Shown here piece after piece: positions 1-64,000 of a stretch of 64,000 nt of DNA; positions within the stretch are counted from its first letter, which is position 1, and every line of letters begins with the position of its first letter. The stretch spans positions 181,848 through 245,847 of the forward strand of contig NW_005434602.1 in assembly GCF_000315625.1 (NCBI RefSeq). Reading direction: 5' to 3'. The stretch comes from Guillardia theta CCMP2712 (lineage: Eukaryota; Protista; Cryptophyta). The notes under the pieces are model-generated. The model ran no database searches, was not told the origin of the DNA, and saw only the letters and a program-made list of their open reading frames with translations. The translations under genes and the position numbers were made by a program.

Positions 1-2060
1 ATGAACATACATCCAAATGGCAAGTACGCGATCCTGTACGACGATGGAGACTTTGAGCCCTTCGTAACACGAAAGAACATCCGAGGGAAGGAGACCACCG
101 CGGACGGGAGGAAGTATGATTGGAGCAAAGAGGCCAAAGGAGTCGGGAAAGAGAATAGATCACGACAGGACTCAGGCAAGCAGCAGGAGGCAGGAGGGAG
201 GGGCAGGTCTCCATCACCGTCGAAGGCTCAGCCCAGGAGCAACTCTCCAGCAAAGCGGAAGCGATCAGAATCTCCATCCAAAACCCCCCCGAAGGCCAAG
301 AAGAGCGGACCATCGATGGAGAGGGCCAAGCCAGCATCGAGGTCAGCCTCGCCGCACAGGAGCCTCGCCGCAGCCAAGCCCAAGGCTGGCTCTGCGTCCA
401 GGTCAGCCTCGCCGCACAGAAGCCTCGCCGCAGCCAAGCCCAAGGCTGGCTCTGCGTCCAGGTCCGCACCGACACACAGGGGCGTGGTTGAAAGCAAGCA
501 CAGGATACCACCTGCCACTCCGGCGCCATCGTCTCTGCTCGACGGAGACCTGGAGAGCTGTATCGATGCGAAGGCTGCAGCGCTGCTGGCGAGTATGAAG
601 ACACACCAAGGAAGCCACGCCAAAGGAGAGAGCAAGAAGTCATTAACCGTCCAGAAAAGGAGCGAGGTGACGATGGACCCGATACTGAAAGTAGGAGACT
701 ACGTGGATGCACGATGGAGCGTGCCCAACGGGAAGGAGTACCCCTGGTTCCCTGGGACCATCATCGGGATCAAGCCGAACAAGGGACACTACATCGTGCG
801 GTTTGAGGAGGACGACGAGATATACGAGCTACTAGCGAAGCATGTGAGAAAGTCGACGGACTACGACTTTCCGAAGCATGTGCGCTTTCTTCCGCTTTCA
901 GTAGGGGACAAGGTGGAAGCGCGCTGGAGGCATGCGGACGGAAACAAGAAGTGGTACAAAGGGACGGTGATGAACATACATCCCAATGGCAAGTGCGCGA
1001 TCCTGTACGACGATGGAGACTTTGAGCCCTTTGTGCTGAGGAAGAACATTCGAGGGAAGGAGACCACCGCGGACGGGAGGAAGTATGATTGGAGCAAAGA
1101 GGCCAAAGGAGTCGGGAAAGAGAATAGATCACGACAGGACTCAGGCAAGCAGCAGGAGGCAGGAGGGAGGGGCAGGTCTCCATCACCGTCGAAGGCTCAG
1201 CCCAGGAGCAACTCTCCAGCAAAGCGGAAGCGATCAGAATCTCCATCCAAAACCCCCCCGAAGGCCAAGAAGAGCGGACCATCGATGGAGAGGGCCAAGC
1301 CAGCATCGAGGTCAGCCTCGCCGCACAGGAGCCTCGCCGCAGCCAAGCCCAAGGCTGGCTCTGCGTCCAGGTCAGCCTCGCCGCACAGGAGCCTCGCCGC
1401 AGCCAAGCCCAAGGCTGGCTCTGCGTCCAGGTCCGCACCGACACACAGGGGCGTGGTTGAAAGCAAGCACAGGATACCACCTGCCACTCCGGCGCCATCG
1501 TCTCTGCTCGACGGAGACCTGGAGAGCTGTATCGATGCGAAGGCTGCAGCGCTGCTGGCGAGTATGAAGACACACCAAGGAAGCCACGCCAAAGGAGAGA
1601 GCAAGAAGTCATTAACCGTCCAGAAAAGGAGCGAGGTGACGATGGACCCGATACTGAAAGTAGGAGACTACGTGGATGCACGATGGAGCGTGCCCAACGG
1701 GAAGGAGTACCCCTGGTTCCCTGGGACCATCATCGGGATCAAGCCGAACAAGGGACACTACATCGTGCGGTTTGAGGAGGACGACGAGATATACGAGCTA
1801 CTAGCGAAGCATGTGAGAAAGTCGACGGACTACGACTTTCCGAAGCATGTGCGCTTTCTTCCGCTTTCAGTAGGGGACAAGGTGGAAGCGCGCTGGAGGC
1901 ATGCGGACGGAAACAAGAAGTGGTACAAAGGGACGGTGATGAACATACATCCCAATGGCAAGTACGCGATCCTGTACGACGATGGAGACTTTGAGCCCTT
2001 TGTGCTGAGGAAGAACATTCGAGGGAAGGAGGTCACCGCGGACGGGTGGAAGTATGATTG
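1..2060 (+). repeat. 969-bp coding tandem repeat (units 1-969, 970-1938, partial 1939-2060) with an internal 60-bp duplication
   Basis: atgaacatacatcc recurs at 1, 970 and 1939. Units are near-identical, with a few substitutions near the unit start. SRSASPHRSLAAAKPKAGSA is duplicated within each unit. Confidence 0.97.
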
Positions 2061-2079
2061 GGCTGGAGGGGGACGTTAA
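1..2079 (+). CDS. Tudor/Agenet-domain repeat protein with S/R/K/P-rich linkers (probably 5'-truncated by window edge)
   Basis: Intronless ORF. Each repeat unit has two Tudor-like domains (LKVGDYVDARW...WFPGTI...YIVRFEED; LSVGDKVEARW...WYKGTV...YAILYDDGD) with aromatic-cage residues. Stop TAA ends at 2079. Confidence 0.8.
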   Translation: MNIHPNGKYAILYDDGDFEPFVTRKNIRGKETTADGRKYDWSKEAKGVGKENRSRQDSGKQQEAGGRGRSPSPSKAQPRSNSPAKRKRSESPSKTPPKAKKSGPSMERAKPASRSASPHRSLAAAKPKAGSASRSASPHRSLAAAKPKAGSASRSAPTHRGVVESKHRIPPATPAPSSLLDGDLESCIDAKAAALLASMKTHQGSHAKGESKKSLTVQKRSEVTMDPILKVGDYVDARWSVPNGKEYPWFPGTIIGIKPNKGHYIVRFEEDDEIYELLAKHVRKSTDYDFPKHVRFLPLSVGDKVEARWRHADGNKKWYKGTVMNIHPNGKCAILYDDGDFEPFVLRKNIRGKETTADGRKYDWSKEAKGVGKENRSRQDSGKQQEAGGRGRSPSPSKAQPRSNSPAKRKRSESPSKTPPKAKKSGPSMERAKPASRSASPHRSLAAAKPKAGSASRSASPHRSLAAAKPKAGSASRSAPTHRGVVESKHRIPPATPAPSSLLDGDLESCIDAKAAALLASMKTHQGSHAKGESKKSLTVQKRSEVTMDPILKVGDYVDARWSVPNGKEYPWFPGTIIGIKPNKGHYIVRFEEDDEIYELLAKHVRKSTDYDFPKHVRFLPLSVGDKVEARWRHADGNKKWYKGTVMNIHPNGKYAILYDDGDFEPFVLRKNIRGKEVTADGWKYDWAGGGR

Positions 2080-2180
2080 GACTTTTGGCGAGCAAGACTT
2101 TGATTGTTCTTGACGTAACTCTCTCAAGCACAAGTCCTGTGGCACCAGATGGAATGCCAGTGCTGCTAGGCTTTCCGTGT

Positions 2181-3445
2181 TCAAGTCTTCATTGTTTGAA
2201 ATCTATCGATTGGCTCCCCGGAATCGTCAACTTGCCCTTGGTGCAGAGTTCAGTAATAGTCTTTAGCGTTGCCTTTCCTCACCTTGAGTGATTAGGTGGA
2301 GAGCGCAGGTTTATGAATGGATCGAAGATGTTGTCTTCTTCGATCAACGTCGCGTTGTCAAACCGCTCAGACGCCAAGAAGACCTGTACGGTGTCGCAAA
2401 GATATTCTCAATGACACAAAGTGCTGGATACCTTCCCAACAAACTTGTTCTTCCTGAGAGTCACTCTGTGCTTTCCCAGCACGAAAGCAAATATAGCCTT
2501 GTTCTGATCGATTAGGCCTGTTGTACTATTATACACAAGAATCACTAGACGTCGCAATTACAATTCGACATTTCGAAGCTCGGGTAGTCGTCAAGACAGA
2601 AGGCGCACAGAGAGCGTGTTATATGACAACGTTCCATCTGCAAGAAGTTGATACAGAGAGAAGAGGGAGAAAGTCGACTATCACCTTCACTGCGCTGTTC
2701 CCATAGATCATCATGTTGAACATCACCGCACCTGAAAGTTCGCACTTCTTCGCGGTAAAAGTAGAGTTTCCGCCCACGTAGATGAGGTTGTTCAAGTCTT
2801 GAGGCACAACCGAATCGTTGAACTGACCTGAAGTCAGCAACGAGTCTCAGGACCTCAGGAAGTTCTTACTTCTCGCTGGTCTATGGGGAGTTCTTGTACC
2901 TTGGTTTGATACATGGAAACCTTGGGCGATTGGCACATAGGAGAGTCCAGAGGGCGTTCCTCGTCTAGTTCCCCTCCTATGATAATCAAGGCAGGTGCTT
3001 CGAAACCCGTGCCAGTACCCATGATGCAACACTTGTTGAAATCCCAGTTCCCACCGAGAATGAAGAAGACCCCGGCACTGGTTCTGGGATCTGAGTTTTG
3101 CCTCTCGTTCAGCAAGTAGAGGTTCTCGAAGCGGCCCTCAGCAGTCTTGCTGAGGTCTTGCTCGAGAAACCATGAGCCTCTCACCTTGACTTCCTTCTCT
3201 GGGCCTAGCTGATACTTCTCATCCTCTATCTTGTACTTCCGTTCCTCACCAAACACTGACACGCTCCTCGCAAGTCTCAGCGAAAGCGTATGGTCGAGGA
3301 GGTGCGCTCCCTTTCGCAATTCGATCTTGGATTGCCCTTGCCTTATCATGTCTGCGATGAAACCAGATGTCTCCAGTTCATGCACAGCAGCATCGTTGGC
3401 TGACACGACTATCAGGATCGTGAGGAGACCTTGAAGGTAGTTCAT
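2181..3445 (-). CDS. Multi-exon secreted-type protein of unknown function, possibly pectin-lyase-like beta-helix
   Basis: Signal-peptide-like start MNYLQGLLTILIVVSA. Motif IELRKGAHLL..L.L..SVSVFGE is typical of beta-helix N-caps. Further short exons (GQFNDSVVPQDL..., MERCHITRSLCAF...) are joined by GT-AG introns. Probable stop at 2181-2183. Confidence 0.5.
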
Positions 3446-4617
3446 GTGCCTGGAGCGGATTTGAAGAGCGTCAATTCGATGTCAGGCGAGTATCAATCAT
3501 GATATCACTGTGACAGTCGCTGCTGACCTACTGCCTCCTCCTCTCCCTCCCTCCTGCTTCCATGGATGTCTCGACAGGACTTATTGCCGCTTTCCGAGGA
3601 CATTAAATTTAATTCGAATGAAACACTGGTATAAGTGTATCTGCCTTTTTCAGAAAACTAATGAAATGCCTGAGGTGAGCTTGTTCTTTTCTATCTGGAA
3701 TCCACCCCACCTTCTGCAATACTGTTTCAGGCACCCGTCCTTTCCTCAATTAGTATAACCCCACCCTTTGGAGCTACTTGGTATTACCCTACCCTTGCCT
3801 AGCCTCACTTATCTTTAGTGACCCCCTTTTTACATGATACAATTAGGGGTACTATCCTATTTTAGTACCCATCCACCCCCCAATATTGACCCCTACCCTG
3901 CCTCGAAAGGTGGGTGGCGTCACCATGGACGTGCGATCCATGCGCGACGACGAGGTAAGAGGAGGGAAGTGGGGAGGGAGCGGAGAAACATGAGCAGCAG
4001 CAGTAGGATGAGGAGAAGAAGTCGAAGGAAGAGGATCAAGCACGTTGGAAACAGCTAGAAGAGCAAGAGCAATCACATCGCTGAACGAGAAGTTAGGGTA
4101 GTTGGAGAGGATCGCGGTGTATACGAGGAGGTAAAGCGAAGGAGGGAGGTGAATTCAACTCTTGATACATGTAGCCATGATAGTGACAACACAATCATGA
4201 TGAGAAGGAGATGTGCATTCCTCTTCACTCTTATCCTGGAACAGGATTCCATGAGGTGGAGGTTGAGATCAGTTTGCGTGAGCTTGTGTCTTGGGATCAT
4301 GGAACAATCAGAGAATGTTGTGTAGTAGACGGCAAAGAACGGAAAATTTCTGATAGACTGATAAACGACATGGATGAGACAACCTAGTGTTATCACCATG
4401 AAGAAGAGACTGCTAACAAGGAACTGATGCTTCGGACTGACACGTAGCAATACCACCGTGACATTCTGTCTCATATCCCTGTTCTCATTCTTTCACCAAT
4501 GCCTGGCAAGAATTTCACTTCTTTCACATCATATGCATTCCATACTCCTCCGTTGTTCCACTACAATACTTCTGTCCCTGTGTTGTCCTCGTTGGTTTTC
4601 ACGTTTGTTGCCTGTCA

Positions 4618-6760
4618 GGTGCTGGTGGTACAAGACGACAAAGACAAGGCTGATCCAGCATGGCCTCCTTGGAAGCAGCTGCTGGAGGTGAAAACTCCTT
4701 GCCACCTCTTGCTCGTACTCTTTGCCCTTGCTCGTCGTTATGTTCTTTTGCTCTTGCTCTTACTCTTTTCCCTCCTGATTGTTTGTCCTATCGTCTACTG
4801 CCTTCCCTGTTCTGTGAACTCCCTTCGCACTCTTCCTCAGTGTTCCTCTCTCCTCGTTTGCTGATAGGCAAGAGCAGGACCTTGCGGAAGCACATCCTCC
4901 TCCGAGCACAGTCAAACTCGCGTACAAGAACCTGGGAGATGCAGGTGATGGAAGCTGGTGTTGGTGTCCCTTGTGACACGGAGAGCAGGAGCGTTCCGAC
5001 TGGCTGAGCTCCTCAAAGGTCCACTCCAAGGAGTCAAAGGTAAAGCATGATGCAAGGAGGAGGAGGAGTAGGAGAGTGAGGACGAGGACGAGGACGAGGA
5101 GAAGAGGACGAGGACGAGGACGAGGACGAGGAGAAGCGGAGGAGGAGATCTTGACATCAAGGTCTGCTGCAGTCCTTGACCTGAGCTGCACGTCTGTTGG
5201 TTCTTCTGGAGCATGCGCAATAGCAGCTGTCTTGCCCGGTATGACTCGCCTCCTCTTTCTCTTCCTTCCCCTCCTCTTTGTCTTTCTTCTCCTCCTCTTT
5301 CTCTGTTTAATTTCCTGTGCTTGCTGCTCCTGCAATCAATATCCGCAACCTGTCTCCTCCTCGACGATATTATCTGCCTCCCCATTCTGCTCGTAATGAA
5401 GCTCCTGCAGGTCATGCGGAGCTGCGAGCGCTTGACATGAGCTCCAACGCTGTCACTGACGTCGGCGCTATGGCGTTTGCTCAGAGCATGACGAAGAACA
5501 GGTGGGGAAGAGAGGCAGCGGGAGAGCTTGACGTTGGGGCCGCAGCACGTTGCAGTCGTTGTGCTTGCACGCATGTCTCATCGGTGACAAGGGGGCGAGC
5601 GCCATAGCGGAGACGCTGGAGGTTGGACGAAGTGGAGAGAGGGAGGGAGGGAGGGAGGGGAGGGAGGGAGGGAGGGAGGGAGGGAGGGAGGGGGNNNNNN
5701 NNNNNNNNNNNNNNNNNNNNNNNNNNNNNNNNNNNNNNNNNNNNNNNNNNNNNNNNNNNNNNNNNNNNNNNNNNNNNNNNNNNNNNNNNNNNNNGGATCT
5801 GATCGAGTCGATCTTCAGCTTGTTCCCGAGCGAGTGCGTGGAGGGCAAGAAACTGGCGGCAGGGAAAACTCTCGAATCTGCGAGGGACGAGCGCAGGTTG
5901 TAGTCGTTGCCTGCTGAGATCTGATGTGATGAACGATGACATGTTGTGACTTGCTCGCAATCAGGTTGTACCTGGTCATCGGAGGAAGCTTGATCGGAAA
6001 GAACGAGCAGCTTGCCTCCGCAATATGTCACGGAAGCATACTACCCCGGCGACCTCATCGGCCTGGACGACTTCATCCTCAAGGTGACATGGGGAGCAAA
6101 GACGACAAGGATGCATGGAAGGGAGGAGGGAGCAAGAGAAAGAAAACGGATGCGAAGAAGGATGTAGGAGGAGAGGTGGAGGAGAGGAGGAGGTCATGAG
6201 CAGAATTACAAAGGAAGAAGAGGAGGGAGGACGTGGTGGCGGTGGGAAGGAGGGAGTGAGGGAGGGAGGGAGGGGGTTTATGACATTCTGTGGTGCTTGC
6301 AGAAGAACAACACGCTCCTGGAGCTCAACTTGCGGCAGAACTACATTTCTGATACGGGTAATGACAATGAAAGGAGGAGAGGGTACGGAGAGAGCAGGCG
6401 AACGAGGCCGAGGGAAGGATTAGATGACGAGGATAAGGCAGGCAAGGACGGAGGTAGAAGAGACAGGGGGGGAGACAGAGATAGTGGAGAAGCAAAGCTA
6501 GCATGAGAGAATGTTGAGGAGAAGTAGGAGGGGTAGGACCGAGGAGCAGATGGAGCGGGAAGCTCTGATGGTGTTGTAGGAGCAACCAGGATCGCTAACG
6601 CCATCCGCTCCAACAAAACTCTCCGAGTCTGTGACGTACAGGTGAGGGTGTGCTGGGATCGATGGCTCGCTGACAGTATGATGGTCGACCAGAGCAACAG
6701 CTACGGGCAGGCAGGCAGGGCCTGCTTGCATGACGCGTACAAGAGCAATGGGCAGGTTGA
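4618..6760 (+). CDS. RNI-like (NLRC3-type) leucine-rich repeat protein, multi-exon, spans assembly gap
   Basis: Exons VLDLSCTSVGSSGACAIA, LRALDMSSNAVTDVGAMAFA, LQSLCLHACLIGDKGASAIAETLE, KNNTLLELNLRQNYISDT and GATRIANAIRSNKTL match the LxLxxNxIxDxGAxxLA consensus. Ends approximate. Confidence 0.75.
5695..5794. other. Assembly gap (100 N) following a (GAGG)n tract
   Basis: Run of N directly seen. Confidence 0.99.
5796..6082 (+). other. Two-exon fragment resembling a cyclic-nucleotide-binding (cNMP) domain, lying inside the LRR gene intron
   Basis: GKKLAAGKTLESARDERR joined via intron 5897-5964 to LYLVIGGSL..., then VTEAYYPGDLIGLDDFILK in a shifted frame. Confidence 0.35.
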
Positions 6761-7405
6761 GAGGAGCATGCCGCTAGCATGGCACGCGGCCGGTCGGACG
6801 GGCCAGGGGGAGGGGGAGGAGGGGACAGACGCTGTGCTGGCGAGACTCGCGCTTCCTCCTCGCAGCCTTGTGTCGGTTGACAGCGCGCTGGATGCGAGTA
6901 AGACGAGGCACAGCAGGAAGAAGACTCCGTCCTCCAACGACAAGGGAGCGTCGCCGAGCATGCAGCAGAACAACCTGAGGAGCTGCCCTCCTCCTGCTCT
7001 GCTGGGATCGAGCTCGAGGAGCAAACCTGCGATCTTCTGTGCCGACCACGACGACAACAGCAAGGCTGTGCGGAGGTGACAGTGCCTCATGCTCGTGCTG
7101 CAGCGATGTGACGTTAGGGCTGCAGAGGTCGTTTCCACTGTGTCATGCTCTTCGTCCAGGTGATGGGAGGGCTGAGACACGGAGGAGGAGAGGGGAGATC
7201 AGGGGCGGGGGGGGGGAGGGCGGAAGAGGAGGAGGGGCGAGGGACGAAAGGGATGTGCTGCTGATGTTTTTGTCCTTCAGAATACTTTCAGGCTAAAGAG
7301 AATTCAAGCGCTCAGGATGTTCCTGCTCTTAGCAATCGTCGTTGCTACAGGTAATGCGCCTCATCCCCTTCCACCTCCCCCCTCCTTACTCTCCCTCTCC
7401 CTCTC

Positions 7406-7436
<31 letters not shown>

Positions 7437-7725
7437 ACTCTCCCTCCATCTCTCCCTCTCCCTCTCCCTCCCCCTCCCCCCCCCCCTCCCTCGCTCATCT
7501 ACTTTTCTTTCTCGTTCTCTGACAAGCCCCGCAGTGCTCCTGTGGATCTCTCACTCGACGCTAGAGGACATCGAGGACAGGAGCGGACGAGCCTTGCTCA
7601 GGACAGGTGACTTGTTGCTGCAGATATGAGGGAGGAGAGTGGGACGAGGGGAGGGTGGGGGAGGGAGGGAGGGAGGGAGGGAGGGAGGAGGGAACAGCGG
7701 GGAACGGCGCTGAAGGAGCGGGCAG

Positions 7726-8103
7726 GTCATTTCTTCCGATCAAAGAACAAGAGCTCAAAAGTCTCGCTGGACGTGACGAGGGTGGGGATGACAACCCCGG
7801 CAGGTCACTTGTAGTCACACTTGTATAGATACCTTATTGAACCATGTCGCACGATACTGACTGGCAGACTGAAGGACGAGAAGAAGTAGAGAACGAGGAT
7901 AGGGGAGAGCGAGGAAGGGGAGGGGAGGAAGGCGTCGAGGTGGGTTGGCAACCGAGGAAGAACGAGGGAAGCTTCACGAAGATGTTGGAGGTGCAGTCAA
8001 GAATGGCTGCTGTGTTTGCGTTGGTCATCTCAATCGGCAGCCCCTTAGCCACTGCCGCCGCTACTTCAGCTTTCGCTGCCTCGATCTCTTCTTTCGTCGG
8101 CAT
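7726..8103 (-). CDS. Small hypothetical protein (multi-exon)
   Basis: MPTKEEIEAAKAEVAAAVAKGLPIEMTNANTAAILDCTSNIFVK with coding-like codon use. Possible last exon ...VIPTLVTSSETFELLFFDRKK*. Confidence 0.35.
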
Positions 8104-8789
8104 GCCTGCCGCTGCCGCATCAGCATGGAGAGCAGAGCTCTCATAGACCACCTGCTGCCTCCCCACCGCTCTCTCCCCCTTCTCCGTGCGATGCATGATG
8201 GTGGCCAGAGCAGGTCTCGTCCGTGCAGACGCCCTCGCTGCTCTCACCAGAAGCCTGCCGCAAGCGTCACCGCCGACATGGGACATGCGTCACCCTACCT
8301 GCTTCTGAGCATGTTCTAAGAATTCTTCCGTGGAAACCTTACCATCCCCGTCCTTGTCCATCACAGATTGAGCCGCCTCTTGTCCAATACATCCTACGGC
8401 GAAGAGGAGAACGGAAAGCGCCAAGAGAAGAAACAGCCTCCTCATGCTGGAATCTCAAGTATCAACACAGCGAGAGAGATGAAACGTCCTGCACCCTCTC
8501 CCCACATCCCTTCCTTGCTCTTTGTTCCTTTCCAAATGCCTCGACCTTTCCAGTTTCCGACCCTGCAATCTCTAGAGATTCTCAACTCCACCATCTCACT
8601 TCTGACCGAAAGATCTTCAGCATGGCTTGTAAGAACCTCTGACTATCTCTACCTCTCCCTCCCTCTCCCTCTCTCCTGCCTCCTCTCTCCCTCCTTCATC
8701 GCTCGCTTCAGTCTACTGCATTCCCACGGCCCCCGTCACATGCCCTTGCTAATCCGCGCCCTCATCCCCGTCCCTACTCAGTCTTCACC

Positions 8790-9050
8790 GCCGCCCTCGG
8801 TCGCTGGCCCGGGCCGCCCCGGGCCGCGGCGGCTGGGCTCTGTGCCGGCGGCTGCCAGGCCCGCCACCCGTGTTGGGTGTCATTGGGGCCTGGCGGCGCC
8901 CGAGCCCGCCATGCCGCCAGCCGGCCCGGCCCGGCCCGGCCCGGCCCCGCGGCGGCAACCGGCGTCCCGGATCGGACGAAGTTCTCGGAGGGCCGGCGCC
9001 TGCGGCCTCGGCCTGCCGGGCCCGGCCCGGCTGCCGCGGCCCCGGTGCAT
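8790..9050. promoter_or_regulatory. Extremely GC-rich CCGG/GGCC island between divergent genes
   Basis: Dense (CCGGC)n-type sequence such as gccggcccggcccggcccggcccggcccc. Similar islands at ~12780, ~15890, ~36830, ~40570, ~51960 and ~63570. Regulatory role is inference. Confidence 0.4.
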
Positions 9051-10174
9051 TCAGTAATTTTGGTTCCAATTTCAAACATAGTTTTCTGCAATTTTGAAAA
9101 ATTGAAAAGATTATTCTCCTTTCCCTGTACCCCTTGTATTACCAAAGGATTTCAGACAAATAGACCGGTGCTAAGCAACTAACCCACCCACCCTTTTCCC
9201 ATGATTCTGCAGACTTTGTCAGGGGTATGTACACCACCCCTCTGTTTGTGTGATACGTTTTATTAGACATGTACCACCCCTACAGATGTACTACCCATTT
9301 GCTATCACCCCGTCCACGTTCGTGATAACCGGTCATATTCCCTTCTTTTCGTGTTTTATGACCTACCCCAATTGAATCAAATATGTGGATTACCCTACCT
9401 AAATCCAACAAGCACCACCCCCACCTCACTGCACCATACTCTCGAATCTATGCCCGGAGTCTATATTCCTTGCGTGATGGCATCCTGCCGCAGGATTTGT
9501 CTGAGCCGCTATGCTCCTTCTGATTGAACTTCTCATGCAGCTTCCATGCAGAAGATGCGCCTTCTCATGATCCTCCTTTCAATCTTTCTCCTGCGTTTTA
9601 GTTTCCCTCACCAAGCAACTTACCCCTCTCTGTCTCCCTTGAATTGCTTAGCATTGTGCACCGATTGCAGCCGTGTTTTCCCTGGTGAAATCTGTCTCAT
9701 GACCTCTACAACTGGGTTCTCTCTTCCCTCGTTTCCAGTATATCTCGAATTCCATGCTTTTTCTTCTGTTTTTGATGTTCTCTTTGCATCCGTTGCGAAT
9801 CTCGATTCCGGTCATTCGAAATCCTTCATTTCTTTGACACATTCTTTCTTGAATGATTCCCTTTTTCACCTACATGCACGCACAGTTATGCTATTGCTTT
9901 CGATTCCATCAACCTCGATGCCCTTCACTACCACAAGCTCGTTAATCCTGATCAACCATTCTCAACATTGATAACCCTATCCCTAACTTTTCTCCTTGCT
10001 GCATCAACTGTATCAACCTGTAGCCAAATACTCGATTCTTATGGTCACCGAAGCTTTTCTTCAGCCTTGCTGACATCTGTTTTGCTTCAGGCTGATGACG
10101 AAGACTGTTTGACCTAAGGCACAAATGCATTAGAGAAGGATCTTTCGACGTCTCATCATACTTGTTTGTCCAGG

Positions 10175-12432
10175 ATGAGGATCAAATTGAGTGTGATCCT
10201 GGTTCTCTGTCTCACGAGCCTCGAGTTAGTATCAGCATACATAATCACACCTCTCTCAAGATCCCATAACCATGTTAATACTTTCCAGGTAAATGTCCTT
10301 ACTGTCTGAAGTTTTGTTTGCTTCTACTTTCTTGGTCTTCGTTATGTCAACAGATTGTGACCTCTGTTTTATTGTTAGCAGCATTGTTGCTTTTCGCAGA
10401 ACTCTCGGCGTAAAGGCAGGACATGCCAGCTCAGCATGTTGGATCTGCCTACCCTGAGTGAACTGAGCAGCAATGCCCATCTCCATGATCTCAATGCTTT
10501 TGCGCACAACACGTTTTTGAATCTTGCGACGGCTTACGATGAAGTAGGATGAAATGGATGGTGCTATTCGACTTGCTAAAATTTCTTGCAGAATGCTGCC
10601 TCTTTATCACCGGCCGATGAGACTCTGCAAACCATGATCAAGGCTGTTGACATCGGCCCAGGATCTGAAAATCTGCAGCGGGCGTTGTCGATAATTGTCA
10701 ACACGCCTGGAGTAAGACAAGTGCTACAGTTTACGCTGCCACCTCTCGCATTGATCATCTCCCAAGCCATAGAAGCGTTTCTTCCTAACTACATGAAGTT
10801 GCTGGATGCAGTGTCAAAGACCGGTGGACACGAGGGCTTGCTCCCTGAAGGCATTGATGTCACAATGAGGGCGGTGCAACGGCTTGCTGCCCAGGGCGAG
10901 ATCATTCGAGCTTTCCGTGTGTTGCAAGCGGCATGGCCTACCACTCCCTTGCGAGCTGGAGTCGTTGGAGCTGTTCTCTTGTCGTTTTATGCTTTGACAC
11001 CCCCAGGCCTTCTGTTCGGATTGTTCGACATATACATCGTTTCTCCTATCGATAAAGCTTTAGAGACCAAGTGGACAGGTCGGGACTTTTTGATCGGGAA
11101 GCAGATGGGTGGGGGCAACTTTGGAACCGTGTTTGAAGCCAAGGTCACTGAATACGGTAGGAAGAAGCTCAAGAAGGGATCCAACGAAGATGTTGTTTTG
11201 AAGCGTATCGTCACAGATGAAGAGCAGCTGAGACAAAACTTCGCTAGAAAAACTCTCTTTGGCACTTCTCTGGTCGGAGGGACGGTGGCAAGAGGAAATT
11301 TTGAAACTGGCAAGGTTGAGAGCTACTTCAACGAGAGGGTAAGAAGATATGGATTTTCTGGATCCTTCGCTTCCTATTTGGGTGCATTTGTTGGTGGAGT
11401 GCGAATGAAAGAGGAGGGCCAGAGTACTCTAACCATCTCCTCGGATCAATGGCTTGTTTGGAAACTTGAAGGTAGAAATACTCTTGACTTTTACCTCAAC
11501 GAGGAAGACTTTCCTTACAACCTTGAGGAAGCCATTCTGGGAAAAGAATATCCAAACATGGACGCTGGAAAACGAGAGACGATGATCATCAAAGGGATTC
11601 TGAGACCTATTTTAGCAGCTCTTCGTGATATGCATAGGGTTGGGATCGTGCATCGCGACATCAAGCCCGCAAACCTGATCGTCACCTACGAAGGAACGCC
11701 TCCAGTCAAGCTGATTGACCTGGGAGCAGCGGTTGACCTGCGGACTGGAGTCAATTTCAATCCAGAAACAGGATTGCTGGACCCCAAATATGCTCCACCA
11801 GAGCAGCTTGTGGTTCCTCAAGAAGTCCCAAGAGCACCTCCAAGATTCGTTGCGCTGCTTCTCTCGCCTGCTCTGTGGCAGCTCACGTCTCCCGATCGCT
11901 TTGACACATACAGTGCGGGCATCATGCTCATGCAGATGTCGATCCCGGAGCTGAGGTCCCTGCAGGCTAGTGATCAGAATCCCTTGTGAAATTTGAGTGA
12001 CAGGACGGGCAAAGCTTTGGATACCTTCAAAAGTCAGCTGTACAACACAGGGGAAGGTCTGTCAGACTGAAAAGTTCTTCATTTTTCACCCTTCGCATGC
12101 AGATCTCATAAGGTGGAAGGAAGAGTTTGGCAGCCAGTACGACCTGAGGTAACGTTTCTCTCCGCATAGCACGCAACTTGATAGAGAGCCTTCAGCCTGT
12201 TGGAACGCAACGGTGGAGCTGGTTGGGACCTGGCGACTAAACTTGTATGCCCCCGTCCTGCTCTGTTCCTGTCTTGACAACTGTGCAGGTGCGACCGAGG
12301 AATTTTTTCCAGAGAGGAAGATTTTCTGCAAGAGAGGTAAGGAGATCGTGTGGGGACAGCAGGAGGAGAAGTGATGGGATATCCCTGCTGCAGGCCATGG
12401 GGCACAGATACTTTTGGCCAGAGATCATCTAG
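10175..12432 (+). CDS. STN7/STN8 (Stt7/Stl1)-family thylakoid Ser/Thr kinase, probably plastid-targeted
   Basis: Signal peptide MRIKLSVILVLCLTSLELVSA-Y. Kinase motifs GGGNFGTV, VVLKR, HRDIKPANL. Family-specific QWLVWKLEG, FPYNLE, IDLGAAVDLRTGVNFNP..LLDPKYAPPEQ, PRAPP...LSPALWQLTSPDRFD. Intron 11956-12003 restores frame. Ends MGHRYFWPEII*. Confidence 0.88.
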
Positions 12433-12718
12433 ACTTGAAGCTTTCTGCAGCTCTGAAGCTCAGTCGGACGGGGTCGCCAAGAGCCGACTAACACCTTCAT
12501 CGCCGATTCTTTACTTTGTTAAGAATGGCAGCAACCCAGACATAAAGAAACTATGTTGTCACTGACTAGTTTCGAATCGCGGTATGCCATGATTCCACTG
12601 CTGGGCCTCAGTCTCATTGAAGGGATCTGGATACTAAGGGTTGGTTCTCGCTGTCTTTTCTCTTCTCGCCGTTTGGCCTGTCCGACAGTGTCAGGGTCAA
12701 GCCTCCTCGACTCTCCTG

Positions 12719-12758
12719 ATTGTCCTCGTACTGATTTTTAACTTAACTTTGAGTAAAG
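12719..12758 (+). repeat. Dispersed 40-bp motif copy A (ATTGTCCTCGTACTGATTTTTAACTTAACTTTGAGTAAAG)
   Basis: 40/40 identical to 40659-40698. About 275 bp upstream of the ATG at 13034. Confidence 0.95.
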
Positions 12759-13033
12759 GCTCAGTGCAGCGGCTCGCCGCACCGTGAGTGGCGGCCGCCG
12801 GGCCCGGGGTATGAACATCCAAGTCCGCCTCAGGATAAAGCAAGAGGCAACAACGTCTTGATAGGGAACAAGGAGACTTTTTCGAATGCACTTGACCCTC
12901 CTTTCTCCCGCCACTTCCTCCTGCTCCTGCTCCTGCTCCTGCTGTCCTGCTCCTGCTGCAGCTGCCCTGCTGTCCTGCCTTGCTCCCGCTCCCTTCCTCT
13001 CCATCCTCGGCAGCAGTTTCCCTGTTGGGCAAC

Positions 13034-15770
13034 ATGTCTTGCTGTCTGTTCAAGGATCGGTGCAAGATGCCCAATAATCGGGCTGCAACTTTGCGAGCGT
13101 GTAGCTACTGTAGCCGCCCCTTCCATCATCTCTGTTCATCCTCCCTGACCGATGACGTGACGTGGTGTGGAGACTGCGACAAGGAAACCCTTGCAGCGAT
13201 AGAGGAGCCAGAGGCTCTGACATCGACGGGGAAGAGGAAGAGAGTCGCGGAGGACACAGTTCTGGAAAGGAACAGTATCGGCATACTGCAAGAGATGTCG
13301 GCAAACCGAACTGTCGAGGTCTCACACAACTCGAGATCATCCTACACGTCGAGTCAGACACGATTTCTTCAGTGGCTTCATATCACCTATCCAGGTATGG
13401 TGACAGAAGACTTCAGACGCCGGTTGGACATGGCCACGACAGTGTTGCCCTCAGGGCAGACAGTTGACATGCCTACAAGTGAGAGCTTGAAGTCTGCGCT
13501 GAGAGACCTTGCTTGGAACGATGAGGGAGAAGCAGCAGACCCTGAGAAAGGTGAAGAGTCTTTGCCTCCTCTATTGAATCTGACTGCTTGATTCCAGCAA
13601 ACCATCGGGTGGTTCCGATGCACTTCGAGCAATTCACAGCTGCCCATTTCTTGCAATGGATCGAATCGTTGAAAGCAGAAAACCAAGAAATACATTTTTC
13701 TACCGCAAGCAATCATAGATCGGCCTTAAATTGCCTCTACAGAGATTTTGGACAAACCATTCCAGCCGAAATGAAGAATGAAATCGGAGAAGCTTTCAAG
13801 AACTTGAGGAAGAACAATAACAACACAGCTCCTGCTGTCCCGCGAGAGGTCAGGAGCTCTAACAAAGTCCCGCTACCATTCTCTTTGTACACTCTTCTAT
13901 CCGAGAAAATGTTAATATGTAAGAACAGAGAATTTGTGTTCGCAAGGACGTTTTTCATAACATCGTGGAACCTGATGAGCAGGGCGGTGAATATCGAGTA
14001 TATCAAGTACAGCGATATGTCTTGGCATGACGACGCGCTCTGCATACAGTTTACTCATTTTCGATCGGAGCAAGTAGACGAGCGTCTTCGTTGTCCCAGA
14101 AGAATCTACTGCAATCCCAAATGCCCGGAGATCTGTCCCATCCTTGCCTTGGGCATCTACTTGTTAAGTTTTACTCCCGATCCTGAGAAATTGTTTCCCG
14201 GGAGATCGCAACATCATCGTTATCTCAACATCTTGCAGTCTGTGCTGACCTTGAAGGAAGAGGATGCGCAGGGAGGACGGGCCGCGTGGGAGTACCCTTC
14301 AGTGAAGAGGGAGATCAATAGAGGCTTGACTGCTCTTGGTCTTCATCCCAAGGACATCGGGACCCACAGTGTCCGACTCGGAGCTGCGACCTACTGCTCC
14401 TCTTCCAGCACCTTCGGCCCTCCATCGTCCTGCATCCAAGACCGAGCTGGCATGGGGAACCCTTCTTCGTCGGACAGCGAATTCAAGTAGGACGATTCTC
14501 TCTGCCTTGTGCTCATGATGCTTACTTTTCTATCTCCTACAGGTTTGAAGCAGCTGGCGATGCCTTCGTTGGACGGACCGTTGCAGGCCTGCCATTGCAG
14601 CAAGCAGATTTTGCGCTTCTGCCGCCTCACTTTGCGAGGAGAGATGAGCTCATCCCGTCATCCATAAGAACCTACTTTCCCAACCTGCCCTCGTCGATGG
14701 ATGTCGTACTGGAAAACGTGCTTGCTTCAGTCGTGTATCACCTCGACTACTTGAAGAAGAACCTTGATCCTCGACATCCCCTCTGGTTTTCTTCGCTCTT
14801 CCGAAACTTCCCTCTTCTGGACGATCTGAAATCTCGTGTCGTTTGCTGCATGCCCCACCAGACCAATGCGATGAAAGTCACTGGGCTGCCGCCCCACGTG
14901 TACCAGTATCTCTACAACGAGAAGGTTTACAAGGAGCTGGGGGAAGTTTCAGCGGAGAACAAGCTGATTTCACAGAATTTGAAGAGTGTTGCAGACAATT
15001 TCAAAGACCTGTCGAACCGAGTGGTGGCGGTGGAGAGGAAAGTCCAGGAGAGGCTGTCGAGGACAGTAGGAGAGGAAGGGGCATCAGCAGGCCCCGGTCC
15101 CTACGAGGAGTCTCCAGAACTTGAAAGCTACATTCGCCGGATCGTCACTGACACGATGCGCAGTGAGCTGCAGGAACACTTCAAGGCTGCTGTAGCTCAG
15201 ATCACGGCGAACGTGACGGCAGTTCTGCAGCCAAGAGCTTCCTCTATCAATGTGGTGGAGCAGGAAGTGAGGGAGGAACCAGAGGACAGGAGCAGCTGTC
15301 GCGTGAGGGAAAGGCTCACCTTCCCCCCCGATCTGCATTTCAAGGAGGAGCTGGACAGCCCGATATCCGGGTGGACCCTGTGGTACTGCGGGAGTGCATT
15401 GAAGGGATATCCACCCTTCAAGCAGCTGACATCTTGTGATCTGGCGAACCGAGACGACAAGAAGAGACTGTCAGACCTTCGGTTTCTGATCAAGTCCTTC
15501 AACACTTTCATCGAACGAGAGCTCAAAGACAGGTCGGATGAGGATCAAGGACTACAGGAGAAGAAGATGGTGGAGGACTTCAAGGCAAATCCAACCGTGG
15601 CGGTCGCTGAAGCGATCTTCCTCAAGTACGAGTCGAAGTTCTACAATTGGCTCAACATCGACTCTGGCTACAATCAACGTCGTAGCCAGCTGAAGTGGAG
15701 CACCTTCGTCAAGAAGCTGAGGAAGCGAAGCAGCTTGGACGCGAAACAGCTGCCAACGGGGGATGAATGA
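13034..15770 (+). CDS. Crypton-type tyrosine recombinase-like protein (N-terminal Cys/His finger, YR domain, GCR1_C-like C-terminus); exons 13034-13550, 13598-14486, 14543-15770
   Basis: HRSALNCLYRD, KVPLPFSLY, SWNLMSRAVN (catalytic R), CPILALGIY, KDIGTHSVRLGAATY (HxxR), DRAG, FEAAGDAFVGRTVAGLP...FALLPPHF, VTGLPPHV, WTLWYCG...YPPFKQL, RRSQLKWSTF are CryptonF-like signatures. Both introns are GT-AG and join in frame. Confidence 0.85.
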
Positions 15771-15998
15771 GTGCTGTTTGATTCGGACTGTTAAGACGCC
15801 CCAGCCTGGCATAGCAACGAGTCACCGTGCGGCATGTGATCAGGATGTACATTTAATTAAACTCTGAAACTTTGCACAGCGGCCTAACTTCTCCGGCGCC
15901 ACCCCGCTGGGCCTGTGGCCGGGCTGCCAGGGCCCGCTGACCGTCGGCGTCCGACTGCTGAGACTCCCGGGACCGTCAGTAGGACTCCGGGGATTCTC

Positions 15999-16800
15999 TT
16001 TATTGACTGAAAATGGAAATGCAAACCGGAGCAAACAAGGAGGAAAAGGAGAAAACCGACAAATCCGCCTCAAGAAAAAAACCAGGAAACGGAGGAGGCA
16101 GCAAAACCGCTACTCCAACCACGCAAGCGACGGCATGCACGACAAGCAGGGGAACAAGGATCAGGACAAAGAGCAGTAGCGCAAGGCTCCTGCGAGGAGG
16201 ACGGCAAGACCCATGCGAGAGCGATACTGCCGAAACAGACGAGCACGCAAACGATGAAAGCCAGGGTCCCCATACACCGCCTCCTGAGCACAGCCATCCC
16301 ACTCCGCTGTCAACGTTGCTCCATGGTGATCCGCCAGGTACCAAAGAAACCGCAAAGCGTCAGCATGAAGAAGACCATCCGTACCTGCAGTGAAGGGAAG
16401 AAAGGCCTTCGGCGGGTGATGGGTGCCATAACTGGCGCGATGATCCGAAATCTTCTGTTGGGCGGGGCCGGAGAGCGCAGAAAGGCCGATGGAGCTGCCG
16501 CTGCTGTTGTAGGGATGAGTCATCGTGAAGTCCAGAACCAGCCCATTCCAGGTGTGGGTGGAGAGGCCAGGGAGCCAGAGGTCGCCCATGTGTCTGTTTG
16601 TGGGGCCATGCTGAGGGACGTGGGTCCGGGTTTGTCGCAGACCCTGCTGATGAAGCTTGGTGACCATGCCCGCTTCCACGCAGATGTCGCGCAGACCCAC
16701 AGTACACTGCTCGTGTGCGGTGGTCCAGAGACCTGCGCGATGACGACAATGCCAGTGGATTCAGTAATACAGCCGGTGCCGTAACGGACATGAAACTGCC
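15999..16800 (-). mobile_element. Decayed, 5'-truncated non-LTR retrotransposon with restriction-like endonuclease (REL; CRE/R2/NeSL-type) C-terminus
   Basis: Minus-strand reading CPLRHRLYY*IHWHCRHRAGLWTTAHEQ (degenerate Cys/His knuckle plus RH-like motif), then HMGDLWLP...LVLDFTMTHP (PD..D), QQKISDHRASY (K..Y), FLPFTAGTDGLLHADALRFL. In-frame stop present. AATAAA on minus strand at 15999-16004. Confidence 0.7.
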
Positions 16801-16899
16801 CTGTAACTGATCATAACCTTCGAGCATCTTCCAGACTGTCTCTGCGCATAGCATGGCTGGATCGAAAGCTAGATAGAGCAGCGCTAGCAGCTACTTAGT

Positions 16900-16963
16900 C
16901 CTCCTCCTCCTCCTCCTCCTCCTCCTCCTCCTCCTGCTACCCCTCTCCTACTCCTCCTCCTCC
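16900..16963. repeat. (CCT)n microsatellite
   Basis: Directly seen. Confidence 0.9.
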
Positions 16964-17375
16964 TTGAACCCGAACCTTCACGTCGTCCAAGTTTCCCATG
17001 AATATCTTACTGCCCCTCCCCACAAAACAGCTCATTTCGTAATTCTTCTTGTGGTCCCACCGACTCGAATACCATTCCTCCTTCTCGGCTCTGACATCTC
17101 TGAGATCCTTCTTCTCCCACAGTCAGCTCACGGCTGTCAGAAGTAGCTTCCTTGTGTTTGGTGTTCACTGCTGTCCCCCTGCTCCTGCTCTTTCCTAGTC
17201 CTTGCGCTCTATGCAGTTCAGTCTCCGTCTAGCGCCAACAAATTGCAGATTATTGCAGCATCTAGTGTTTCATCAGTTCTCCTTTGTTGACATTGACTTG
17301 ATTTATCTTCTGAGTTCGCCGCTCAGGTTCAACGACATGAAACTTGAATTCTAATACCTTTCTGAAGCAAAGCTG

Positions 17376-20300
17376 ATGTCTGAGATGGAGGTCGAAGCCT
17401 TGTCTCAGCCTGACGAGGGGATCAGAATCACCTTTCCGTTCAAAGATTGTTTTGATGATCCGGAGAAGACGCAGAACTATACCAATGAAGATGTGATTCG
17501 ACACGCTCGCGAGTTTGTCTTGTTGAACGATCGTTTACTTGCTGCTCAATCCTTGGCGGGATCGTCAACAACGGACGCATCGAAGCTCTCAGAGTGCTTG
17601 GATGGCTTGCTACAATACCTAGTCTCATGTATGCATGCAGTCGCCTGGTCCTTGGTAAGATTTAACGAAGGAAAAGGTCTTCCTTCGAAAGAATTTCAGA
17701 AGACCCTTGAAGAGTTCATGGGTCGTATTCTAAATAACATCAGGTGGTCAGTCGAGCACGAGCAAAATGACTTCCGTAATGAGAATCTGAAAGTTATTTC
17801 CAACTGTTGCAGTGAAAGCGCGTGCAGTCATGACATGCTGAAGGAAATCTCTCTACGGTTTGCAAGTGCCATGAGTCCTGCAGTCAAAGAGCTCCTTTGT
17901 CGAGAATACTGCAAACTTGAAACGAAGGAGACGTCGCCAAATTCATCTGCCTTGGGGAACAAGGATTTCTTCCGATCTAGTGTGTTGCTGATCACCCCAT
18001 CAAGAGCGAGTAAGTTCAATCAGCTTCGATTATCGTGTTTTTCTCATTCTTTCCTGCAGGAATTAGCGATTGTCGAAATGAGAAACCGTCGAAAGTAAGG
18101 GATGTTGGAGTGAATCTCTCTACCATAGCCAGCATTCGAGCTGCTTTTACCGAGTTGGGAGGAGTGAGTGTCATAACAAAGGCATTCACAACAAACATCC
18201 AGGACCTCCAGATGGAAATTGATCAGCAATATGTTCTCATGGTTATCGAACTTTTCAAGCAATCTCGGTCACTGCCCTGGGATGCGACTCAGTGGTTCTT
18301 CAGAATCTTAATGGTTGTCATGTGGAATACCGTCAGAGGCTTGACGTCTGATGATTCTACCAAAAGGACGTCGTTCTGCGAACAGCTTATGTTGTGTGCT
18401 TTCGAGTTTGGCAAAAAGGTTGAATTCATTCACTTCAAGTACAATCTTGAATTGATATACGCGTGTTACGTGTTTACAAACTCATCTCAAACATGCTTAG
18501 ATAATTATCAGCCACGCCTTAGCATGATTCGGATGGCTGTCTCGATTATTCTCACCATGCTGAAAAGAGCAGCGGAAGATAGCGACTGGAAAATACAAGA
18601 TAATTTGCAAAGGCCTGATTTGGAAGTTTTGCGCTCTGCCTGCAGGACTGCTCCAAACGATGTTGGAGAAGATGTTAGGGAATGGGATTGTAAGACCCCA
18701 TACTCCATGATTGATCGAGTCACCATCTTCTTCTCTGTGTGTGGTGCGAGCACTTTGAAATTCTGCTACGATTACCTGAAGAACGAGATGGTTCAGCCGG
18801 AGAAAGAAGGGTCAACTGCAAAACTTGAGATGCCAGCAGGAGAAAACAATGAACCTGGCGTGTCATCATCCAAGAAGAAGACACAGACGGCGGATCATCA
18901 GAGCTCATCAGCTGCAGCCAATCTTGCTTCCAGTCTCTCTTCGTCCGACAAGGAAATTCAGGGAGCTAGTTTGCCGCTGGAATCTTCAAAGAGATCTTAT
19001 GACCTGACAGATGCAATTTTGATCTTGATGGAAGATTGGATGTTTAGATTTGACGCTCACACTTGTTTCGGGCCTCTTGTTCAGACGTGCTTGGACGCTG
19101 ATGTGCTGGATAGTTTTCTCTTGTTTCTCAATGTTGCGTCTGAAACCGTAAAAGGAAAAATACGTGGAAGGCTTTCAAGATGGAATGAAGTTACACAGCT
19201 TCTGATTGATAACAAGTACATTAGTGGTGCGATAGGTGGCAAGCTGGTCAAAAGAATGTGGCTTAAAGATTCGTTGGTAGTTCCTGGGGAGGTGTTGAGG
19301 CTTCTAGTGAGAGTTTTGCTTAACCATATGGAGCAAGATTGTGAAGAAGCTTCTGTCATGGCGATGCAAATGTGGGAATCTACCTTGGATACGTTTAGAT
19401 ATCTTTTGGAAAGGAGTTTCAGTGAAGGGGATCGCGGAATCTGTGGAGTTGTCGGTGCAGATCTGACATCAAGCGCATCAAGGGATCTTGACAACGTCGT
19501 TGAACTCACAATTCTATTGTCATTTGGATTTCATACGCTGGAGACTGAGAAAAAAGGAACAATCTTCAAAGAGCTCGTCTCGATGTATGCGAAAACAACT
19601 CAAGCCAACAAGATCGATCACAATCTCTCACTTAACCTTTTCCTACTAGTTCAGCACTTCTCTCGACATTTTGATTCACCTCACCCTCAATTTCTCGATG
19701 ATTTGTCGAATATCATCACCATCGAATCGTCGAAATTATCATCTTTCGACTTACAAGTTGTCGACCGAACAATGATTCTTCTCAATGGGGCTTACGTGAC
19801 AGCAGGAAGCAACCCAGAAAATTTTTCTCGTTGGCACATCATGGCTGATGTATTATCACCAGGAAAGCTTGATCCCTCGATCAGAGAATTGCTAGCGATG
19901 AACAACGATGAACTTTACTCTGCACTGCTGACTGCTTCTTCCACTTTCATGAAAGTGCTCTACGTCTCTCCCTCACCATCCTGCAACAAGTCCTTCAACG
20001 CAGTGATCCTGTTGATGGCCTGGAGGTTCTTGAGAGATCTGGATGGACATCATGACAATCTCCCCTTTCAATTGGACGATTGTGTTGCTGTTGTCAACCA
20101 TCCAGACCTCTCAGTCTTCGATTTTCTGATGCAGCTACAGAAGATGCTTGACTTTGACCTCACCAGCAGAGATCAGCTCTTACAGCTCTTGAGAAACTGT
20201 TGTCAGCTGGTAGAAGAGGTCGGGAGGGATGACGGAAACGAGCAGTCGGCCATGAGAGCGACCGTGAGCTGCTTCGTCATGGATGCGCTGACAGGGATGC

Positions 20301-23300
20301 AGACGATGGCCATCGAGACTTTCTTCAGAAACTCGGAGGACGTGCAAGGCGTCACTTCATCTGCGAAGATTTTGCCTGAGGTGATCGACCTCCTGATTGG
20401 AAGCCTGCACACTTCTTCTGCGTTTCTTTTCTCTGCCTGGTCTCTCTGCATCGATCGGTGTATGTCAGATTATCCAAGATTCAGCAGCCAGTGCGTTAAG
20501 TTGGGATTCCCTCTACCGTGCAGGTTTGAACAGTTGGCCTTGTACTTCATGCGATGTCATCTAACCTGCCTTGACAGCGAGCTACCAGCTATTCTACAAG
20601 ATGAGAGGAGCAGGAAGCTGAGAGATGTTAGGACGGAACTGCTCTCAGTGCTGCCAAGGCCAGAAGAGGTCAACTCCTGGCTCCTCGACATGCAAGCATC
20701 TGTCGCTATCACCATGGGGAATTCAGAGATAGTAGGGGACAGTCATGCGAACACTCTTGTGTCATTGGCAGGACAAATCTTCAATCAGATGGCGGTGATC
20801 AGAAGATTGTTAGGGGAGAAGGCAAACGAAGGGACAGAGATGTCAAAGAACGCAGTAGAAAAGCTCTCGATCCTCATGGCCCAGTACTCGGTCGATTGCC
20901 GCCTGCAACATTTTCTGTCGGGCGGTCAATCGGAGGCTCTTACAAGGTGAGCTCAACTCTCCCCCCCCCGCTCTCAGACTGGCTGATGACTCTTTTTCTA
21001 CTCGCAGTATTTCCTCAATCGTCGAGGACTATCAAAACTTGATTGATGTCTCCAAGATGCACAGGATTGACCTTCTCTTGGACTCAGTTCAAGCTCAGGA
21101 CATGAGCCTGGAAGGATCGGCCTGCGATGTTCTTCATGAAGCCTTCAATACCCTCCAGGAGATCGTCGTCGACTCCAAGCGCTGCTCCTCCTTCGTCTGG
21201 TTCTACTTCGACTCAAGTTCAAGAACGGGGACTACGTCTCAGAGTGTCTTGCTGATCGAACTCGCGTCGACAAAGGGAAACATCTTGTGCATCCTCGACG
21301 TTCTAAATCGGGCAAAGTCTCTTCCCATTCTCAGGAGAGTTGTCAAGTTGTTCAGATCGATCCTTGAAAATCCTGCTGCTGCATCGCTTGCACGTTCGAA
21401 ACCTGCAGTTCGAAGAAAGATTGCAGAGGTAAGAGGTCATAGAGCGACAACCTTTGACTCTCTGACTCGGGATACAGTACTTCACATCTCTTGGCAAGAA
21501 GCAGACCAAGAGGCTGCTAGAGAAGCTCCTGCTAAACTCCTCAAACTCTCCAGACAGGTCGGCAGTCGCCGACTCAAATCATGGAACCGCCCAGGATGCG
21601 GCGATGCTGAGAAGATCTACTTTGAGGCTTTTTGCCCTCGTTCTCGATGGTGTCGACGAGAGCATCGAGCAGGTTTTATGTTTCTGGTTGTTCACAAACG
21701 GTGTAACTTGATGAGAGCAGTTTGAAAACATCTTGCTCGATGCGATGTTTGACTTGATACCGAAGATGGTCAAGTGTCCTAAAGCCGTCGTCCGTGAATG
21801 CTTTGCTGGAGTCAAGTTTGTTTGCTTCCGGCAATCGCAGAGTCGGGTCGAACAGATGATCGACTTGATCGTAGACTCTCTTGGCTCGTCTCAAGATCTC
21901 GGAACACCCGAATGCGCTGCGAACCTTGCTGACATGCTCTCTAGCCTCATTGCCTCGTTGCAATCCAGTTCTCGACAACCTTTCTCGGACCTGGTTTGCT
22001 CAATCTCTCTCGATTTTGTGAAAATGACAATTTCATAGGGGTCAGTGACCTCTGGCCAAGTCAGGGCCTCAGACACCCTCTCAACTGTAATTTCCTTCCT
22101 TCCTCCTCTCTCTCTCTCACTCTCTTCTTCCCCAGGTCTCTACGTCGTCGGAAGTCTCCAACGAAGGAGGCATGTCCTACACCTCACGCGGAGAGTCGAC
22201 CGTTGCCACCAGCGCCATCACGTACATCTCCAGCACAGGGCACATGGACCCCGATGACTCATCAGCGGTGCTGCACGTGCACTTGCGCGTCTTCCCGTGT
22301 GGTGACTTGTCCTCTTGTTCTGGTGTACGCAGGTTGGCTCCCATATGGACTGTGCGAGCATTGACATGGATGGCGATGCCGGCTCTGTAGAGGACGACGA
22401 AGACAGCCTCCGAGAGTGCCAGCCTCTCATGGAAGAAGAAGTTCGTGAAGTAGACTCTTTGTACTTGTTGACGCTAAGAGACTTACAGCAGGAGGAGACG
22501 GCAGAAGAGTCAGACAAGCGGCTTGCCTCCAAGGTTTGCACTTACATCAAGACGTCCAACACCTTCTCCGAGCAGCATTGGTACCACTGCTGGACTTGTG
22601 GGCTAGTCTTTCAGGAGGGATGTTGTGCCGTCTGCGCAAAGGTCCGCGATATCGCTGACGGGTTGCGCTCTGTCCACTGACCCCTTGGCAGGTCTGTCAC
22701 AGGGGGCATGACGTCACCTATTCTCGCTACTCGAGATTCTTCTGCGACTGCGGAGCTGGGAAGCGAGCTGGGCACACTTGCAGCGCCCTTGCGCCCCGGG
22801 AGAACGATTCGGCTTCACCGAATGGCCAGCTAGAAAGCAACTCGGGCAACGTGACAAGGAGCGCAGACGTAGCATCCTCAGGGCGAATGGATTCACAGGA
22901 GGAAGACGCGGAGCTGAGCAACTGGATCTCCGAGTGTGATCGACTGCCAGGGCAGCTGACGAGGCAAGTGAGAGAGTCGTTGCTGCACAAACTTCGATGC
23001 AGCCAGGTAAGAAGTCTTGTCATTGTTGAAGCGTCTGACGAGGATTCTGTCAAGGTCTCACAGTCTCTCACAAGGATCTATGACAACCTGGTTGCAACCA
23101 TCGAGTCAAACGACTGCGGGTTGTTGAGAGATGCTGCTGAGCTGAAGGAACTCAAGGTTTCCTTCAGCCAAGAGAACAAACAGATCCAGCTTCGCAGGTC
23201 ACTCAAACCAGGGAGTTTCTCTACTGTTGGGTTGGGACATCTAACGGCCACGACGGTCTGCGGGGAGGAGGATGCGGCGAACAAGGATAGCATGTTCGAT

Positions 23301-26300
23301 GCTCGAGGACAGACTCGATCGGAGGAACGATTCTCCTTGCTGAGTCTGACTACCACTGGGATGATCGTCCTGGTTGACGGCGATCAGTTTGTGGTGGTGG
23401 ATGGGAGGAAAAAGCTCTTGGAGGCGTCCAGCACCTCCTTCGGCATGGAGAAGGCAAGCGTCAAGATCATTTCCAAGGCTTCAGTTTCGTTTCCTATCTT
23501 CCGTCTATCCTGCAGCTTCTCCACTGCTCGCTATGTGGCAGCGGCTGGCAAGTGCAGCGTGATGAACTTTGAGCTCAGTCCCTCCGGGAAGGTTGTAGGA
23601 TCTCAAACCTTTGACTTGCCAGACTGCAAGGGAACGGAAGAGTTCCGCATCGTTGACGTCATGTGGTTGCCGACCATGGAGACTCACTTGCTCGTCGTCA
23701 CGACTCGCTTCTGTCACATCTTCGATGTCTCCAGCTCTTCTAGCGATCCTCTCCTCTCCATGGCTGACTCTGAGGGAGAAAGACTCAAGGGAGCCACGAT
23801 CATCCACAGCTTGTCCTCAACGACTCTTTTAGTCTTGACTGACACTGGAGTCGTCAAGTCTTGTGACCTTCGTGTTGATTCTAGCCAGACTGGTTTGACT
23901 CTGCCGATCGACAAAAGGCTGGAGTTTCCGGCTGAGCTCAGCTCTCGTCGTTGCCGCGCCATGTTCTTCTCCAACAGAAGTCGCCTCCTCCTGTGCAGCT
24001 TCGATTCACACGAGCTGCTCGTTTCCACCCTGGACAGCGACGACTCTGCCCTGAAGGAGCATCAGACTCTTGACTTCAAAGAGTACAAGATGATCCCCGA
24101 CCGCTTCGTTGACGTGGGACACACTTGGGGTCAAATCCTCGTCGCGACTGACTCAGGAGCAGCTGGAGTGCTCCAGATCGGCAGTACGATCCGCTTCTCC
24201 TGGTTGCAGTATGGCTCGGGCTCGTCAGCCCAGGTGGTTGGGATCAGTCAGTGCACGTGCCTCCGTCCCAGCCTACCTGGTATGCTCCTTCTTAACGACG
24301 ACGGCAGCTTGCAGAGTTGGATCCTGTCGGATGCCAGCACGAAGGCTAGTGATAGCAGCACGAGTGTTGAGGAGGAGACAAGGGGGGCGAGCAAGGTTAC
24401 TTTTCCTATCGACTTCTTTGAGAAGGGAGTCTGCATCACGCAGAAGGTCAAGATCAGTGGGGACGGGAACCGAGGTCCTGTCGAGGTGAACAGAAAGCTC
24501 AACGGGTCCAACGAGCCTCTCATCAGCTCTCAGATGGATCAGATGAAGATCGTAGTCCAGAACTCAAACCCTGAGTTCTGTATGATCGGCTTCTTGGTGC
24601 TGGTGGGAGACGCGCTGATGAACAATATCCCCTCTGAGTTCCATGTGCACGACCGAATCATTGAGACGAAGCCCGGGGTCAAGAGATGGTATCCCGTGCC
24701 CTTCACTAACGATGAGATCCTCAACTCAGACAAGGAGGTTGTCCTCAGTATCGTTGGCTGCCACAGCCCTGGTAATCCTCCGGCCATCGATCAACTTGAG
24801 GTGTACGGAATGAGAAAGGACAAGTTTGGGTTCAACGAGAGGCAGAAGCGACAGATGCAGCTGCTTGCAATGAAAGAGAAACCAAGGAAAGCGAAGCGGG
24901 CAGCATCGAGGTGCTCGGATCCTCTAGAGAAGACTTCAATCTCCATCCTGAACTGTCTTGCTGTCCATTGGTCCGTCGGCGGTTTGCAATCGCTGGAGCG
25001 GGACTTTCAGAAATGTAGAGAGAAATTTTTAAGCGAACTGCCGCAGACACTCCTGCAACGCCGGCCCATCTCTATGAGGCCTGCGCTCAAACGGCTTCTC
25101 AAAGTTTTGTTCCCCTCCAAAGATGTTTACTGCGAGTCAAAGGATCAGGTGAGGAGGAACTGAGAGGCATCCCTGGTCTGATTGACTTGCTGTGAAGGTA
25201 CAACTGCGATCATTCGCAGAAGTCTTCGACAAGATCGGAAAGAACGATCTTGCTGCCCTTCAAAATCTCTCAGCTTCGAATTTCTCTCTCTTCTCCGGCA
25301 TCGTCTCTCGTGTCCTTGCCCGCAGGCCGAACCACTTTGGCTCCATCATGCAGAGCAGGCCGAACTTCCTCGACAACATGGTGATGGTTACCACGGAGTA
25401 CATCCGTTTTTGATGACGATGCAGGTGAAATGCTTTTGGATGATTTTTGACACGCCCAACTGGCAACTTCCACCGGAGTTGGAGCCCTCGACGGATTCTT
25501 TCATCAGCGCCATGCATAGCTATGCGTCTCACCTCATTCAGCTGGCTCTTCTCAACCTCAAAGGGCCCGTGAAGCTGAATGCAGGCTGCAGCATCTTCAG
25601 CTCCAACAGTCCGTCGCTTGAAAACTTCCGCAAGATCGTCGAATGCCTCATCTATGGCCTTCAGTGTCAGTTCCCTCGCATCAGGTACAACTTCTGTCAG
25701 CACATAGAGCTCCTTGCTGCGGGTTCGAGCGATTCAACAAACACGGAGGTGACTTCACTTAACGCCCAATGCAAAGTGCTCATCTTGTCCTACAGGTCCA
25801 CTTCGAAGACGCGAACCAGACTCACGATCATACTGACCCTCTCAGGCTCGGCCCGATGTACTGGGAGGAATGCATTGTTTCCGATCAGGTCCTGGAACAG
25901 GATGGACAGTCTTCCATCGTGTACTGCTGTGACAAGTGCGGACTTCAGCCTGTTGTTGGGACCCGATGGCACTGCAGGGTCTGTAAAGACTTTGACTTGT
26001 GCAACAACTGTTACCAGGGGATCAGGGAAGCAGGCAATCTTCATGACTCGTCGCGAAGCCCAACAGACGTCTGGTTGTATCCCGCGAATGTTGATCCGAC
26101 AGACGAAGAGGCTCTTCTCAAACTTGCCATCTCATTGAGCTTGGAGGTCGAACAGCCAAGATCCGTAGATTTCTTCTTTGCCTCAGAATTTCTCTATGCC
26201 ATCTGCAAGTCGATCCCTTTGCTGTTCGATCGCGGTGGGGCCTGTTGTGTACCCACGTTCTACCTCGTCCTGAAGTTTGCCAACGGGAACCTGAGGGACG

Positions 26301-29300
26301 ATGGAGAGACATTGGCTGCGTTGTCGGAAGCCGTTTCCGACCACATCCTTACAAGAGAGGTGCTTTCTCCCACTCTCAACACAAGGCAGCTTCAGCCTTT
26401 CTGCTACTCCCTCAAGCTCCTCACTCACCTGGTGTCTGGTCCATCCAAGTCCATGGTGGGAAGGAAGAGCAGCGAGAAACTGACCGAGAAGACTCTCCTC
26501 TTGTGGCAGCCGAACTCAACCATCGGGCTCAACCCTGAGACCCTCAAGATCCTGTCGAGGGAGAAGTTCCTCTCCTTCCTTCATCGCTCGTTCGAAGCCG
26601 CGGTGGACGAGCTTGAGAAGAACGACTCTTCTGCTGTCTCCGAGCTGGAAAATCTCGGAGGCAAAGTGAAGTTCCTTTCGCCCTCGTGGCTGCTGAAGGA
26701 TTTCGATCGGTTGCACTCAGAAGATGGTGCAATCGACATTGGGCCAGAGGAGGAAGAAAAGGAGACGAGCGTCACCTCTGCTGTGGTTCGTATTGTGCCA
26801 TGCTCTACTCCTCGCGTCGGTCTTGACTGGTTGACAGGGTATCGTCGAAGTCATCGCCAACCTTGGCTATCGGCTCAACGCTTGTCAAGAGATCATTGCC
26901 ATGGCTGGTGGAAGCCCAGCAGAGCAGAGCCGGCTGGACGTGGTTGAACCCGTTGGGTGCGTGCAGAGTTCAGCGCTGGGCAAGGACTGGACTCGGGTAC
27001 TCTGCAGATGTCTGAACCTCAACACGGTTCCGACTGTTCGGAAAGCTGCGAAGAAAGTGCTGAAGCAGATCTGCGGAGCGGAGGAAGATTATCACGGGGT
27101 TGTTGACCTGGCAGTCATCCAGCAAGAGGTGAAGACTCTTCAGAGCATCTGCGTTGAGATCAAGAGGAGCAACGAGCTACCTCATAAGGATACGGTAAGA
27201 ACGACAATGGCGATCGAGAGCCTGTTGAAGATCGCCAAGTCGAGGGTCAGGAATTGGCAGAAGTACTGTAACGACAACACAGGGATCCTCGATTTTCTCA
27301 TGGAGATTCTTCCGGTGCTGCCGAATGAGGTGGTGGAGGGATGTATCAAGTTGCTGTCAGCTACTTTTTTGACCCAAGATAACAATTACAAGGAAGCAGT
27401 GGGAAGGGACGACTCCGTCAGACCAAAGGATGATGCGCAGATTGCTTCATCTCCTCCATCGGCACTTAAAAGTCAAAGAGTCGATGAGGGGTTGAACTTG
27501 GTGGCCGGGAAGGTTCTGACTCATCCAAAGTTCTCTTCCATTGTGCGGGAGAAAGCTCTAGAGGACGCAGCTTCCAGCATCCGGCAACAGGCTTGTGACC
27601 TCGTGCTTGGGTTATGGAAGCATGGATCCGCTCAGCAGAAACAGTTCCTGCTGGAGACTTTGATTTCTATGATTGACGTCTTGCCTTCTGTGGGCCAGAA
27701 CTGCAAAGAGTTCTTTCAAACCATGAAGCAATTGATATCCAAGGAGACGGAATTCGATGATTTGTTTGAGAGAGTGGCTCTAAAGATGTCCGAGCTTATC
27801 TGCAAGGGGCTCAACCAGATGGTCTGTCACCCGAACTCGTCCTTATATGCAATCTTGCACCAGTGCCTGGAAGTGGACGGATACTACCTTGAGAGTGAAC
27901 CTTGTTTGATATGCAACAACATCGAAGTTCCCTTCTCCCTCAGCAAGTTGGACCAACTGCAGGCTGAGTCCAAGTTCACCGACAGATGTCAGCTTGTCAA
28001 ACTCGTCAGCCCCCAGCTCATCCAGCGGTTCTCCGTCAGCCTCTCCGAGGTTCGACGCCTGAAGCTCGTCAAGTCCATCATTCTTTACTACAACACGAAG
28101 CAAGTCTCTGACGTCACCGAGCTGCGAGGCAAGTGGAACCTGTGGAAGAAAGCAGGGACCATAGATCTCGCAACGGACCAGCTTGAGGGTCATCTCGACT
28201 TAGCCATCCCCATCGTCGCCACCAACATCCAGATCGAGTTCGCTGACTTCCACGCCCAGGCCTCCTCGTCCAGTCAGCGCATGCTCTGCCCGAGATGCAA
28301 CCGGCCGGTCACAGACAGGCATGGAGTCTGCCGCTACTGTCGAGAAAATGCCTTTCAATGTCGACTGTGCAGAAACATCAACTACGAGAACCTCGATGCC
28401 TTCTTGTGCAATGAGTGCGGATACTGCAAGCACGCGCGATTTGACTACTCGCTCTACTGCAAGACCAGCCTGAGCGTTGAACCGATCATGGACGAAGACG
28501 ACAAGGCCAAGGCTGTACTGACTATGGAGCGAGAATCTGAGAACGCTTACAAGGCATTTCAAGACATCGAATCGTGTAAGAGAGCGCTGGAGGTGTTGTT
28601 CATGCCCCAGTTGAACGAGGGAGATGATGTGAGAGCGAAGAAGCAGGCAGCTCTTAGCGATGGAAACGTCCTGAACTTGAACCAGATCGCTGCGATCGCC
28701 AACCTGACAGGACAGTCAGTGGGGGGAGCTGTGTTTGGAGGTGTGAGCAAACAAATTCAAAGTGCGGCTGTCATCTACTTCAAAGATGCCAAATTCGCGT
28801 TTCAGAGCATGTGTAACAGTATGGAGATGTTGGCAGCTGTTCGGAAGAAGCTCACCTTGTTCCTCTCCCGTTCATCAAACTTCTCCAACCCCTCGACGTT
28901 CCCTGCGTTGTCGCTGATCTCAAGAAAGCAAGATCGCAGCTGCTACGGATGTGCTTCGAGCTTTGTGCTCTTTGCCATCGGGCTGATCGACAAGTTGTCA
29001 GAGAAGGATCGATGCCGGAGGATCTTCCGGGAGCGTCTAGTTCACGACCTGATTCACTCGGCCATTCACAACGGAAGCGCCAGCCTCAAGAGCGAAGCTC
29101 GACGCACCATCTGCCTTCTGATCAAGGACGACGACGATCTCACTATGGCTATGCTGTCTTCCATCCAGCACAAGATCGACCTCTGCCTCTCACACCATCG
29201 AGCTCTTGACCTCGAGAGCGTGCTCATCGATGACATGTCCCTGCTGATGGATTCCTGTCAGCTGATGGACGACTGCTGGGAGGTGAAGTACCGCAAGGTG

Positions 29301-32300
29301 ATGGAGATCCTCTTCGCATCTGTCGACAAGGCGGCGCATGTCACTGGCGTGGCCCAGGCAGTCATTCTGCCCGCCTTGCAGATCCTTGTCAGCCTCTGCG
29401 ACAACTCTCAAGAGGAGCGAGACAGTGAGGAGGACACTCTCCCAGCCGCCAACGGCCTTGACCTCCCGTCGGTCACCTATGCCCAGTGGCACAGTGGAGA
29501 GGCATCATACTCCAGCTGGAAGGAGCTGGGAACGGAGGAGAAGCGAGTCATTCACCTGCAGCGCAAGTACGGGTACCGTTGGCTCTCCCTCCTCCATGGC
29601 CGGCAGAGGACGGATCTCCTATCTCGCAAGTGGGTCACCCAGCTCCTGCTCAACTCCTGCTCCCAGGCCGTGAGGTCGCTCAGCAGCTCCCTGCTGCTCT
29701 CTGTCGTGCGACGGGACAACTTCCGATCCATCGTCCTCCTCGAGCTGCTCTCGGGGCTCCTCAAGGAGGCGGCGGCCTGCCGAGGGCGAAGTGCGGAGCT
29801 GTTCGGCCTCTTCTCGAAGCTCTTGCAGGACGACAGCAGGAAGATGTACCTTGCCAAGAAGGGCTTCATCCCTTCCCTGTGTGCTCTCATATCCAATGAG
29901 GTAGAGCGCATCAGGCAGCTGGAGATCTCCTGCTCGGCGGACATCTCGGAAGGGCAGGTGCTGAAGCATCTGTTGGATCTCCTCGTCTCCCTCCTGGATG
30001 TCCCGATCATCCGCAACCGGTTCAAGATGACCGACAACCTGCTGGCTGAAATGCTCGACAACTTCCTTCATGTCCAGAGCCTCATCGTCCAGAAGACGAA
30101 GCTCACCGACGACTGCGCTCAGCTCCTCCTCTCCACCTTCATGTCCATCTCCTCTGAGTCCGAAGCCGACCAGAAGCGCTTCTGCCTTGCTTGCGTCAGC
30201 GCCCTTCGCCACCACCGTGAAGGAAGGACTCCCGTCTTCCTGCTCCAGCAGCTCTGTAACATCATGTGCCCCACCAAACCTGAGCCGACCTACTGGCTGA
30301 TCCTCACCAAGTCCCCGACGCAAGAAGAGTTCATCCGAGGGAGCATGACCAAGAACCCCTACTGCTCCGTGGACATCGGGACGACTATGAGAGATGTCAA
30401 GCGCAAGATCTGCACGGACCTTGACCTCGGGGGTCTGATGGAGGACGAGAACGGGATGGAGCTGCTGGTTCGGGGCAACATCGTCAGGCTAGACCTGCCC
30501 ATCAGCCTCGTCTACGAGCAGGTCTGGCGTCCGACCTTGCCGGAGAGTTCAGATAGTCCGATGGAAGTGATCTACCGCCTGCAAGGCCTCGACGGGGAGG
30601 CGACGGAGCCCATCGTGGAAGCTCTTCGTGATGCAGATGCGAGCAAGCAGGAGGACCCGGAAGAGGAAGTTGCAATGACGGCGCTCATGAACGAGACGGG
30701 AGGGCTGCAGGTCCTGCTGGACAGAGTGAAGGAGATTGACCTGTCCTCGGCGAAATCGGAACTTGAGCCCTTGCTGCTCCGGCTGCTCCATGCCTGCTGT
30801 AAGCTGAGGATGAACAGGGTCGCAGCCCTGAAGCTGGGAGCCGTTGACATCGTCCTCTCTCGCGTCTGCATCGTCCTGCTGGAAGAACCGATCCCTCCGT
30901 CCGCCGAGACCATGCTCCTGATCCTCGAGTCCCTCGTGCAGGAGGCGAACATGGGGAGCCCGGCTGAGTCAGAGCATGCGGGTGACGTGTCGGTGAACCA
31001 GGAAGACAACTTCAAGTTGCTCCTCTCTCGCCTCGGCTCTCACACAGTCCGTTGCCGCCCCGGCATCACCAACACTCTGGCTCGCATCTTCCCCTTCCTG
31101 ACCTACAGCAGGGTCTCGCTCATCAAGTACCTCGTGCAGTGCTTCCTCCCGCACGTCAACGTCATCCTCCCCATCACCAAGATCGCCGAGGAGTCGTCAG
31201 ACCTGATCCCTCCCGTCCAGCCCATCGTGGGACCTCTGGAGCGAGAAGAGCACGAGGCTTACGTGGATTGCCTCGTCTCGATTGTCCAGCGGATGGGACA
31301 AGAGTCGACGGCTTGCTTGTTGAGGGAGGAGCTCACCGCGAGGGGGGTCGTCGTCGCGCTGACTGACTTCCTCCTCACCATCCTCCCGAGCGAGTCGGTG
31401 GACAAGGACGACGCCAAGTGGCGCGAGGCGATCGACTCTGTTGAGCTCCCGCGCGTCCTGAAGCTGCTCACGGGCATGATCCGAGGATACGACGTGGCTC
31501 AGCTCTACGTGGACGGTAGCGGGATCTTGAAGCGCGTGCACATCATGGAGGACATGTCGTCGGACAGGAGGATAGGGTCGCTGGCAGAGGAGCTGCTGGC
31601 GTCACTGGCAGAGAAGAACGCCGAGCTGCAGGTCAAGGTTGAGGCCCTGAGGCAGGAGACCGCGAGTAAGAAGCGCGAGCTCGCTAAGGCGCAGCGGGAG
31701 CGGCTCCTGCAGGAGATGGGGCTCGCTCAAGGCAGCAGTTCCAACTTCAACGAGCAGGCCAAGGCCATGGGCTGGGCTGCGGACGAGCTCGAGGAGGAGG
31801 ACGGTCTCATGTGCATCATCTGCCATGAAGGGTTCCGTTACAAACCCGAGGACGTGCTCGGCATCTACGTGCTTAACAAGAAGACAACCATCTCCTCGGG
31901 TTCAGCTGCAGTCGCTGGGGCAGCCCAGGGATCTCCCAACCGAGGCGCCTCGGCGAGTCGGACGGACCGCTGCTTCACGACGGTCTGCAACATGAGCGTC
32001 GTCCACATGAGCTGCCACCAGCAGGCGACGAGGGCGGAGAGAAACATGAAGGTGCCGCGCATGGAGTGGGAGGGGGCGACTCTGAGGAACCAGAACACCA
32101 AGTGCAACAACATCCTGCCGATCCGAGGCCCTGCCACCCCCTCCCACATGTTCACCGAGCACGCGGAGAAGTACTGGGCGACCCTTGCGCAGCTGGGAAG
32201 GCACGAGGGCTCGCGTTTCCGAATGGTAGTCCATGACATCCGGCTCCTCCTCCTCCGACTGGCGTCAGGCGCCTCGTTCGCGACTGACTCCGGCGGGGGG

Positions 32301-33282
32301 TCGGCGATCAGCAACGTGAAGCTCGTGCCCTTCATGGTCCAGATGGGCTTCCACTGCCTCGGGGACGGGGCGAGCTCGACCTGGCGGCAAATCTCTTCCT
32401 CTCTCACCCGCTACGTGTCACAGACGAGCAGCGACGGCGTGCTGAGCGTGGTGGACGGGCCGGACTATCACCTGGTCTCGACCCTCTGGTTCCCATCTTG
32501 CTGGCAGGGGAAGAGGAGCTTTTTCCTCTCCTGCCTCCTGCGACAGGCGCTGAGGGGACTGCCGGACTCCTCCCTGCAGGGAGAGAGCTGGGAGGAGTCG
32601 CCGGAGGTCTTTGCGCAGTGCCGGTTGCCCTTCATGCTCTTTGCGCTCGTCTCCCGCCTTCACGAGATGCTTTACGAGCTGCCAGGAGGCTCCAGGGCTG
32701 TGGAGGATGGAGCGTTGACCAGCGAGCGATGGGTGTCAGAGACCGACGGGATGCAGGGCAAGTTAAGGAATGATCATGAGCAGCTACTGGCTCAGTTCGA
32801 ACAGCTTGTAGAATTCAATGAGCAGGTCCCTTGCCCACATATCCCTCACTGCTATCCTCCACCCTACCTCGCTCCCTCCTCCTTCTCTTAACCCCATCTC
32901 TCTTCTCCTTCCTCGCATCCTCCTCTCTTCCTCTCTCCCTGGCTGTCCCTGTCCCCTCGCTCCTCACTCGCTTCCTTGCAGGAGCTCTCGCCGTGCGAGT
33001 CGCTCATGGAGCTGCTGGACGTGGCTGACAGTCTCAAGGTCTTGACGCCTCTTCTCCGACGAGTCGTAACTCGATGACAGGACGTCAACCCACCAGGGGA
33101 TCTCAAGACTTGGATGCGATCAGTCGGTGAGGGAGAGGAGAGGGAGCGAGGGGAGAGACGAGGAGGAGAGCATGACGGGGGGCGAGGCGAGGGAGGAGTG
33201 GAGGTGGGGGGAGGAGAGAAGTCAGGAGGGGAGAAGGACGAGGTTCTCTGTCCCCTCACGCTTTCTCGCAGCATCGCAATGA
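17376..33282 (+). CDS. UBR4: Giant UBR4/BIG/p600-like E3 ubiquitin ligase (~5000 aa, multi-exon)
   Basis: UBR box CTYIKT...[41 protein letters not shown]. ZZ finger CCDKCG...RWHCRVCKDFDLCNNCY. DGYYLESEPCLIC, CPRCNRPVTDRHGVC..CRENAFQCRLCRNINYENLDAFLCNECG, PTQEEFIRGSMTKNPY, YRLQGLDGEATE, CIICHEG...HMSCH...EWEGATLRN..TKCNNILP. Last exon ends at TGA 33280-33282. Confidence 0.95.
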
Positions 33283-33299
33283 AAGAGAAGTTGGTAGCT

Positions 33300-36200
33300 T
33301 CACTCGCTCAGCAGCCTCAGCATGCTTGCCGTGCTGCCAAGGTTAACCGTAGGGACAATCCTTTTAGGAGCAAGCAGCTTGACCTGTGAAAGAATCGGAT
33401 TAGTAAAGTCAGTAGAGAATGATATCATCCTCACAATTGTAGTCATCGACATCAGCAATCAGCTTCATCCATGTCATCAATGCATCATCAACATCAATGT
33501 TTATCAACATCAAGAGCATCGTCGTCGTCATCGTCATGAACATCCTTGTTCTCATCGTCATCGTAATCATTTCACCATCGATCGGATCTCCGAGAAGCTG
33601 CTGTGCTCGCTGTAAGGAACCCCGTAGATGACGAGAGGTCCTCGCTCCTGCCTGCTCACGCCCTGCCGCAACCAAGTATTACCTTCTCCGCCCTTACCAC
33701 CACCTCACCCCCCCTCCTCCCCCTCCCCCCCCTCCCCCTCCCCCTCCTCGCTCCCTCCCCTTCCAGTGACCTTCAACTCACCAGCGCCTTCTCCACACCA
33801 GAAAGCGNNNNNNNNNNNNNNNNNNNNNNNNNNNNNNNNNNNNNNNNNNNNNNNNNNNNNNNNNNNNNNNNNNNNNNNNNNNNNNNNNNNNNNNNNNNNN
33901 NNNNNNNNNNNNNNNNNNNNNNNNNNNNNNNNNNNNNNNNNNNNNNNNNNNNNNNNNNNNNNNNNNNNNNNNNNNNNNNNNNNNNNNNNNNNNNNNNNNN
34001 NNNNNNNNNNNNNNNNNNNNNNNNNNNNNNNNNNNNNNNNNNNNNNNNNNNNNNNNNNNNNNNNNNNNNNNNNNNNNNNNNNNNNNNNNNNNNNNNNNNN
34101 NNNNNNNNNNNNNNNNNNNNNNNNNNNNNNNNNNNNNNNNNNNNNNNNNNNNNNNNNNNNNNNNNNNNNNNNNNNNNNNNNNNNNNNNNNNNNNNNNNNN
34201 NNNNNNNNNNNNNNNNNNNNNNNNNNNNNNNNNNNNNNNNNNNNNNNNNNTCCTCCTCCTCCTCCTCCTCCTCCTCCTCCTCCTCCTCCTCCTCCTCCTC
34301 CTCCTCCTCCTCCTCCTCCTCCTCCTCCTCCTCCTCTTCCTCCTCCTCCTCCTCCTCCTCCTCCTCCTCTTCCCCCTCTCCCGCACGGTCCCCCAGAGAA
34401 CGTCCATCCGGTCGGTCGTATCCCGACGACAGTCTTGTACTTCCCCTTTGCCATCCCCAGGTAGGCCGACATCTGCTTGAAGTTGATGCATCCCATGGGC
34501 ACTACATGCAGCCTGGCCTCATGCGCCACCGTCGTCAGGCGCTGCTGGTCCTCCTCCTTCAGCTCGAGGCACTCGAGGACCTTCTTCTTGGCGGGATGGA
34601 CGTACAGCTTGCAGCCGCTCTCCCGCGCCGCCTGCAGGAAGACCTCCTCCTTGCCGATGGTGTAGGAGCCGACGAGGAACAAAGTCTCCCTGTTGGCAAA
34701 CGCGTTCGACTTGACCAGCTCCCCGACGAAACGAATCGCGTCCTCCTGGGCAGGGAACTCGTGCTCAGGGCTGCAGTAGGTGGTGTCGAGGAAGAGATGA
34801 TCTATCTTCCTGCTCCCAGTCGATGTGAAGGAGGACAAGACCGGGTCCTCGCTGAACTTTGGGTGGAAGCGAAAGTCTCCGGTGTGCAGGTGGCACTTGC
34901 CATCGGGAGTCTCAAAGAGGATCAGTGCCGAGCCCGGACAGTGGTTTGCAGGAAGGAAGGTGACGCGGGTCCCCTCGATGAGTAGCGGAGAGTGATAAGC
35001 CACGGCAACCAGGTGGTCCGCGCTCACTCCGATCTTCAACTTCACCAGCCTTGCAGTGACGGGCGTGCAGTAGATCTTACCTGAGTTGAACTTCTTCCTC
35101 AGCCCGGCGTAGTGATCGGCATGGAAGTGGGAGAGGATGTAGTGCTTGACAACAGAGTTCCGCACGTGGAAGTTGTCGACGGTGAAGGAGCTGGCTCCCG
35201 GCACACTGTGATGAAACGCGTTGCTACCTGTTACCCGATCTTCACTCCACATGCTCGTCTTCTTCGGCTTCTGCGCTGGAGACTTTCCCTTCTTCCCCTG
35301 CCCTCCTGCAGGGCTCTTGAGGGTCTGAGGGGGGGCTTGTGCTATCGATCCCTTGCCTCCGAAGAAGGCGAAGATCGGACGAGTGTTAGCAGCCGTCAGC
35401 TGTTGTCCACCCGCTCCTTCTCCGCCGACCTGCCTGTCATGCACGCTGTGAAGCTCCTGCTCGGGCTCGTAGCCGTGGTGGGGATCGAGAGGCGGACGCT
35501 GCGGGGAAGGGAGGGCATCGTCGTGCTTGAGAGCTTCAATGCTGTCGGCAAGCAGGAGGAAGTCTTCGTGCGAGGCGAGGTCAAGGCCCATCTCCCTACA
35601 ACGGGGTCGGATCAAGGTCAAGCTCGAAGGAGGCAGCGATACCTCAGGTCGGCTGACGTCAGCGCCCTCAGGCAGGACATGTCCGTCACGTCGTGGAGGA
35701 CGAAAGTCTGTCATGGATCGTCACAAGGCCGAAACCTGCTGCTACACTCACCTCGAAAAAGCTCTCCAACCCCAGGACTTCCAACCAATTACGAAGTTCT
35801 CCGTCCTGCCCCTGCCCCTGCCCCTGCCCCTGCCCCTGCCCCTGCCCCTGCCCCTGCTCCTGCTCCTGCCCCTGCCCCTGCCCCTGCCCCTGCCCCTGCC
35901 CCTGCCCCGCCCTCGCCCTGCCCCTGCCCCTGCCCCTGCCCCTGCCCCTGCCCCTGCCCCTGCCCCTGCCCCTGCCCCATTCGTCGGACAGGAGATTCAA
36001 ACCCGACCCCTGGCTCTTCATGCAACATTGCGCTCACTGTTCGCTGCTTCTTGACACTTGCTTGGGTCTCCTCTTGTTCTGGAGATGCTGGGGGGTTCAC
36101 GGGAGGAGAGAGCTGGTTGAGATCCCCTGGACTGGGCAAGGAGGGAGCATCAATACAGTTGTTGACGTGCTGATTGCGATCTTCTAAGGATATATCCTCC

Positions 36201-36469
36201 CAGCTCTGATTGCAGATGAAGCAGGTCCATGACGAATCCAGCCTGAAATCATCATGCTTCCGGACATCGCACGGTGAACCAATGCTTGAGCTGTTCTGTC
36301 CACATGCATGAGGAGGCTGGCAAGGAGAAGCTGACGCTGTGCCACTGTTCGGAGACGATGCAGTCTCCGTCCGTCGCTTCCCGAGGCTCAGCCTTCGTTT
36401 GTGTCCCAAGCTTGAGTTGGTCACATTGGCAAGAGGACGGCGTTGAAAAATATCGCATTCGCTCTCCAT
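33300..36469 (-). CDS. SNM1: SNM1A/PSO2-like DNA cross-link repair nuclease (UBZ finger + SAM + metallo-beta-lactamase/beta-CASP)
   Basis: WTCFICNQ...RNQHVNNCID. SAM-like WLEVLGLESFFE...LRALTSADLREMGL. FTVDNF, HYILSHFHADHYAGL, ANHCPGS, HTGDFR, LDTTYC, GSYTIGKE, RPTGW, VPYSEHSSFSE, IVPTVN. Spans a gap, with an apparent frameshift in the GQ repeat. Confidence 0.9.
33808..34370. repeat. Assembly gap (33808-34250) followed by (CCT)n microsatellite within an SNM1 intron
   Basis: Directly seen. Confidence 0.97.
35805..35978 (-). repeat. (CCCCTG)n / (CAGGGG)n hexamer array encoding a GQ repeat in SNM1
   Basis: Directly seen. Interrupted around 35907-35916. Confidence 0.95.
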
Positions 36470-36752
36470 GGCTACTGCAGATGATCCCCACACTGATGAG
36501 ACAACAAGTCCGACCAGAAGAGGAAGAATGATGTGAAGCTGCGAGAGGAAACTAGGCCAAGCGGATGAACTGCAGAGAAGCAGCAGAGATACAGGGAAGA
36601 CAAGAGAAGGACAGAGTAACTTCAAGATGGGAAGACAAGGATATGCGTCCTCCACATGAACTCTCGATCACCGCAGCAGCATTCCACCTTCCCTTCCCTC
36701 CATTTCCTTTCAAAGCATCAAATGTTTACTCATCAAAGGGAGTCCCTAGTAG

Positions 36753-36767
36753 TTAACTTTGAGTAAA
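36753..36767 (+). repeat. Dispersed motif, partial copy D (TTAACTTTGAGTAAA)
   Basis: 15-bp exact 3' part of the motif. An inverted TTTACTCA lies at 36725-36732. Confidence 0.75.
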
Positions 36768-36939
36768 AGCCCTAGTAGTCTGGCTCAGTGACCCGTTGCC
36801 TCGGAGTTGGTCCTGCTTCGGGCTTTCCCCCGGTGCCGGGCCGCCGGGCTCGGAGGTACAAGTCCGAGCAGTGACAGATAGGGCCGTTAGAAGATAGCGA
36901 GCCGTGACGGGAATCTCAAGGTTATGGAGACATACAAGG

Positions 36940-36970
36940 GTACTGATTTTTAACTTAACTTTGAGTAAAG
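36940..36970 (+). repeat. Dispersed motif copy B (GTACTGATTTTTAACTTAACTTTGAGTAAAG)
   Basis: 31/31 identical to the 3' part of copies A and C. Confidence 0.95.
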
Positions 36971-38068
36971 GACCAGAAGGATGACGACGTGCGAGTGGGA
37001 GACATTTTCACAGTCGAAAGGGGGTAGGGTGGATATATTTAGATGGTGGGGGGTGCTTTGTGGTCTGCACGTTCTAGGCAAATCCAAACGAAATGGGGGG
37101 GGTATTACGGAGTCCTTTCGTCTTATGGGTGGGGTACTTTCTCGAAATCTTAGGGGTGGTGTTGAGAATATAATTCATTATTATCTTTTAGGATAATTAT
37201 TAATAATGATCACGAGGAAAGAGTCAAAAGTAGCTTTTATAGTACTGGATTCTCCTCTATGCCCCCCACTCTGCTATGACCATGCTATGACTTTTGTCGC
37301 AGATATAAGAGATAGCCTACAATAAAATATTTTAACAACACTAATAATAGATTTCGGGAAAGTGCTACAGGGGTGGGGGTGGGTGTACATGTTCTTTGAA
37401 GGGTAGGGCGGTGCTGTAACCGATCATACTTTCTCATTACTAGGGTAGTGGAGGTTATGGGAGAGACGAGGGGTACAGAAGGATCCTTCTGTTAACTTGG
37501 GGTCACTAGAGAGCAACGAGGGTAGGTAGTCACAAGAAATATAAAATGCCCTTGTATGGCTGGGGTATGTAAAGGAGGGCCACCGAAGTAATAAAAAATG
37601 TGATGCTCGGGGGTGGGGTGGGGGTGGGGGTACTATCTGTCGGAACAGATACCGGTGGATTGAAAGTGTCTTATAAAACCACGGGTCCTCACTAGCCTCT
37701 TTTTATTCGAAAGGGGTTGGAATAGCCTGGGTAGGGTACCATGAGAACTGTGCAGTTTGCAGAGGAGGGGTGGGGGGTTGTTGAAGGAAAATGGAGGGCG
37801 AAGAGGGCCAGAATGTCAGACGAGGTTGTAAGGGACGAGGGGAGATGGTCTTTGATGAAGCGAGAGGAGGGGACAACAGTAAGATATGATGCCTTGAGGT
37901 AGACACGAGAAAACGATTGGACACAAAGGACCAAACGGAAGGCGGTTCAAGAAGAAAACTCCAAACAGGGCTATAAACAAAAGGCACAAACAAAAGTGAG
38001 GGATTGTTAAGAAAGAGGAGGGAGTTACAGGAATAGAGGTAAGGTAGTTCAAGTAAGCTGCTGAGAAC

Positions 38069-39975
38069 ATGTCTGGATCTAGTGGAAACTTTAAATGGTG
38101 CGGAGGGGCCGTCATTCGACTTTTCAAGCGACTCTCATCGCAAGACATTAGCTTAGACATCCGCATGCAACGGCGGGAAAGAGAACTGCACAGAGCTCAT
38201 GATGCATCAGCCTTCTTCTGCGCAAGACCTCTTCAGGCAGCACTTGGTCGAGCTCCGCTTCTCATGATCCTGGCCATGTTGTCTTCCATGTATTTTTCTA
38301 TTTGCCTGAGGTGGATACAAATTTTGAAGGTGAATGGGATAAGAAGTTTCCGTTATTACCGATTTTCAGTGGAAGGGATTCGATCACGAGGAAACTCGAC
38401 GTATGCTCACGCACAAACCTTTGGAATTCTCAAGGACGGAGTCGACGTCAGGAATTCACTGTGGCAAAAGTCGGTGAGGCACAACATGACATGGCAACCG
38501 GATGGTAGCATCCTCCTCTCCTTCGAGCAACCTGTACAAGCAAATGGCTTCTACTTCATGACAGAATCCACAAATCCGGAGCTAGATCCCGTGCTGTTCC
38601 ATGTTACCGCATCGGATGACCGGTTGCGATGGGAAACCTTTGGGTCCTCGTCGTTCTCCTTCGACTGGTTGATTTCATATCACGACACCAGGAGGATTTT
38701 CATTCTTTCTGATGAAAGTTACCCAACAACCTTCATGAGAAACGAAGTCGAAGTCTTTGACATGAGTGCTCCGCGTCTGAAAACTTGCCTGTTGATAACT
38801 ATCAATCTCATCAGAACATTCACGTTCGGTCTTCCAGCCTTTCTTGGACTCTCAAAACAAGAGTTTGTTGCCAAAAGAGTGCTGCAGAGTGGAATGATCA
38901 TTGCAGGGTGTGTCAAGACTGTACTTGCTATCTACGATCCATACAACCGTGGCTCGATCTTGCTTCACATCATCCTCACGGTGTTCATGGCGCTGAGCAT
39001 CCAGCTGTTCGATGATGATCGAACTTTCTGGGGAAGTCTCTTGGTATTGTACAGTGCTTGGGCGATCATCGGGATGAGGCTTGCGAACAATGTGAACATC
39101 ATTTATGCTGTTTCAGTTTGCTCTGTGAGCGCGTTGATCTTGGTCTACCGTAGCCGGATCGCAGCGGAAATACGCAAGCTTGCCCTCACAGACAAGAACG
39201 CTTATGATTCAGCTTGGCTTTCCATGAGCAGTTTGAGTGAGAATGCACGCCTCATCGACCTGTTGAGGGAGGAGCTAAATGAGTTTCCGATTCCCCTCCG
39301 GAGTGAAGCCAGGCACTACGAAGAGTGTACCTGTAGAATGGGGCTTGGATCAGAATCAAGTTTTTCTGACGAGAGAGGAACACCGAAGGGATCTTGCTAT
39401 CAACAATTGAAAAGGTGGTGTCGTTTAAGATCGCCCGTAAGCTCGCTGGACCGCCTGTACGCGCAGGCTGCTTGTGTGCAATGCCTTCTGCATGACAAGA
39501 TTAGCCAGTGGGTCGATCAGCTCGCTGATTCTGACGGCCTGACATCAGAAGAGAGCCAGGCGGCCTGCTCCTGGCAGGGGCAACCCTCAAGTCTTCTGAG
39601 CAAGCCATAGAGAAAGCACTTCGTTGCTACAAAGGAGATGGCTCTCGCGTCGTTGACATTTGCCGCCAGAGGCTCGTGGTGGATTCCATGGACCATCTGT
39701 TGAAACTGGTTCAGCTTATCAAAGATGATGATGCACTGCACATCGTGAGGGTGAAGGATAGGATGACGCTTCCCTTCAACCATCCCAGCATGCAAGAAAG
39801 CTGTGGTTTCAGAGCCGTGCTCTTGAACTTTCATTTCCTCACAGATGAAGCCTTGTCCTTCGGGCTGGCAGGGCACATTTGTGAAGTACAGCTAACGTTG
39901 AAGGAATTCGCTGCGCTCTGTTCAGCTGAATCGCACCAACGCTACAAGCGCTATAGATACTTGATCCGACACTGA
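38069..39975 (+). CDS. Multi-pass membrane protein with discoidin/F5-8-like outer domain and C-terminal RelA/SpoT-like nucleotidyltransferase domain
   Basis: TM1 APLLMILAMLSSMYFSICL. Outer domain RYYRFSV...LSFEQPVQANGFYF...DPVLFHVTASDD..W. Five more hydrophobic segments, then LKSSEQAIEK..RCY, VVDICRQR, GFRAVLLN, HICEVQL, HQRYK. Frame change near 39510-39580 (possible intron 39508-39548). Start may be 38165. Confidence 0.7.
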
Positions 39976-40658
39976 TGACATCACGTTCAGCCTTGTGCAA
40001 AAGGATGTGCCATGGTACAGGATCAAATTGAAGCCTGGAGGACGACCAGCTCACTACGGGAGAAGCTAGGCGAAAGGGGTCAAGCAGGATTCTCCTCTGC
40101 ACAAATAAGCATGAACCGACCATCAACTGCGTCTCAGATTGGTGTTCGCGTGATGATGCATCGAGATTACCGTAAGGTCGCAAACACTAATCGTTGGAAG
40201 ATTGCACGTCGAATTCGCTCTAGGCACACATGGATCGTACCGTGGTACAGCATGGAAGGAATGAAGGCTATCCGGCTAAAGCAAACGGAGGAGTTCAGAG
40301 CCTGAGGTTTCTTTCCATACGAGTCTTGACTCAGGCACGCGGCCTGTGCAGTTGACAGTGATTGCCAGTAGCCGATTCTAAGTTTACACTACCGTTTGGA
40401 TCAAGCGCTGCCACTAACATTGTCATCACACCAATTCTGATTAAGTTAGTAGCTAGTAAATGTTCGATCAAGTCATTAGTGATTCGTATCGGACACTGGC
40501 CGCTTAGGCTGCCGCTGCTTGAACCGTTTGGCATGCTGAACTTCTTGATGCTATAACATCTCAGCGGGCACTGGCCGGCCAGTGTACTCAGCGACGGCGT
40601 GCCGGGCGGTGTAAGTTATTAGACCTTCACTTTACCGTCGAGGCACCATTACTAATAC

Positions 40659-40698
40659 ATTGTCCTCGTACTGATTTTTAACTTAACTTTGAGTAAAG
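40659..40698 (+). repeat. Dispersed 40-bp motif copy C
   Basis: 40/40 identical to 12719-12758. Confidence 0.95.
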
Positions 40699-41259
40699 AA
40701 TAGAAGCTTCGAGCAGAACAAATTTTATTAATTGTAAAACTAAGAAAAAAATCTCAACCGAGTCCGGAAGGGATGATACCCAGCCGCCTTTTTGATGTGG
40801 GTGGGTGGGGGTTACTAGAATTTGTTTGACTACCCCCTCTTTTGATAATGAGTTGGGGGGTGTACCATGGGTGCACGGGGTTTGATTTGCAGGAACAGAA
40901 GGTGCTATTCTTGGATGGTGGGGTAGTGGTATCACGGGCCGGATTGAAAGGGTTGGGTAGGGTCATGAGGAGGAATATTGGGGGTAGTATGGTTTAAGAC
41001 TGCTCACGTGAGGGGGTGGGGTGAGGGGGGGTTACTGAGCTGTAAAGAAATCTGCGAGCAGCGGAGCGGGGGACGGAGGGTGACAGGGAAGAGGGAAACG
41101 AGGAGACGGGAGAGCGAAGAAGAGAGTGAAAGTGAAGCAAGAAGACATATAAACTTCAACTATCACATCCAAAGAGATTTTTTTGCAGAACAGGTGTGAT
41201 ATACTGGCTGGCTGGGCTAAAAGAAGTTGCCGCGATTCGTAATTCGAAATTTCGGATTG

Positions 41260-42315
41260 ATGTCCCTTCATCTTTCAAGTGCTCTGAGATGGTGCCTGCT
41301 GTTTGCCTCGTGGTTCTTCGATCTTTGTCAATGTTTTAGCTTTCCATGCAAGACTCATATGAGGCATAATGCACCCCCTCTTGTGGTGATGAAAAAATCA
41401 GTCTCTTCGAATCAACATGTCAAAACAAGGACTGCTGGCGGCTTCGGCAAAACAGCATCGAGCTCGAAGTCAATTGGATCGAAAAGGAGCATATTGCCAT
41501 CGGAAGACTTAGCCCAACGCCTGCTCTTGGAAAGCAATGGGAATGTCGCCCATGCACAATCCAAGTTTTTCAATCAGAAGATCATCGAGATGAAGAACAG
41601 CGAGCCCCAGCTTTATTCTGAGATGCAGAGCTTGGGCTCCAAATCATCGAATGCAGAGAGTGGAAGTGAATCATCGGCCCAACTCCGCGAGCGTCTTGTG
41701 GAGATAACGTGGGATACGGTTGCCGCTTTCCTGCCCAAGGCTGGCGGAACTGTAGACTCTGTTCTCGAAAGGAAGATGATAGCGATTGCACAATCCTGTT
41801 TGCACAGACCGGAATGCAGTCTTCTGGATGTGGGGTGTGGCACGGGCTCTGTTTTGAAGTTTCTTGATGATTGCGAACATGCAGCGGGTGAGTATCATGG
41901 GATTGACATAAGCGGCAATATGATTGAATCAGCCAAATCCCAACATCCAGGAGTTTTGTTCGAGAAAGCGAACTTTTTGCAACTACCTGTTGGAGAAGGA
42001 TGCAAGAAGTATGATACCATCTTGTTCAATGGTTCTATACAGTTCTTTGTCAACCAACAGGAGGTCATCAGGCATGCAAAGAGTCTCCTGCATCCAGCAG
42101 GTCGAATCGTGATCACTCATGCTAACGGAGAAGAGTTTGTGAGGCAGGAGCAAGCCGGAAACCGCTTCCTCGTTCCCTCCCTTCTGCCCTCCACCGATTT
42201 TCTGGAGGAGATTGCAATCAAAAATGGTCTCGTGGTCATGGAGAGGGATGGAACAGATTCTTCGCTGAATGATCCAGCAAGTTTCTACTTGCAGGTGCTC
42301 GCTGATTCCGAGTAG
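41260..42315 (+). CDS. Class I SAM-dependent methyltransferase, probably plastid-targeted, intronless
   Basis: LLDVGCGTG, YHGIDISGNMI, YDTILFN, LLHPAGRIVI motifs. N-terminus MSLHLSSALRWCLLFASWFFDLCQC-FSF followed by an S/K-rich transit-like segment. Confidence 0.85.
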   Translation: MSLHLSSALRWCLLFASWFFDLCQCFSFPCKTHMRHNAPPLVVMKKSVSSNQHVKTRTAGGFGKTASSSKSIGSKRSILPSEDLAQRLLLESNGNVAHAQSKFFNQKIIEMKNSEPQLYSEMQSLGSKSSNAESGSESSAQLRERLVEITWDTVAAFLPKAGGTVDSVLERKMIAIAQSCLHRPECSLLDVGCGTGSVLKFLDDCEHAAGEYHGIDISGNMIESAKSQHPGVLFEKANFLQLPVGEGCKKYDTILFNGSIQFFVNQQEVIRHAKSLLHPAGRIVITHANGEEFVRQEQAGNRFLVPSLLPSTDFLEEIAIKNGLVVMERDGTDSSLNDPASFYLQVLADSE

Positions 42316-42919
42316 AAAATTGTTTTTCACGAGCATTTTTCTGGTATTTTGTATGTATCTGATCCTTTAACTTGTTTTTGTAATTTGCTTATTTCCGTTC
42401 TTACCAAGTTTCATTGAAATACTTTCAATAGCTTCACTTGTTTGGTTAAGATCTTGTTTCGTTCTTCACGAGCAGTTCTCCCAGCATGAGTGAATAAGAG
42501 TGAGAGTGGGGGAGGGGGGAGGTGAGGAGGGGCAAGCTCCTTCCCTCTGACGTTGCTGCAAAGATCGGCCGTCCGCTTGCTCCGGTGCCGCCTTTTTGTC
42601 CGTCGTCTGCAACATTTCTGCAACCGTGCGTGACTGAACACGATCCTAGTACAAATTACCCCAACGCGGGTTTCGGCCTTTCGGATCCCAGAGGAAGAAC
42701 TTTAGACGGGCCACAGCCTTTCGGGTGTGAAAATTTAGTAGATTCGACCATGAACTTTAGTGGGGCCAAAAAGAACTATTGAGGAAACACGGCTTCTGCG
42801 TCGTAGGGCCAGGGAGGGCCGGAGCAAGACGACGAAAGGGAGGAAGAGGAGGAGGGGTACAGTACAACAGGAGATGCAAGGACCTTTCTAGTTGGCAACA
42901 AGGCTGAAGGCAAGCTCAC

Positions 42920-45900
42920 ATGTTCGCCACTTCAGTTCAACAGCCTCCTCAACCATTCGTGAGTGCAGATGAAGTGCATAGGGCGTTCGAGCAAGGATCG
43001 TACTTCGACGACGAAGTTGATAGTCAAGTGGAGTCGATCACAAATCTGGAGAACACAGAGGGTGATTTCAGACGCGAAGCTGCTCTTGTCACGGACTACC
43101 GCACTGAACTGCCAGAAGAAGAAAGCGAAGGCTACGACTATCACATGGAGAAGAGGTACATCCGTGAAAACATCGAGTTGCAGGGCTCGCATGTCTTCAT
43201 GTGGGGTGACGGCGAGAATGGAAAGCTTGGAAATCAGTCTGAGGAAATACAACACGTGCCGTACATCGTTCCAGCATTCCGAAACGTGTTGGTCAAAGTT
43301 TGTGCTCTTGGAAAGCAACATACGCTGTTCCTGTATCTTGATAAAATCACACTTTCACTCTAAGTAACTTCACTTGCAGGAGTGCCGATGGAGTTGTCCT
43401 ATCATGCGGCTCGAATGTGTATGGGCAATTGGGCATGGGTGATCACATGCTTTCAAGATCAACACCAGTAAGCGAACCATCCAAGCAGAAAAGCCTTGAC
43501 AAGTTGCAGGCTATTATACAATCTCTAAACAACATTGTCGGGATTGCCGCTGGATATTATCACTCCCTTGCACTCAATGACACTGGGAAAATTTTCTCTT
43601 GGGGAAGTGGATCTTGGGGCAAGCTAGGTGTGCATTTCTTTCCAATGCCCAGTAGCTGGCAGATGACGAACTAACGCCGTGACCCAGGCATCGGGTCTGA
43701 TGCCAACGCTGAAAGTCCTCGCTTTGTGGCATCTCTTCAAAACTCAAAAGTGAAGACAATCTGTGAATGCCTGTCCGCTTGCAATGGCTGAGTCGAGCGT
43801 GATAGGTCGTACACATCGCTTGCGGAGCTCATCACACTGCAGCAATCACTACTGTGGGTGATGTCTGGACATGGGGAAAGGGCTTGCGTGGTCAACTAGG
43901 TCACAAGAGCGTCAAAGAAGAATTCAGGTGGCCGCAAACAACCTCTGATGTTTCCTGATGTCTGCTCATAGCCCAAGGCTGAATGCAAGTCTGAGAAAAT
44001 GTGGAGCTCAAAAAATCAGGTGGATCTCACAACAGGCATTTGAGGTTGAAAGTGTTGAGCGGAGATATCCAGGTGTGGTGATGATCACACCCTGGTGATA
44101 TTGCGATCGGGACAACTGTATTCTATGGGAGCAAATACCCATGGACAACTCGGCCTAGGTGACGCAACAGACAGGTGAACAAGCAGGTGAAAGCTTTCAG
44201 TGACTGAGTTGATGATGCTTAGAATCATCCCGACTTTGGTCACCGGATTTGCGAATGAAAAGGTGATCGACATCGATGCGAAAGGATGTCGATCCATAGC
44301 ATTGACAAACACCGGGAAAGTCTTTGCCTTCGGAAATGAGACTGAACCTCACTTGAACAGAATACCAAGGTTTGCGGTATTCCTGTCCCGAAACCTTTTC
44401 TAATCTCTTTGTAGGTTTGTTGCGGGACTGCCGAAATCGGATCTCATCATTGCAGTTGCAAGGACTGCTCACTTTGATTTCGCTATTTCTGACACCGGAC
44501 AATTGTTTCGCTGGCGACCTTTTAGCTCGGAAGAAGAAAGCAGTAGAATGCTGGAGTCCTTCCATGCCATCAAGGGTGTCGTGCGAATGTTCTGCGGTCA
44601 CAACCACATGGCAGTGATCTGCTCGCCCGAAATGGGATGTACCCAGGTATGTGAGCAGCAGTTACAAGTTCTGCGCGCTCTTCTTCTGTTGAAATTGGAG
44701 TGCAGGCCATGATTTCGCGCAACAAATCTACAAGCTTTTCTTCGGATATTTCAAGAGCAAGTCTTGAGAAATTTCCTTCGGAGAAAATTCTCCCTGCTCT
44801 TGGAACAAATACTGAGTATCTTGATGAATTCGCAACTGTACAGGTGACAACGAATGTGTTGTCATAAGCAGACAGAAGTTGTTCATTGAAATGCAGGTGC
44901 GTGATTCTCCGAGCCGAGAAGGGGATGGATACATCTACACCTATGGAAAAGGTGTCTTCGGCAGACTAGGCCATGGTGTTGAGTACACACGATCTGAGGA
45001 AAGCGTGAAGCATCCTAAGAGAATAGAGACTTTAGCGAAGATGTCGGTATGACATCATGTGAGGAGCTGAGTGCTCGGGGCTTGACGGTCTGTGATCAGG
45101 TTGTGTTCATCGCGTGCGGTAAAGACTCAACAGCAGCCCTGACAGACACCGGCAAAGTTTACACCTGGGGGAAATCAGCCCAAGGGAAACTTGGATTGGG
45201 GAGTGGCAAGCCTCTGGCTATCGTTGTGCCACAACTCGTTCAGGATCTGAGCTCCCATGTTGTGTGTCAAATCAGCCTTGGGAGAAATCATGCTGCATGC
45301 TCTACTGACATGCACAAGTTCTTTGTGTGGGGAAGCAACACCTTCGGTCAACTGGGAATACCTCACATATCCAGCTACATGCCGGACCCATATGAAATCA
45401 CATCCTTGCGAGAGGCAAACATCAGGAGCATAGCTTGCGGAGGCTGGCATACGTTGATATCCACCAACACAGGGAGTGTGATGTCGTGCGGGAAAGGATG
45501 GCACGGCCAACTAGGACACGGGGATTATGAATCGCTGACGGCACTCTCCAAGACCCTGCCTTACTTCAAGAAGATTGTGGAGGGGTTCGGAGACTCTTTC
45601 ATCGTCAAAGTGAGTGCTGGGAAAGAGTCGTCAGCGGCCATTACAAACAAAGGAAGGCTCTTCACGTGGGGCAAAGGAGACGAGTACCAGCTTGGTCACG
45701 AGAGTTCCAAGAACGAAGCATATCCCAGAGAGGTTGAGTTCTTCGCAAAGATTAGAGTAGTCGACGTGTCGATCGGTGATTCACACATGCTGGCGTTAGA
45801 TTATTCAGGTCTGCCATATTCCTGGGGAAACGGCAGTGCTGGTCAACTAGGTCACGGAGAAATGTGTGAAAGGGAGACCTTGCCGAGGCCGATCATGCTC

Positions 45901-48900
45901 TGTAGACGTGGATTGCGAGACGGCATTGAAGAGAGATTCTTTGATATACAATGGGGGTCGTTTTACATGCAGAAAGAAACTCTACCCGGAGAAGACGAAG
46001 AAGTTGAAGTCATGCGTGAAGAAAGGGGAAAGGTTTGCTTCGCTGACCAGTGAACTCTCGTATTGATTTCGAACCCAGGTCTGTATGATCGAGGCGTATG
46101 GAAATTACAGCCTGTTTGTCCTCGAAAGGTTGGCAAACAAACAAGAGATACTGTTGTACGAAGATGCGGTCAAGAAGCAAGACCATTCCTTGAAGAAGAT
46201 GACGAAAATGACAAGAATTCGCGAATTATTTGGATGTGGCTCCGGGAGACATGGAATATTGCAGAATGTCGGGAAAGAAAAGGAATGCTTGCCTAAACAT
46301 CTTCCGTTCACGTGAGTCGTCTCACGACAATCACTTTAGCTTGAGGCATGACTGACTTCTAATCCCTCAGCGATGACGGAGATGAGCTTCAAGACATCTT
46401 TGCGATTTCAGGAGGGAAAGCTCATGTTGGCATGATCGTTCGACAAGATCCGCTTCGAAACGTGGAATGGAGGAATATTACAGACATGCAAACACAGAAC
46501 ATCAAAGCACAAATGCAGCAGAGAAAGAATCAGGCTTCCTCTCAACTTTTGGACCTTTCTCAGGTGATTCATCTCCATCGAATGATAATCCTAGGTTGAC
46601 TCAGTGTTGTTTGACACAGCTGGACATTGAAGATAACATAGAAGACTTGCATGTTCAAGACTTCTTCGAGAATGAAGTCGAGTACAAGCTCACAGAAGCT
46701 CTCAAGTGATTGATTCTTCCATTCTTCAAAGCAACATGACTGACGAGTGATTTGTCAGGAGCTTGCCTTCGTTTGAGTATGGGAAGTGGCTATCTGCCCT
46801 TTTGGAGAATGATGTCGACCTTGAGACCTTGTCAACGCTGCAAACAGATGAAAACCTGCGGCTGATCGGAATCACCGCCATTGGAGCTCGGCGAAGGCTC
46901 CTGAAAGAGATCATGAAGATGCCCAAGCAGTTTCCTCCCATGTTCTATTCGTACAAAGATGATCAACGATTCTACTTCTCCTGGCCTCCAAGCATCACGG
47001 GAGAGATAGCAAAAGCCAAGAACGATGAGAAGAAGGCACGAGCGGGCGGGCCGTTCAAGGAGTACTTCAATCGGCTGAATATCGGGAGGATCCTGCAGTG
47101 CCTCGTGAGGTACTCGGAGAAGAAACACTTCGAGCAGATCAGAGACCGCGCAAACAAGAGGTATGAGGTGGACCTGGAGGGTGAGTACCATATTTATACC
47201 TGGGGATGCGGAGTCAATGGACGGCTGGGTCACGGTTTCCACACGGGATACTCAACTCCGCAAGAAATCACCAGCTTCCCCTCCAACACCAAGATCGTTG
47301 AAGTGGCTTGCGGCTGTGAACACTCGCTCGCACGCTCCTTCGATGGTGGCGTGTATGCGTGGGGAGCAGGCGACAGGGGTCAACTCGGATCGTTGGAGAA
47401 CTTTGATTGTGTCAAGATCAACTATGCGTTCAATCCACAACCAGTGCTGAACCTCAAACGATACTTCATCCTCAGCATCGCGTGTGGCAGGTGGCACAAC
47501 ATGACCCTCACAAGTGAACGCCAGGTTCTCTCCTGGGGAGCCGGCGAGTTCGGTCAGCTAGGGCTCGATCACAACCTCTCCAAAGGCACTCCACAGATGG
47601 TGAAGGCCCTAGACGGCAGAGCTCCTTGCAAGATCCTGTGCGGCGGGTGGCACTCAGCTGCGATCCTCGAGTCAGGAAAGATTCTGCTGTGGGGAAAGAA
47701 CGTGTACGGGCAACTAGGACATGGAGACACCAAGTCCTGCAGCGCTCCGAGAGTGAACCAATACCTGAGGCTCGAGGGGAAGGTAAGCTTCCGCTCTCTC
47801 ACGTCCTCATGCTGATCCTCTGCAGGTTCGCACCGCTGGCCTTGGAGCAAACCACACGCTCGTCGTCATGGTCGCCAACAAAGTATTTGCGATGGGCTCG
47901 AACATCGACGGGCAGTTGGGACTTGATGACCCGTAACCTTGCTTGCTGGTTGACTTGATGAGGTTGACTGACTCCTCTTGCAGATCAAGGACTGGCAAGA
48001 ACGTGCCCGTGTCTATCGAAGAGCTCAACGGGAAGAACATCTGTCAAGTAGCAGCGGGGGATCAGCACTCACTGGCTCTGAGCGTGTTCGGAGAAGTATG
48101 GTCTTGGGGCGGCTCTCCTTTCGGTCAGCTGGGACATGAAACCATCACGGACAAGTTGGCCCCAACTCCTCTGCTCGAGCGACACAAAATTCCTCCTGAC
48201 GTGAAGTCGATCGCTTGTGGTTACACTTTCTCGGCAGCAATGAGTGCGAAGGGGGAGGTGTTCACGTGGGGGAATGGTGAATCGGGTGAGCTGGGACATG
48301 CCCCGAAGGTTCTGACGTATGCTCCAAGCCTCATCAAAGACTTTTCCGAGGTTGTCCAGATCGCGTGTGGGTTCAAGCATATGGCAGGCATCGTGTTCAA
48401 GCCTCGCATGAAGACCATCGAACTGACAGGATCCTCCAACATCGGAGACAACTCGACGACCTTCTCGGGCTCGATTGCTGCAGGGTCAGTCTCCGGCTCC
48501 ACGAGGAGCCACACCACCGGCCACCATACCACGAGAACCTCCGCCTTCTCCGCCAGCAACCAGAAGAGACATGGCTGCGTGTTCGTGTGGGGAGAGGACA
48601 CGTGCGGTCAGCTTGGCATCCGAGGGCTGCAGGCGGCTCGATCGCCTTCGTTGATGCAGAGCCTGCTCGCCACGAGCATCGTACATATCTCAGCCAACTC
48701 AGACATGTCTGCCTTTGTCACAGACTCCGGTTCCTTGTATGTCTCTGGAGGGAGCGAGCATGGCAGGCTTGGCCTGGGTCACATGGCTCCAGCGCCCACC
48801 CCGGTGGAGATACGAAGCCTGAACACTGTGAAGATCATGAAAGTCGCCTGTGGGACTTACCACTGTTTAGCGCTGACCGAGGAAAAACGAGTTTATGCCT

Positions 48901-49753
48901 GGGGCGATGGCAAGTGGGGAAACGCTGGAGTGTCAAACACCAACGACGTCCTTGAGCCCCAAGAACTGTCGAGCTTGGCAGCATGCAGCATCATCGGCGT
49001 ACACGCCGGTGGCTTCCATAGCGCAGCCCTGTCGCAGTACGGAGATTTGTTCATGTGGGGCAAGAATTCCAACGGCCAGCTGGGCCTTGGAACTACTTCA
49101 GCAGCGGAGGACAGTCCGACCAAGATCTCGAACTTGGACGGGGTAGTGATGGACGTCTCGCTGGGGGCGAACCATTCTGCTGTCCTCATGCAGGTGAAGA
49201 TGCTTGAATCGTCTCTCCTCTCGCTGACCCTCCTCTCACCTCCTCCTAGGTCACCTCCCCGAACCTCTTCACTTGCGGGCTGAACGCAAACGGTCAACTT
49301 GGTCTGGGAGATTTCGTTGACAGGTCAACCCTGACGGCTGTGGATGCTCTCGATGATCGGCAGATCGTGTCGGCGTCCTGTGGAGCAGCGCATACAGCAG
49401 CAGTGAGTCAGTATGGGGACCTCATTACTTGGGGGAATGGACGCAACGGTCAGCTCGGCCTCAAGGCGGGTCTGAGCAAAGACATAGAGAACCCCGTCCA
49501 GCTCCCAGCCATCTGCAACGATCCGATGGTGAAAGTGGTGTGCGGGCAAGAGGTGACGATAGTTGTGTCGGAGAAAGGCGAGCTGTACATGGCTGGGTAC
49601 GAGAGCACCATAGGGCTCGGAGGGAACTCCTCGAGGAGGCGAGAGTTTGATGTGAGCTTCAGAGAAGTGGAAGGGCTCATCCAGCCGACCCAGATCGCTG
49701 TAGGATCTGTTCACGTGCTAGCATTGGTTGGCATCAGCATGGAAGCAGCTTAA
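42920..49753 (+). CDS. Large RCC1-repeat protein with an internal SAM domain (multi-exon)
   Basis: More than 20 RCC1 repeats (e.g. VYTWGKSAQGKLG, IACGGWHT, WGAGEFGQLG, WGNGRNGQLG). SAM: LPSFEYGKWLSALLENDVDLETLSTLQTDENLRLIGITAIGARRRLLKEI. No HECT domain seen. Confidence 0.88.
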
Positions 49754-50574
49754 AGTTGCCAGGTTGCGAGGATACAAGGAGATGTCTTGTTTGGAAAATA
49801 AAAGAAACTGTTGGGTCTGCTTTGTGAGGGCACAGGTAGCTAAAGAAAAATCAGATGGCGGTTGGGACATAACGCGATGGCGAGCAGATTATTGTCTCAT
49901 CAGGGGTTGTAGTTGGAGACTTTACGGCTTGATTTCAAGGACAACGTGTTGGGCTCGAGACCTCACTCTGCATGCCCCTTGCTCTTTTCCCTCAGGGCAG
50001 GTGGCAGATAGGAGGCGCGTACGCTCACAAGACGTGATGGAGCATAGCGCAGGGCGGAACAAGAACAATTACAGAGGGCTAAGGGTAATGCCGGCCAACA
50101 AATAGCTGGTGATGACTGCAGGATGGACGGAGATGGGAATGACGAATTTGGACATTCGAGGGGAGTGAAGAATTCAAAGGGCTGAAGAACGAAGGTCTCA
50201 ACCCACATGGAGATTTGTAAAAGTAGCGATGAAAGTGACTGTAAGAATGAGATATGTGGAAATGCTGTGGAAACAAGAGAAGACAGGAACAAAGATAAGT
50301 GCCTGTCGTTCCGTGGAAATAAGAGCAAAGAGGAACAGAGATGAGTTCCTATCCTTGTAAGATTTAACGAGTAGGGATCAAAAGAGATACAAGACAATAA
50401 GTTTGGAGGAGTGACGTTGCTACCCCGACGTGGTTGTGACATGACTTCCTGAGCGCGATGGTACGAGATCCAGGAGATATACAGAGAGATTGCACACAGT
50501 GCAAGAGTATCAAAGACAAGCAGGATTTCCTCTTATCCATCCTTGAAAATGTCGCCCACATCCTGCATGCCCCG

Positions 50575-51887
50575 TCATGGCCCATCCTCTCCTTGTGCTC
50601 CTCCGCTCCTCATCACCTGGGATTCGCTAAGGAAAACCTTGTCGTACAACAACCCTGCACATGCTCCCCCTGCCATGGTGGCGAGCACGTAAACCCAGAC
50701 ATGCCTGAACATACCGAACGCGAAAGCAGGACCTGTGAAAAGTTGAGATGCTGTGAAGCAGCAACAAGCTCGAGCTACCCAGTGTCCTTGCTGGGTTCAT
50801 GCTCCCTCCGGTGAAGGGACCTTCGGCGAAGGTTCCAACGATGATGGCGAGCCCGATGGCGATCGGCGATGCGTTCTTAGCGACTGGCGAGGAGGCGTCA
50901 GGGCAGGCATTGGGAAGGAAGAGGATGAAACACCTCCTGCCTTGTCGACTGCAGTTGCAAAAACAGAAAAGACGAGGGTGAAGGTGCACAAGAATTCAAG
51001 GAAGAAGACCTGACGGTAGTTCCCTCACCCTCCCGCCCCCTCTTGCTCGTCCTCACCTGGAACGGATGGGTGAAGGTCAACGACCCCGTGGTGATGAAAG
51101 GAGTCTCGTCCATGGCAGGAGGCAGAGCCAGCTTGAGAGCAAGAGCTCCAAAGATTGCGCCAAGAACCTGAGCTGCAATGTAGATGAAATATCTCCTCCT
51201 CCCCAGCCTGTCGGTGACGAGTGCCTCAGTCTACCGCCGTCTTATCCTCAAGAGCACCAACCTTCCAGTCACTACAAAGGCTGTAGAGATGGCTGGATTC
51301 AGATGTCCCCCGCTCGTGCCTGAGGTCGCGTAGACCAGCACGATGAAGGCAAGCCCATTGCCAATGGCTGCCGTAGCCAGGCCTGAAGGGAGGAAATCAA
51401 CCCCTTGCAAGAGCTGAGAACCAAGAGATCGCACGCACCTGTCGAGATCGAGTTCGCGTCTGCTCCTCCTCCGATGAACTGGAAGAGAAAAACTCCCACA
51501 AACTCCGCGACAACACAAGACACGGGTATCCTTCCTGCAATCCACAGTGTCAATGTCCGAGTAGGGATAACCATTCGCTAACAAGTTGAAGGATGCGAGC
51601 AGTCAAAGAAGCTTGAAGGAAGCATCGGTACATGCCCGATGTCTGACAAACATCACAAGGATTGACAGACACCAACAGTGCGGGCCATCGAACAGTGAAA
51701 GGGCATGCATTGCATTTCGAGACCCGACAGGTCTCTTCCACAGAGCTTGGAGATGGTCAGGAGGACGTAGAGGACATGGAAGTGACGAATCTTGACAAGA
51801 GGAGGAGGAAGAGGAGAAGGAGAAGCGCTCTAGATGTGCATGCAGCATCCAATCTCCCAGCCTCCACTCACCCAGCAACGACGCCAT
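50575..51887 (-). CDS. Aquaporin / major intrinsic protein (multi-exon)
   Basis: VAEFVGVFLFQFIGGG, SGGHLNPAIS, FFLEFLCTFTLVFSV, AIGLAIIVG...FTGGSMNPARTLG, WVYV. Two NPA boxes. Confidence 0.92.
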
Positions 51888-52093
51888 GGCGGACTGCCCC
51901 TTCAGTCAACTAGGAATGAGGGGGATGAGGGGCAAAACCAGGCTGCAATATGAGTCTCGGCGGCCCCCGGGCCCGGGGCCGGGCCCGCGGCCCGGGCCGG
52001 GGCGTGCGCGGGCCTGGTGACGGGGAGCCTCGGCACGCGGCATCATGAAACACACGACGGACCGTCAAGGAAATCACTCAGGCCCTTGAAATT

Positions 52094-52108
52094 TTTACTC
52101 AAAGTTAA
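52094..52108 (-). repeat. Dispersed motif, partial copy E (reverse complement TTAACTTTGAGTAAA)
   Basis: TTTACTCAAAGTTAA on + strand. The TACTGAT half occurs on minus at 52128-52134. About 205 bp upstream of the aquaporin ATG. Confidence 0.75.
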
Positions 52109-52345
52109 AACAAGGCTCACAGTTAGTATCAGTATCTCAGTGATCGTCACTGCAATATGCGCCTGCTTCCACCCTTGCTGCAGTGCTGTGAGTGAGGCTC
52201 CGGGCCTTGTGCCGGGCTTTCAGCCTCCGAGCCATCGTAGGCACCTTCTGACACCTTCTTCTTGACTGAAGTCAAAGTCACTTTCATTTACGGTCGGCAA
52301 AGTTCGTTCTCTCAGTATTTATTGATGTCAGTCCAGGAATGCACA

Positions 52346-53096
52346 TTACAAGGCCAATGAAAGCCAACCAGCGATGAGCGACAGCCCTCCTATCGGGGTT
52401 ATCGCTCCCAGAGCCTTCTTGTTGGTCAGAACCAGCAAGTATCTGATCAACAAACATAATCAATGTTGAAGATACAACTCTCTCTGCAGCGAATCACTTA
52501 CAAGGAACCTGAGAATAACACCATCCCAGCAGTGAACAGCGGAGGAGCGAGCCTGGCATGGCTCTCAGCCCAAGAGAAGCAATGACAATGAGGTGAACAG
52601 GTACCTCAATGATCTCTTGCTCAGGTGTCCATGTCCGACGGACACGGCTGTAAACAGAATGTCAGCAATGTGAATCCTGTAGTATGGAATAATACCCAAG
52701 AGCGCGACAGAATGCACAAGGTGATAATGCGAAGCTGTCTCCCAAATCTTGATCATAGCAGGGTCGACCTGTCATTTGCTCACACTTGATTGCAACTTAG
52801 TGTATGGAAATTATTCAATGACCTTTGTCTTGAGTCCATGCGCGCCAAAAGCACCCAACCTGTTGAAGCAACAGAACATCAGGGTATGGACTGAAGATGG
52901 TATGATCCTCGCCCCCCATATCTCCTGGGATGTCTTGTGCACTTCTCGATTCATGGCATAGGTCACATCTTGTTCGCTTCCCTCCCTCCTCCCTCCCTCC
53001 CTCCTGTAACCGTTTCCACCCATGCATAACAGCGTGTCATCCTCACCCTATCGCCATGGCGCCGCTGACCGCTGCTAGCTGTGTGGTGGTCGGCAT
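52346..53096 (-). CDS. TMEM256: TMEM256 / DUF423 small membrane protein (multi-exon)
   Basis: LAAVSGAMAIG|LGAFGAHGL, IWETASHYHLVHSVALL, FTAGMVLFSGSL|YLLVLT..KALGAITPIGGLSLIAGWLSLAL*. Confidence 0.9.
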
Positions 53097-53514
53097 GTCA
53101 GCTTGAGGCGCAGCAATCACCGCAAGGTATTATATTTTACTCAACAGCAGAATTTTGAGGCAAGCTTGCATCAAACAAATTAAGTAAATTATCTCTCCTA
53201 CATGTAGGCCCGCCCTGTCAGTTAGTTTAGTCGCATAGCCGACTAGGATTGCAAGGGAATGAGGGGCTGAGAGGTGAGATGAAGCGATGAGAAGACAGCA
53301 ACTTCTGTCCGCACAAGCCTGATGTGAGTCTTGTCTCTGCCCACCTTCGAAAGTGCTTCCTGCCACGGTTGGCATACCTGACATGTGCGGCGTATGGAGC
53401 ATTCATTCCCGTGGAACCTTGAAGCGCTAGCATTTCCTTGGTGGCTGTGAGCTTCTGGATGGTGTTTGACGAGGAAGTGTAGCGGCCAAGTGTGTATCAC
53501 GACAAGACATCGCA

Positions 53515-56500
53515 ATGGACGGAGGACGTGCCTGGATGATGGCAAACCTGACTCTTAGGTTGAAGAAGGAACGACGCCCAGCCCGTCACCTGGTCGGTCA
53601 ACCGCCTCGATGTGCTTTCATGGACGAGAAGCCAGTCTTCAAAGATAGCCTCATCCCACATGACCACGACCATGTTCTTCATCATCGTCTTCAGATCCTG
53701 CATTCACCTCATCTGCAACCCATCTGTAAGCTCGCCATGTACCTCGGCTACAAGAGCAGTCATATTGCGATCAAAGACGAAGATAGCTCTCAAGTTGTTG
53801 CAGGGCATAAGAGACCACAATCAGCTCAACCGATGTCACGGAAGATACATCTCGACCAATCGTCTGAAAATGTTTCCAGGAACCAAACATCATCAAAAGG
53901 ACAAACTTCCTTGGAGCAGACCTACCAGCTACGTCCTAAATCAGCTACATCGAAATCAAGGAAGCTTGTTCTCAGTCCTGATTCTCCTTCAAAATCCCAG
54001 CCGAGTGTTTTTTCCAGCTCGAGCAACTTTCCAGACGAAGCTTCACACATGAAACGCAAACGACCTCGACTCATCAAAAGTGGCCACTTTCTAGACCTTC
54101 TGAGCAGGAAGAAATCACAAAGTTCGATTGTGATGACATCAACAAAGGTCCTCGAAGCGGAGATCAAGCAGACCACTACCGTCTTTCAAAGTGTTGAGAT
54201 CGTCGTCTGGAAGAATCATCCATTTGCTTACATAGCTCTGCTTCACTCAATGCTACAGGGGAAAGATTTGACAGGAATACTGAGATTGCTAGTTGATCCT
54301 TATTTCCTGTGCAAATGTATTATCAATTCTGGAGTTGATTCACTTATCGCCTTCATTGGCCGTTTACAGGATCGCGTTCAGACTGAATTTGACAACACAC
54401 GAGGAGCTGCAAAAACTCTGTCGCAGTTAAAGTCGAAATTGGTAAGTGTTGCCTATACCTTCAGACTTGAAGAAATCAAAATATTTGAATTGATGCAACA
54501 GTCCAGTGAGCTTGTATCAGAGTTTGAAATGAATTTGAAACGAAGCTTAGATGAAGCCTCAAGATTTCTTCGTCTTCTAGAAGCATCCCAAGACGAATTG
54601 AGGAGTCTGAATTTCAAATCACCAGAATGGGCAGCGATTCATGATTATCTTATGATGTTAGATCAGCTCGGAGTCACGAGCAGTCTGAGCCCTGAGGAAA
54701 ACAAAATGGTTGCTCACCATGCCACAGCTATGGAGACTCGCTTCACTGAAGACATCAGTCACGAGGCTGAAAATCATTTCCTACTGAGTGGTATTTCTCA
54801 CAAAAGCTCTGATTCGATTTATGTTTCTTCAAGATCTAATGCAGTGTTGTGCCCGGATCTCTCAGGAAAGATAGAAGATTTGATGCGTGAACTATCACTG
54901 TATTACAACTGTTCCTTTGAGGAACAATCGATCAAATTCTTAGCTCATGATTATGCCAAAGTGACACTTCCGAGTGAGCAATGCAAGATCAGTGAAAACG
55001 ATCAGACCAGACCCTCTGAAACATTAACAATCTCAAGACTCAGGCGACCTATGTGGGAGAAAGCAACGTTTTATCTCGTATTCCATGATTCAAGCTTTGA
55101 TCAAATACTTTGGCTGCTCGAACGCGAGGTTTTTCCTCTCTTACAGTGGTTCCTTCGAAATCACTTTGTTGAGCTCTCATTCGTCGCGTTGGGACCGCAG
55201 AGCGAACACTCGCAAAACAAGACACTGAGAGATAAGAAGTCCTCTGTCAAGACCAACGACAGCCCTTCACATGACTCATTCTTTGTGCTTCCCATCAGAA
55301 ATGGCCACACGTTTGTTGAGAGAGAAAAAAACTTTGTATATGTCAATTGCTCGGCAAAAATTCACTCCGGTGAAGAGCAGGCTGTTTTGAAACAAATGAT
55401 TGTACCATGCCTTCTCACGATGGTGTCTGAGCTGTATCCAAAGATTGACTCTTCCAAACCTATTGCCACGAATGTAATCATTGGAGATCAGTCACAGACT
55501 ATGAGGGCGAAGGCGAGGCTATTTGTGAGTTGGAAGACACTGAGACACACGGTGAATCAGATCGCCAAGTTCTTTCAGAGGAAGGGCCCCTCAGCTCTGG
55601 TCAGACTGAGCGGCTCTCTTGGAGTCGGTAAGAGCATGACCATGGCTCATGTAGCAGAGAGCATTGCGCTATCTTCAACCGACAAGCACCGGGTCATCTA
55701 TTACCGAGATGCTATCCAACACAGCTCTGTCTCCTTTCTCCAGTACCTGACCTTTTGTATCCCTGAATGCAAAATGTCTCAATTTCACTGCAAAAGGTTT
55801 GGACAATGGTTGCAATCTTCGGACTTCTCCCTTGACATCATAGCCGATGGGGTGACGCAGGAAGACATCAATACTTTGGAAACAATCTTTCAATTTGCAC
55901 CCGATCTGCAAAGGAAGGTGAGGATATTGTATACACTCACAGCTGGCACAACGAGACATCAATGTATCCACGTGTATCCCCTCCATTTTGATGAACGCAT
56001 GACACTGATCGACGAGATGTGCAACCGACATGATTTGGAATTGGACAAGACCTGTAAACAGAATCTGGCATCCAAGAAAGATTCAAGGATTCCATTGTAT
56101 GTGGAAGCCACCATCAAAACAATCGCATTGTTTACAAAGACTGTCTCTGCCTTTCATGACAATCTACTTTCACGTGATGATGTGTTGTGGCACGTGATTG
56201 ATCAATGCCCTCAAGATTTGGACGACCTTTATGAATATCACACGATTCCATTTCTGGAATTCAAATATAATAAGGCGATTGTTTCAACAGTGCTGCAATT
56301 TTTGTATTTCACAGAGAAGGCAATTTCATTCTTTACCTTATGGAAGATGGTTCAAGAACAATTGAGTGCCGAACATCTCAAAGATCTTGACTCGATCACG
56401 TTTTACAGTGATCTGGCACACTTTCTTCTTGACGACAGTGATACTAGTGACTTCCACATTTACATGAAGCCCAAATCAATCTTTCGCAAAGCTGTGTCTC

Positions 56501-59152
56501 GACGTTACTTTCGGGATTACATCTTGAATGAGATGGAGGCTAACAACTTGCAGAAAGTGTTGAATAGGAGAGATTCCATCGACAAGATAATCTTTTCCCT
56601 CCGCAACGCAGTTGCTGAAGAGCAAGGAAACGGAATCAAGAACGTGCTCTCCTTTGACGATGTTGACACGAACGACTTGGAAAGCGACAACAAAGACGAT
56701 CTCTTTCCATTCACTCCTGAGACCAAACTATACTTCAGGATCAAAGCGAAGAGGAAGGAGAGTGCGGATGATGCAGCATCCAGAAAGAAGACTCTAGCGG
56801 CGCATGCTCTCACTGTTGCTGAATCGCACATGGGTGGTGTCCTCTGCATAACATCGTGGTCAAAGAATGGAAACAACTTCATAGCTACTGGTGGGAACGA
56901 TCACAATGTGAATGTTTGGTACTTCCTTTTCAAAGCAGACTTCTTATCACAAAGTTATCAATCATGTAATTTTCTCCACAATTCTCGGCTTGTTGATCTT
57001 AATTACTTCCTGTCTAAATCAGACTCAATCGTCCCCAGCAACTTCTTCCAGCGGTCTCACGTGCTGACGAGTCTCAAGGGGCACGGGCGGGCTGTGACTT
57101 CGCTGGTGTATAGCTCCGGGCTTCTCTTCAGTGGGAGCTCCGACAACTTGATCAAGATCTGGGAGACGCAGAAATGGGAGTGCATACAGACACTGAAGAT
57201 GCACAAGGGCATGGTGACGACCCTGTTACACTCTGAGCAGCACTTGTTCAGCGCTGGATCTGACGGGAAGGTGTTTGCTTGGAGAGTTGGGGAACACCTT
57301 CCATCTGCAAGTTGGGACAGAACAAAGAGAGCTCAGATCTTGTGCATGCACATAGTCGGCGACCTCTTGTATGCTGGCCTCGAGAGGAGATGGGACGAAG
57401 CCGGCAATCCGATCAGAATCTGGAAGATGGATCTCACGCAAGAGGTGGGTCAACTTCCCTCCAAAGAGGTGCAAGAGCTTGACAAGGAATCGTCCAAGAA
57501 CAAGACGCTTGTCAGCATCATCCAGGAAAAGATCCGAATCCTATCCAACGAGACTTACAAAACACACAGTCCGATCAGAAAGGGTGAGTTACACCAGGAA
57601 ATCCAGGAGCAACAAAATCTCAAGAGTACATTGAAGAAGAAGATACAACATCTCCAATCAAACTTCAATCGAATGAATGGGAGTCTCTACCACACCACCG
57701 ACGTGTCCTGCATCCACGCGCCAATTTCGAGCTCTGGGTCAAAACCGAACCTCCTGTTCACCGCGGGATCTGACGTGATTCTGGTGTGGGACCTCAACAA
57801 CAGGATGTGCCTTGGATCTCTAGAAAACGAGAAGGGCAAGAACGTGTTCGTGAAGTGCATGAGCAGCGCCGACAACGTGCTGTACGTGGGAGGAGGTCTG
57901 CTACCGGAGGGCGGCGTCTCGCAGCGAGCAGGTCGCGTAACGGTCTGGAACTGCACGAGCAGGAGGTACCTGACGTCATTGAGCACAGAGGGGGTGGTGG
58001 TAGCGCTACACCTGGTTGAGAACAGCCTGATCGTGGGCACCATGGCTGGCTCTGTCCAGATCTTCACGACCGACAGCAACTCGAGCGCCTTCGATATGCA
58101 CCTGAGGAAGCAGACGCGGCTGGTGGAGGAGCTGCAGATAGACCGGAGCTTGTCTTACGACCAGAAGAAGCACGAGGTACAGCAGGCAAATCGCATCTGC
58201 GACATGTTGGACCTCATCAGGATGTTCTCCTCAGACCCGTCGGTCATCACTGCTCTCCTCGTCAAACTCACCTCCCTCCTCGACGAGAAGAGCCTCGAGA
58301 TCGACGAGGCCATCATTGAAGCCCTGGAAGCGCCATCCACGTCACCTCCGAGCACTACGAGATCTTCAAGATTCAGTTGTACATGCTCAACATCGTCAGC
58401 GTCTTCGATCATCACATCCTCGCCTCCCACGAGACCCTCAGCTCCCCCATCAGGCTGGACAAGTTCCTGCCCATCATCAAGAGGCTACACGGAATGACTC
58501 AGATCCGCACTGCCGGTAACTTTCTTCCCTCCTCCCCCTCCTCCCCCTCCTCCCCCTCCCCTCCTCCTTCTTACTCATTGTTTCAGCCTGCCTGATCATC
58601 CTCGAGCGGCTCTTCACGCCCATGAGTTTCAAGGAGCTGCACGCGCATCGCTCGCACAAGCAGGAGCAGGAGCACCCGGCGGCTCTCAAGAAGCTTCGGA
58701 GCAAGAAGCATGACGCGGGCGATCACCAGCGCAAGGAGACCATGACCTCTCTCATCGCCGAGGAAGCCCTCCAAGTCATCCTTCACTTCGTTCGACACTA
58801 CCCGTCTGACGTCACCTGCATGGAACTCGCCATGGCCGTCCTGCGCTTCAGTGCCTTGGAGTGCCCCGCCATGACGCTGAAGACGATCCAAGGGTGCGAG
58901 GAGGACATCTTCGACGCCCTCGAGCTGATCTGCCTCGAGCCCAAGTTTGAGCAGCACGGGACGAGCATCCTGTCAGACCTCCGGGTGGTCCAGCGACATC
59001 TGGAGCTGAGGGTCAACGGGAAGGTTTTGCCCATGTTGGCAGGCAAGATGACGTCAACGTCCAACACAGTCTTCAAGTATTTTCATCCTGCTGAATCATC
59101 TCATACCCGCCATACAGAGGAGACGTGGAAGCACTTGCTGCATCGCATCTGA
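53515..59152 (+). CDS. NWD/TEP1-like protein: degenerate DUF4062-like + P-loop (NACHT-like) + WD40 repeats + helical C-terminus
   Basis: LLEREVFPLLQWF. Walker A-like LSGSLGVGKSMTMA, IIADGV, S.IPLYV. WD40s (IATGGNDHNVNVW, LKGHGRAVTSL...LFSGSSDNLIKIW, LFSAGSDGKVFAW). Frame shift near 58330, then an intron at ~58515-58586. True start uncertain. Confidence 0.7.
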
Positions 59153-59281
59153 GAGACTTGAACCTTGTTTACTTGTATCATACACATTGGTGACTGATCA
59201 ATGAATATCAAAGTACACGGGACGACCACCGCTGTCCTTCCCCTGCAACATCTAGCTCCTCAATGTACATATTTCTTCCCC

Positions 59282-62200
59282 TCATCGCATTTTCCTGGGC
59301 CATGTCAGTCCGGCAGCAGAAGGGCTTTCTCGAGTCACCTGACTGGCAGTGTCTGCGAGAGCTTCTTGCTGGAGAAATGCTGACGTCATCAACGTCAGTC
59401 GCCTGTTCCCACCCTCCTCAGCTTCGCACCTCGAAGTCTTTCGCTAGGGAGGACGTGTGCTTGAGCGTCATCGACTTGGAGTCTGGACGGGCATCAGCGA
59501 TCAGGTCCAGCAAGGAGGAGGAGGAGGAGGCAGACATTCTGCGGTCGGAGTCTCCGGCGCCTCGAGGAAGGCCTTGTTGCCCTTCGGGAAGGTGAGAGGC
59601 CAGCTGACTTCAGTGATTCCTGACCTGCTGGCGGATGATGGGAGCTAGGTCGGGATGCTTGAAGGAAGGCTGAAAGCTCCAGTCCACACGATTGTTTTCG
59701 AAGTAGAGATCCCCCGACCCCTACCAGCACCTCTCAACTCTCATATGATTGCCTCTCCTCCCTCTGTACCCACCAGTTTGTTCCCTTCGATTCGAAGCTG
59801 GTCGCCGTAGTTCGCTGCAATGTCGTTTCCAACGTATCTCCCCTTCGCTCCTTTAGGTGATTTCAGAAAACAAGGAGGAGGAAGAGGAGGAGGAGGAGGA
59901 GGAGGAGGAGGAAGCCGAAAAGAAAACGAGACTGAGGAGGTTGACGAAGATGATTTCAACGAAGAGAAGAGGAGGAAAGAGGAGGAGGAGGAGGAGTAGA
60001 AGGAGAACGGGGAGGAGGAGGAGGAGGAGGAGGAGGAGGAGGAGGATGAGGAGGAGGAGGAGGAGGAGGAGGACCTGGTTGAAGGTGCAGTCCCACGCCA
60101 TTTCCGTTGTTGATCTGATTCTCAAGGAGCTCTGGGTCCGCATTCTTCTCCACCTGGAAGCTTATCAGACCCTCAGCACTTGCAGAGAGTCACGTGACCT
60201 TCACGCCAGCGCCTGCGTTCATGAAGATGCGGTTCAGCTCGTACACTCCCCTTCCTGTGCTGCCAACCACAAGCCCATCCCCCTGCGCAGGGGCTGAGGC
60301 GAGGCAGGAGGGAGGGAAGGGCAGTCTACCTTTCCGTCGTGAATCAGATTTTTCTTTAGCACAGGGGCTGATCCGCCATCGACTCGGATCGCACAAACCT
60401 GCGAAAAAAGCTTGTCAAACAGGCGATGACTGACACGTTGGGGTCAAAGTTATTGCCTCCCATCATGAATCGACTTTCGTCCTCTACCCACCTGGTTCTG
60501 AAAGAAGTCGTTCCTCTCTATCCTGGCCGAAGACTTCCCGGTGACAAGACAACCATGGAGGCAGCCTAGGTAGATCATGTTCTTCCTCAGCAGTGGGTTT
60601 CCTCCGTCAATCTGAAGCCTCCAGCTCAGCAGGAGCATCGGGCCCACCAGGAACCTCTTACCCTTATCCCCGACTTCTTGTTCTGGTAGATTCTGTTTCC
60701 CCGAATGACTCCGGCTCCCCCCCAGGACACAAGGATCCCGTCCTCGTAACCGTCATGCACGCGATTGTCCTTCTCGATCAGCGGCTTCCCGTCCGACTCG
60801 ATTCTGATCCCTGCTTCCACGTTGAAGCAAACCTGCGCGCTCCCCGTCAGACAGCGTCTTCCTGCCTACTCTCCTCCCCCACATCGTTCCCTTCCAGCTG
60901 CCCCCTGCCGGAATCCGCCACCTGAAATCCGCTCCGCCTGTTGGCTTCAACAAGATGCGTCAGGTTCAAGGAGGTGAGGAGGAGGAGGAGTTGGTAGGGA
61001 TGGAGGAGGAGAGGTGCAGTTGGAAGAGTTGGCGAGGGAGGAACAGGAGACGTACCTGACACTTCGTTCTGGACAAATTTCGGGTTGGCGTGCCGAGTAA
61101 TTACAACTCCCATCAGAGTATTCTTCATGATCCTGTCCAACCGGGTCAACCAAGGAGACACTTCTCTAGGAGAGGTATCATCGTACTTGTTCTTCACGAA
61201 CTCTCCAGTAGAGTAAGACGAGCAGTTGACCCCGTCTGTCTCCCCTTCAAAGATTGCATTTCCCTTGAAGAGTCTTCAAGTCAGAACAGAATGTTGACAG
61301 GCACGGAAATTCTACAGGGGATGAACCCAGCAATGCTAGAAACAGGTTGACTTGTAAAACGTTCACTGACTGGATTTGTAGTCTCCAGACGAGTGTTGTG
61401 AGCAGCTCTCAACTAAATCACTCGCCCTCCTTCTGGATTCTACTGGTATGAAGTGTAATGTACCTCAAAGATCGGGTTTGCTCCGTTCTCCAAAACAACT
61501 CCAGCATGAGAGTTCCTGTAGATCTGTTGCTTGTCACTGTTGTGCTCGACCGGTCAACCTTGTAACACCTGGTTCTCCCTGAACGTTCCTCTCCCGTCGT
61601 TTGTCACCTTCACTCCAACACCTGGCAACACGACCATGACTACTCCTGCTGGAAACGAGCAGGGCAGCTCTCACCGATCCCCTCGTAGATCCTGTTCGCC
61701 TGCACCAGCGGGTTTCCTCCAGTTCGAACTTCGATCCCACACAACTTGTTGAGGAAGATGTCGTTGTCCTCGATCCTGCAAAACTCAGCAATCACCAACG
61801 TCCCAGAGATTCGCAGGAGGCAGAAACAACCTTCCCTCCCCATCATCGGCCACCGTGATCCCCGTCCCCAACCCGTTGGACACTCTGTTGTGAGAGATGG
61901 AGGGGTTGCTCTCCGCGTCGATGTAGATCCCTGCCAGCACGTTCTGAAAGATCTCGTTTCTCCGAATGAAACCATGCCCGTCCCCTGTCACGAAGATCCC
62001 ATGGGCTCTGTTCCTATGAATCGTGTTCATCGACAACGTCGGCTCTCCCCCTGACATGATCACAACCCCCGACCCGTCGTTGTTGCGAATATCGTTGTCC
62101 TCGAACGTCCCCAGACCGTTGCTCATCACCATGATCCCGTCGGCACTCCCCTCGTAGACTGCATTCCCTCGAAAGATCGGCTCTGCCTCGTCATCCACAC

Positions 62201-63251
62201 AAACGTTGGAGGACTTGTTGGAATAGATCTGGTTTCCCATCAGCAAGCCCTTTCCCTTGTCCGTCACGCGAACCCCACACCCATAGGACTGGAAGATCTT
62301 ACAGCGAAGGATCACAGGATCGGCTCCTGACTCGATCTGCAAGTTTGCCAGCCGGCACTCAGCAAACCTGCAGTCTTCCACCCTTCCGGTCGACCCGTCG
62401 CCTACCCAGAGCCCCTGGTGGGCCGAGAACTCGAACTCGCACTTGCTGAAGAACGGGGAGGATCCTCCTTGAACTCTACAGGCCACACCTGCGTCAGAGC
62501 TGAAGCTGCACTCCCTGAAGACAGAGCTGCCTCCGATGATGTCAACAGCCGTCCTAGCAAGCAGGCCTTGCAAGTCCCCGTGATCCTTCATGCGAAAGTT
62601 GATGCGCTGAGATATCGTCAGGCCGAGCACCTGCACTCCCGACGCGTTCACGACGATGACTGGCTCGCCATAGTCGGAGAAGATTCTCGCTTCCGACCTC
62701 ACGTACTCCAAGTCAACTTGGGTAGTGTCTGGGTCCTTGAGTCGTTGGACGTCAGGTATGCGGGGAACAAGGGCAGAAGGGTCGGGAACGGCATTTCTAT
62801 CCTTCACACCCTCGATGCGCAGTCTCTTGTCCAGGAAGAGAGGCCTCGAACCCACAGAGTGCCTTCCAGCTTGAACCACGAGGATCTGACCATCATCGGC
62901 AGCAGCTACTGCTTCCTGCAGAGTCTCGAAGTGGGTAGAGGACCATCCGTCAGGGACCGGATGGCCAGTCACGACGAAGGCAGTTCTGTCAATGAGAATG
63001 CCATCTGGCCGTATGATTTTCCTCTCATTCTGCAAGCAGAGCAGCTCCTGCGAGCTCCACTTGTCCAGCGCCAGCAAGTTTCGCTGCTTCTTCTTATCTT
63101 CCGCACCTTTCCCTCCCGTCCCCAGGATGGCATCATCCCCGAGATCGACATGTCCATACTTGCTCTTTGCCGCATCCAAGGAACCAGCCTCCAGCAGCGT
63201 GTGCAGCAGCCCGCCTCCTCCCTCCCTCGACTCCCCCCCCCTCCTCCTCAT
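59282..63251 (-). CDS. Right-handed parallel beta-helix (PbH1/NosD) repeat protein, FBXO10/FBXO11-like C-terminus (multi-exon)
   Basis: FETLQEAVAAA..GQILVVQAGRH cap followed by many G(I/V)xVxxxGxGxxExNxIxxN / GxxPxxxxNxI repeats. Final exons traced to ...RKMR* at 59282. No F-box recognised. Confidence 0.85.
59874..60073. repeat. (GAG)n microsatellite tracts in an intron of the beta-helix gene
   Basis: Directly seen. Confidence 0.9.
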
Positions 63252-63303
63252 GCCCGTTGCCGAAACTTTGCAACTTCGGTTTTACAACTTTGTTTCAAAC
63301 TTC

Positions 63304-63341
63304 CTTTTCCTCAAAGTTAAGTGAAAATCATTACGTGGACA
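63304..63341 (-). repeat. Dispersed motif, diverged copy F (TGTCCACGTAATGATTTTCACTTAACTTTGAGGAAAAG)
   Basis: About 32/38 match to the consensus on the minus strand. About 55 bp upstream of the ATG at 63251. Confidence 0.85.
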
Positions 63342-63807
63342 CTGAAACTTTGTCATATGAAAGTTGGCAGGAGACTCTGAGTAGAGGAGGCCGCCCTGAC
63401 ACTATCATCGCGGCACAGGCCACACGGCGAGAAGAGAAAAGACAGCGAGAACCAAACCTTCGGTTGACCGTCTTCAAGACTTTTATCCGGCGACTCGGAG
63501 CGGGCCTTGAAGTCCGCTCCTTCGAGCTCTACCCGCTCTCGCGCGACGAGCAGGAGACGTGCGCCGCCCTCAACTACGCGGCCCCGGCCGGACTCCGGGT
63601 CATACTTCAATGTACCGTGACAGCCACTCGCGGCCGCGCCGGACTCGGGCCCGTCACGGTCGGAGGCCCTGGCCGGAAAGAAAGAGTCAAAATAAAAAAG
63701 ACATCACCACAAATAGGAGAGGAGAACGAGACGCCTGGGGATGCTGGAGCGAAGGACTCTCAGACGCAGGGGTGCGGGCGAGACCCGAGACTGAAGCCCA
63801 GATCGTG

Positions 63808-64000
63808 ATGAACTCGATGAACCTTCGAGCCTTCTTCGGGGTGACGTGCGGAGTGCTGTTGCTGATTGTCGTCGTCGTCTACATTGATGGTGCTCAGTAC
63901 TCCGCGGTTGACGTCACGACTTTGATGCAGCTGATGAACTCTACTGGTTTGCTGAGCCCCAATCCAAAGAGCGCAGCTAAGAACAAGCTGTCTGCTCTAG
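63808..64000 (+). CDS. 5' end of a signal-anchor membrane protein (truncated by window)
   Basis: MNSMNLRAFFGVTCGVLLLIVVVVYIDGAQY... remains open to the window end. Confidence 0.45.
   Translation, partial: MNSMNLRAFFGVTCGVLLLIVVVVYIDGAQYSAVDVTTLMQLMNSTGLLSPNPKSAAKNKLSAL

What the first reader, a model, noticed from the sequence alone, without database searches (positions are those of the whole stretch)
12719..63341. Oriented ~40-bp non-coding motif upstream of five unrelated genes
Seen: TGTCCTCGTACTGATTTTTAACTTAACTTTGAGTAAAG occurs at 12719-12758 and 40659-40698 (40/40 identical), 36940-36970 (31/31) and 63304-63341 (minus, ~32/38), and as a 15-bp core at 36753 (+) and 52094 (-). Flanks are unrelated, so it is not a larger duplication. 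All six copies are intergenic and point toward the 5' end of the next same-strand gene (Crypton-like ~275 bp, RSH-like ~1.1-1.4 kb, MTase ~560 bp, aquaporin ~205 bp, beta-helix ~55 bp). It has a TTAAC-TTAAC direct repeat, a weak dyad (TACTGA-N15-TGAGTA) and a donor-like GA|GTAAAG end. Inference: it is too long and conserved for an ordinary TF site. Candidates are an unusual core-promoter/boundary element, a spliced-leader-like mini-exon or relic (SL trans-splicing has been reported in cryptomonads, but I cannot confirm that SL sequence here), or the end/attachment site of a tiny mobile element. Six per 64 kb would extrapolate to thousands genome-wide.
Basis: partly seen in the sequence, partly recalled or inferred. 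Interest (0 to 1): 0.85.

Follow-up and report, generated by a model that had tools for sequence, protein, structure and literature searches.

The report
Tail end of a LINE retrotransposon
The repeated 40-base motif is the last stretch of a 4.3-kb jumping gene (an R2-like LINE) of the alga Guillardia theta, left behind about 1,500 times as very short, front-truncated copies; it is an ordinary mobile-element scar, not a promoter or spliced leader.

Summary
The six copies are real, but they are the 3' end of a ~4.34-kb non-LTR retrotransposon (RT + CCHC knuckle + restriction-like endonuclease; best structural matches R2). The genome is Guillardia theta. Counts fall stepwise from the fixed 3' end: 1,529 (last 15 nt), 1,083 (29 nt), 300 (-90), 73 (-235), about ten reaching the RT; two 1,350-codon ORFs are intact. 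Target-site duplications of 7-12 nt flank 16/75 copies (0.5 by chance), including the 15-nt copy at 36753. Two window copies (12637-12757, 63306-63459) are 121-nt pieces, so the flanks are not unrelated. In 47 other loci copies favour gene 5' sides but point toward and away about equally (25 vs 23). The published spliced leader is a different 17-mer; one element copy carries it at its front, joined at a splice acceptor, which shows an RNA intermediate. The scan found this family before on other DNA (at least four reports). Minor extras: no poly(A) tail, extreme truncation, a YADN active site shared by a deep clade. No reads could be laid.

The parts
12637..12757 (+).
36753..36767 (+). Last 15 nt of the LINE: a complete 15-nt insertion flanked by a 10-nt target-site duplication (36744-36753 and 36770-36779; two extra purines before the second copy)
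36940..36969 (+). Last 30 nt of the LINE, 100% identical; no TSD recognised
40659..40697 (+). Last 39 nt of the LINE, 100% identical; no TSD recognised
52094..52108 (-). Last 15 nt of the LINE, in the divergent spacer between the aquaporin gene (-) and the 1,675-codon ORF at 53470 (+)
63306..63459 (-). Older copy: last ~121 nt of the LINE, broken up by ~35 nt of later small insertions

Best explanation
The motif is the 3' terminus of a young, dispersed, tail-less non-LTR retrotransposon of G. theta (~4.34 kb; one 1,350-codon ORF with RT, CCHC knuckle and restriction-like endonuclease; ~165-nt 3' UTR ending in GAGTAAA). Mechanism: target-primed reverse transcription. The protein binds its RNA, nicks chromosomal DNA, and copies the RNA from its 3' end; synthesis usually stops after 15-60 nt, and a second nick 7-12 nt away leaves a target-site duplication. 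The window copies are dead scars. SHOWN: identity of the motif with the element's 3' end, truncation ladder, TSDs, nested insertions into older copies, an RNA intermediate (SL-capped copy), domain layout. INFERRED from R2 biology: the nicking and priming chemistry. INFERRED, untested: the 5'-side bias reflects longer or more open spacers upstream of genes, or selection against exonic insertions.
For: The motif extends leftward into one shared sequence and stops at one right end. Two copies share 1,866 nt at 99.6%, ending at the motif. The long copy L061:609-4109(-) encodes RVT_1 (E 4.8e-8), a C-x2-C-x12-H-x3-C knuckle and RLE motifs conserved in relatives. The AlphaFold model (pLDDT 83.5, pTM 0.86) best matches R2Tg, R2Pm and R2Bm TPRT structures (E 4e-18 to 1e-15, >1,000 columns). 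Intact 1,350-codon frames lie at C22 and C31; at C31 the 5' terminus is at 85580. Ladder 1,529 / 1,083 / 300 / 73. TSD >=7 nt in 16/75 copies vs 0.5 in shuffled pairings, maximum 4. Copies inserted inside older copies carry 8-nt duplications (L045, L048, L053). L050 begins with the full 17-nt SL joined at the parent's pyrimidine-rich CAG acceptor, 434 nt from the 3' end.
Against: Only about a fifth of copies show a clean TSD; four of five testable short window copies show none (later micro-insertions, 43 in 4,116 aligned nt, can erode them). There is no poly(A) tail. The RT has N at the second Asp of YxDD, yet copies are 97-99% identical at protein level, so the family was recently active. The sample comes from the first 11 contigs only.
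Confidence: 0.96

Rival explanations
1. Oriented core-promoter or boundary element, either native or exapted from the LINE tail.
For: 65-73% of nearest coding segments face the copy with their 5' side (p 0.02-0.0002 against 50%). Downstream calls are slightly more often same-strand (71-81%) than upstream calls face away (58-67%).
Against: Toward vs away counts are 25:23, 23:22, 24:20, 27:24 (p 0.3-1.0); Fisher p 0.08-0.44. Distances to genes run from 55 to >1,000 nt. Close pairs occur in all four orientations (6, 5, 4, 2). TSDs and the ladder need no promoter role. The 50% baseline ignores that 5' spacers are longer.
Confidence: 0.03
2. Spliced-leader mini-exon or SL relic with a donor at GA|GTAAAG.
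For: SL trans-splicing exists in G. theta (PMC5619915), and the motif end resembles a donor site.
Against: The published SL is a different 17-mer, with 21 genomic copies followed by GT. The motif's sequence after the GT is 4-5 nt long, followed by unrelated flanks, with no Sm site. It is the 3' UTR of an RT ORF. The true SL occurs at the opposite end of an element copy.
Confidence: 0.005
3. The short copies come from a separate short RNA or SINE sharing the LINE tail, or from deletion of longer copies, not from early RT fall-off.
For: Median length of the 30 anchored copies is about 44 nt, with a pile-up at 33-50 nt. One copy derives from an internally trans-spliced, shortened RNA.
Against: Left ends are scattered (12, 15, 17, 20, 33, 37, 43, 50, 65 ... 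nt) with no shared non-LINE head. TSDs directly enclose 12-50-nt copies, so these were short when inserted.
Confidence: 0.05

Closest known systems
R2 retrotransposons (R2Bm 8GH6, R2Tg 9NL3/9DOU, R2Pm 9NL2)
   Same: Single ORF, RT-thumb-linker-CCHC-RLE order; top Foldseek hits; R2Bm is the only PDB sequence hit (E 0.024); 5'-truncated copies with a fixed 3' end.
   Different: No rDNA target; dispersed over >1,500 sites; no N-terminal zinc finger seen in the L066 translation; 13% identity; YADN instead of YADD.
CRE clade (CRE1/CRE2, SLACS, CZAR; from my own knowledge also Cnl1, MoTeR)
   Same: RLE-type, early-branching architecture in a protist that has SL trans-splicing; motifs such as LPxxxGGxG and LGLP..CxxC resemble CRE-type proteins (recalled, not tested).
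   Different: Trypanosomatid CRE elements insert into SL RNA genes; this family does not. Clade placement needs named RT references that I did not have.
HERO clade
   Same: RLE clade with many non-specific, dispersed families (PMC4640811).
   Different: Membership not tested; no microsatellite preference seen in the flanks.
Cryptomonad spliced leader (Roy 2017, PMC5619915)
   Same: Same organism.
   Different: Unrelated sequence, 17 nt, about 20 genes with GT and an Sm site.

Membership tests
Non-LTR retrotransposon, RLE group | Single ORF with non-LTR RT | tested here: met
   RVT_1 above cutoff; 1,350-codon frames; fold matches R2
Non-LTR retrotransposon, RLE group | CCHC knuckle then C-terminal restriction-like endonuclease (H, D, D/E, distal K; PMC5678591) | tested here: met
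   [quoted passage not shown] Catalysis itself not tested.
Non-LTR retrotransposon, RLE group | Fixed 3' end, variable 5' truncation, no LTR/TIR | tested here: met
   and ladder counts (6, 11, 24, 26)
Non-LTR retrotransposon, RLE group | Target-site duplications | tested here: met
   16/75 at >=7 nt vs 0.5 expected
Non-LTR retrotransposon, RLE group | Canonical YxDD motif (usual, not defining) | tested here: not met
   YADN; 16 xxDN rows fall in one 17-member clade, support 0.83
CRE clade | Monophyly with named CRE RTs | not testable with these tools
   No named CRE/SLACS/CZAR sequences were returned
CRE clade (trypanosomatid families) | Site-specific insertion in SL RNA genes | tested here: not met
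   21 SL genes vs >1,500 dispersed ends with unrelated flanks
R2 clade | 28S rDNA target and N-terminal ZF/Myb | tested here: not met
   Flanks are unrelated intergenic DNA; no C2H2 motif by eye in the N-terminal 420 aa of L066
Cryptomonad spliced leader | Published 17-nt exon followed by GT and Sm site | tested here: not met
Cryptomonad spliced leader | Present at mRNA 5' ends | not testable with these tools
Oriented core promoter element | Fixed orientation and distance to gene starts | tested here: not met
   (n=47 loci; coding-strand caller 87-98% correct when it calls, on held-out CDS; no annotation or TSS data)

The most novel reading that the evidence does not exclude
The element belongs to an undescribed, deep lineage of tail-less RLE LINEs whose RT carries YxDN and a conserved 5' terminus (ATGGCGTG in three families). 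The Asp-to-Asn change makes the RT poorly processive, so the family mainly writes 15-50-nt scars into 5' spacers of genes, and it also copies SL-trans-spliced RNAs.
Probability: 0.15. Interest if true: 0.5.

Novelty: new member of a known kind. Interest (0 to 1): 0.15.

Why it matters
Mainly as a correction: any 'conserved intergenic motif' of this sequence in G. theta is a LINE scar and should be masked before promoter or SL searches. For mobile-element specialists there is modest interest in a recently active, non-site-specific, tail-less RLE element with a YADN active site and insertions as short as 12-15 nt that still carry TSDs. It would be a natural case for asking what limits TPRT processivity.

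Tried and rejected
SL identity: rejected. Promoter orientation: not supported (the first order-4 model called too few windows, so order-2/3 models were used). Structured RNA: the 3' UTR folds no better than shuffles (z -0.54), so the 'dyad' is not supported as a hairpin. SL-gene targeting: not for this family; the sister-family contigs L074/L075 hold no SL sequence. Literature searches found no paper describing this family or a YADN retrotransposon; Repbase and Dfam were not available. The full-length C22/C31 copies were therefore not read; the 5' end comes from ENA contig L066 plus one coordinate.

Full report
Observation. All six copies are at or within two bases of the stated places. A 19-nt core with up to three mismatches has a chance expectation of 0.00 in the window. 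One statement fails: the flanks are not unrelated. The copy at 12.7 kb runs from 12637 to 12757 and the one at 63.3 kb from 63459 to 63306; both are the same 121-nt sequence, the second broken by later insertions. The assembly gap (33808-34250) abuts a TCC microsatellite 2.5 kb from the nearest copy and plays no part in the argument.

Organism. The assembly has 87.1 Mb in 669 contigs and holds 21 exact copies of the published Guillardia theta spliced-leader exon plus GT (PMC5619915 reports 20). Relatives of the element's protein are named G. theta CCMP2712 proteins.

What the motif is. The last 29 nt occur 1,083 times (<=2 mismatches; reversed control 0). In 60 loci the copies stop at one right end (GAGTAAA) and extend leftward for varying lengths along one shared sequence. 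Two copies share 1,866 nt at 99.6%. Walking left reaches a 1,167-codon frame (L061:609-4109, minus strand) whose stop lies ~165 nt before the motif's end. It has a Pfam RVT_1 hit, a CCHC knuckle and restriction-like-endonuclease motifs shared with relatives. Its predicted structure (pLDDT 83.5) matches R2 TPRT complexes best, then L1 ORF2p. The genome holds 50 listed protein matches (a lower bound), two with uninterrupted 1,350-codon frames at 99% identity (C22, C31). The C31 copy runs from a 5' terminus at 85580 to about 89915, i.e. ~4.34 kb.

How it got there. Counts fall with distance from the 3' end: 1,529 for the last 15 nt (exact), 1,083 for the last 29, 300 at -77 to -98, 73 at -226 to -247, about ten covering the RT, and one exact 5' terminus. 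Of 30 copies anchored on the exact 29-mer, 20 are 33-54 nt long. Direct repeats of 7-12 nt join the two flanks in 16 of 75 copies, against 0.5 in shuffled pairings; zero to five extra, mostly purine, bases precede the second repeat. Such TSDs enclose copies of only 12, 15, 20 and 33 nt, including window 36753, so these were short when inserted. Three copies sit inside older copies of the same element, whose sequence supplies the empty site, with 8-nt duplications (L045, L048, L053). One copy (L050, C8) begins with the complete 17-nt SL joined to the element at a pyrimidine-rich CAG, 434 nt from the 3' end: a reverse-transcribed, trans-spliced element RNA. This is direct evidence of an RNA intermediate, and it puts the real SL at the opposite end from the motif. 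The nick-and-prime chemistry is inferred from R2.

Orientation. I trained a codon-position Markov model on 16 long ORFs (87-98% right on held-out CDS when it calls) and asked, for 47 independent non-window loci, which strand the nearest coding segment uses on either side. Copies lie on gene 5' sides in 65-73% of calls, but point toward and away from those 5' ends about equally (for example 25 vs 23; p 0.3-1.0 in ten settings). A small excess of 'toward' is not significant (Fisher p 0.08-0.44). Copies cluster (17 adjacent pairs under 1 kb among 100 ends vs 2.1 under uniform placement, 8.3 if only a quarter of the genome is open) and close pairs show all four orientations. In the window, one locus is clearly a divergent spacer and two more probably are, so the five-for-five pattern needs little luck. 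The test is rough: no annotation, 1.5-kb flanks, first 11 contigs only.

Comparison with known systems. It works like R2 and is a member of the RLE group of non-LTR retrotransposons. It is not an R2 (no rDNA target) and does not target SL genes as trypanosomatid CRE elements do. PMC4640811 lists five RLE clades defined by RT phylogeny and domain structure; I had no named references, so the CRE label is untested. Unusual but minor traits: no poly(A) tail; very short copies; YADN in place of YxDD. The last is no lesion of this family: 16 xxDN sequences fall in one 17-member clade of deeply diverged metagenomic relatives (support 0.83). Three families of that clade begin with the same eight bases, ATGGCGTG. 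I found no paper on the family or the motif variant.

Earlier scan notes. My reading was fixed before the look-up. Four follow-up reports on other windows reach the same conclusion (s1-433747, s1-437079, s1-439572, s1-453418), and YADN was noted in s1-437182. These are not independent evidence. s1-453418 gave the lead to SL-capped copies, of which I verified one.

Limits.

Verdict. Real repeat, ordinary cause: new member of a known kind, already seen by this scan. Interest 0.15.

Noticed in passing
window 15997-16750 (-): 756-nt 5'-truncated copy of a sister LINE family (92% DNA identity to ENA contig L074, whose ORF is 1,468 aa), lying tail-to-tail with the Crypton-like gene.
   Followed up: partly
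L050 (G000 C8:121111-121127, -): Element copy capped by the full 17-nt spliced leader at an internal CAG acceptor of the element RNA.
   Followed up: yes
G000, one search list: The last 13 nt of the SL occur 33 times: 21 SL genes plus 12 others (reversed control 3). The excess may be SL-capped retrocopies of element or host mRNAs.
   Followed up: partly
G000 C19:796733-799765 (-) and C19:800671 (-): A 45%-identical sister-family copy with a 1,406-codon frame lies ~0.9 kb downstream of an SL gene on the same strand; ENA contigs L074/L075 of a sister family show no SL. Letters not fetched.
   Followed up: partly
L061 ORF residues 512-515; alignment A3: RT motif YADN (xxDN) marks a deep clade of metagenomic RLE LINEs.
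   Followed up: partly
L066, L067-L072, L074-L075: Three related families start with the same ATGGCGTG and lack a poly(A) tail.
   Followed up: partly
copies in L001-L060 and window 63306-63459: Copies carry many small insertions (43 insertions, 18 deletions, 108 substitutions in 4,116 nt), often CG-rich or ACTG/CAGT-like; the fold-back origin proposed in s1-439529 was not tested.
   Followed up: partly
L076-L078: A relative (P0175) from marine metagenomes starts directly after CCCTAAA-type telomeric repeats, suggesting a telomere-associated member of the YxDN clade.
   Followed up: no
window 1-2076 (+): 692-codon ORF containing an internal ~970-nt direct repeat.
   Followed up: no

What the first reader, a model, noticed from the sequence alone, without database searches (positions are those of the whole stretch)
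13034..15770. Intact, spliced Crypton tyrosine-recombinase gene that lacks the catalytic tyrosine: candidate domesticated DNA-binding protein
Seen: three exons join in frame through 47-nt and 56-nt GT-AG introns into a ~880-aa protein with no stops. It keeps R (LMSR) and HxxR (HSVR), but the last catalytic segment reads RAGMGNPSSSDSEFKFEAAGD. Established: CryptonF recombinases read roughly RAGW...D.Y.(Y/F)EAAGD here, and Crypton-derived host genes (yeast Ndc10/Cbf2, Gcr1/Msn1/Hot1; animal ZMYM/KCTD1/QRICH1) typically lost catalytic residues. Here both W and the nucleophilic Y appear substituted, and the alternative donor at 14469 also gives no Tyr. No terminal repeats were seen, and an N-terminal PHD-like Cys/His finger is added. 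Inference: an independent Crypton domestication in an algal lineage, possibly a transcription or centromere/chromatin factor.
Basis: partly seen in the sequence, partly recalled or inferred. Interest (0 to 1): 0.8.

Follow-up and report, generated by a model that had tools for sequence, protein, structure and literature searches.

The report
Catalytically dead Crypton recombinase host gene
A single-copy, expressed and correctly spliced gene in this cryptophyte alga descends from a Crypton transposon's tyrosine recombinase, has lost the residues needed to cut DNA, and is still conserved in a sister genus, so the host has most likely kept it for a new, probably DNA-binding, role.

Summary
The gene has three exons (13034-13550, 13598-14486, 14543-15770) and GT-AG introns of 47 and 56 nt, giving 877 codons without a stop. 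Transcript contigs from three studies carry exactly these two junctions.

The protein belongs to a large Crypton-like tyrosine-recombinase family. A model of the orthologue matches Flp (Z 16.4), Cre (14.9) and Ndc10 (14.1). Among 126 relatives, Trp and the nucleophilic Tyr are each present in 125. The only exception is the Hanusia phi orthologue, which shares this gene's Met and Glu at those positions. The beta-hairpin Lys is also replaced, by Arg.

The DNA is single copy. A metagenome contig from a close relative is collinear with it. Exons differ by 2.4-3.8% with no indels, introns by 11-12%, and dN/dS is 0.15. Other paralogues in the genome are multicopy, 94-99.7% identical, and keep Trp and Tyr.

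The reading as a domesticated, catalytically inactive Crypton recombinase is supported. Two details are wrong. The N-terminal Cys/His finger is ancestral to the family, not added. The family is not CryptonF, because it has no GCR1_C domain. DNA binding is inferred, not shown.

This is a new member of a known kind.

The parts
12970..13033 (+). 5' untranslated part of the transcript. The assembled contig begins its match at 12970 and carries 52 further letters upstream that do not lie here.
   Evidence: table 8, record 6 of run X1
13034..13550 (+). Exon 1 coding part (172 codons plus 1 base). It holds the Cys/His finger and the first helices of the N-terminal core-binding region.
13040..13177 (+). 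Cys/His-rich finger (residues 3-48, with a PHD-like spacing of Cys and His). It is shared with paralogues L008, L010-L013, L015, L019 and L020, several of which are multicopy and keep the Tyr.
   Evidence: Pfam gives only a weak Zn_ribbon_8 match, E 0.11.
13551..13597 (+). Intron 1, 47 nt, GT..AG.
   Evidence: Joint 13548/13596 (cut +2) in runs X1 and X2. It is 10.6% diverged from L031, against 2.4-2.5% for the flanking exons.
13598..14486 (+). Exon 2: the rest of the SAM-like core-binding domain and most of the recombinase catalytic-fold domain.
   Evidence: Weak Pfam Phage_int_SAM_4 match, E 0.016. 1934 representative relatives. Fold match.
13981..13983 (+). Arg of box I (LMSR), retained.
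   Evidence: 98% of the family column is Arg
14062..14064 (+). Arg in place of the family's beta-hairpin Lys, which is Lys in 99% of relatives. The Hanusia orthologue has the same replacement.
14365..14379 (+). HSVRL. The His and Arg of box II are retained. The Lys that follows in 99% of relatives is Leu here.
14452..14454 (+). Met in place of the invariant Trp (125 of 126 relatives).
14479..14481 (+). Glu in place of the invariant nucleophilic Tyr (125 of 126 relatives), nine residues after the Trp position.
14487..14542 (+). Intron 2, 56 nt, GT..AG, phase 2 within a Lys codon. Paralogue L019 has an intron at the same place and phase.
   Evidence: Joint 14486/14543 in X1, X2 and X4. L019. 12.5% diverged from L031.
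14543..15770 (+). Exon 3. It holds the end of the recombinase fold (FEAAGD...VGR..GLP), a helical extension conserved in the family, a coiled or acidic linker, the conserved C-terminal domain and the stop codon.
14934..15314 (+). Long-helix and acidic linker. It is the least constrained part of the protein (dN/dS 0.30).
15315..15767 (+). C-terminal helical domain with a basic tail. It is conserved across the family, including Phytophthora proteins. No known fold matches it.
   Evidence: Alignment A2. Model pLDDT 89.8. Best PDB Z 3.8.
15771..15842 (+). 3' untranslated part. Transcript contigs end at 15835-15844.
12609..12792 (.). Upstream stretch that is not collinear with the relative's contig L031, which has about 105 unaligned bases there. 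It contains a dispersed repeat (12700-12760) and is not part of the gene.
15959..16778 (.). Downstream stretch that is not collinear with L031, which has 56 unaligned bases there. It contains a dispersed repeat (15996-16100) and is not part of the gene.

Best explanation
The gene is a host gene exapted from a Crypton-type DNA transposon. It encodes the transposon's whole tyrosine-recombinase protein: an N-terminal Cys/His finger, a SAM-like core-binding domain, the catalytic-fold domain, a helical extension and a conserved C-terminal domain. It has lost the chemistry of strand cleavage: the nucleophilic Tyr is Glu, the Trp is Met and the beta-hairpin Lys is Arg. The phosphate-binding Arg-His-Arg residues are kept. 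The loss happened before Guillardia and Hanusia diverged, and the whole protein has been under purifying selection since. What is shown: descent from the family, the fold, loss of catalytic residues, single copy, a fixed locus, expression, splicing and selective constraint. What is inferred: that it clamps DNA as Cre, Flp and Ndc10 do, without cutting it, and acts as a sequence-specific DNA-binding factor. One possible target is sequences like the ends of the Cryptons that still appear active in the same genome.
For: The exon structure and both junctions are in RNA assemblies of three studies. The family has 1934 representative proteins at E<=0.001, from cryptophytes, oomycetes, diatoms and a chytrid. 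The AF2 model of the orthologue's residues 1-420 has pLDDT 88.7. It matches Flp at Z 16.4 (237 residues aligned, rmsd 3.6), Cre/Tre at Z 14.9 and Ndc10 at Z 14.1, and 102 chains score Z>=8. Trp and Tyr are each present in 125 of 126 family members, and the one exception is this gene's Hanusia orthologue. Family-invariant Lys, Lys, His and His positions are also replaced, identically in both orthologues. The gene's DNA is unique in the 87-Mb genome. L031 is collinear with the gene and both flanks. Its exons differ by 2.4-3.8% with no indels, its introns by 10.6-12.5% and its flanks by 11-28%. There are 52 synonymous and 28 non-synonymous differences, dN/dS 0.148, p about 1e-16. Hanusia phi P0001 is 76-77% identical. 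In the tree, the window gene and the Hanusia protein form a clade (SH-aLRT 98) with a long stem (0.69) and short tips (0.15 and 0.20), nested among G. theta paralogues. Other paralogue groups are multicopy at 94-99.7% nucleotide identity and keep Trp and Tyr.
Against: No DNA-binding or other function has been tested. Orthologues were found in only one other genus plus one close metagenomic relative, so the constraint is measured over a short span (dS 0.09). L031's organism is unknown. The runs with spliced contigs are labelled RNA only by guess, although contigs that lack the introns of a single-copy gene are hard to explain otherwise. The one raw RNA-seq run gave no reads on the gene, but only about 6% of it was sampled. 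Glu at the nucleophile position puts a negative charge near where the DNA phosphate would sit, which argues against simple retention of the ancestral binding mode.
Confidence: 0.8

Rival explanations
1. It is a transposon regulator rather than a general host factor. In this reading it is a dominant-negative, cleavage-dead recombinase that binds the ends of active Cryptons, or forms mixed multimers with their recombinases, and so restrains transposition, as truncated P-element repressors do.
For: Apparently active multicopy Cryptons with intact catalytic residues coexist in the genome. The dead protein keeps every domain of the transposon protein, including the finger and the C-terminal domain. 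At least two other single-copy dead paralogues exist.
Against: It is only 40-45% identical to the active paralogues, so shared DNA specificity or heteromerisation is not assured. No binding data exist.
Confidence: 0.15
2. It is still the working recombinase of a very low-copy Crypton and uses a non-canonical nucleophile or a partner's Tyr.
For: The Arg-His-Arg residues are kept. Flp-type enzymes donate the Tyr in trans.
Against: No Tyr lies in the equivalent helix. Trp and the hairpin Lys are also lost. The gene is single copy at a locus that is collinear in a relative, with no terminal repeats. The same substitutions are fixed in another genus.
Confidence: 0.03
3. It is a decaying, immobile transposon copy whose open frame survives by chance.
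For: The catalytic residues are mutated. Some paralogues (L003, L009) are plainly decaying.
Against: The frame is 877 codons long with no stop. There are no exon indels against L031, while the introns and flanks diverge 3-5 times faster. dN/dS is 0.15. It is spliced and expressed. The orthologue is 76-77% identical.
Confidence: 0.02

Closest known systems
DUF3504 genes of animals (ZMYM2/3/4, QRICH1, KCTD1, KIAA1958, WOC), which are domesticated CryptonA recombinases (Kojima and Jurka 2011, PMC3212892)
   Same: They derive from a Crypton tyrosine recombinase, have lost the catalytic Tyr, are expressed, and are conserved between species as host genes.
   Different: The Crypton lineage and the host kingdom differ. 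The animal genes also lost the second Arg, and most lost the His, whereas this gene keeps Arg-His-Arg. Here the whole transposon protein is retained rather than one domain fused to host domains. There was no Pfam DUF3504 match.
Yeast Ndc10/Cbf2 and Gcr1, which are CryptonF-derived (PDB 3sqi, 4aco, 6p7x)
   Same: They have a recombinase fold without a catalytic site and use it to bind DNA. The structural match is Z 14.1 over 226 residues, rmsd 4.1.
   Different: There is no GCR1_C or NDC10_II sequence match in the protein or the genome. The origin is independent. Nothing links this gene to centromeres.
Crypton transposons of oomycetes and diatoms (CryptonS and unnamed relatives)
   Same: They are single-ORF tyrosine-recombinase elements of about 3 kb, without GCR1_C and with a conserved C-terminal region. 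Phytophthora, Aphanomyces and Nitzschia proteins are 38-47% identical to G. theta paralogue L004 or the Hanusia orthologue.
   Different: This locus is single copy, immobile and catalytically dead. By eye, its motifs do not match the published CryptonS alignment, so the subgroup is left open.
Flp and Cre site-specific recombinases
   Same: They share the two-domain clamp fold (Z 16.4 and 14.9) and the Arg-His-Arg positions.
   Different: There is no nucleophilic Tyr, no Trp and no hairpin Lys. This gene has an added finger, linker and C-terminal domain.

Membership tests
Tyrosine recombinase superfamily (fold) | Two-domain core-binding plus catalytic fold | tested here: met
   The AF2 model of orthologue P0001:1-420 has pLDDT 88.7. 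It scores Z 16.4 to Flp, 14.9 to Cre/Tre and 14.1 to Xer and Ndc10, and the listed top matches are tyrosine recombinases or recombinase-fold proteins such as Ndc10.
Tyrosine recombinase superfamily (enzyme) | Catalytic Arg, Lys, His, Arg, His/Trp and nucleophilic Tyr | tested here: not met
   Arg, His and Arg are kept. Lys is Arg, Trp is Met and Tyr is Glu.
Crypton transposon (mobile element) | Several copies with shared ends and short terminal direct repeats | tested here: not met
   The DNA is single copy. There are no terminal repeats. The locus is collinear in L031. Paralogue groups do meet the copy criterion, and one group has possible TATAAGT ends.
Crypton-derived protein (descent) | Homology to recombinases of elements that carry a tyrosine recombinase and no reverse transcriptase | tested here: met
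   It is 40-45% identical to multicopy elements of 2.6-3.5 kb in the same genome whose only long ORF is the recombinase. In the tree it nests among them.
CryptonF | C-terminal GCR1_C DNA-binding domain | tested here: not met
   There is no PF12550 match in the protein or anywhere in the genome. The genome search's control also found nothing, so only the direct Pfam scan of the protein carries weight.
CryptonS | No GCR1_C, a conserved C-terminal region, and mostly TATGG termini | tested here: inconclusive
   [quoted passage not shown] The published CryptonS motifs look different by eye. No Repbase sequence was available to align by reference.
Domesticated transposase gene | Single copy at a fixed locus, orthologues in other taxa, purifying selection, and expression | tested here: met
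   Sampling is limited to Hanusia phi and one metagenomic relative.
DNA-binding factor | Demonstrated binding to DNA | not testable with these tools
   This is inferred from the fold and the retained Arg-His-Arg only.

The most novel reading that the evidence does not exclude
Guillardia and Hanusia may carry a small set of independently exapted, cleavage-dead Crypton recombinases: this gene, the L016/P0245 pair and L007. In this reading they work as sequence-specific clamps on DNA, either as a host-encoded brake on the still-active Cryptons or as chromatin or centromere factors analogous to yeast Ndc10. That would be a second, independent case of a recombinase fold being reused for chromosome biology.
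Probability: 0.15. Interest if true: 0.75.

Novelty: new member of a known kind. Interest (0 to 1): 0.5.

Why it matters
Domesticated Crypton recombinases are so far documented in animals (the DUF3504 genes) and budding yeasts (Ndc10, Gcr1 and relatives). This is a well-supported case in a cryptophyte alga. It is unusual in three ways. The whole transposon protein is retained. The Arg-His-Arg triad survives while the nucleophile is lost. Apparently active relatives of the source transposon still live in the same genome, so the dead and the live proteins can be compared directly. The literature searches found no report of Cryptons or Crypton-derived genes in Guillardia; the only two papers that mention both terms do so in passing.

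Tried and rejected
- **Pfam scans.** Scans of the three exon peptides and of ten relatives gave only sub-threshold matches.
- **PDB sequence searches.** Searches with the single exons and with a 47-sequence profile found no recombinase. Only structure comparison revealed the fold.
- **GCR1_C and NDC10_II.** Genome-wide searches found nothing. The tool's control genomes also found nothing, so these results are weak.
- **C-terminal domain.** A confident model found no fold match (Foldseek E>1, best VIA Z 3.8).
- **Rfam.** A scan of 12400-17000 found nothing.
- **Raw RNA-seq.** Run X17 gave no reads on the gene, but only about 6% of the run was read.
- **Hanusia DNA.** None could be fetched, so dN/dS rests on L031 alone.
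- **Further orthologues.** A search with P0001 found none beyond Hanusia.
- **Crypton subgroup.** Assigning the family to a named subgroup would have required typing sequences from a paper's supplement, so it was done by eye only.
- **Joined protein.** The exons were searched by reference, and the contiguous Hanusia orthologue stood in for folding.
- **Paralogue termini.** Exact ends of the multicopy paralogues were not resolved.

Full report
**Observation.** The sequence shows an ATG at 13034 and three reading-frame segments. They join through GT..AG introns at 13551-13597 (47 nt) and 14487-14542 (56 nt) into 877 codons, ending at TGA 15768-15770. This is more than a paper model. In read laying, a 2822-nt contig of run X1 (depth 32) covers 12970-15842 with exactly these two stretches removed. 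Runs X2 and X4, from another study, show the same joints. The runs are labelled RNA only by guess. However, the genome holds this DNA once, with the introns, so contigs without the introns are best explained as spliced RNA. The raw RNA-seq run X17 gave no reads on the gene, but only about 6% of it was read. No splice form with a Tyr at the catalytic position was seen.

**What family it is.** Pfam gives only a weak Phage_int_SAM_4 match on exon 2 (E 0.016), and PDB sequence searches are blank. Homology searches show a large family, however.
- There are 67 six-frame matches in the window's own 87-Mb genome, the best at 45% identity.
- There are 1934 representative proteins at E<=0.001 in the 50%-clustered library.
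- Named members come from Hanusia phi, Phytophthora, Aphanomyces, Lagenidium, Nitzschia and a chytrid. Sources name a few of them 'integrase', 'Ndc10 domain-containing' or 'core-binding domain-containing'.

For folding I used the contiguous Hanusia orthologue P0001 (residues 1-420) with a 47-sequence alignment. The model is confident (pLDDT 88.7, pTM 0.85). Its structural neighbours are tyrosine recombinases and recombinase-fold proteins: Flp at Z 16.4 (237 residues aligned, rmsd 3.6), Cre/Tre at Z 14.9, archaeal Xer at Z 14.1, and K. lactis Ndc10 at Z 14.1. In all, 102 chains score Z>=8.

**Crypton character of the paralogues.** Several paralogue groups in the same genome are dispersed copies at 94-99.7% nucleotide identity over 2.5-3.5 kb: L004/5/6/9/18, L011/12/13/15, L002/3 and L014/17. 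The recombinase is their only long ORF. One group appears to be bounded by TATAAGT at both ends (not rigorous). This is the anatomy described for Cryptons: a recombinase only, no long terminal repeats, and short terminal direct repeats (PMC3212892).

No GCR1_C domain is present, so the family is not CryptonF. The C-terminal 150 residues are conserved across the family, including the Phytophthora proteins, which recalls the description of CryptonS. The published CryptonS motifs look different by eye, so I leave the subgroup open.

**Loss of catalysis.** I collected 126 family proteins with a pattern that does not constrain the positions in question.
- The Trp after R-A-G is present in 125.
- The Tyr nine residues later is present in 125. 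This is the same spacing as Trp315-Tyr324 of Cre (my knowledge).
- A second Tyr three residues further on varies: Tyr in 100, Phe in 19.

The single exception at both invariant positions is P0001, the Hanusia orthologue of this gene. The window's protein reads Met, Glu and Phe at these three positions (14452-14454, 14479-14481, 14544-14546).

A column-by-column comparison with 99 relatives shows further replacements at near-invariant positions, identical in the window and in Hanusia. The hairpin Lys is Arg (14062-14064), the Lys after HSxR is Leu, and two His positions are Asp and Arg. The box I Arg, the box II His and Arg, and the structural core (WNL, NP..P..C) are kept. The protein therefore retains the fold and the phosphate-binding triad but lacks the nucleophile, the general-acid Lys and the Trp.

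**Host gene or transposon copy.**
- *Copy number.* The gene's DNA is unique in the genome. Only 12700-12760 and 15996-16100 are dispersed repeats, and both lie outside the transcript.
- *Fixed locus.* The ENA metagenome contig L031 (4375 nt) is collinear with window 11724-12608, 12793-15958 and 16779-16922. The two repeat-bearing stretches in the window, 12609-12792 and 15959-16778, do not align with L031, which has only about 105 and 56 unaligned bases there. The flanking repeats are therefore unrelated insertions, not element ends.
- *Constraint.* Against L031, the exons differ by 2.4-3.8% with no indel in 2634 nt, the introns by 10.6-12.5% and the flanks by 11-28%. Nei-Gojobori counts give 52 synonymous and 28 non-synonymous differences over 875 codons: dS 0.094, dN 0.014, dN/dS 0.148 (Fisher p about 1e-16). 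All three exons are constrained (0.08, 0.16 and 0.16). The acidic linker is the least constrained part (0.30).
- *Orthologue.* Hanusia phi P0001 is 76% identical over exon 3 and 77% over exon 2 and shares the dead active site.
- *Tree.* The window gene and the Hanusia protein form a clade (SH-aLRT 98) with a long stem (0.69) and short tips (0.15 and 0.20). It lies inside a clade of G. theta paralogues (support 87). That pattern fits a burst of change when catalysis was lost, followed by slow evolution.
- *Terminal repeats.* None were found.

Together these results refute both the pseudogene reading and the active-transposon reading.

The N-terminal Cys/His finger is not an addition. The same motif heads paralogues L008, L010-L013, L015, L019 and L020, several of which are multicopy and keep the Tyr, so it belongs to the ancestral transposon protein. 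Intron 2 is also old: paralogue L019 has an intron at the same codon and phase. The CryptonF comparison is not apt, for the reasons given above.

**Mechanism.** The following are shown: fold, descent, loss of catalytic residues, constraint and expression. The following is inferred. The protein still closes around DNA with its core-binding and catalytic-fold domains, as Cre, Flp and the Crypton-derived Ndc10 do, but cannot form the covalent 3'-phosphotyrosyl intermediate. It would therefore act as a DNA-binding factor. The finger, the long helix (possibly for dimerisation) and the conserved C-terminal helical domain with its basic tail are all constrained and presumably contribute. The C-terminal domain has a confident model (pLDDT 89.8) with no PDB fold match. 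What the protein binds is unknown. A brake on the resident active Cryptons is an attractive sub-hypothesis, to which I give about 15%. The Glu at the nucleophile position warns that the ancestral binding mode may have changed.

**Novelty.** Domestication of Crypton recombinases with loss of the catalytic Tyr is established for animal DUF3504 genes and for yeast Cbf2/Ndc10 and Gcr1 (PMC3212892). I found no report of such a gene in cryptophytes. This is a new, well-supported member of a known kind. It is of moderate interest, somewhat raised because active relatives and at least two further dead single-copy relatives sit in the same genome.

**Rules and prior notes.** The earlier findings returned by the scan concerned other loci and did not bear on this one.

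Noticed in passing
L016 (G000:C52:313256-315322): This is a second single-copy paralogue with a 688-aa open frame that lacks His, Arg, Trp and Tyr (it reads SDSIQKG and has no RAGW...Y). Hanusia phi P0245 is 50% identical over 693 residues and also lacks them. It is probably another, older exapted Crypton recombinase.
   Followed up: partly
L007 (G000:C128:144726-146846): This is a third single-copy paralogue with a 706-aa open frame in which His, Arg, Trp and Tyr are all replaced (SASFSKG ... GRQSDG ... SRCEAAGD). It groups with the multicopy L002/L004 clade. No orthologue was found.
   Followed up: partly
L032-L038 (G000:C282, C47, C319, C114, C50, C2, C502): Multicopy Crypton-like elements of 2.6-3.5 kb at 94-99.7% identity have intact Trp and Tyr and appear recently active. 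The C50/C2/C502 group seems to be bounded by TATAAGT on both sides. The exact ends were not resolved.
   Followed up: partly
window 12700-12760: A roughly 60-nt element recurs at 98-100% identity at more than 30 places in the genome. In transcript assemblies it reaches word depths in the thousands, with different sequence on either side. The stretch that contains it (12609-12792) does not align with the relative's contig L031. It has no Rfam match and its nature is unknown.
   Followed up: partly
window 15959-16778: This 820-nt stretch does not align with L031, which has 56 unaligned bases there. Its first part (15996-16100) recurs at 85-97% identity at about 20 places in the genome. It is likely another mobile-element insertion next to the gene.
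   Followed up: no
window about 12970, contig of run X1: The transcript contig carries 52 letters upstream of 12970 that do not lie in 12700-16100. They may be a further 5' exon or an assembly artefact.
   Followed up: no
L019 (G000:C8:376354-379923), about 1040-1100: This Crypton paralogue has an intron at the same codon and phase as the window's intron 2. L011-L015 have another intron after HSIRK. The transposon family itself therefore carries spliceosomal introns.
   Followed up: no
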